Shown here: positions 1-43,916 of the stretch, piece by piece | How positions within the stretch are numbered: position 1 is the stretch's first letter | Layout of the letters: the number at the start of each line of letters is the position of its first letter | Source: Catajapyx aquilonaris | Taxonomy: Eukaryota | Direction: 5' to 3' | NCBI GenBank assembly: GCA_000934665.2 | Contig: JYFJ02003286.1 | Span: forward strand, 1 to 43,916 | DNA length: 43,916 bases | Program-made: the position numbers and the translations under genes | The notes under the pieces: generated by a model | Seen by the model: the letters and a program-made list of their open reading frames with translations, nothing else | The model's database searches: none | What the model was told of the DNA's origin: nothing

Positions 1-125
1 CATTGGCATATCACTGGGATGCAGCACAGGCGGGTAGGGGGGTCTCTCAGTTCGGCCGTTCGGCAATAATCTTCTGAGGGGCAGGGCTAACAACTCAGAT
101 ATCACGTGACTCATCTCAGAAAAAT

Positions 126-306
126 CTGAATTGCCGAATACGCCTTATTTCTCAGCAAGTAAGTCAGGTAAGGAGTACACTAAGTTCCTGAGCTTGGGAA
201 GTCAGGTAGGGCGCATGCGCACTTACTTCAGGGGGCGTGGCACCTGATTTGCCGAACATCCAAACAGCCCAGGAACTCAGATTCCTGAATTGCCGAATAC
301 GCCTAA
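126..306. mobile_element. Two related right-hand TIR ends of PIF/Harbinger-like non-autonomous DNA elements (nested or tandem)
   Basis: CTGAATTGCCGAATACGCC occurs twice, ending at 144 and 303, followed by TTA and TAA respectively. A GGC-type terminus plus a 3-bp TWA target fits PIF/Harbinger. The left ends are not seen in the window. Confidence 0.45.
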
Positions 307-503
307 AGACTCAAGTTTAAGCAATGTACGCCTGAATTATCATTGTTATGGAATGTGGGGTTTCCATGGCACTAAAAAAAACAATGATTGTTGTTGATTA
401 CATTACTACGGCAACAGGCCATGCGAAGAACGGACTCCGCTGCTAGTGTCCTACATCAGGGAGCATATCAGGCGCAAAATTCTGTCGGCGCCTTTGATGT
501 CCG

Positions 504-893
504 CGTCTCTCTGTTTGGGGCCGTTGCCAAGGCTGGCGGCCATTTCGAAACGGGGGCAACGCCAACGAGGTATTAAATAGAGTACAGGCAGGCCGTAAAG
601 GTCCGCCATCTTGGATGGTTTTTGACGGCCATGGCACTTCACGGCAAGAGCACGCGCGAATTTGAATATTTTTGCCGTACTTACGGAATTAATACGTATA
701 AAAGTGCAAGGAGCTCATACGGCAAAAATATTCAAATTCGCGCGTGTTCTTGCCGTGCAGTGCCATGGCCGCCAAAACCATCAAAGATGGCGGACCTTTA
801 CGGCCTGCCTGTACCCTATATGTATACCTCGTTGGCGTTGCCCCCGTTTCAAAATGGCCGCCAGCCTTGGCAACGGCCCCAAACAAAGAGACG
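504..893. repeat. Long imperfect inverted repeat (arms 504-679 and 718-893, ~38-bp spacer); fold-back/MITE-like
   Basis: CGTCTCTCTGTTTGGGGCCGTTGCCAAGG... is the reverse complement of ...CCTTGGCAACGGCCCCAAACAAAGAGACG. The ORF track shows mirror peptides on both strands. No TSD was found. Confidence 0.9.
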
Positions 894-963
894 TGTGAAT
901 CGAATGTTTGCGCCTCTTATGTACATTATACATGTCTGGGATGATGATGTGTGTGGTGAAATG

Positions 964-2627
964 TTACCTGGTCGTAGCCAGCTTGAACTTGATTCCAGCT
1001 GCAGGATGTTGATACATGACTCTCTCAGGATCACCACTCTTGAAGTGAAACAGAAACGGATCCTTCAAGTTCCTGATCCTGACAAAAGCCAAGGTCTGAA
1101 GGATAGACTCGGCCAGTTGTTCAGGCGAATCCAACAAGAACAGGTTCAAAGTGCAGGGTCCTCCGGGCCAAAAGTATGATCTGATCTCAGGTGGCAAGGT
1201 GGTGAAGGAGTACATGTGCTGGGGATTGGTGACACCTAGATATTCGTTCCATGGCTTGATCCTGACTGGATTGGTGACATGATCAGGACTGAAGAGGACT
1301 AATGGTCTGTAAGTGCTGCCTTGTGTTTTGAAAAATGGTTCCAGAATATTTCTGTCGCTCTTCAGATGTTGGGTTGTCACCAGAGAGCAACTGGAATAGT
1401 CTGGTGTTTCCAGGATTTCCTGAGCCAACTGGAGTACTAGCTGCTCATGTACGAGTTGGCCACAAGCAGTCATAAACAGCCATATGTACACCCCTAAAGT
1501 GCAATGTTCAATTATTTAATTAATGTAACATATGAGTTGCAGTTCAGTTTTAAACTGATAGTACTCACAAATCATCAGCATTTTGAGGTGTCCATTACTC
1601 TTAGGCTCTTCGCACCACCTTAACGTTATGTACACTGACACAGCGCAATGTTGCTTATCGATATATAACGGCTTGGCAGCTCCACAATTACATCTGATGC
1701 TAATTACAGCCCAGCCGTCACAAACCTTTCCAGTGTTCCTCACCCATCGATCCGAAACGTTACATCATGAGAGAACTCTGGTTCTTTTTGCATATACGTC
1801 GCGACATCACTTCATACACGAACACACAGCATGACAACAAGAGACCGACAGACCACATGCTAAAAGTGGATGAAAATCTCTTGAAGTTCAACACAATCCG
1901 AGATTTCTCACTGCTGTCTAGTGACTTCTTCCTTAGAGACCTCAGAAAATTCTTGAAGTTCACCACATTCGCTATCTGTGAGACCAATCCGCTCTGGAAC
2001 AGACAATGGTTGATCCACTCTGAGTTCACAAAATTAACGTCGTCTCGACGACTCGACCACAACATGGACCTGTGTACACCATCATACTCAAGTCAGGTGC
2101 GGCCTGGACCTGATACACACCTTTGTCGTCCATGAATTCGAATAAGAAGCATTATCTCCTCTTCTGAAGTCAACATCTCGCCCATCTCCTTCCGTCTCTT
2201 CGCCTCGTCCAAATCAACATCCTCCACAAACCCCATGACAAGAGTCTTTCCATTCCCATCACGAGGCGGTTCAGGAAACAACTCATTCTTCAACAAATCG
2301 CCAGTGAAATTCCTCGGAGGACTGACCCTGTTTTCTCCTGACTCGCAAAAGTAACAAACGGTATGTATCAACAAACTGTCTTCGTCCACACTGGACAAAA
2401 CCTTGAGTCTGATTCCTTTGATCGTATCTTGCAGCATCACTTCAGGATCTTGGACTGTCCCATGCACGTGTATGAAGAAAGGGTCGTATCGATACAAGGT
2501 TCTTTTTGTTTGGATTACTAGGCCAACACATAGTACTCCCTGCGTGCTCACTCTGTAATCGCGGTAATGAAATGCACGTGCGTTCCTTGAATTGATCGGT
2601 GAATATTACAGAGAGTGTGCCAAACAT
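964..2627 (-). CDS. Six-exon gene, hypothetical protein of ~450-470 aa, unknown family
   Basis: Hand-spliced exons 2627-2552, 2517 (or 2454)-2121, 2069-1857, 1809-1744, 1699-1569 and 1493-964. GT-AG introns of 34 (or 97), 51, 47, 44 and 75 nt all keep phase, giving 1413 nt and joining ORF-track peptides 2093-2551, 1760-2065, 1516-1743 and 964-1491. The start lies in a GCCGCCATG context. Confidence 0.6.
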
Positions 2628-5600
2628 GGCGGCTCCCATCACGCAGCACGTACGCTTCGATAATGCAAGTAAACCTAGGCGTGACGAAAGAACTGGGAAA
2701 AATTACCTAACAGGACGGATAAGGTGTTGGAGTACTTTAAACGAATGTATGTCGCGTGAAATATTCAATACTAGCGCACCCTAATGCCTTGTCAACCATG
2801 GCAGCAATCACCTGTACAGTACAATGTATTCATGCCAGGTTATGGTATGACTGACATAATGGATGCAGTGTCCACAACGTCACAAACCCATGTGACTCTT
2901 ACGATAAATGTACGCATCGACAATCAACTGCACAAAATAATATAAAGACTTATTGTGGCGAGTAACACTAATGTTACCGGTATGACTATATGGCCAATGG
3001 AACAAAACACTGTTGGTGTGTATAGTCAACATTTATATCAATTAATGGCCATCTTCCAGTGTCTTCCAGTTTATATACTCTTGCAAGATTATCACTTCAC
3101 AAGAAATGGTGACGACAAGCGACAGTTCAATTCACACCTATACCCTTACACATTAGCAATGTCATGCGAGATGCGACTATCAATCGAAACATCGTTCTTG
3201 TACCCCGAGGACCATAGCTGATATACTACCGCGACGTACTGGACCTCAGCTCCAAGCAAGGAGGGTCACACAAGATGGCTGACCTGACTATACTAGATGG
3301 ATTGACAAATAATCTGTATCGGTGATAGAAATGCGCAATGGATAATGAAACAACGGTACAATTTCGACAGCAACAAAGAACCATATTGAGACCAGACCCA
3401 GATTGATATGGGACATCTTCCAGACATTCGTGATGAAAATGCAAACACAAATTGCAAACTGCTTCCATTTTCCACTCCTGTCTACGAATACCGATTAAGA
3501 TAATAGAATACTATAATAATTATTGCAAATGACGTAAAGGCTCTCTCATACTGGGCTACCAAAATAAACAAGAGGCCTGATTGTGGGTTGGCTGGGTAAT
3601 TAGACAATCTGACCACCAGAGGTTATCGTCGTAGTGTATGTGTTCGGATAAGACGCCTTCCTGCAAGAGTTCAAGCAGAAAACAATATCTTCTTCTGCTT
3701 ATAACAATCTTCGTCGCAACTTGCGTCTTTTAACCAGTCCATTTGACCTGCACATGGACTTGTCTGATTTGTCCCGCTTGACCAAAGAAGCCATCAAGGA
3801 GCGCTGCAGCAGCCTGGAACTGTCCAGGAATGTGACAAGATGAATCAGTCTATTTCTACCTGTGCCGGAGACAACAACGACATGTCTTCTAGCAGGAATA
3901 TATGATCACTGTAAAGGGTATTTCAACTCAACAGTTGCGGCAAAGAGAATTATCTGGTGATAAAGAGTGTATATTGCATGTGCCGTCCTATATTACTTCC
4001 AAAGGTTGACGACATTATTTTATTTCGCGGTATAATAGCCTACTGTTAATGAATGACTGTCATCTTGCTGTCATTCTGTCAATGATGATGCCAATTGCAA
4101 TTTTTTTTTAAATCACAGTATAACCAAATGTCATAACCGCATAGAATCTATTAAACCGATAAATCTGCAACAATTAAAAAGGTATTAAAAGCAGGTGATT
4201 ATTCATTTTAAATCATTGCTGAATTTTTACTGTCAATTCTGGCAGATTATTTTGTATACGAATAATTGCAGTGGCATTTACACCACGTCCCCTATCAGTT
4301 CCTTAAATAGTCTGTGAGCCCCTGTGCATAACTTAGAGCCTCTAGACCAGCATGTCAGGGTTAATAATAATCACACACTGAATGCGCCTGTTAAATCTGG
4401 AAAAAAAAAGTGGTCTCAAAATTCCAAGCATGCCCAGACAGTGTAACATTTGTCGACTTAAAAAACATAACCATATAACACTGTATACATACCAACGGAC
4501 AATATTTAATGGCCAAATCCAAAGAAAAGTATGCAAAGTAACAATCTCCACGTAGGGTTTGGGAGGAACTGATGCACTGGCTACTGAAAATTAACTCAGT
4601 AGAGTGACAGCAATTAGTGAGAAACAGACGCAGCATTATGTGTGCCACTGCAGTTCAATCAGTAGTCTACTCGAGTACGTGACATCACTCATCCCCACAC
4701 ATTCATGTATCCATCCTGTATGATATACCTGAAACGAAGCAAACACTGCTGCGTATACGCAATCGTTAGCCAAACGAAGCCTATCAGTTCGACGCGTGGG
4801 GAAGCTAGACAATACTCACATGCGTCACATGAAGAGATACAAAAACAGCTTACGACGATTAGGGAGATGTTCAAGACCGACATGGGTAAGTTGAATCTAA
4901 CCCGGAATAATAATGGCAACCGTGGCAAACCAACCTAAAGGTACTATAGAATACCTACAAAATTATTTACACATCACCACAGGACGACATTCAATGCCCA
5001 AACCCAATGGCCAAAAGTGCACCGACAAAAGTGCCTACGACGCGACGCATCGATGGAATAGGTGATATAGAATAATCCCCGCCTATCTAATCCAAACATC
5101 TCCCATTATTCCAGATACCCGTGTTACAGGCGCTGAAAAATTTTCACTCATGTGTTTCAACCAGGATGTTCAGGAGAATCCGTGGTTTATAAAATGAAGG
5201 TGAGAATTTGCGCGAATATAATAGAAAACCTGGTGTGCCTGTTTGTTCGTGTCACGAGAGAAAGACAGTCATGTCCACACAGATTGGGCAGCCTTTTACC
5301 TATATGCACACTGCGCTATAGTAGTTACAGAGTAGTTATGTTTTCAAAATATTAAAAAAATTCGAGATTTTTTTTCTGCACAGAATAACTGCGAACTGTG
5401 CGACGAAAAGGATGATTTGGATATTAAAAATTATACTTGGCGACAAATGCAGTGATCGTAGCAGCCAAAAGTGATGTGGAGGTCCAGGTCAAACACTGTG
5501 GAGCGAGTGTCCGCCGAGACAAGGTGGTTGCCATCTCCAAATCGGGGGTCGCAAGTATGTCCTGGTGCGGACGAGGATTAACCGATGGCCTCATCACATA

Positions 5601-8600
5601 TAGCCCACCAGACGACTGGAAGCATGACAATCCGGTATAAGCAACATCATTCGCTAGGGATAAGGGAGAACGCAATCTTTTGACGTATTGCAATATGGAC
5701 CTTTAAAAAACAAAATAAAATTGGAGAACGGGTTAACCATCTCATTCACACTATAGCAACTGCCAGGATAGATGCTAATGGGGGTTGCTTATGTAATAAG
5801 CAGCCTTCTACGAATATGTGTGAAACAACCACCTTTACGTTTGGGAGGAATGGATTCAGTAGGCAACGAGACGCATCTTACCGCGCATCCTACTGGGGAA
5901 GTGGACCATACTAGTCGCCATGACAGATCGGAGAGTCTATACACATTAGAATAGTCCGAAATATTATTTATGAACCGGAGAACTGCGCAACTACAGTGCA
6001 CATTCCGCTGGAAATATAGAATTGAGATTGTCACTAATGATCATCTATGACAAAGGTGAGATCACTCATACCAATTGAAAAAAAACTCATACAGTATGTG
6101 AATGATTTATTTTAATATGTGACAATCACTTTATTAGGACTTTCGTAACATGAGGGTTGGAATAAAAATAATAGGCTTACTTGCTCTGATCCCCTCCCAC
6201 ATCAGTAATGACACTCCAGCAGGTACACACTACGAAAATCACAGTGAGATTAACTTGGAGCAGATACAATCGAGGATTACTACGATGGTTCTATAGGATA
6301 GTCTCAACAATAAGGCAATTATTGGCAGACGTACATTTTGCATTTTCCGAAAACTCAAGTAGTTGCTACAATTGACAAACTATTCCATAGCAGTTAATCC
6401 TTGCTCCATTTGTATGGCATTTTAGCCTGGTGAGCTGGTGGCAATGTTGAGAGAAAAGTACTTCTTTAGGAGGTAATTGTTGCTTTGTTGATCCGTGGTA
6501 AAACAGATGTGACAGGGGAATATTAAATGAAAGGGCTAAGATGCAGTACACACACGTAACAAAACATATCACTTACACAGCTGATGCTGGTATGGGCCGA
6601 ATGTATCAGTTCGACGCATGGGGAAGCTAGACAATGCTCTCAGTGCAAGCTAGGCAGATCCTCCGCCTACAGAAGGAAGGAGAAGGAATAATGTCGTACA
6701 TTCGCGTTTTATGGATGCACTTTGAGTATTGGTCCTGGAGAGTTATCGCCAAGTCAAAGTTAATGGCCAAGTACGGACGTGTAGGCAGTTGATGAAATGA
6801 GAACACCAATCAGTACAGTACAAATAGACAATGATGACTCATACCAATGAATGGCGAAAAATTGCGCCGAGGACAAAAAAAAAGAACCACATAATCCAAA
6901 CCACGACGAGTATAATATACAACGGATGTTGTAATCCATAATCACATCATGCTTCTTGGCAATAGTGGACCACAATAAAAATAATGATGGCAAACACTTT
7001 CCCCTCTTTTATTGACATCATTGACTTGGATATTTTAATATTCACATATGCAATACTCCGCAAAACACAATATCAATAGAAAGCGGGGTAAGTTGAATCT
7101 AACCCGGAATAAGAATGGCAACCGTGGAAAACCAACCTAAAGGTACTATAGTATACCTACGTTATTATTTCAACATCGCCACAGGACGCACGACATTCAA
7201 TGTCCAAACCCAACTATAGGAGTGACCGCACGAGGCACGAGGCACAAACACTTCTCAGAAAATCATTTCCAATATAAGTAACACCGGCACATTTGAGTCA
7301 ATTTCAAAATATCCAGTTCGATATTGTTCATTCACCACATACATTATTGCCATTACCTGAAAATCCAACTTATTGCAGCCAATTCTATATGACAGAGGCG
7401 ACATTACCGTTATACATTGCTAGTACCTGAGAAGCATACGGAATACACCAAGTGGCATCGTTCAAGAAGGTAACTGAACACCAAGTGAACATGAGGAGAA
7501 AACCCGAGGACCGCATCAGACTATACTCAACAAAAAGGGGCGGCCAGATTGCGAGTTGGCGGGTGAAAAATTATCATCATTGCCAATGCAGGCTTGCTTC
7601 ATGTCAGAATTATTAATATAGAGAACGGCTCCATCGACGCCAACCTTCACTCAGATAAAGTAGCCACGATCAACCAAAACCATTGTTCTTGTGCTGGAAC
7701 TGCAGGCGGACCAAGTAACAACAGCCATAAACCACGACTTTCGACTCCATATTCTCACATCTTGTTTTATCGGACTAGAGAGGAGTAGTCTCTTGAAGCA
7801 GTTTGGTCAGGGAGATCATCCATCCAGAAGCAGAAGAAGAAGCCGGGAGCTGACCGGCGACTCTGATTGTCCATCACTGACAAACTGAAACACATTCGCA
7901 TGGTACCACCACCACCAGGTCATGACTTCCACTGACTTCCAAAATATTTCCCAATCTGGTTTTTGGAGTCGTGAAATTCGGCCCGTAGGTATGTACATTG
8001 GTCAGTTACTGTGATAACTGGCTGTAATCAGGAAATAAGGAGTATTTGTGTGTCCTTACATGTGCCGAGCATATGTCAGTACTGCTAAATCCCACTGCCC
8101 AGATGGGAATGTCTTTAGCAGACACCTCTAGACAGAGTGGATGTGAGTTTATTTTTAAATATGACAATCACTTTGTTATGACTGTTGTAACATAAGTGTG
8201 GCGTTTTACAAATCGCGTAAAATATTAAATATAGAGTAAATTAAGTGGCACTAAAAAACACATCCCAGAGGCTGCAGTTCTATACAAACAGGATTTTGGT
8301 TAGATTAGGCTCTCTTGCTCTGACCTCATTCCTGATGATGGAATACCTCACACATCGAAAATCAGTCACAGCAAGAGCTAGCTCTTGGTCACAGCAATAC
8401 GGCAGGCCGACTCGGCGCCAGCCAAAGTGATGTGGAGGTCCAGGTCAAACAGGCGCTGTGGAGCGAGTGCCCGCCGAGACAAGGTGGTTGCCATCTCCAA
8501 ATCGGGGGTCGCAAGTATGTCCTGGTGCGGACGAGGATTAACCGCTGGCCACATCACATATAGCCCACCAGGCGACGATGGAAGCATGACAATCCGGTAT

Positions 8601-11600
8601 ATTGAGTATGAATATTTATTTACTGGAGGTTTCTCTCATCAACCATTGCCTTGTTTACACATTATTAATGGCGTCGTAATATATTAAATACCCCAACATA
8701 ACGAAAACGCCCGGACTAACGAAGATGTCCCCAGACGAAAATCAGGTTCCAACAATCTAATTATAGTGAGTACACTACAAATGTGTGTTGCTTGTTATTA
8801 CGAGTATATGGAATCATATGTATTCACATACGGGCACGACGCATCGAGGACTGATTACTCCGATGGTTCTATAGGAAAGCCTCAACAATAAGGCAATTAT
8901 TGACAGATGTACCATTTTGAAGAAGTAGTTTCTATAATTGGCAAACTATTCCATGGCAGTTAATCCTTGCTCCATCTGTATGGCATTTTAGCCTGGTGAG
9001 TTTCGTATACATGGCACTAGAGAGAAGATCTCGTTTGCATATAGATTGGCCCGCTCTTCTTTATTCTATTTATCGTACCACTTACATCATCTAAGCGGAG
9101 GAAAATACGCAACACAAAAATGGAATCTGCTCATTCGGGAGATCCAGACAGACGTGGGGCTTGTTCGTGTCAAGTTTGGACCCCGATTGTGCTACTGGTG
9201 ACGGTGACAGGGAAGTTCAAAGGGGCGGTACCATTTAAAATTCAAACCTCGCATGAAGAAGGAAAAGTCACGCGACAAAATAACAATGTTTAGAGAAAAA
9301 ATACTACTTTTATACAATTATTTAAATATCGCCAAAGGACGACATTCAATGCCCAAACCCAATGGCCAAAAGTGCACCAGCAAATAAAATGGCCTACGAC
9401 GCATCGACGGAATAGGTGATATAGAATAATCCCCTCCCATCTAATCCAAACAGCTCTCATTATTCCAGGTACCTGTGTTACAGATGATACAAAATTTTCA
9501 CTCGTGTGTCTCAACCAGGATGTTCTGGAGAATCGTGGTTTATAAAATGATGGCGAGAATTCGCGTGAATAGAATAATATTCGCATTGCTCCACTTTAAA
9601 ACTCGTGTATTGCGCACGATGGACACGTCACCACTGGTCAAGATCACGCCGAACACACATAAAATAGTCCCTCGGGCAGATACTTCAAAACCAGAATAAA
9701 TCCAGTACTGTTACGTACGTCTCGAAAAGATGGTCCCAAAGATGAGACATCGCATCACGACAGCACCATGCAAGACATCGTACACAAGACATTTGCGACT
9801 GAGAAGATGGGATTTTGAAGACATGTGTGAAATAAAATCCAAGTTTTTTTTAAAAATAGGATGGTGACACGGTCCATTGTTGGACGGACTTAAAAGCACA
9901 TGTGCTCATTTTCATCACCAGGATCCACACCAGCCCTTCTCAGGGCTACCAAATAAATCAGTTGAGGAATGTGCCAAGAATAGTGGGGAACATTCTGGCT
10001 ATACATAGCACAAATACCCTTTGTGCCTGACCCATTTTGACCCAGTCACATCCCATGGCATGTGTGACCCTATTTTTTTCCAGGCTTGACCCTCAAATTT
10101 TCAGCGGGCTGCACGTATGCCACTACTTCAACCTACGATTGACAAGGAATCCTCCGAAAAATCACCGTTTGCAAGTCTACTGATAAATATACTGCATATT
10201 CTAAGGTATGGCTGGTGCGGGGTTATGGATGGGGAGCCTTTATCTCCACTCTTTTCACTTTTTTAAATCATCCCCAGTAGACCTTTGTATACCTTTGTTT
10301 ATATAGTATTAATGGCGTCGTATATATTAAGGATTACTCAGATAGTTCAACAAAAGTCTGTGAGTTGCACATGCCTTTGTGGAGAGTTTTATGAAGTGAT
10401 GAATACTCTGTTTTTGACCGGTTTGTTTTTCCCTTCAGCTAGAAGTGCAGCTGATTGTAGTTGGAACTGAGCACAAATTGCAGGTTGCTTGATCACGTGA
10501 CGTGACGTGCTATGACCACGCAAGAATACGTATGCGACTGAGAAGATGGGTTTGAAGGTGAAAACAAAGCATAACGAATTACTTGCCAGAAGTGGACTCT
10601 AAATTCCCTGTTATTACCTGCATGGTACACCTGGACATGCATGGCGTTTCACTAAGAGAATCCCTGGTTGTACGACCACGAACAAGATTCAAGAGGACCA
10701 GTGCAGTGGCCCAATACGTATGGCTGAAACATGTCTCAGGTTACAGTACACAAAGTCACCCACCGACCATGGAGCATTCTACTCGTAGCTGATCCTACAT
10801 CGGATGACGAGATTGGAACCCTGGACCCTGGCATGTAATAGCATGATGAAAAGGAGTACTGTACCTCTGATGTTCTCACAATTTTGTTTTATCCTTAAAA
10901 TTTTTATACGTCGATGATCTGGTATTTGAAGGTAACGAATGATTGGAATGATTGCCACAAAATATGCATATTACGAGCCAGATAGGCGATAGCGCAGAGA
11001 GCCATCAATGGACGTGCAAAAATGTTGCAAGAATACAGTCATTACATCTCTTGGTATATACCATTACAAAGTATTGACCTTTCGCATCAATTATCCGACA
11101 AGTCTAAGTGTATCCTGTAGAATTCCCTAGGACTAGAAAATACTCGTCACAAATTTGTGCTTGAAATGACCAAACAAGAGACATTAATAATATTGTAACC
11201 GTCCAAAACAGCAAGGACTAACCTACGAATACACAGAACGACGCATAACTCTCTAAGAACACATTTCATTGAAGGCAATTATGCACAAAATGCATGTGTC
11301 ATAATTAAACGAGAGAGGTTTTATGACTATGCATCATAATAGAGCTTGCTTCAAATGCTTACCAACAATGGTCACACGATCACGACAACGGAGTCAAGAT
11401 CACGCCGGACACACATAAAATAGTCCTAATGATAAAAAGTTGTATCTGGGATAAAATGCAAGAGAGTTATAATGCACCAAGTAACTTTCATCTGCTACAC
11501 GTAACTTATTGTGAAATAATATTTATTGCCAGTGTGACATGTATTTCCTTGCGTATTACAGTCATTACTGAATATGATCATATTTTGATTCGATACACAT

Positions 11601-14259
11601 TTCGTCAAAACATATTTCTAAGAGCAAATAATTTGCATGAATAACAGAAATGACATCTCTTGATCAACATATGCAATATTGTTCTTTGATATCTGATTTT
11701 ATCCGACTAATAATAATAAGCCAGCAGGAATCGCCTTTGGATCAGATAACATTCCCCGAGAACCTGTCCTTGGAATTACCAAGAAGACACCGATTAAAAC
11801 CATCCAAAACATGACTGCATGAACAATCTTCATTGTACGACACAAAGAGGAAAATCACTAAGGCCCTGCGACGATCAACGGAAACATCGTTCTTCGACAA
11901 TCGCAAACCATCAGCTAATACTCACATCGCGACGTACTGTACAGTACAATACCTCTGGACACATTTTGTTCGATCAGAAGGGATCTCTGATCGTATTCGT
12001 AGTGACGCATGGCGCCAGGGTTTTATTTCCATGGCCATTACCTGCTCAATTACGACAATTACTTGCTCAATTTATTCATCTCGGGTGACACATGACATGC
12101 TCTTTCAGGAGTATTGTTGTAGCAACCAGCTCTTTGCACTTCTCTCCTGAGCACACCATGTAGCATCTAAGGCGCAAACAGAAATTAACAGTACCTTCAG
12201 ACTGGAAGCCAACTCAAACACATGTGATCATGATCTGCAACGCCTTGCTGTATACATGCAAGGTTACTTACTAATCACTGAAAAGTTTGACTTTGTCGTT
12301 CTTGGGAACTTCACTCAGAATGACTTTTACAACTACATACGAATTGTGTCCAAAGCCCTCTGCACTGGACTTCCAAGTTTCATTTGAAACAATGCAGTTT
12401 TCAGGCGCGGACAGAGACTTACAATTCACACTAAAATTGACCAGTACGTCAAGTCGGCATTGTCACACCTTCCCCTCTCTGTGTGTCATCCGAATGCCCA
12501 GAAAATTTTGGTGTCAAGATTTGTTAGTATGCGCAGTATGCAAGGTGCAATACCATACCTATAGGCTAAGCATACATAGGAAACAGTGAAGCTAATATGA
12601 GGAGGAGACATATCCAGCAAACAGAGCGACCAAGAGGACTACACTGGCACGTAGGACACACCAAACTGTACAAACACATTATTCACTGAAGACAATATCA
12701 CCATATCATGCACAACATTATAACACCTTCCAAAACAGTGGTCCGAAATCCATTTTGACCAGCTGGAAACAACAGGCGACATGAATATTCTTGAGCTATA
12801 AACGCTCTCGCACAATATAGAGAGTATGATAGCAATGCAGTGATAAAACACGAAGGACGACAACTAGGATGACAAAAGTGCCTTTGGCATGACACACTTT
12901 TAGTGGCATTCAGCATCCTACTCGAGTACTTGGCATCACTCCATACCCACAAACATGTATCCCATCCTGTATGATACATGAGACGATCATGTACGAAGAA
13001 AACACTTCAGCAAAAAACACAACAGGAAGAACTAGTACCTGAGAAGCACACAAAGCCGTACACCCGTGTCATTCAAGAAGGTAACTGACCAACAAGACAA
13101 CATTAGGATCAAGCCCGATGATAAAAGTGAATAAAAATAGAAGCGGCACAATAAAAATCACTTTTAATGGGGAGTAGCGCCTATCATTACAGCATCACTT
13201 AGCTAATTGCGTGACTTAAATAAGTCAAAAAAAATAATCTCAATCTCAGCTTCTGTGTTCGGCCTGTCCCCATACTGTATAATTCACCTGTTTTTTCAGA
13301 TAACGACAGGGCACACTATTATTGCACATAGTGTTTTATGTTATGTTAATGAACATTACATACTAAATGGTCGTACTTGAGTTATGGTTGTTGCGCATAC
13401 TGGCACACCGCGTCTATCGTTGTCACTTCACATAATGTGAGCAATACGGTCAGGGGATATGTGCTACAATCAATACCTGTGCATGGTTGTCAAAATAATT
13501 ATCTCCCATGCCAATAATATGTAATTCCAGCTGTACATTTGATATAACTTAATTACAAAAAAAAATTAAGGAGATATAATATGAAAGTTACAATATAAGG
13601 GACATTATTTCCAGTAATGAAGTGGTCTCATAATAATGCCCAGCCACCAGTGTTACATCAATTCTATGTTCTCCTGTGTGATTATTTGTGGTGTCTCTGA
13701 TACCGCTTCATTGTGGGACACTACGCCACCACAGATGCCATTAAACAGACATATGATTAAGACGACGACTGTAATGGATACGGATTGTCGGTGAGGAAAG
13801 ACAGGCGGGGATATACTAACCACTATACTACCGAGGAAAGACTGACAACCGAATTCGGTTTATAGGTTCCGATAGTTTCTAAAGCATTATGCTTTAACAT
13901 CTTGTTTAATCAGACAAGAGATGGGTCATTGGTCTGGGTTCTATAATCATGCGGAATGGGGTGTAAACAACTCCTCTGTTGAATTGCCGGGGAAACTGTC
14001 CTTTCCTTCTCTGAAGGCCGAGGAGGGTCAAATCGCCCTCTCCCCATGCTGCCAACTCCAGCCCCTCAGTGTTATTACATTTCTACGTGGTGTCTGTACT
14101 TTGTTCAGTGTTTTGCACTCATATTGGTTGCATACTTTGTTCCATTTCCGAGTTTATCCACTGTTGCCTTGGTTGCGAGACTGTTGGTGTAATTATAGAT
14201 GATGATGACGTTTTGTTGTAGCTGGCAAAAGTTCGTCAGAATCAAGAAATCGCACTTGC

Positions 14260-14930
14260 ATGGCATAGCATCTACTCTTTTGCCTGGTGGGAGGACTGCT
14301 CATGCAGCATTCAAACTTCCTCTAAATTTAGCTATACAGGAAAATGCAACATGCAACATCAGCAAGGGTACCGCGGGGTGGGACAACTTTTGAGTCAGTG
14401 CAGGTTAATCGTTTGGGATGAGTGCACCATGTCCCACAAAGCAGCTTTTGAAGCTCTGGACATGACACTGCAGGATATCCGGGAAAGCAAAAAGATTATA
14501 TGGGTGGGAGTAACTTTGGTTTTGGCTGGGGACTTCAGACAGACATTGCCTGTTGTTCCACAAGGCACACGAGCCGATGAGATAAAACCTTGCCTCAAGT
14601 CTTCTTTATCTCTTGACTGGTGTATTATAATTCCATCTCTCTACGAACATGAGGGCCTCTCTGCTTCGTGATTACTCCTCAGAGGAATTTGCACGTGACA
14701 TGTTAAAATTAGGAAATGGCCAATTTAGAACCGATGCCCTAGTGTTGACATGGGATTGATCGGTACAAAGGTGTCCTCTGTCGCTGAATTGAAATTTAAG
14801 GTCGTTCCCAATCTTTGCCTCAACTACCAGAGAGACAGTCGTTGGTTGGGTGAGAGAGCAATTTTAGCTCCGAAAAACAACGCCGTCAATCTTATCAACG
14901 CACAATTCCTCAACCTGGTCCTTATTCCCA
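14260..14930 (+). pseudogene. Decayed PIF1-type helicase fragment from a Helitron Rep-Hel protein
   Basis: GIASTLLPGGRTAHAAFKLPL, LIVWDECTMSHKAAFEALDMTLQDI, VLAGDFRQTLPVV and WLGERAILAPKNNAVNLIN lie in different frames. These are characteristic Helitron/PIF1 SF1 helicase motifs. Confidence 0.9.
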
Positions 14931-17900
14931 CGTAGGTGGTCCAGAGTGTAAAATTATGCATGGAAATTTAATATAGTGAATAAACTCGTCCTAGAGGGAA
15001 AATGCACCATATACTAATCGTGATGACAGATCAAAAATATCGTTGTGAATATGCACAAAATCCTAATGTCATAATTAAACAAAGCGTGTTTAATGACTAC
15101 GCGTCAAAATAATATATTCCAAGATGATTCAGATGTAAGGCATCGATAACATCGACCAATATGTGGGATTAAACCTATACGTTCAGAGTGTCCGCGAAGG
15201 GCAGTTTTCAAAGAGTCGCCTTCGAACTGTAAAACACATATACTAGACTAGTTCAAATAAATGGGAAAGTACTAAGTCGTCATCATTTAGCCAATTACGC
15301 GATGTAAATGGGTCAAATATATATTTAAAATCACCGATTCGGTCACATTTTATCTATTCAGCACGCTCCTAAACTGTGATTCACCCATTTGTTTACGTGT
15401 TCTGACGAGAGAATGTCCACAAGGTGCTCTGGAAATATACCTAACGACTGAGTATACTCACTGGCTGAGCTTATGCTTGGACATAGTGCACGTTTTGCCC
15501 AACACCTTAGACAACACCTAATGAGAACAATGAGGCAACTGCTAGAGTTTGGGAGGAGCGGATGTAAGCCAAAGAGACACATCGTATTGGGGAAACGGAC
15601 CATACTACTCGCCATGAAAGATCGAGTCATGTGATCACTTAAGAGAACTTGTACCAGTACCCGGAGTATAGGCATGTAATTCCTCGCGCGTTTCAGAGTG
15701 ACTTCATGTATACTTGAGAATATTTTATCAGCAACAAAAATGAGAAGTAAATGGAACTTTTCACTCCAGAAGACTGCTATCATATCTGAAAACAAGCAAG
15801 TGAGGTGTATCGTGTATGAACACTGCAAAGTTTCGTGTAATAAAGGTGAGGGGGATCAGGTGACATGAATATTCTTGACCTACTGTATAAACGCTCCCGC
15901 ACACCGCACGATGTATGGCAATGGTGCTGATAAAACACGAAGGACGACACACAGGACGTCAAAAGTGACTGGACACACTTTTAGTGGCATATTGGAGGTG
16001 CACTTGACAGAGAACATAACCAAAAACAGAGGAGAGCGAGACCAATAAGCGAGAAACAGCAGTGATGCAGCTTAACGTGGGTCACGGGCAATATTCCGTC
16101 AGAATTCTACTCGAATACTTGACGTCACTGATACCCACAAACATGTATATCCATCCTGCATGATACATGAGACGATCATGTACGAAGAAGACACTTCATA
16201 TGCTTGTTGCGTGTACTGGGATAGAGAATCTATTGCTGAAAAATCCACAAAGACAACAATGAATTATGAGACATCACTACAGCACTATGAAGTACAGTAT
16301 ATGAATCAATCAGCTCCATGCATTGTCGTCAATATAATTATTACAGTATCACCCACGCCAATAAAATGCAATTCGAGCTGTAAATATTATATAATTACAA
16401 AAATGTTAAGCTAGTGATGACATGGTATATGAAGGTAACAATATAACGAAAACATATGATTGCCAGAAATAAAGTGGCCTCATCATTCCAGCCATGTCCA
16501 ACCAGCAGTGTGACATTTTACTTACTAAAAACAACCATGCACTGCACACACCACGATATTTAATACCCAAATTAACAATATTGTCACTGTAAAAAAATTA
16601 CGTACAATGACAACAAAAGTCCTCCACGAAAACATACGGCAAAAAAATGTGGGAAAGATGGAGACAGAGAGAAGAGAGGAAAGACTGGTGTCTCTCTATG
16701 TGTGTCTCCTAACGACGAAATATCACCACTCTCAATCTGGCAAACCTATTTCCATTTCATTACACTCGTTGCTGGCATTTGGCTAAACTTATGATCTATA
16801 TTCCCCATAGCAAGGTGGTAAGTTCTGAGATATAATATCGGTGTATCAGTTACAGCAGCTAATCAGGAAATGAGGATACATTTTTTTTTAATGTATGGAA
16901 AGATTCCATCTGAGGTACGTATAATTGGGATGTTCAGTTGTTACACAGAGAGACACAAGGTACTTAATATGATCCCGCCGAGTCGAAAGGAGTCAAAATA
17001 GGTGCGCCATCCACACAGACAAGTCTTCGCCAGCTCAGGATAAAGAACTCCGACCTAATAATCGTGCTGAATCAGAGGAATTTCATCTTCACGTCTCAAA
17101 ACAAGAAACGACATGCAAAATCAATTGTGAAAACCATGAATGGATCCTGCGACAAACTCCAAAAACAGGTCACCCATGGTTATACTGGTCAATAACCAGG
17201 ACACGCAGACTTCTTACAAAACCATCACCAATACGTACTTGAGTCATTCACAAATATTAGTACACATTGTATCAATTGATGGACTTCCGATGCAGCATAT
17301 ATAAGAAAAACTGAAGGCATCTTCCGAGACAATGGTTCGCATTCTAGCCCAAATGGAAGAACTCTCTTTTTCTTAGCATTATTCATTGTTAAGCCACATA
17401 GATGACACTTTCATCATTTTGACTATTTTGTCCTCCACACCATCTTGATGAGAAGGCTGAACAGACTACGGAGGTCTTACTACCCTTACTTTTTTACTGA
17501 AGGGAATGTTTTTTTTGCTCTTATTTTAATTTCGTTCAAATACAAAATACATGCATAGTGTAAGTCACAATTGTTGTGCATACTGGCATACCAGATGTAT
17601 GTTCATTGCTGGACATAATGTGAGCATTAATGATGGACAATCTGTGCCATAATAATTGACTCATGTATGGCTTCAACATATCTCGTAGCTCTACGACGTC
17701 AATAACACTTGGATAACAATAATTGGAGCTATAATTTATTATGGTTTGAAGGTAACAATGTACGGAACACATTGAATGATACCAGAAACAAATGGGACAA
17801 GTATGCGAATTGCTTGCCTAAACGAACTTCTCCTAGACCTATGCTTCACAGAGGAGTTCTCGTCCTGTCCCATATGCATTAAGATGAACGCTAATTATAA

Positions 17901-20900
17901 CTGCATCGTTCGCCGTTTGCAGATTGACTCTTTATTAATATACTGCTGTATATTGAGAATGATAAAGACATATTTCAAACGTGACCACGTGGTTTACGCC
18001 TGGATTTGTAGATCTCATATTTCGCTTCCTGAACAGGACACGATATAAATCTACAGTGCGTTTCGTTCTATTATTTGTGGACAACCACTAGGGACATAAC
18101 TAAGCCTATACATGTGGACCACCAACAGGAACACAAACTCTGGGACATAATAACGTATAGGGCCAGACGGCCAGAGATTGAGCAGCAAGACCTTGGAATC
18201 ACGGGAATAGTACAAACCCATTCTTCACAGGCTAGCTGTTAATGTCATGATCTGGGACGAGACGAAAATGAAGAAATGACCAACAAATGCGGCCTGTAGA
18301 AAATTTTAACAGTGTCAATCTGACTGAATTTGAAAAAAGCTGTCAAGAGGAGAGTCCGGACAGAACCAGTGGATGTTCCGTCACACAGCTATACTACTAC
18401 AGACTATAACCATAGGCTATATCGCAACTTTCTTACTTAATTTTTAAAAAAACTAACGTCCTCTCTGGGATCTTAAGACAAGACAGTGATATCAAAAGAA
18501 AAGACACCATTAAGTCCACTCTGATTGGGAGTAGCCCTTACCTCTGTGAGATTATTATCAATATGTCACAGCATTTTGCCAAGAGTAGTAGTTAACAGCC
18601 AAAAGTGTAATAAAAACTACATAATTAATATACTAAGAAAGTGTATAAGATATGGTTGTTACGAACACCGGCAGACCCTTCAATGGGCATCGCTGGATAT
18701 AATGTGAGCAATGACGACAAGGAACAACAAACCCAGCATGTTGAAACAACGAACGACAACAGTGTTATTGCCAGAACACCTTTTGCACATCTTGCCACAA
18801 GTAGGTCTATACCATTAACAGTGAATTGAAAGTTTAAGGAGGACGATCCGGCATAGCTTAACAGGATGATTTTTGTTATACAAAATATAATTGATAATAA
18901 TTGATATAATAAAGTAGAGCGACACCAATATATTAATGACAAACTGATGCAGTAAATAGAGTAGAGAAGTGATACTGTACTTTTTTGGTGTATTTTGTAT
19001 AACAAAATTATAAGTTTATTTCTATTGAAAATTACTATCACTGCATTTATCAAGTCGAGTAGTTAATTAACTGGACGTAGCCATAAGTATGAGGTCTATG
19101 GGTGTGACCGCAGGAGGCAAACACTTCTCCCAAAATCATTTCCAATTACGACGTAGATATACCAGTACTGTATTTTAGTCAATTACAAGAAGTGGCACAC
19201 ATTGAATTTTTTAAAACCCAAATTATGACTTACATTCCTAAGTGCAATAATTGATTAGCCTGTACTCAAGTATGGACATCAACATATCTCGCAGCTCTAC
19301 GACGCCAATAAACAATATTATGATAACAATTGGAGCTATAGTTCCACTCCGATTATAAACGTGTTCATAAGCCGGTGATATGGTTTTGAAGGTAACCACA
19401 AGGGACACATGGAATGCTACCAGAAATCAATTGGACGTGTACGCGAATTGCTTGCCAAACGACTTTCTACCAGGCATGTACACTTTGACTATGAAGATCA
19501 AAGTGCACCTTTCGCCGTTCTCAGAGCCATATATTTTATTATAATATAAATACATCTTTCAACATGACCAAGTCGTTTATTCTTGGATTTTCAGACCTCA
19601 TCTTTCGCTTCCTATAATACTGATCACGATCTATACGCTACGTTTGGTTCCATTATTTGTGGACAACCACTAGGAACATAACTATGCCTGTGTGTGGCCC
19701 ATCGAAATTGAGACGAAGCGACAACATATAGGGCCAGAGGAACAAAGATTTAGCAGCCATGGAATCATGGCAAAAGCACTAAAGAGAAGGCCGCACAGTA
19801 ATGAGCATTACTATGTAAAAACATATAGTTAAGTAATAAATTGTTGCGCAGAACAAATCACATTCACAATAAATGATGGGATGTACCAGACATGGAAGAA
19901 TCACAAATAATATAACTTACTGTATTTTAAAATATGCGGGGTATATGGCATGATGGTATATACCGCTATGATTCTTGAAACCAGACATCAGTGAAAGGAT
20001 ATTGAATACTGAATACCGAATACTGAACACTGAATGCTACTGTCAAATAATAAGAAAAAAAAATTGTCTCATAATTCCAGCCATGCCCAGCCAGTGTGAC
20101 ATTTATTTAAACAATCATACACACTGTTCACACCAAATTGAAATGACGTACAATGGTGATAATAGTAATTCAAGAAAAAATGAGACGCTGCTACAGGAAG
20201 ACACACAAAGGTGGTCTCTCTTTGTCTGTATTCCAACGACAAAATCACTATCCAAAATCTGGTTTAACCCAATGAATCCGCAGGGTTCTTCATGTTTGCA
20301 ATAAAGTAACGCATACATTTAAATATATTAATGATTTAAAAATGGCATATTATTAAGCAAATAAAACTGGAGAGTAGGTTTACCGTCATCACACTATATT
20401 GCAACAGCCAGTATGTTAACGGCCTTTATGTAAGCAGCCTTCTACGAAAATATGTGTAGCAACAACCTCTGACGGACGCAGGCAACGAGACATCATATTG
20501 CGGGAATGGACCACACTAGTAGCCATGACAGATCACAGATTAGAACAGTTCGAAACTTTATTTCTGCACAGGAGAACTGCGGTACTGGAATTGGCCGCCT
20601 ACACCGACAAAAATAAGATTACGGATTACTCCTCAACCGGTAATTTATATAATGTGTGCGCGCAAGCACATTTCAATGAAGACAATATTGCTGTGAAAAT
20701 GCACAAAACATATCTCTTAATAATAAAACGTGATGTGTATTACCCATACAACCCAAAGGAATCCAAAAGTGCTATTTATCATCTAACCAGACTAAAGACC
20801 TTGTGGCCATCACATCACCTCATTCATTGAATGACGTTACACATTCTAGACAGTCCTCCAAGATAACAAAGTGACATACAAGACACAGCACCCTGCGTCA

Positions 20901-23900
20901 AGAGTCCTACTCGACCATGCCAGGTATGGGTTAGATCCAAGCTGACAGCAGTGAAATGATATTGAAATAATATTCGTCACCTCCACTAAGAAGCATGATC
21001 AACAAATACCATGAGTTGCGACACATCCATGTAGAAGCCACCAGAGTGAACGAGTCTCTGAATCCGAAGACGAAGATAAAATAGTAGACAGGGAAGGTGA
21101 GAAGTTACTTTCAACTGCTACACGTAACTTAATAATTTGCGAAATAATATTTATTGACAGGGGGGCTCTCCTGTCATCTACAGTACAAGGGAACCCGTGG
21201 AGAAACCCAGTAAAGTGCATCGTTCGCCGTTCGCAGATTGGGTCTTTATTAATATAAAGATATCTCTCCAACATGACTGGCTTATTCCTGGATTTTCAGA
21301 CGTCATATTTCGCTTCCTACTGCTGACCACGATCTACGCTGTTTTGTTTTATTATTTGTGGACAACTACTAGGTAACATCATAACTGACACAAATAAGAA
21401 CGACTTGGAAAACAACGAATAAGGCCAGAGGACCAAAGATTGAGAAGCAAGACGCTTTTCCTTAATGCCTTGGAATCATGGAAATAGCACCAATCCAGAA
21501 TCCACTCTAGGAAGTCGAAGAGGAAAGGGCATCGAACTATATGCACTACGCAAGAAGTCGATTCGAAGGGTGGGAAAATATAACGTGCCTTCATTGGGGT
21601 AGATGGATAGCAGTAGAAAAATGATGATATGAAACCGCAACCATTACAGTACAAAGAGACAATGCCTCATATTACCAATGCAATGGCTAAAAATTGCGCC
21701 GAGAAAAAAAGGAAGGAAGACGCTAAGCCACTAGTCAATCTCAAAAATCCAAAACACGACTAGTATGGTTATCCTGTAACCCCTAAACAGCACCGACATT
21801 GTAAGACATTGTTGCAAAATAACTCGCATCTGTCTCCTATCCCAAATACCTGCGTCAGACTTGGGTGGCCCTATAGACGAAGCTGCCGTGAATTTTGAAA
21901 TGTTCTCACTTAGCATTTAACTGAAATTGGTTTCATGTGGCATAAAATTCAGCAGAGTTACAAGGATACGACAATGAATGGCTGTTAAATTATTTTTCAG
22001 CTGCGTCACCTATAAAACGGCTATAACAGACCTCGGTTATAATAACACTTTTTTTTCCACGTCCATAGTCACTATCCATTGTTACTATGGATCTATGGTT
22101 ACATAATATTGCTACAACAATGTAATATGATAAACTCATAAAGGGTGGTGACCATGTGCAGTGATGACGCATGCTGACAGAAATTACTCTCAGTCAGGAG
22201 CAGCTATATCATACCAGAAGACTGCAAGAACTGCGCCATCTACATGCAAACACTCGATCGCTGGATCCAACACAGCGGAGGACATCTTATGATGCACGTA
22301 GACGTCATGTTGAATCACAGAAATATTTCATTTTTACATGTCAGAACAATCATTTTTAATTAAATGGAGCAAAATCTTAATGAATTTTTTGAGACAAGCT
22401 CCGAAAAACAGCTGAATGATTCACATGCTGCTAATTAACGGTTATCATTGTTAACATTACGTCCAGATATGGCTGTGTGTGCTTAACACCATAGCTTAAG
22501 TACATTTATTTCTTATGCTAAGAGCATGACATTTAATTCCTTACATGAAAGACATTGGGGTTAACAAAGGAAAGCTGGGGATGAACTTTCCCTGACCACA
22601 TAAACATTAACCAGGTAAGTCACTCGTGGCATAAATAATAACACATTTCACAGGACAATAAGTACTAATAACTCCTACTTTCATTTACGTATGTCCACAT
22701 TAAAACGTTAAAAGTCTGCCAAACATAGAGAGACAGGATTGAGAACTCTTATTACTCCTGCTGAATCAGATAAGACTGTTTCATAATCAAGTGAACGACC
22801 ATAAAATTTTACAATAAATGGCACAAACCGACATGGGTGATGAGACACACTCCAGCAACATTATTCCGTTCACGTCTTGGCTGTTTTGTTACCTGGTAGA
22901 ATAATAAATAGTGGGATACAATGTAACCTGTTAAGTATCAGAAACATTCCAGCAGGATAACGTCTTATACCTGCTACGACTGACTCACCAGGAGAAGAGT
23001 GGATCATGCAGAAAACCTGGTTCAGCTTATGCGACTGATGTGTCAAAAACAGTAATCCATTCACTCCTGGACAAACACAGATGATCAGGAAGAATGTTAA
23101 TTCACAGCACAGTGTTTCATTACAAGGCGGTCAAGAATTCACACAATAATAATAATGCCACGCACAAGCAGCAATAATGAGTCACAATATGACATTCACA
23201 TACACAGTACCACGTTTAATGCGATCCTGCCGAGGAGAAATGTGTAAAGCGCATCAGAATGATGAACGGCGACAGAATACTCCTGCTGGTAGTTACTCCC
23301 TTCTTTCAGCCCGACCACAGTCTCCTATTCAAGACCAGGTACAGTACGCGTACAAACGGTACGTCTAATCCTATTGCCACATGGTCAGGTCAAACATACA
23401 CATAAATGAACATTCACATTGCGAAATGCAACACCATGGTGTGAATTACAGTAAAAAGCAGTGCAAGAACCACGAGGACTGGGAGAATATTGCTTCCAGC
23501 TCTTCCCAATGAAGATATAGATTATAGACGAATACAAATTGCAAATTGCAACATGCCAGGTGATGGCCAACATCAACACCAGAGTGAAATTACAACTGCC
23601 GAAGAGAAAGTGAGTTCATATCACTATAAACACTCGCTTTGAATCACTGAAGTGTCATCATCACAATGTAAGAACAACCAATATTCAGAATAAATGGTGC
23701 AAAACCGACACGGTTGTTGAGAAACGCTCCAATGGAACGGATAATATTTAATGCCTAAATTCAAAGACGATAAAAAGTCATTGAGGTTGAGGTGTGACAT
23801 TCATTGAGATTATACGACTTTGAGTAAGTCCATTGCAAAATGCGATACAAATTGCATTAACTTTCAGTCCTAAGTGCAGAAATGTGACAACACAATAATT

Positions 23901-24700
23901 ACTGCTCATGAGGTATATAATAGGGCGCTTTCACTTTTAAAGCCTCAATGTGTTTATACTAACGGCATCTTCCAAACCAACCAGGATTCATTTGCACCAG
24001 CTAGAAGGACCGGCCTTCATAATTTAGTAAGAAGTAATTCTTTATCGGTAACCACAAATACCACTATTGAAGACATAACAATTCGTAACGTTCGCCACAA
24101 CAACAATGATCCAAACTAATATCCAACCTAAGACAAGTTTGTGGTGTGTATGTCATAACTCATTATTATCACAAAAGACAAAGACATCAGAACTGCAGAA
24201 AGTAAGCTGTGGATCCAATAATCTCACTGCGTATTAATAAAGTCATCTTGTACCAATTACAGCAGTATCACATGCTAACACCACCAGGTCATGCCGCTAG
24301 TTTTTATTGTAGTTACAATTATAGAGAGTGCAGCGTACACGTTTGATGGAATTGGATGTTTGTTACTCGGTAAAAATAAGAACCTAACTTCCATCTAATG
24401 CTGTGCATATTATTTCGCATCTCACCATCGCCAACCCGTGCTAGATCATCACAATATTCCAGACGGAATATGCATGATGAAGTGAGATATTATTTTAATC
24501 ATGTCATGAATATTAGGCATGTCACAGTAGCACACAGATAATTCAGACGACCCATTTGGAAGACCTACTCTTCCGCTTCCTGGCACTATGTCTTCTTGAA
24601 CTAGCCCGGCCAACTGACTGTAGTCAGTAATATAGAAAGTGTAATACGTTTTTCAGGTGGTCAGCCCACCTCCTTGGAAGGACTGTAGTGTGGAGGAATG

Positions 24701-25140
24701 GAGGAAGCTGATGGAAGGATAATTGCACACGTCAGGGATATGGCTCCTAATGGAGCGCGGTCCGTTGTGATCAGGTGCAGCGATATACAGACGTACTCGC
24801 CCTTGTCGTCTCCTACTTTCATGTTCTGCAGCGTCTTGGACTGAAAGAGCTTTGGGTACTATTCGGTAATGCCGCAAACCGACGCGACGGTACATCCCAG
24901 TTCACGGCATTGCGAAATCACTGGAAGAAAAGAAGGATTTACAGGCTGCGACACAGTATCTTTCTTTTCTTCGAGGGGAAGAAAGTCAGCATGGCATATC
25001 CTGAGGCGACCAGTGCTTTCCTGAAGTTGGCTACTGCAAGTGAAGAGCAGCCTCGAGATGTCCTACAAACTCTCGAGAGATTCACAGTGCTTATGTACGA
25101 CACGAAGAGTAACTCCTGGAGTACAGACGAGGCACGTGTG
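24701..25140 (+). pseudogene. Frameshifted FEN1/XPG-like (PIN + H3TH) nuclease fragment, probably transposon-borne
   Basis: Reading across frameshifts: EEADGRIIAH...VVIRCSD/TDV...ELWVLFG...RRYIPVHGIAKSL...FTGCDTVSFFSSRGRKSAW...LERFTVLMYD...DEAR. The EAD, DxD and GCD motifs match 5'-nuclease families. Confidence 0.7.
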
Positions 25141-27857
25141 GTCAATTACATCATCTTCTACACTGCATTACAGGGACTACATGATTGTTTAGAATTAACT
25201 GGCAAAATAAGTAGAAAATTGTGTACAACCTAGCTGTGAGGTGTCATCACAGTTGCAGTCGGAATATACTGTGATGACTGATTTACATTCGATGTTCATA
25301 CTGGATCGTGCAGCAAAACTACTAGGTCGTTCTGCTCATAGCATGTGGCAAGCAATGTACATTTATTAGACGAGAAGCAGGAGGAGGCTTATGCGACTGA
25401 TGTGCAGTCAAATCCAGCACTTCATTCACTCCTAGACACATGTGAGGAAGAATGTTATTAAGCAGCATAGTGCTGTTTGCTAAAAAGGAGCCAAGAATTC
25501 ACTTTTTTTAAAAACTACCATGCCACAAGGAGCAATAGTGAGTCACAATATAAAATTCCTCTTATGAGACACACTATCCTTTTTCATAGCCAACCTAATT
25601 ACTACCAGGATAATTTTATATGCACATACACAGTACCACGCTGAGTCAAAATGTACACCATGATGATCGAGGCAGATCACGGAATGCGCCTGCTGAGCAA
25701 TAAGATTTCAATTCAGAGCCCTGGTCGTCTTCCCTTCTTTCAGCTCAACTACAGCCTGCAATACATTTGCTGGATCATGTGACGTAACAAGGCCAGTTGG
25801 TCTGAAGAGATGGTTACAAAATGGTAGATAACAGGACATAACGTGGTCAATCATCAGGAAGCAATCAGTTAATACTAATAGGTCTATTTACTCTAACAGT
25901 GCACCAGGAAGGCAACTGTCACAAAGACAAGTATAAATTGCGAATGACACATAATCATAATTGATCGTAATGGATCACAGTAGAGATCACAGATGTACAA
26001 GAGGCGGCCAGATTCTTATTATGCCATGGCATCTGAGACCATTCCAACATCACAAAATACGTAGAAGCCGGCACAAGAAGTGCTCTACCACATGTTATTT
26101 TCATGACCATTACAATTCAAAAACATTTACTTGAACCTCGAAGACTGTGGAGAAAAATATACTCCTGAAAGATATCTACAGTAGCCATACTTCGGACAAA
26201 TACTCCAGAACCATATGTCCACCAACCGCCAGAGAAGGACATGATGACACCTTATATCACCAGCAGCAAGTCATCAGCTTCCACCTACTATGTATACCCA
26301 TGACCCCACCAAGGTCGACAATATCTGAAAAACGCAAAGTGACTCCAGGTCTGAGCATGAATTTCGACAAGGAAAATGACGAACATCGTTATACAACCCA
26401 GGATAGCAGACCAGGTATACAGCTAACTATGTGACAGCCATTCCAACAGACGCTAACATTCATTGATGAGATGTGGAACCCTGGACCCTCACGACCAGCT
26501 TGATGAAAAGGAGTGGCCCTTGAGGATCCCCTCCCCCCCATATATTTTTACAAGATGGGAGATATGACTGTAACGTGCCTTAAAGTACCGGTACTATTCC
26601 AAAGACAGTGCGTTGTTGATATCTATGCAAAAAAAAGGACGTTATTAGTTGGTTGACACATGTTGGTTACACTCAACATGACTATTTGGACTATTGCTGT
26701 AGTTTGACTCCCCTTGTACTCAAGCCTAATCGATTGTTACCATGTATAGATCACCTTGCCAACCATTGTTGAAACTATGTTCTCAACAATCTATAACACT
26801 GTGTACAGCAAATGCTGTTGCCACAGGGTCAGGTAAAAGGAACATTATTAACTGCCAAATGCAATACCATGGTGTGAATCCTGCTAAGCGCTCAAAGCCT
26901 ACAGTCTGCGAAACTATGAAGCTTAAATTCTAAGGTGGAGAAGGACATATATCTCAATAACTTTTGAGATTCCTGGAGGAGACATGTCCAGCACACACTA
27001 CATGAGATTCCAAATATGAATGCTGAATAGTGACTACTCGTCTATATTATAGCAGTAATGGAGAACATGACAAGGAGACCACAGATAGCGACCAACAGGG
27101 CTACCCTGGGACATAGGCGAATGTGCCATCTCCTACCCACTCTTGTAATGTTCATCCTTCTTACATTGTCGTAAAGGTTAATAACGACAACACACATACT
27201 CATAGTGAAGAGACCAATGTCGCGCAGGTGGAGGACACCGCTTGAACAACAGAATAATTCTAACGATAACTATGATGGATTCAAATAATAAAAGGCCTGT
27301 ATTCGGCTAATATTGCGCTGAATAGAAGCATTACCAGACATTATAGGGCCCCTGAAATGAGAGACATGTGCAGCCTTGAGATATTCGGAACACAAGCTAT
27401 ACAGCGGCATACAATAACTAATTACATCAAGTTAATCACCCTGACAAGCCTAACGTAGTGAAGTCTCCGCCGAGTGAAGTAACCAATATTGTTTGAGGTT
27501 AACGTAACAATCATTTTTCGCCTCAAACAATACTCTGGGCTGACTGTAGCCTGCACTGTACGGCAGTAACCTTGAGAATAATTTCTCACTAAAAAATAAT
27601 ATCAATGTAGCACCCAGTAATGTCGCCCAGTGCATTTCAATTCATCATACGACGACAGCTATTAAATCAATGTAAAACATTGGAAGAATAATCGGGCCAT
27701 CAGCTTCTCATAGTCAAAAATATGATGAAATTTACGAACAGATTGTTCTTTCGTCAGAATATTAAAAAGAAGAAGAAAATAAAATTCGATCAGAACAGAC
27801 CCAGACAACCCAAACCCAAGCCCTGTTTTTACCAGCCACACAGAGAGAGGGCAGGCT

Positions 27858-28158
27858 TTTTATATGTACTCTTCTGATAGTCCTGCCCCAGGTCCTGCCC
27901 CCGGGGCCGCCCGTGGACCGAGGCAGGGGCGGGATCGGAGCCCGAAAAAAAAGAACGTTCCAGAAACAGACGCCATTTTGAAGAGAGAGAGAGAGTGAGA
28001 GAGAAAAATCCGTGACGTCACCGATTTACACGGCACAACAGTGCGCCGCGCGTACACACGCTACTGGCCAATGTGTTGACACCATCCAATCAGAAGCCGT
28101 AAGCAATCGCACAACTTCACCGTGTAATAACCCGAGGTTTTACACTGTGCGCATGCGC
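27858..28158 (-). promoter_or_regulatory. Motif-dense Pol II promoter facing leftwards
   Basis: NRF1-type TGCGCATGCGC 28148-28158; CCAAT at ~28069 and ~28086; perfect CRE GTGACGTCAC 28012-28021; (CT)n tract; YY1-type AAAATGGCG 27971-27979; GC box 27926-27933; TATAAAA on the minus strand 27858-27864; locally CpG-rich. Confidence 0.6.
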
Positions 28159-28162
28159 GTGA

Positions 28163-28392
28163 ATGTACAGGGTGTATAAAAAAACCCGCGAAATGTACAG
28201 GGTGTGACAAAAGGTTGCTTCAAGAACACCATGGTAGTACTGTACAGGGTGTGACAAAAGGTTGCTTCAAGAACACCATGGTAGTACTGTACAGGGTGTG
28301 ACAAAAGGTTGCTTCATGAACGCCATGTAGTACTGTACAGGGTGTGACAAAAGGATGCTTCAAGAACACCATGTAGTACTGTACAAGGTGTG
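28163..28392. repeat. Minisatellite, 46-47-bp unit, 4 full copies (starts 28194, 28241, 28288, 28334) plus partial flanking units
   Basis: Unit TGTACAGGGTGTGACAAAAGGTTGCTTCAAGAACACCATG(G)TAGTAC, read directly. Confidence 0.95.
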
Positions 28393-28564
28393 CCATACAT
28401 ATTAACCACCGGGACAGCATGTGTACTACACTGCAAACTCACAGTGCATTTGACCCCGTACGGTTTTATTCGCACCAGATCAAAACGATTGAATTAACTC
28501 AACTGCGCCGCACGTTTATGAATAAAAAATTTGCCTGTAATGAGAATGCACACGCAATAAGATC

Positions 28565-31500
28565 TCATTGTGTGGCGTGCACCTTGATTCGCTTGGAGGC
28601 GCAGCAGCAGGCCTGGAGCCACCTCCTGACGGCGTTGTTGATCCCCAGGGACACGTTCTCGTCCTCCTGCTTCTTGGCGAACAGGAGGAAGACCTGCTCC
28701 AGCGTGGTCTGTCTGACGGAGTAGTCCTGCACCAGGTGTGAGTCCCGCTTTATGGACTCAAGGGTCTTGTACAGGTAAGCCCAGGTTATGTCCGGGTTGG
28801 TCACGTGGTACTGCAGCAAACCCTGCGGAACAGGTAACAAACATATTATATAAGGGAAAGTTGGCTTGTTCGTCGTTTCTTCATAAAAAAGGTCACCTGA
28901 CGCTCATCCTGGAGCATGCAGGGTCTGATCGCAGCCTCCACCATGTGCTTGACCCTTATCGTGTCCATGGGCGGGCATCCCTGCTTGACCTTCACCTCTA
29001 TGATGAAGCCCTGCCCGAAGGCCTCCTTCAGCTCCTGGGGTCCGCCCATGCAGTGGAACTGCCCGTTGACCATTATGGCCACCCGTGAGCACAGCGCCTC
29101 GCACTCGTCCATGCTGCAAAATAAAGGCAACCGCTTTTATTCGACACACATATGACGAAGCAACGAAGCCCAACCTGTGCGAGGTGAAGACGATGGCCTG
29201 CCCCGAGTGCCTCAGTTGCTCCAGGACGGTCCAGAGGTTCCGCCTGGATGCCGGATCGACTCCGCTGGTCGGCTCGTCCAGGAATATCACTGGGGGATCA
29301 CCGATCATGGCTATGGCGGTGCTGAGCTTCCGCTTGTTGCCCGGGTTGTACGTGCCGCATGGCCGGTTGATGTGGTCGGTCAGACGGAGCTTCCAGACCC
29401 AGGACTCCACTTCCATCTTGATGTCCTCGGGAGAGATGCCCCGCAGCTTGGCGAACAGCTCCAGCATCTCCATGCCGGTCAGGGTGTCGATGAGTCCGTC
29501 GTACTGCGGGCAGTACCCAATGCTGGACAGGTACTGCGTGCAGAAAAGTAATTTAAAACACCGTACATGTGTAGCCAGTAATTATTGAAGCCGAGTACCT
29601 TCCGCCTGTCTTTGGTGACCTCCTTCCCTAAGATGTACGCACTTCCCCATGATGGCAGCAGGTCGCCCGTCAGCATCCTGAAGGTCGTGGTCTTTCCGGC
29701 CCCGTTCACGCCCAGAAGTCCGAAGCACTCGCTGGGGCTGGCCATGAAGCTTATCCCTCTGACAGCGTGGAACTTACCAAAGTACTTGGACAGTCCATCA
29801 ACAAGCAGTGTGCTGCGCTGGCGATAATCCTTGTGCTTGACATCATGCTCGACCTTAATTCGCTCGGCCAAAACGTCGGCCTCGATGTCCTCTACGGCCA
29901 GCCTGGGATTCTTCGGGCAGGTCGCCTTGTGCAGCAACTTCCCTAGGAAGTTTAGCTCGAACAGCGTCAACAGAATCGTGTAAAGAAGGCCGTCAAGCAC
30001 CATGAAGAACAAGGCTTCTCCGACCCCGAAGTCGTTGTAGGTGGTGGTCAGCTTGTTTGTGTCCACTTTCCAGGTGAGGTAATTGTGGGTTCCAACGCAA
30101 TTGCCCGAAGACTTGCAGTAATTTTCTAAGACAAGAAATAACATAGCGCATCGTTGAGCCAACTCAGGCAAAGCAGAGTACTCTGTGCACGTAATTGTAA
30201 TTGACAGATGCGACATACCGCAACATTCGGACACTCCGCTGTCAAAGTCGTACGCATCCTCGCATATCACTTTCAGCCCGGTCTCGCCGATGTATTTGCA
30301 CTTGTTGTTGTACCAGACCAGGAACGAGTACTGCATCAGTCCGAAGCACAGCGGGAACGACGGAGAGAACCGCAGGATGTGCAGGAGCAGAGCCGGCCGC
30401 ACTCGCCACATGATAGTCGAACTAATTATACCTGCAGCGACAATATCGGTACATATATACATCTCTTAATGAAATTACCTGCATATGTTACAATTACCGG
30501 CAGCAATGTGGATGAGCGACATGAACGTGAATGCCCCTGATACGGTCGAAGCCTTGCAACTAATCGCATACGCGCTGGAGATCCCGCTGAACCCGAAGCT
30601 CATGAACATCAGGAACAAAACCACTGCGGATTAGCACAAAGATTAGTACAAGAGCACCGGCCAGCGACGAACGCAGTGCTCACACAATTCATACACGCCG
30701 GTGTACATGCTGATTTCGTCCATGAAGTAGATGACCGTCATCATTATGGCGACCGTGATGAAGTACTGGAAGAGATCCCAGGTCATGGCGGTCAGCCAGT
30801 ACAGCAGTGGATGGACGCCGGTCATCAACAGCAGCTGCTTGGCATGCGAGGCCTTCTCCTGCACGGGCGACGCCACGAAGCTGGCCGACAGCATGGACAG
30901 CCCGATGAAGAGCGAGACCCCAAAGGCGATGCCGCTTATCAGCGAATGCCGCCTCAGCACTTCAGAGTCGACCATGACGTTAAGCTGAAAAGAACCCTAT
31001 CAACATCAGTAGCTACACAAAACAGTACCGGCAGTACCTTCTTGCCGGACTTGGTCAGCGGATGACTGTATGTTGTTATGGAGTGGGCAAGTCCGGCGTG
31101 GCGATGCAAAACCGCGTTGTTCACGAGGTTCAGCGATATTCCGGCGCTGTCTGGAGCAAACAGGGAGAACATGGCTTGAAGGAAGGCGTGTCCCTCGGAG
31201 TCGTTGTACATCCTGGCTCCCACGACGTAGCGCTCCAGGTACTCCGTCACGTCCTTCGCTGCTACGTCCACCATCGCTTTTGTGAGTGTTACATCCTCGG
31301 GGACATTCATGATCCGGCCGTTCCCTATGAGAGCTCTGTACGAACCCTCGTACTCATGCCCCTTGCCCTTTGCAACCTGCATTATGGTGGTGAAATTAAC
31401 CAGGTCATCCAACGACAGCAGCTTAGACGTAGTGTCGGTCAAGCCCGTTTCGGGCAAAACTAGAGGCTGACTCAGGGTCTTGTAGCAGAAAATTACTGTC

Positions 31501-34500
31501 AGCAGGATCGGAAACAGCGCCTGTAAAAGTGGACAACACTTATCGAATGCGGCGAAGTCCAATCGACGCAAAAGCTCTCACCTGAACGATGACGATTAAC
31601 GGTCGTCTCGCCGAGGACAACACGCACTTGAGGTAGAGCGCTTTTGCCTGCTGGCTCAGCTTCTTCACTCGGGTCTTCTCCTTCCCCATGTGTTGCGCAA
31701 GGTTCGAAGGCACACGCAGCTCCGACTTTTCAGCCTCGGTGTATCCATACATCTCCTTATCCGCAATGTCGCCTACTCTGCAGAAAATAACAGCACAAAA
31801 GATGAGCAATATACTGCGGTTTTAACGGTTTAACCAGCTTACTTCAGGATCACTTCCTCCATGGTCGTGTGGTACACTCCGAACGACCTGATGCCCAACT
31901 CCTCTTTAGCTCCTTCCAGAGCCGCGAACAGCCTCGGAAACTTGGGGGAGGAATCGCTCGGCAGCAGGTAAGAGTAGAGGCAGTTCTCAGTGGCTTCCTC
32001 CACATGCGCACCTTCAACGTATTCAATGATCAGATCCTGAACCAAGTTGATGTCGCACGTGCTGGAAACGCAGACTTTGAGGTGATGTCCGGCGCCTGCC
32101 CGAGAGAAATGCCCAAAACTTAGCTGTCGCCGGTAATGCATCAAGCGAACGTACCGTACAGTTTCTTAAGGAAGGAGGTACTGCCGCAGCACTGTAGCCT
32201 CCCATGCACTATAATCGCTATCCTGTCTCCCAAAATGTCTGCTTCTTCCATGGAATGGGTAGTAATCAAGATTGTCAGTTTACCTCGTAAACTCTGCGGG
32301 CAAAATTTTATAAGGGGATCTTAAAACTACGGTTGCACTGCCATGTCGGTAAATAGTGCCCAATGTCACTCGTTAAGACGGATAATTACCAAAATCAGGT
32401 CCCAAACCGCTCGGCGAGATTCAGGATCCATTCCGGTCGTGGGTTCGTCAAGCATCACCACCTGCGGATTAATTACGGTTAATTACTACTTGACACACCT
32501 CGTCGAGCCAAAAATCAATCACCCTGGAGCTTCCAATGAGCGCGATCGCAACCGACAGCTTCCTCTTTTCGCCTCTGGAGAGTTTGGAAGCGCGGCAGCC
32601 GGATTTGCTCAGCATGCTCAGCTTATCGAGGAGCTCGTCACCCTGGAAGCGGGTGTTCGACTTGCTCAGACCCTTCAGCTGTATAGAAGGGAAAAAAGTC
32701 GTGCAGGAATACCCGCGACAACAGTGGACAACAATGAAACGTGTACCATTCCGAACAGCTCCAAGTGCTGCCTCACACTCAATGTGCTGAAGAGCATGTT
32801 GTACTGAGGGCAGATGCTCAGGTGACACCGGATCTTCGACATGCTCGCCGTTATGTCGTAGCCGTTGATCAGTGCCGTTCCGATTGTCGGGGAGAACAAG
32901 CCTATAATTAAGCTCACATGTTAAAGCTGCTGGCAACAATGCGGATACGCACCTGTTAAGATGGATATGAGTGTCGTCTTTCCGGCACCGTTAGGACCCA
33001 AGACGACAGTGATCTGCCCCTCGTAAATGTTCATGCTGATCCTGTCCACGGCCACCTTCACTCCAGTCAGGGTCCTAAACTCCTTATACAAGTCCTTGAC
33101 CGCAATACCTACTGGCAGCTCGATCGGCTCATCCTCAAAGCTCTTGCTCTCTGATTGCGTCAAGTCGATATGTCCCGTGGATATACTGCTGTACTTCCTA
33201 GGGCACCAGTAATCTATCTGGAATCACCATCGGTTTACAAGTGGCCCAAATGGAAACGTATCGCAACTCACGGAGAACAAGAATCCAAGTGGCTTGGCAA
33301 CCCCGTACTTCCCAGGCATCACGGACGATATGTACCAGGTCAATCCGAGGTACACGAATATATCAGCAGTCAGCATTATCAGGATGTGCATGAGGCTGAT
33401 GTTGTCGCAGCTGGTTCCCGGCACGTAAATGGTCGACCACTTCAGCTTAACACCTGTAACAAAATTGCTTGGACGTAACTTTCGCAAAGTTCCCGTACTG
33501 GTTATCATTACCTCGACTTTCATAGAGCGATATGACTTTGATCCCGAAGGCCATGCCCAGGTTCGGGATCAACGACGCAAGCATCTTGGATTCCAACGAC
33601 AGGTTCTTGTAGTACGCCATCAGTGGAAAAATTGGTCCATAGTACGATACGAGCCACAGTATTATGCCGATGGTCATTGCAAGAGTAGCTATAATAGTAT
33701 GAATTAGGCCTTGCAGATGCTCCGATTCATTTAATACGTACGCCTGTGTATAAGCGAGCTGATGGTGAAGCAGAACGCGATGGAGGCAAACTCGTAGAGG
33801 AACAGGAATAGCACGAAGATCAGCGGATCGGTGTGGTTCATCATCCGTCCCATCTCCTTGTTGGAAAAGTTGATGGTCAGTATCAGCGCGTAGAAGGCGA
33901 TGGAGAAGGCGAGGATCCCCATGGCGTTGATCATCCATCCAAGCCAGTTTATGATCTCCGACAAGCCCATCATCTTCAGGAGCTCCTGTAATAGCATATG
34001 CGTAACGGATGGTGTGACGTGTGGGTGCGACACTGTACCTTAACACCGGTCTCCTTTTCGTTCACGACTCCTTTCAGTATCGTAGGGCACGTGAAGAGGA
34101 AGGACAGGACCAGAAAGTTGGGCAGAATGCTCCCCAAGAGCAGCTCGCTCTCGTCAAACACATCGTACGGAGGGTACGGCATCGGCTGAGCGCTGATCTG
34201 AAAATTGGGGTATTAGAAAGCACCAGGGGTGTCCCTCAGCCTTTTAATTACCTCAGGAAGCGACTCCAGCGAGCAGTTTGTGCACACCAGACTAGTGTAG
34301 GCCTTGTCCACTGCCATCTGCACAGCCGAGAAGACCCAGACGACCGACTCGCTCACTGAAAACATAATATGTGTCGGCTATGTGTCTCAGTACGTTCCGG
34401 AGTGACCGTACCTGCCTCCACGGTGGGTGCCGTGTCGTTCCAGTTGTTGTGCAGATGCGGCTGCAGCCTTATCTTGTACACCAGCTTACCAGGAAGGGCG

Positions 34501-34971
34501 TCCGTCTCCTCAAACACGACCGCTGCGATATTCCTCTTGGACACACCTCTTGGAGACGAGTACATCGTGTGAGCCTGTACCACATCCTCCTCAGTGTCGT
34601 AACCGGTGATATCTATCAGAAATAAACTGTCAACAATGGACATACACCTGGAGGACACTCACCATACTTGGTCTGGTGTCGTTGAACATTTGGACTATCC
34701 TTGTCATGAGTTTGTTGGTGAACGGGGTCGATGGTGCGTAGGCTATGGTCTTTCCTTCAATTGTGGAGAGTATGTCTCGCTGACAGTGGATGTCGTACAC
34801 TTTGGCCTCCTTCTGGAAGTACTCCGTCTTGTTCTGAGGCGGTGATACTGCTGCCAGTACCAGGAACAGTATGATAGGTACTGTCACCTCGCAAGAAGCC
34901 AACATGAAGTGCCGCTTGCGAATCAACCAGTTCTTCCGCAGTATCAAGTAGAAGTGTCGCAGCTTCCCCAT
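28565..34971 (-). CDS. ABC transporter subfamily A (full transporter, TMD-NBD-TMD-NBD), ~22 exons
   Basis: N-terminus [21 protein letters not shown] is typical of ABCA. NBD1 has [20 protein letters not shown] and [11 protein letters not shown]2 has [20 protein letters not shown] and [13 protein letters not shown]-terminal [13 protein letters not shown]. About 21 GT-AG introns of ~50-100 nt. Minus-strand AATAAA at 28465-28470. Confidence 0.95.
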
Positions 34972-35271
34972 GATTGTTAGCAAAATCAGGAAAAAAAAAG
35001 TCACATACACATAACCGCTTGTTCCCAATCAGTATGAACAATGAAGATATGTAACAATATATGGAAGTGTAAACAAACGGAGCCAACCTATGGCGTAATA
35101 ATTATTACGCCATAGGTTGGCTCTTAAGATGTATGACTTTGCAAATATTTGCACCGTAGGATTTCCCGTACTTTGGACGTGTAAATAAACTGCCAGTTGA
35201 TACAATGCACATTGCACATGCCGTACTGTGTATAAGAAGAGGCGATGCATTTCCTCGGCACTTATCCAACC

Positions 35272-35889
35272 ATGAATAAGGTCTTCTACATCCAGAATGT
35301 GGACACAGGGCTGGTGCTGGACATACTGGATGGCCGGCATGAACCGGGTGTCCAGCTGATCATGTACGGGTACCACGGAGGAGCGAACCAGCTGTGGACA
35401 ATGGAAGGAACCACAATCAGAAGCCAACACAACGGGTGAGTTACTGGCTCTACGATATCCACTGAAAAAGTGGGCGTTGTTGGTGTTAGCTATACTGTAG
35501 TATGGCCGGCTTTTGGGTGCCCGCGCCATGTGGCCCTGCCAGGCACGGTACGTACCGTGCCTGGCAGGGCCACATTGTGTGATGATTTTAGCTTATTATT
35601 GTAACGGCCACGTGTCATCTATTATGACTGACCTTTTCACATTTCCAGGCTGGTTTTGGACGTGAAGCACTCCGGTGGGCCTGGAACTCCGGTGATCACC
35701 TGGCGCCACCATGGAGGGACAAATCAACAGTGGTTCTTGGACCCGGACGGTACGGTCCGAAATGGTCTAGGACATGTTCTAGACGTGAAGGACGGCCGGA
35801 GGGACCAACAGGCTGAGGTCATCGTGTGGTCCAAGCACTTGGGACCCAACCAGAAGTTCCGGTTCGTGGATCACAAGTGCTGTTGTTAA
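35272..35889 (+). CDS. Ricin B-type (beta-trefoil) lectin, 134 aa, two exons (35272-35435, 35649-35889)
   Basis: Three subdomains with LVLD/VLDV and NQLW, NQQW, NQKF. The GTGAG...TTCCAG intron keeps frame. TATA-like TATAAGA at 35231 and AATAAA at ~35922. No signal peptide. Confidence 0.9.
35528..35575. repeat. Perfect 48-bp spacerless palindrome in the lectin intron
   Basis: ATGTGGCCCTGCCAGGCACGGTAC followed directly by GTACCGTGCCTGGCAGGGCCACAT. Confidence 0.95.
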
Positions 35890-35994
35890 AATAATAACAA
35901 TGTACCAGAGCAATTACGTCTAAATAAATGTAAAATTGCGTATCCCAATACTGCATTTACACCTCACCATATTGTAAGCGAAATGTTACCCCGC

Positions 35995-36237
35995 TCCTCT
36001 CTATCTGGGGTGAACAGATTAGCGCCGCAGCCTTCCACCTCTAAGGTCCCGAGTTCGATCCCCGGGTCGGACGGAGGATACTTATGTGGATAGAGTTTCG
36101 ATGGGTTCTCTCCGTGTTCGCGTGGGTTTTCTCGGGGTTCTCCCGTTTCCTCCCACTATCAAAATCCATCACATTACAGGCAAATGATTAAAGTCGGTTA
36201 TTCAAAAGAGGATCCCCTAAGAGGCCCGAGGGGTATC

Positions 36238-36306
<69 letters not shown>
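35995..36306 (+). mobile_element. tRNA-derived SINE with a V-domain-like core and (TTA)n tail
   Basis: B box GAGTTCGATCC at 36051 with a degenerate A box upstream. The core TTCTCTCCGTGTTCGCGTGGGTTTTCTCGGGGTTCTCCCGTTTCCTCCCA resembles the V-SINE domain. A 3' stem-loop (GGATCCCCT...AGGGGTATCC) precedes a long TTA run at ~36240-36306. The 5' boundary is approximate. Confidence 0.8.
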
Positions 36307-36845
36307 CACAATGATCTGGGTAAATCGCAGGCATATTCAAGCTAGTTTATTCTACTGACACTGTAGTACGTGGTATACGCGATTGCAGACAGAGATTATA
36401 GACTTCTTTTTATTAGTTTCCATAATGACTATCCTGTATTTTACGCCTATTTAACCTTTACTTGGAACTCTACTTGTTTATTTCCTATTGAGAGACGGGA
36501 ACATAGGCTCACGTCTGCTTACACAGCTACAGTACTTTTTGTGCGGCTTCGTCCTTCCTCATTGTGTAGCACGAAAGTAACTCGACAATGGGTGCGGACC
36601 AGATGCGGACTAATCAAGTGATGTGTCGTTTGCAATTCAGTTTTGTTGGCAGATGGCGAGCCCCTTTTGTTGTGAAAGTACCTATAGTGCTGATGAATTC
36701 CATAGTGCACCTGTGTGGAAATTCAGACAAAACCATACTGAATTCCTTCCAATTATTGCCGTCGTGTCGTAACAGACGCATGAGGGTATAAAATCCACAT
36801 TGCAGTAATTGCAGAATACGATCAGGTACCGAGCTCCAATCTCAC

Positions 36846-37266
36846 ATGATGTCCTCCAGACGACTCCTCATCACTATAGCTCTTGTGATGACAATCATTG
36901 GGTTGGCTCTAGGTAAGTAGTTCTTGTGACAATGGGACACAGTTTGTTATACATCGTTGTTACATTGTAGGCCAGAAGTCTGGCTCATGTCCAATAGCTC
37001 CACTCATGGGCGCTTGTTTGGTACATTGCTATGATGATTATGAATGCGATGGAGACCTGAAGTGCTGTTATAATGGTTGCGGAAACACTTGCCAAAATCC
37101 AGTACCAGAAGGACAAGGACAGAAGCCTGGCTTGTGTCCACTGGCTACTGACCTGGGCAGTTGTGTGCAAGAATGCGGTGATGATATTGAATGCGATGGA
37201 GACATGAAGTGCTGTTCTAATGGTTGCGGACACACCTGCCAAAGTCCAGCATCAGGTCGCGGATGA
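36846..37266 (+). CDS. Secreted double-WAP (four-disulfide core) domain protein, 120 aa, two exons (36846-36912, 36971-37266)
   Basis: Signal peptide MMSSRRLLITIALVMTIIGLALG, then two KxGxCP...C...C..D..C.G..KCC.NGCG.TC repeats with 8 Cys each. 58-nt GTAAGT...TAG intron; TATAAAA at 36787; AATAAA at 37331. Confidence 0.92.
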
Positions 37267-37404
37267 CGAGGGTGATTCGAGAATGAGGAAACACCTGATT
37301 GATCATGTGTGAACCACTGTTAAATCGGGCAATAAAGAGATAATTACCAACTCTTAACAGTTTTATTGGACATATAGATTCGGTCATTCGGTCACAAAAA
37401 ATCA

Positions 37405-38070
37405 GCTACCTCGGAATACAGCCAATTACTTTCTTCACTTGGAGACCGACATTCCCCCGAGGTTCTTCAAACTGCAAGTAAAATATCTTATAAAAATTAG
37501 GAACCTCCCACCGGACAGACTTGTCAATAGAGCGTATATGTATCGAGCTGTCGCGAGGCTGACCTTTACCCATCCTCAAACTGGGCTCGTGACACAGGTA
37601 AATTGCTTTCTATGGTTTGCGAGGGGGCGCTCGATCTCTCTGATTTGGAACTGCGAGCCTTGCCACAAATATATACAGATCATCTCCGAGACCAGAGTTT
37701 GCAGTCGCTGGTGGTCTCGACCCGTTACGCTCACTATAGGGATTTTGTGTCACCCAAACCGGCCTACTATTTGCAATACAGTTTGCCAATCAAAATTACA
37801 AGACTAATGGCTAATCTTCGGAATGCTTCCACGAAGTTAGTGGTTTAGGTTGAAGAAGTTGAGAATGCCAGTGATTGACAACGACGTTGAACTTGACCGT
37901 ATTTCAGATCTCACCACTTTTGACGGCCAAGCAGTCAGGAGAACTTGGCCTTTTTTTTACAGAAAGGTTTTTGGTGGGATATAGTTTTCCAGGTACAAAA
38001 TTTGCGCAAAGGAGACGGCAGAAGAAAATTTCGGATATTTTGGTCCTTCATCATAAACGTGTTAGTATGA
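37405..38070 (+). pseudogene. Decayed 3' fragment of a LINE ORF2
   Basis: LPRNTANYFLHLETDIPPRFFKLQVKYLIKIRNLPPDRLVNRAY and KPAYYLQYSLPIKITRLMANLR align by eye with the post-RT region of the LINE at 41602-42708 (VAQNTPGYIVLTETE...RLGEDRLLRRIW; YLDRENIKFLKVLAKLR). Confidence 0.65.
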
Positions 38071-38207
38071 TATGATCCTACATGTATCACTGTAGCTGTT
38101 ATTATTTGTAATTAAAATATCTTGTCATGTCTTCAGAGTACGTGTAAGGGACAACCTAGGCGATGGCGGTATATCTGGTATTGCGAAGGGGTTTTAAAAA
38201 GAACTGA

Positions 38208-38373
38208 AATAAGAGGAAAAACATTCCCTTCAGTGACAAAAAAGACACCTATGGTACAGCTTAAATCAATTGGGGAAGGTCTTACGTGCGCATGCCTTGT
38301 TTCAGTACTTTCATTCCGTCATGTAGGTCTTACTACCCTTTTTTTCACTGAAGGGAATGTTTTTGCTCTTATT
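38208..38373. mobile_element. ~166-bp MITE with ~30-bp TIRs; a related right end occurs at ~17472-17524
   Basis: AATAAGAGGAAAAACATTCCCTTCAGTGA ... TCACTGAAGGGAATGTTTTTGCTCTTATT. The second copy reads AGGTCTTACTACCCTT...ACTGAAGGGAATGTTTTTTTTGCTCTTATT. Confidence 0.7.
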
Positions 38374-39075
38374 CATATTATTATCACAATGATCTGGGCA
38401 AATTGCAGGCATATTCAAACTAGTTTATTCTACTGACACTGTAGTACGTGGTATACGCAATTGCAGACAGAGATTATAGACTTCTTTTTATTAGTTTCGC
38501 ATAATGACTGTCCTGTGTTTTACGCCTATTTAACCTTTACTTGGAACTCTACTTGTTTATTTCCTAATGAGAGACGGGAACAGGCTCACGTCTGCTTACA
38601 CAGCTGCAGTACTTCTTGTGCGGCTTCCTCCTTCATCATTGTGTAGTGCCACGAAAAAATAACTCGACAATGGGTGCGGACCAGGTGCGGACTAATCAAG
38701 TGATGTGTCGTTTGCAATTCAGTTTTGTTGGCAGATGGCGAGCCCCTATTGTTCCGAAAGTACCTGGTGCAGATGAATTCCATCGTACAGCTGTGTGGCA
38801 ATTCAGACAAAACCATACTGAATTCCTTCCAATTATTGCTGTCATGTCGTAACAAATGCATGAAGGGATAAAATCCACATTGTAGTAATTGCAGAATACG
38901 ATCAGGTACCGAGCTCCAATCTCACATGATGTTGAATAAAAAATGTATCTTTCAAGGTATGTTTTCTCATATGACCATATTTTGACCAGCAGGTCTCTTC
39001 TTTGAATACAGATATAAATGATATTATTTGTCCTTACAACATGCCCTTTAACTACGTTGTACATAATTGGTTTCC

Positions 39076-42000
39076 TGGTATGTGTGGGACGAGGAGAAGC
39101 AGGAGGCAGTGTTGGAGCGGAGAAAGGGGGGCCAAGGAGAGAGGAGGGAACGGGCAGCAGGAGGATGGAGAGTGGCTGGAGGGAACAGAGGGGTTGCACA
39201 CTGAGGTGAAGAGGGGAGGGGGGGGGTGCCAGACCAAACCCAANGGGGGGGGGGCTGGTGCCAGACCAAACCCAACCGTCAGTGGGAGGAGATGAAGGGG
39301 AAGAAGAAGACGGAGGAGGAGGAGAAGGAGGAGGAGAAGAAGCAGAAGGAGGAGGAGAAGAAGCAGAAGGAGGAGGAGGAGGAGAAGAAGAAGCAGCAGC
39401 AGCAGCGGAAGGAGCAGATGAGGAAGGCAAGGGAGTGAGGGTGTTGTCGTGGAACTGTGCTGGGATTTATGGTAAAAGGAGTGCTTTTTGGGAATATGTG
39501 ACAGAGTTCGATATTAATAGTTGTATTACAAGAAACTAGGATGGACGAGAAATTTTTTGAGAAATGGAAAAGAGGGTTGAGCAGGGAATTTGAATGGCAT
39601 TGTAAAGGGGCGACGAGGGAGAAGAAGTGGGGAAGGGCCAAAGGGGGGATAGTGGTGGGGTGGAGAAGGGAGAGGCAGGTGAAGATGACAACAGAAAAAC
39701 AGGGGGTTTGTTTGGAAACAACCTTCAGAGGAAAAAGATGGAAGATCTTGGGGGTGTATGTGCAAAATGTTGAAGGGTGGGGGAAGGAGTTGGAGGAAGT
39801 GGGGTCGGAGAGTGAGGAGGAAGAAGAGAGGGTGTGTTGGATGTGTGTTGGGGATTTTAATGGAAGGATAGGGGAAGGAGGGGCCTTAGAGGCAGGTGAA
39901 AGAGAAGACATTCCAGACAGACATTCAGTCGACAAGGCGGTCAACAGAGAGGGGGAGATGTTATTGGATACATGGTCAGTGTGGGGTATGCTGGTGATAA
40001 ATGGAAGGACGGAGAGCGACAGGGATGGGGATTTAACGTTCATTGGTCCACAAGGAAAATCGGCAATTGATTATGCAGTGGTGGACGAGGATGGATGGAG
40101 CGAAATCAAAGACATGAAAGTGGGAACGAGGATTGAGTCGGACCATCAGCCGCTGGAGGTGACAATCAGGGACGGAGAAACAACGAAAGAGGTGGTACAG
40201 GAGACGAGAGATGAGGGAGAAAGATACAGATGGATAGAGGGGAAAGGAGACGAGTACAGGGAGAGGCTGCAAGAGGGACATATGGGAATGATGCAGGAGG
40301 ACACAGTCGACGGCATGGACATAGGGTTACACAAATGGGTAGAAAGGGCAGCTGTGGGGATGAGATTCAAGAGACGAAGAGAAAAAAAGAGAAGGGTGGA
40401 TTGGTTTGACAGAGACTGTAAAATTAAAAGGGAAATGGTTTGGAGAAGTCTTAGGATGTATAAAAAGGAGGGGAAAGAAAGAGACAGACTTGAGTATGCT
40501 AAAAGAAAGAAAGAGTATGGCAAATTATGCATGGAGAAGAAAAATGAACAAGTGAATAAAATGGTGGACGATTGGAAAAAAGTAAAAACAGAGGGGGAAA
40601 TGTGGGAAAAATTGAGAGGAAAGACGAAGTATAGGGAATCAGCACCTAAGTCAATACCGGAAAGGGAATGGAGGGATCATTTTGTTGGGTCACTGGGGGG
40701 GCATAGGGAAAAAAGGGTAGTAAAGTTCGGGGAAGGTGGGGAGGAAGAGGCAGACCAGCGCTGGGATAGGGAAATATCGAAGAAGGAGATTTCAGACTGC
40801 ATCAGGAGGCTAAAAAGGAGGAAGGCTCCTGGAACTGACGGATTACCAAACGAATTTCTAAGAGAAGGGGGGGAAGTGATGGTGGAGGAGATATGGAACT
40901 TGTTCCGAAAGGTGTGGGAAAAAGAGATGATACCGGAGAAGTGGAAGGAGGCACAAATCTATCCTATTCATAAGAGTGGTTCAAGGGAGGAAGTAAAAAA
41001 TTACAGGGGGGTGGCACTGCTAAACGGGGTTTACAAGATTTGGGCCATTATTATAGAGGCGAGGATAAGGGTATGGGCAGAAGGGGAGGGCATATTACAT
41101 GAGGGACAGGCTGGTTTTCGGAGAGGGAGGAGCACAAGCGACAATATATTTATATTAAACGCACTGGTACAGCACAGGCTGGGGAGGAAGAGGGGGAAAA
41201 TGTACGCCATGTTCGTGGACCTCAAATCCGCATTTGACAAAGTGAATCGAGAAAAATTAATGACAAAACTATGGCACCTAGGAGTAAAAGGGAAAGTGTG
41301 GAGGATACTGTGCAAAATGTATGAAGAAAGCGTTAATACAATGGGAACAGGCGGGGAAATATTTTGGACAACGAATGGAGTGAGGCAGGGGTGCCCACTG
41401 AGCCCATTGCTATTCATAATGTATGTAAATGATTGGTTGAATATGTTGCAGGAGGAAAATTCAGGGGGTGTCAGGCTAGGAAGGGAAAAGGTGTGGGGGT
41501 TGATGTTTGCAGACGATATGGTGGTGGTAGCAGAAGAAAGAGAACAGTTAAGTGTTATGGTGAAACAGATAGAAGGCTATTTGAAGAAAAACAATTAATA
41601 GTTGAATGCGGGAAAGACGAAAATCATGGTATTTAGGAATGGAGGAAAACGGTCCAAAAGGGACGGATGGTTTTGGAAAGGGGAAGAGATAGAAGTGGTC
41701 AACAAATACAGATACTTAGGATATTGGTTTACAACAAGGGGGGGGATTCAGGAACATATCAAGGCGCAGAGGCAGAAGGCATGGAGGGGGTTGCACAGGG
41801 TGAGGAGGATATGCAGGCAACAAAAAATTGAACAGTGGGGTTTGGTAAAGGCCTTATATGGAAGCATGGTGAGAACAATAATACTGCAGGGAGCCGAGGT
41901 GTGGGCGTGGAAGGTGGGACGAGCAATGGAGTGTGTGCAGTTGGGGTTCCTCAAGAGGTGGCTCGGAGTGGCCCAGAATACTCCGGGGTACATTGTGCTG

Positions 42001-42836
42001 ACAGAGACAGAGATGATGGAGGTGGAAGTGGCGGCATTAGAAAGGGCAGTTAGGTGGATTATGAAGGTGGAAAGGTTAGGGGAGGACAGACTGTTGCGAA
42101 GGATATGGGATGAGATGAAGAAGGAAAGGGAGGGAGGTAGTAAAAATGGCTGGTGGGAAGACGTGAGGAAGAAGGAACACGAGTGGGGGGTGGAGCATGA
42201 TGAGGAGTGGCAAAGGCAAACTTGGGAAGAACGATGGGGCTGGTGGGGGAAGGAACTGAGGGAGAGGATGATCAAGGAGAGGGAGGCGAGAATTGCCAAC
42301 ACGACCAGCTGGCCCGACTACCGATTTGTAAAGATAGAGAGAGAAGAAGACCGATATTTGGACAGAGAGAACATAAAATTTCTGAAGGTGTTGGCGAAAC
42401 TAAGATGTGGGACACTGTGCAGGGCTAGCTGGTCGTGGCTGTCAGACACGGAGAGGAACTGTTTATTGTGTGGGGAGGGGGAGGAGAATATGGGGCATAT
42501 TGTGAGGGATTGTAGGGTAATGAAGGAGGAGAGGAGGAAATGGATACCGGCGGTGGAGGAGATGGAGGATGAAGAGGTGTATGGCTTTGTAAAGAATGTA
42601 AGAAAAAGGGGTGCTCTGTGTAAGTATTTGTACGGGATGGTGAAAAAGAGGAGGGATACAATTTTGGAGAGACAGGGGGAGGGGTTGAGTGAGAGTGGAA
42701 ATATGTAAATGTAAATGTGTATGTAAATGTCAATGTAAACATGTGAAGGAGGAGGAGGGTCGGCCAAGCGGCATGAGCTGCAGGCCGACGGTCTAAATAA
42801 AGCGCAAAACAAACAAAACAACAAAACACACACATA
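39076..42836 (+). mobile_element. 5'-truncated non-LTR retrotransposon (APE + RT + CCHC), probably RTE-X-like; ORF2 disrupted
   Basis: APE motifs SWNCAG, GDFNGR, SAIDY, SDHQP. RT motifs KAPGTDG, NYRGVAL, QAGFR, FVDLKSAFD, GVRQGCPLSP, FADD, YRYLG. C-terminal CLLC...HIVRDC. Frameshift near 39515 and TAA TAG at 41596-41601. AATAAA at ~42795 and an AAAC/CA tail. The clade assignment is tentative. Confidence 0.93.
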
Positions 42837-42838
42837 TA

Positions 42839-43517
42839 CAGGGTGATTACAAATGAATAGTATAATTACAAATGCATATAGCTCCGTACCTATCAACCGT
42901 ACATGAACGTGTTATACACCAAATGAAAGAGGAGGTTTTAAAGTTTTTTTCGTGCCTTATAAATGTTCTAATATGATTTCCCTTGGTCACTCGAGAAACG
43001 TCGATCCGATAGTGCAATTCCTCCCATACCCGTGCCAGCATGTCCGTTGTCACTGACTCAACCGCAGTAACAATGCACTGGCATTCAGATGTTCGCCAGT
43101 TTCTGAACAATGTGCTCCTTCGTCGTTGGATAGGTCGCAGTGACCAGCAAGACTTGTCGCTTTACTGCTGGCCCCCGAGGTCGCCGGATTTGACGCCATG
43201 CGACTTCTTCCTTTGGGGGTACGTTAAGGATGCTGTGTACGAGCCACCGATGCCAACAACCCTGGATGAACTCAAACATCGCATTGTTGCTGCGGTTGAG
43301 TCAGTGACAACGGACATGCTGGCACGAGTATGGGAGGAATTGCACTATCGGATCGATGTTTCTCGAGTGACCAAGGGATGTCATATAGAACATTTATAAG
43401 GTACGAAATAAACTTCAAAACCTCCTCTTTCATTTGGTGTATAACACGTTCATGTGCGGTTGATAGGTACGGAGCTATATGCATTTGTAATTATACTATT
43501 CATTTGTAATCACCCTG
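42839..43517 (+). mobile_element. Tc1/mariner-superfamily (rosa/DD41D-like) non-autonomous fold-back element with ~238-bp inverted arms and TA TSD
   Basis: TA|CAGGGTGATTACAAATG...CATTTGTAATCACCCTG|TA, arms 42839-43076 and 43281-43517. It contains a transposase C-terminus, RWIGR...WPPRSPDLTPCDFFLWGYVKD...GCHIEHL. Confidence 0.93.
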
Positions 43518-43835
43518 TATAGGCTTATGTTAAGTATACGGGACATTCGACGAATCAGTTCTACACAATTCGTGAAGTTCTAAAAGCCAATAGTGCAGTT
43601 CTGAATAAGGATTTGTGCAGTCAGATAGTAGCAGACAAGTCTGTTATATCCGGCTTCAACTGTGCCTGGACATTGGCACTGCTGGAAATATGAAGGGACC
43701 GATCTTTCTACTTGCTTATATCCGATTTGGTTACAGTATAGGAGGATTCCACTGTACTTTGTCAGTTATTGCATTCACCTAAGATTGTGTGACGTTGAAC
43801 AAAAAAAATTTCGCATTGTGGGGGGGGGCGATGTG

Positions 43836-43916
43836 GCAAAGTTTGAGAACCGCTGCTCTATTGCATCATGTGAGAGGAGTTTCAGCAAGTTAAAGTTGAT
43901 TAAGAACTATTTGCGC
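43836..43916 (+). mobile_element. hAT-type TIR end abutting a hAT transposase dimerisation-domain fragment
   Basis: AAAGTTTGAGAACCGCTG ends at 43855 (reverse complement CAGCGGTTCTCAAAC, Charlie-like). 43857-43916 translates to SIASCERSFSKLKLIKNYLR. Confidence 0.8.

Follow-up and report, generated by a model that had tools for sequence, protein, structure and literature searches.

Gene content of the stretch and its borders

The analysed window comprises all 43,916 nt of Catajapyx aquilonaris contig JYFJ02003286.1 (assembly GCA_000934665.2). Composition, Pfam scans and repeat pairs delimit within it a gene-free, plus-strand A-rich stretch of co-oriented, decayed repeats at 2800..27830, which is a candidate transcribed body on the minus strand. 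On its right lies a minus-strand gene for an ABCA-type ABC transporter; among solved structures it comes closest to ABCA3, ABCA7 and ABCA1 (second half). ABC_tran Pfam matches fall in the ORFs 28904-29581 and 29479-30465, and we read from the sequence a last coding exon at 28565..28822 (stop TGA at 28567-28565), a preceding intron of 74 nt (28896-28823) and an AATAAA poly(A) signal at 28465..28470, all on the minus strand. A promoter-like cluster at 27857..28158 follows ~300 bp past this signal on the same strand. The ABCA-type 3' end and the cluster are separated by a CpG-poor tandem repeat with a 47-bp unit in ~4.3-5 copies (28194..28427; Tandem Repeats Finder and repeat family D5), where the CpG observed/expected ratio is 0.11 (28201-28400). 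The skewed repeat body starts by ~27.8 kb, directly 3' of the ABCA-type gene and on its strand.

The left border had been taken for a single minus-strand gene at 2627-964 in an earlier, sequence-only reading. Alignment and tblastn instead resolve 970..2488 (minus strand) into two incomplete, paralogous copies of a lineage-restricted protein of 160 aa, which has two matches among 1.84 billion representatives and whose pieces here have no Pfam match. The segment 970-1398 aligns with residues 5-144 and 2342-2488 with residues 112-162 of the homologue; the C-terminal piece thus precedes the N-terminal one on the minus strand, an order that a single gene would not have. The open frame 2605-2093 lacks both a start of its own and the N-terminal two thirds seen in its homologue, and a TATCGATA/TATA-like stretch is located near 1660.

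Pfam scans of the stretch covered 407 ORFs, 150 of at least 55 aa and 257 of 36-54 aa. A PIF1 helicase on the plus strand is the only family that passes, and no minus-strand ORF in this set matches any, in agreement with the earlier view that ~25 kb lack a credible protein gene. The helicase remnant occupies two frames at 14199..14668 (PF05970, E 1.4e-22 and 9e-8). Its best PDB match is Helraiser (7lcc_A, E 1.6e-7), with cellular PIF1 at ~1e-3; the sequence is that of a PIF1-type helicase closest to Helitron transposases, and we assign the remnant to a Helitron. A six-frame read of the adjacent 11000-14001 contains neither a Rep domain nor reverse transcriptase (RT), integrase, gag or env, and these last four, as well as viral domains, are also missing from the 407 ORFs. 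Thus, the content is unlike that of flamenco (Gypsy) or of mosquito clusters (viral remnants).

Two plus-strand transposable element (TE) coding fragments had been proposed. The Helitron at 14.3-14.9 kb is confirmed by the matches above; the second, a PIN nuclease at 24.7-25.1 kb, is not. The corresponding 160-codon frame (24751..25230, plus strand) gives no Pfam match even at E up to 10, no PDB match better than E 0.24 and no relatives in sequence searches; no PIN-like domain is detectable in it. Language-model features liken it to arthropod 'hypothetical protein' clusters (score 0.96), and its likeness to an XRN_M-bearing cluster (0.78) is a weak lead only. The helicase is the one verified TE coding remnant, and the coding remnants are few and old.

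Two minor plus-strand matches complete the inventory. A DUF229-like frame at 3652..3840 (E 2.4e-4, 20.4 bits vs a cutoff of 25) is below the Pfam cutoff, one of about 400 ORFs scanned and possibly a chance match. An element resembling the histone 3' stem-loop at 9927..9972 (RF00032, E 1.8e-4) scores 28.7 bits against a gathering score of 34 and has no histone ORF upstream; at gathering score, Rfam identifies no known RNA family.

A promoter-like cluster facing the stretch

The cluster at 27857..28158 is defined by its sequence, by the uniqueness of its motif combination and by a CpG peak. Read on the minus strand, it comprises GCGCATGCGC (28158-28149), two ATTGG motifs (28090-28086 and 28072-28068), TGACGTCA (28020-28013), a CT run (~28005-27981), CAAAATGGCG (27980-27971), GC boxes (27933-27926 and 27912-27907) and TATAAA (27864-27859), an order that runs from upstream elements to TATA. 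When a 300-bp frame is slid along the sequence (1745 placements), four or more of six motif types come together only where it starts at 27726-28001, and no more than three elsewhere; the six-type set was picked after the site had been seen. CpG reaches 18-19 per 200 bp at the cluster (observed/expected 1.2-1.45 vs 0.74 for the region). As a sequence feature, the motif-dense, left-facing promoter initially placed at 27858-28158 stands. Its TATA box predicts a start near 27835; the CT run and CAAAATGGCG, near 28000-27971, form a candidate alternative start zone.

Strand composition and repeat orientation

The plus strand of the stretch contains 33.0% A and 26.3% T (AT skew +0.113). A exceeds T in 45 of 50 500-bp windows inside the stretch (p 4e-9), compared with 14 of 27 outside. 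C exceeds G only marginally (skew -0.03, 35 of 50 windows), so that of the A/C-richness first ascribed to the plus strand the A-richness holds and the C-richness is weak. The cumulative A-T difference climbs from 55 at 3 kb to 1723 at 28 kb and then stays flat to 39 kb; the skewed domain thus spans the interval from the promoter-like cluster to the left-hand gene pieces. Skew is 0.15 in repeats and persists at 0.095 in non-repeated sequence. On the minus strand, AATAAA/ATTAAA hexamers number 38, against 21.7 +/- 4.5 expected from composition, and GGTRAG occurs only 5 times vs 9 expected. Polarised substitutions in four multi-copy families (199 changes) reveal no significant strand asymmetry (T>C 6.4% vs A>G 4.5%, p 0.19).

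Comparison of the stretch with itself yields 35 direct and no inverted repeat pairs (shuffled controls 0/0), whereas five inverted pairs occur elsewhere in the window. The repeats form 21 families and cover ~30% of the stretch, the other 70% having no detectable duplicate. Profiles of 12 families find four further matches, all on the plus strand, and none outside the stretch. The layout of a promoter-like cluster facing gene-free DNA is real and stronger than claimed, with co-oriented repeats throughout.

Several pairs are colinear blocks. A direct duplication surrounds the helicase remnant (11280..16516, plus strand; 11280-13658 and 15050-16516, from self-BLAST pairs and chaining). Three decayed direct copies lie at 17521..21497 on the plus strand (17521-18220, 19264-19782 and 21212-21497; spacing ~1.6-1.7 kb), with related pieces at 13336-13658 and 16298-16553. 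Short direct repeat families with 85-94% identity make up a plus-strand mosaic at 4366..9600 (for example 4884-5223/7086-7213/9311-9576, 5462-5639/8419-8601 and 6275-6434/8853-9000), and 4366-6886 is also colinear with 20019-21718. Many other pairs are not colinear, and the pairs group into 18 separate chains; the piece 17472-17525 is found again outside the stretch, at 38325-38373. The 35:0 count is owed in part to local direct duplication, which requires no orientation selection, and does not establish an intrinsic polarity of the 21 families.

A possible one-strand piRNA source locus

We tentatively favor, as possible but far from assured, a reading in which a genuine Pol II promoter at 27857-28158 drives a minus-strand piRNA source locus across ~25 kb. 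The promoter would fire leftwards into the decayed, co-oriented repeats and yield a long, U-rich non-coding precursor. The Helitron helicase remnant, like the A-rich strand of the repeats, would then lie antisense to this RNA, as in a one-strand piRNA source. As a source of transcription, the promoter could be supplemented or replaced by read-through from the ABCA-type gene, whose end on the same strand is 400-700 bp upstream. Promoter firing, transcription through the stretch and cutting of the RNA into piRNAs are the steps that we infer. The layout, with its motif and CpG cluster, absence of recognisable genes, strand skew and co-oriented repeats, fits a one-strand piRNA locus; it fits a long intron, or a spacer enlarged by local duplication, equally or almost as well.

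We count for a piRNA source the unique motif cluster with its coinciding CpG peak, the order of its motifs, the extent of the skewed domain, the skew in non-repeated sequence, the lack of minus-strand Pfam families, the co-orientation with its shuffled controls and profile matches, the helicase remnant antisense to the predicted transcript, and a partial agreement with the published flamenco and mosquito layouts. Against it we count the colinear blocks, the lack of RT, integrase, gag, env and viral domains in the scans, the substitutions without strand asymmetry, the single verified TE coding remnant, which says very little about whether TEs in general lie antisense to the transcript, and an apparently intact LINE at 39.5-42.7 kb that has no fragment within the stretch. 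The poly(A)-hexamer excess and GGTRAG shortage also argue against it, as neither is expected of a long, processive Pol II unit. A more specific version, which we consider improbable, is a hybrid, compact arthropod piRNA locus located immediately behind the poly(A) site of a housekeeping-style gene, with its own CpG-rich TATA promoter. Such a locus would enlarge itself largely by duplicating Helitron-derived DNA locally and in direct orientation, not by retroviral capture, and keep all units antisense to the precursor.

The same promoter evidence, the motif cluster and CpG peak, would serve a minus-strand gene with a short first exon at ~27.8-28.0 kb and a 25-kb first intron, an explanation that we regard as doubtful. 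Co-orientation and the excess of T over A would then be by-products of lying within a transcription unit, T over A being the sign seen on transcribed strands in mammals. A possible donor (CTG|GTAAAA, ~27833) and a possible acceptor (TTACAG|A, ~2556, before the open frame 2605-2093) can be read from the sequence. However, the nearest minus-strand coding pieces are the two misordered partial copies, and these, together with the TATCGATA/TATA-like stretch, mean that a real host gene would need to lie outside the window. The intron of the neighboring ABCA-type gene is far shorter, at 74 nt, minus-strand poly(A) hexamers are enriched rather than depleted, and repeat orientation bias in introns is moderate, whereas co-orientation here is total.

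Unlikely, in our assessment, is a passive intergenic spacer, untranscribed or incidentally transcribed, that grew as an A-rich, Helitron-containing seed was repeatedly duplicated nearby in direct orientation, in tandem or segmentally. In this reading the promoter-like cluster would be orphaned, left over from a gene since lost, or would drive only a short transcript that escapes recognition. The colinear blocks (11280-13658/15050-16516 and 4366-6886/20019-21718), the three copies spaced by ~1.65 kb at 17.5-21.5 kb, the stronger skew in repeats than in unique sequence and the scarcity and age of the coding remnants are all consistent with such growth, as are the failure of all 12 family profiles to match outside the stretch and the lack of a look-alike in the other DNA windows compared. 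Nor is there the U1/poly(A) signature that a long transcription unit would leave. Yet a spacer leaves the CpG-rich six-motif cluster with its TATA box unexplained. Skew in sequence without a detectable duplicate and the many non-colinear pairs also speak against it, and the recurrence of 17472-17525 at 38325-38373 shows that at least some units are dispersed repeats. A long non-coding RNA that acts in structure or regulation ('architectural lncRNA') and undergoes no piRNA processing is very improbable: it shares the promoter, the absence of a gene and the lack of a known Rfam family, but nothing specific favors it and its body would consist of decayed repeats with 30% internal duplication and many minus-strand poly(A) hexamers.

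If small RNAs confirm the piRNA reading, the locus would be a sequence-defined one-strand piRNA source in a non-model arthropod, and its clearly delimited promoter would open promoter dissection and cluster evolution to tests beyond flies and mosquitoes. Should RNA instead reveal plain splicing or no transcription, the stretch would count as an ordinary intron of great length or as a spacer, and what it teaches would concern method: complete repeat co-orientation and strand skew can stem from local direct duplication and should not by themselves count as a piRNA-cluster signature.

Comparison with known systems

Long introns have an upstream promoter, no coding sequence, orientation-biased transposon content and T over A on the transcribed strand. 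The stretch resembles them in its promoter-like cluster, non-coding body, one-way repeats and T over A on the putative transcribed strand; it differs in its total co-orientation, in showing no depletion of poly(A) hexamers on the strand taken as sense and in flanking exons represented by candidate splice sites only. Helitron-associated and other locally amplified repeat arrays also exist. Like these, the stretch contains a helicase remnant between direct duplicated blocks, with all copies one-way; unlike them, it lacks a single period, recognised Helitron termini and, in 11000-14001, a Rep domain, and 70% of it is without a detectable duplicate.

As described in excerpts of the mosquito study (bioRxiv 10.1101/2022.08.22.504762), core clusters begin directly after an upstream gene, are made by read-through without a promoter of their own and are enriched in antisense non-retroviral viral remnants. 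The stretch differs from clusters so described in having a promoter-like cluster and no viral Pfam families in the ORF scans; it shares with them an intergenic position and a start at most a few hundred bases from where a same-strand protein-coding gene ends.

According to excerpts of van Lopik et al. 2023 (PMC10643416), flamenco combines its own Pol II promoter with antisense TE remnants, and flam-like loci are defined by Gypsy/LTR (endogenous retrovirus) and env remnants. Measured against these excerpts, no LTR/Gypsy/env enrichment is seen in the 407 ORFs or in the six frames of 11000-14001, the promoter-like motifs are other than the Ci/Inr elements that the study describes, and the stretch is only ~25 kb long, with remnants that are old and partly local duplicates. 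In common with Drosophila flamenco and flam-like clusters so described, it has a gene-free body bordered on one side by a candidate Pol II promoter of canonical appearance, uniformly oriented repeats and a single verified TE gene remnant, which would be antisense to the transcript predicted here.

Repeat orientation and strand composition

The repeats within the 25-kb stretch at 2800–28160 share a single orientation. Self-BLAST of the region yielded 35 direct pairs (65–94% identity) and 0 inverted ones; five composition-preserving shuffles gave 0 of either kind, and the 5 inverted pairs of the whole window all lie outside the region. The pairs collapse to 52 intervals in 21 families with 31 co-orientation relations, and repeats cover ~30% of the region. 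Lenient chaining of colinear pairs leaves 18 events, 18/18 of which are co-oriented (p 8e-6). Profiles of 12 families detected 4 further weak matches, all on the plus strand and all inside the region. A sequence-only reading had proposed a uni-strand piRNA cluster or architectural lncRNA here and had named skew and repeat orientation as checks; these returned an A-rich skew and the 35:0 ratio of direct to inverted pairs. Total co-orientation is a strong new element, well beyond what that reading could see.

Base composition of the region is 33.0% A, 26.3% T, 21.0% C and 19.8% G. The AT skew is +0.113, compared with an outside mean of +0.009 (27 windows), and is positive in 45/50 500-bp windows inside (binomial p 4e-9) versus 14/27 outside (Fisher's test on the window counts, p 4e-4). 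GC skew is −0.03, with 35/50 windows negative and an outside mean of ~0. The plus strand, previously described as A/C-rich, is thus solidly A-rich and only marginally C-rich. The 4-mers in excess, however, are ACAA, GACA, CAAA, AACA and CACA. Cumulative A-minus-T climbs only from ~2–3 kb to 28 kb and is flat over the ABCA-type gene that follows. The skew amounts to 0.095 where no internal duplicate is detectable versus 0.15 in repeats, and the helicase remnant described below has a skew opposite to that of the region.

Coding content

We scanned all 150 stop-to-stop frames of at least 55 aa between 2946 and 27874 against Pfam and extended the scan to all 257 frames of 36–54 aa. The sole passing match in both sets is a PIF1-type helicase on the plus strand (14199–14390 and 14222–14668, best E 1.4e-22), in agreement with the earlier view that these ~25 kb hold no credible protein gene. 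Among solved structures the helicase comes closest to Helraiser, a Helitron transposase (E 1.6e-7 versus ~1e-3 for cellular PIF1), so its identity as a plus-strand Helitron remnant stands. A six-frame read of 11000–14001, with X at stops, gave no match. The match to DUF229 at 3652–3840 (+), at 20.4 bits, is below the cutoff of 25 and is perhaps due to chance, as ~400 frames were tested. A PIN nuclease had also been proposed at 24.7–25.1 kb. This assignment was not confirmed: the frame at 24751–25230 (+) has no match in Pfam (E up to 10), PDB or sequence searches, and its language-model likeness is to unnamed arthropod protein clusters (0.96). No retroviral or viral content was found in the region.

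At the gathering score Rfam gave no match, and the tRNA search was empty; at permissive settings Rfam added just two matches, a histone stem-loop below threshold and a riboswitch at chance level. The former, at 9927–9972 (+), matches the histone 3' UTR stem-loop model over its full length (28.7 bits, gathering score 34, E 1.8e-4); its stem has 6 bp and its loop 4 nt, ACCAAA comes next, and the sequence upstream has no histone ORF. The helicase, the frame at 24751–25230, the weak DUF229 match and this stem-loop all lie on the plus strand, a set of oriented features of unequal quality and too small to carry weight.

The promoter-like cluster and its neighbourhood

Read along the minus strand from 28158 to 27857, the promoter-like cluster contains GCGCATGCGC, two ATTGG, TGACGTCA, a CT run, CAAAATGGCG, two GC boxes and TATAAA at 27864–27859. 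Among 1745 sliding 300-bp windows, at least 4 of the 6 motif types occur only in those starting at 27726–28001, the maximum elsewhere being 3; as the six-motif set was picked after the site was seen, this count shows uniqueness within the window and gives no probability. CpG density provides evidence independent of the motif count: it peaks at the cluster with 18–19 CpG per 200 bp and an observed/expected ratio of 1.2–1.45, compared with an average of 0.74 over the 25-kb region and 0.11 in the adjoining tandem repeat. The motif-dense putative promoter noted at 27858–28158 is therefore borne out as a sequence feature by its motif uniqueness and its CpG peak.

A 38-codon ORF at 27976–27860 (−) lies inside the cluster. 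Its start context, CAAAATGGCG, is ideal for arthropods, and the TATA box contains its stop. The frame could have arisen by chance; were transcription to begin near 28000, it could instead be an upstream ORF. A tandem repeat with a 47-bp unit occupies 28194–28427, between the cluster and the poly(A) signal of the ABCA-type gene. The palindromes TGTACA and CCATGG and the word GTCACAC occur in every unit. The array, which is strongly CpG-depleted beside the CpG peak, might act as an enhancer or an insulator. We considered whether the cluster, taken together with these repeats, is a solo LTR or the 5' end of a LINE, and provisionally set both aside, as there is no second copy in the window and the minus strand downstream is T-rich and ORF-less.

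The ABCA-type ABC transporter gene, on the minus strand, ends at a stop codon at 28567–28565, with AATAAA at 28470–28465 and a last intron of 74 nt. Pfam recognises its nucleotide-binding domain, and among solved structures ABCA3, ABCA7 and ABCA1 (second half) match best. Long minus-strand open frames at 30500–35600, upstream of the recognised ABC domain, such as those at 30954–31577, 33447–34061 and 35029–35592, have no Pfam or PDB match. Just upstream of the gene is a direct-repeat pair (36282–36852 and 38360–38932, ~570 bp, 93–96% identical, 2.08-kb spacing), which is a tandem duplication or else flanks a small element in the manner of LTRs. At 39502–42708 (+), an apparently young LINE has two long open frames of 698 and 368 aa, which match a reverse-transcriptase domain and, weakly, zf-RVT. 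Purines are in extreme excess on its sense strand (GC skew ~+0.45, AT skew +0.22), and no fragment of it was found within the 25-kb region. Nested inverted repeats at 493–904 and 42825–43531, with 81–146-nt arms that are 91–96% complementary, are MITE- or foldback-like.

Possible readings of the region

The earlier observation was largely right, and its interpretation stays a candidate. We tentatively consider that a non-coding unit on the minus strand, of piRNA-precursor type and driven by the promoter-like cluster or by read-through, might span the region. One indirect indicator counts against a long minus-strand unit. Long Pol II units in mammals are described as depleted of poly(A) hexamers and enriched in GGTRAG; the minus strand here has the opposite pattern, with 38 AATAAA/ATTAAA hexamers where its own composition predicts 21.7 ± 4.5, and 5 GGTRAG versus 9 expected. 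Strand-asymmetric mutation, assessed with low power on 199 majority-polarised substitutions in four multi-copy families, did not differ significantly between complementary classes (T>C 6.4% versus A>G 4.5%, p 0.19).

The left boundary bears on a second reading, in which the region is the long first intron of a gene reaching past the window. A gene had been placed at 2627–964, but it is not one colinear gene. The left-hand frame at 2093–2605 (−) has no match in Pfam, PDB, an extended sequence search or the protein atlas, whereas HMMER, run in full on 1.84 billion representatives, gave 2 matches. One, P0001, is a 1400-aa tandem-repeat protein, which we regard as uninformative. The other, P0002 (162 aa), aligns through residues 5–144 to 1398–970 (−) (E 2e-21) and through residues 112–162 to 2488–2342 (−) (E 2e-11), so that on the minus strand the C-terminal piece precedes the N-terminal one. 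By these alignments, 970–1398 and 2342–2488 are two paralogous copies, both partial, of a ~160-aa protein that is lineage-restricted and belongs to no Pfam family; its motifs are WPGG, DPFFIH, GIKLKV and VCYFC. The upstream piece lacks its own start and is preceded by a plausible acceptor, and the intron reading is kept on this account. The window shows no intact host gene, and we rate this reading as only slightly less probable than the piRNA-precursor one.

Passive duplication of a spacer beside an orphan or short-range promoter is a third reading, somewhat less probable again, and local duplication would account for part of the repeat pattern. Colinear blocks pair 11280–13658 with 15050–16516, flanking the helicase remnant, and 4366–6886 with 20019–21718; a further block has three copies ~1.65 kb apart at 17.5–21.5 kb. 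Such blocks are uninformative on selection for insertion orientation because local tandem or segmental duplication inherently yields direct copies. However, non-colinear pairs are also present, as the families of 4884–6434 reappear at 7086–9576 in changed order, and a 50-bp piece outside the region (38325–38373) matches 17472–17525 inside it. Not everything, therefore, belongs to one duplication series. An lncRNA of another kind is very improbable.

Comparison with known piRNA systems

Flamenco-type clusters are described as driven by a Pol II promoter of their own and as carrying Gypsy remnants in antisense, a bias that is given as their distinguishing property (PMC10643416). Mosquito core clusters, as their source presents them, are mostly one-stranded and without promoters, begin right behind a gene upstream of them and show an excess of viral remnants in antisense orientation (bioRxiv 10.1101/2022.08.22.504762). 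Piwi-interacting RNAs in both soma and germline are reported to be ancestral in arthropods (bioRxiv 10.1101/185694). Beside the flamenco-type and mosquito clusters the region is small and old, and it differs from both, as these sources portray them, in having no detected retroviral or viral content. As far as those descriptions extend, it may resemble the flamenco type in its promoter-like cluster and uniform repeat orientation, and it resembles the mosquito core clusters in its position behind a same-strand gene, here the ABCA-type transporter.
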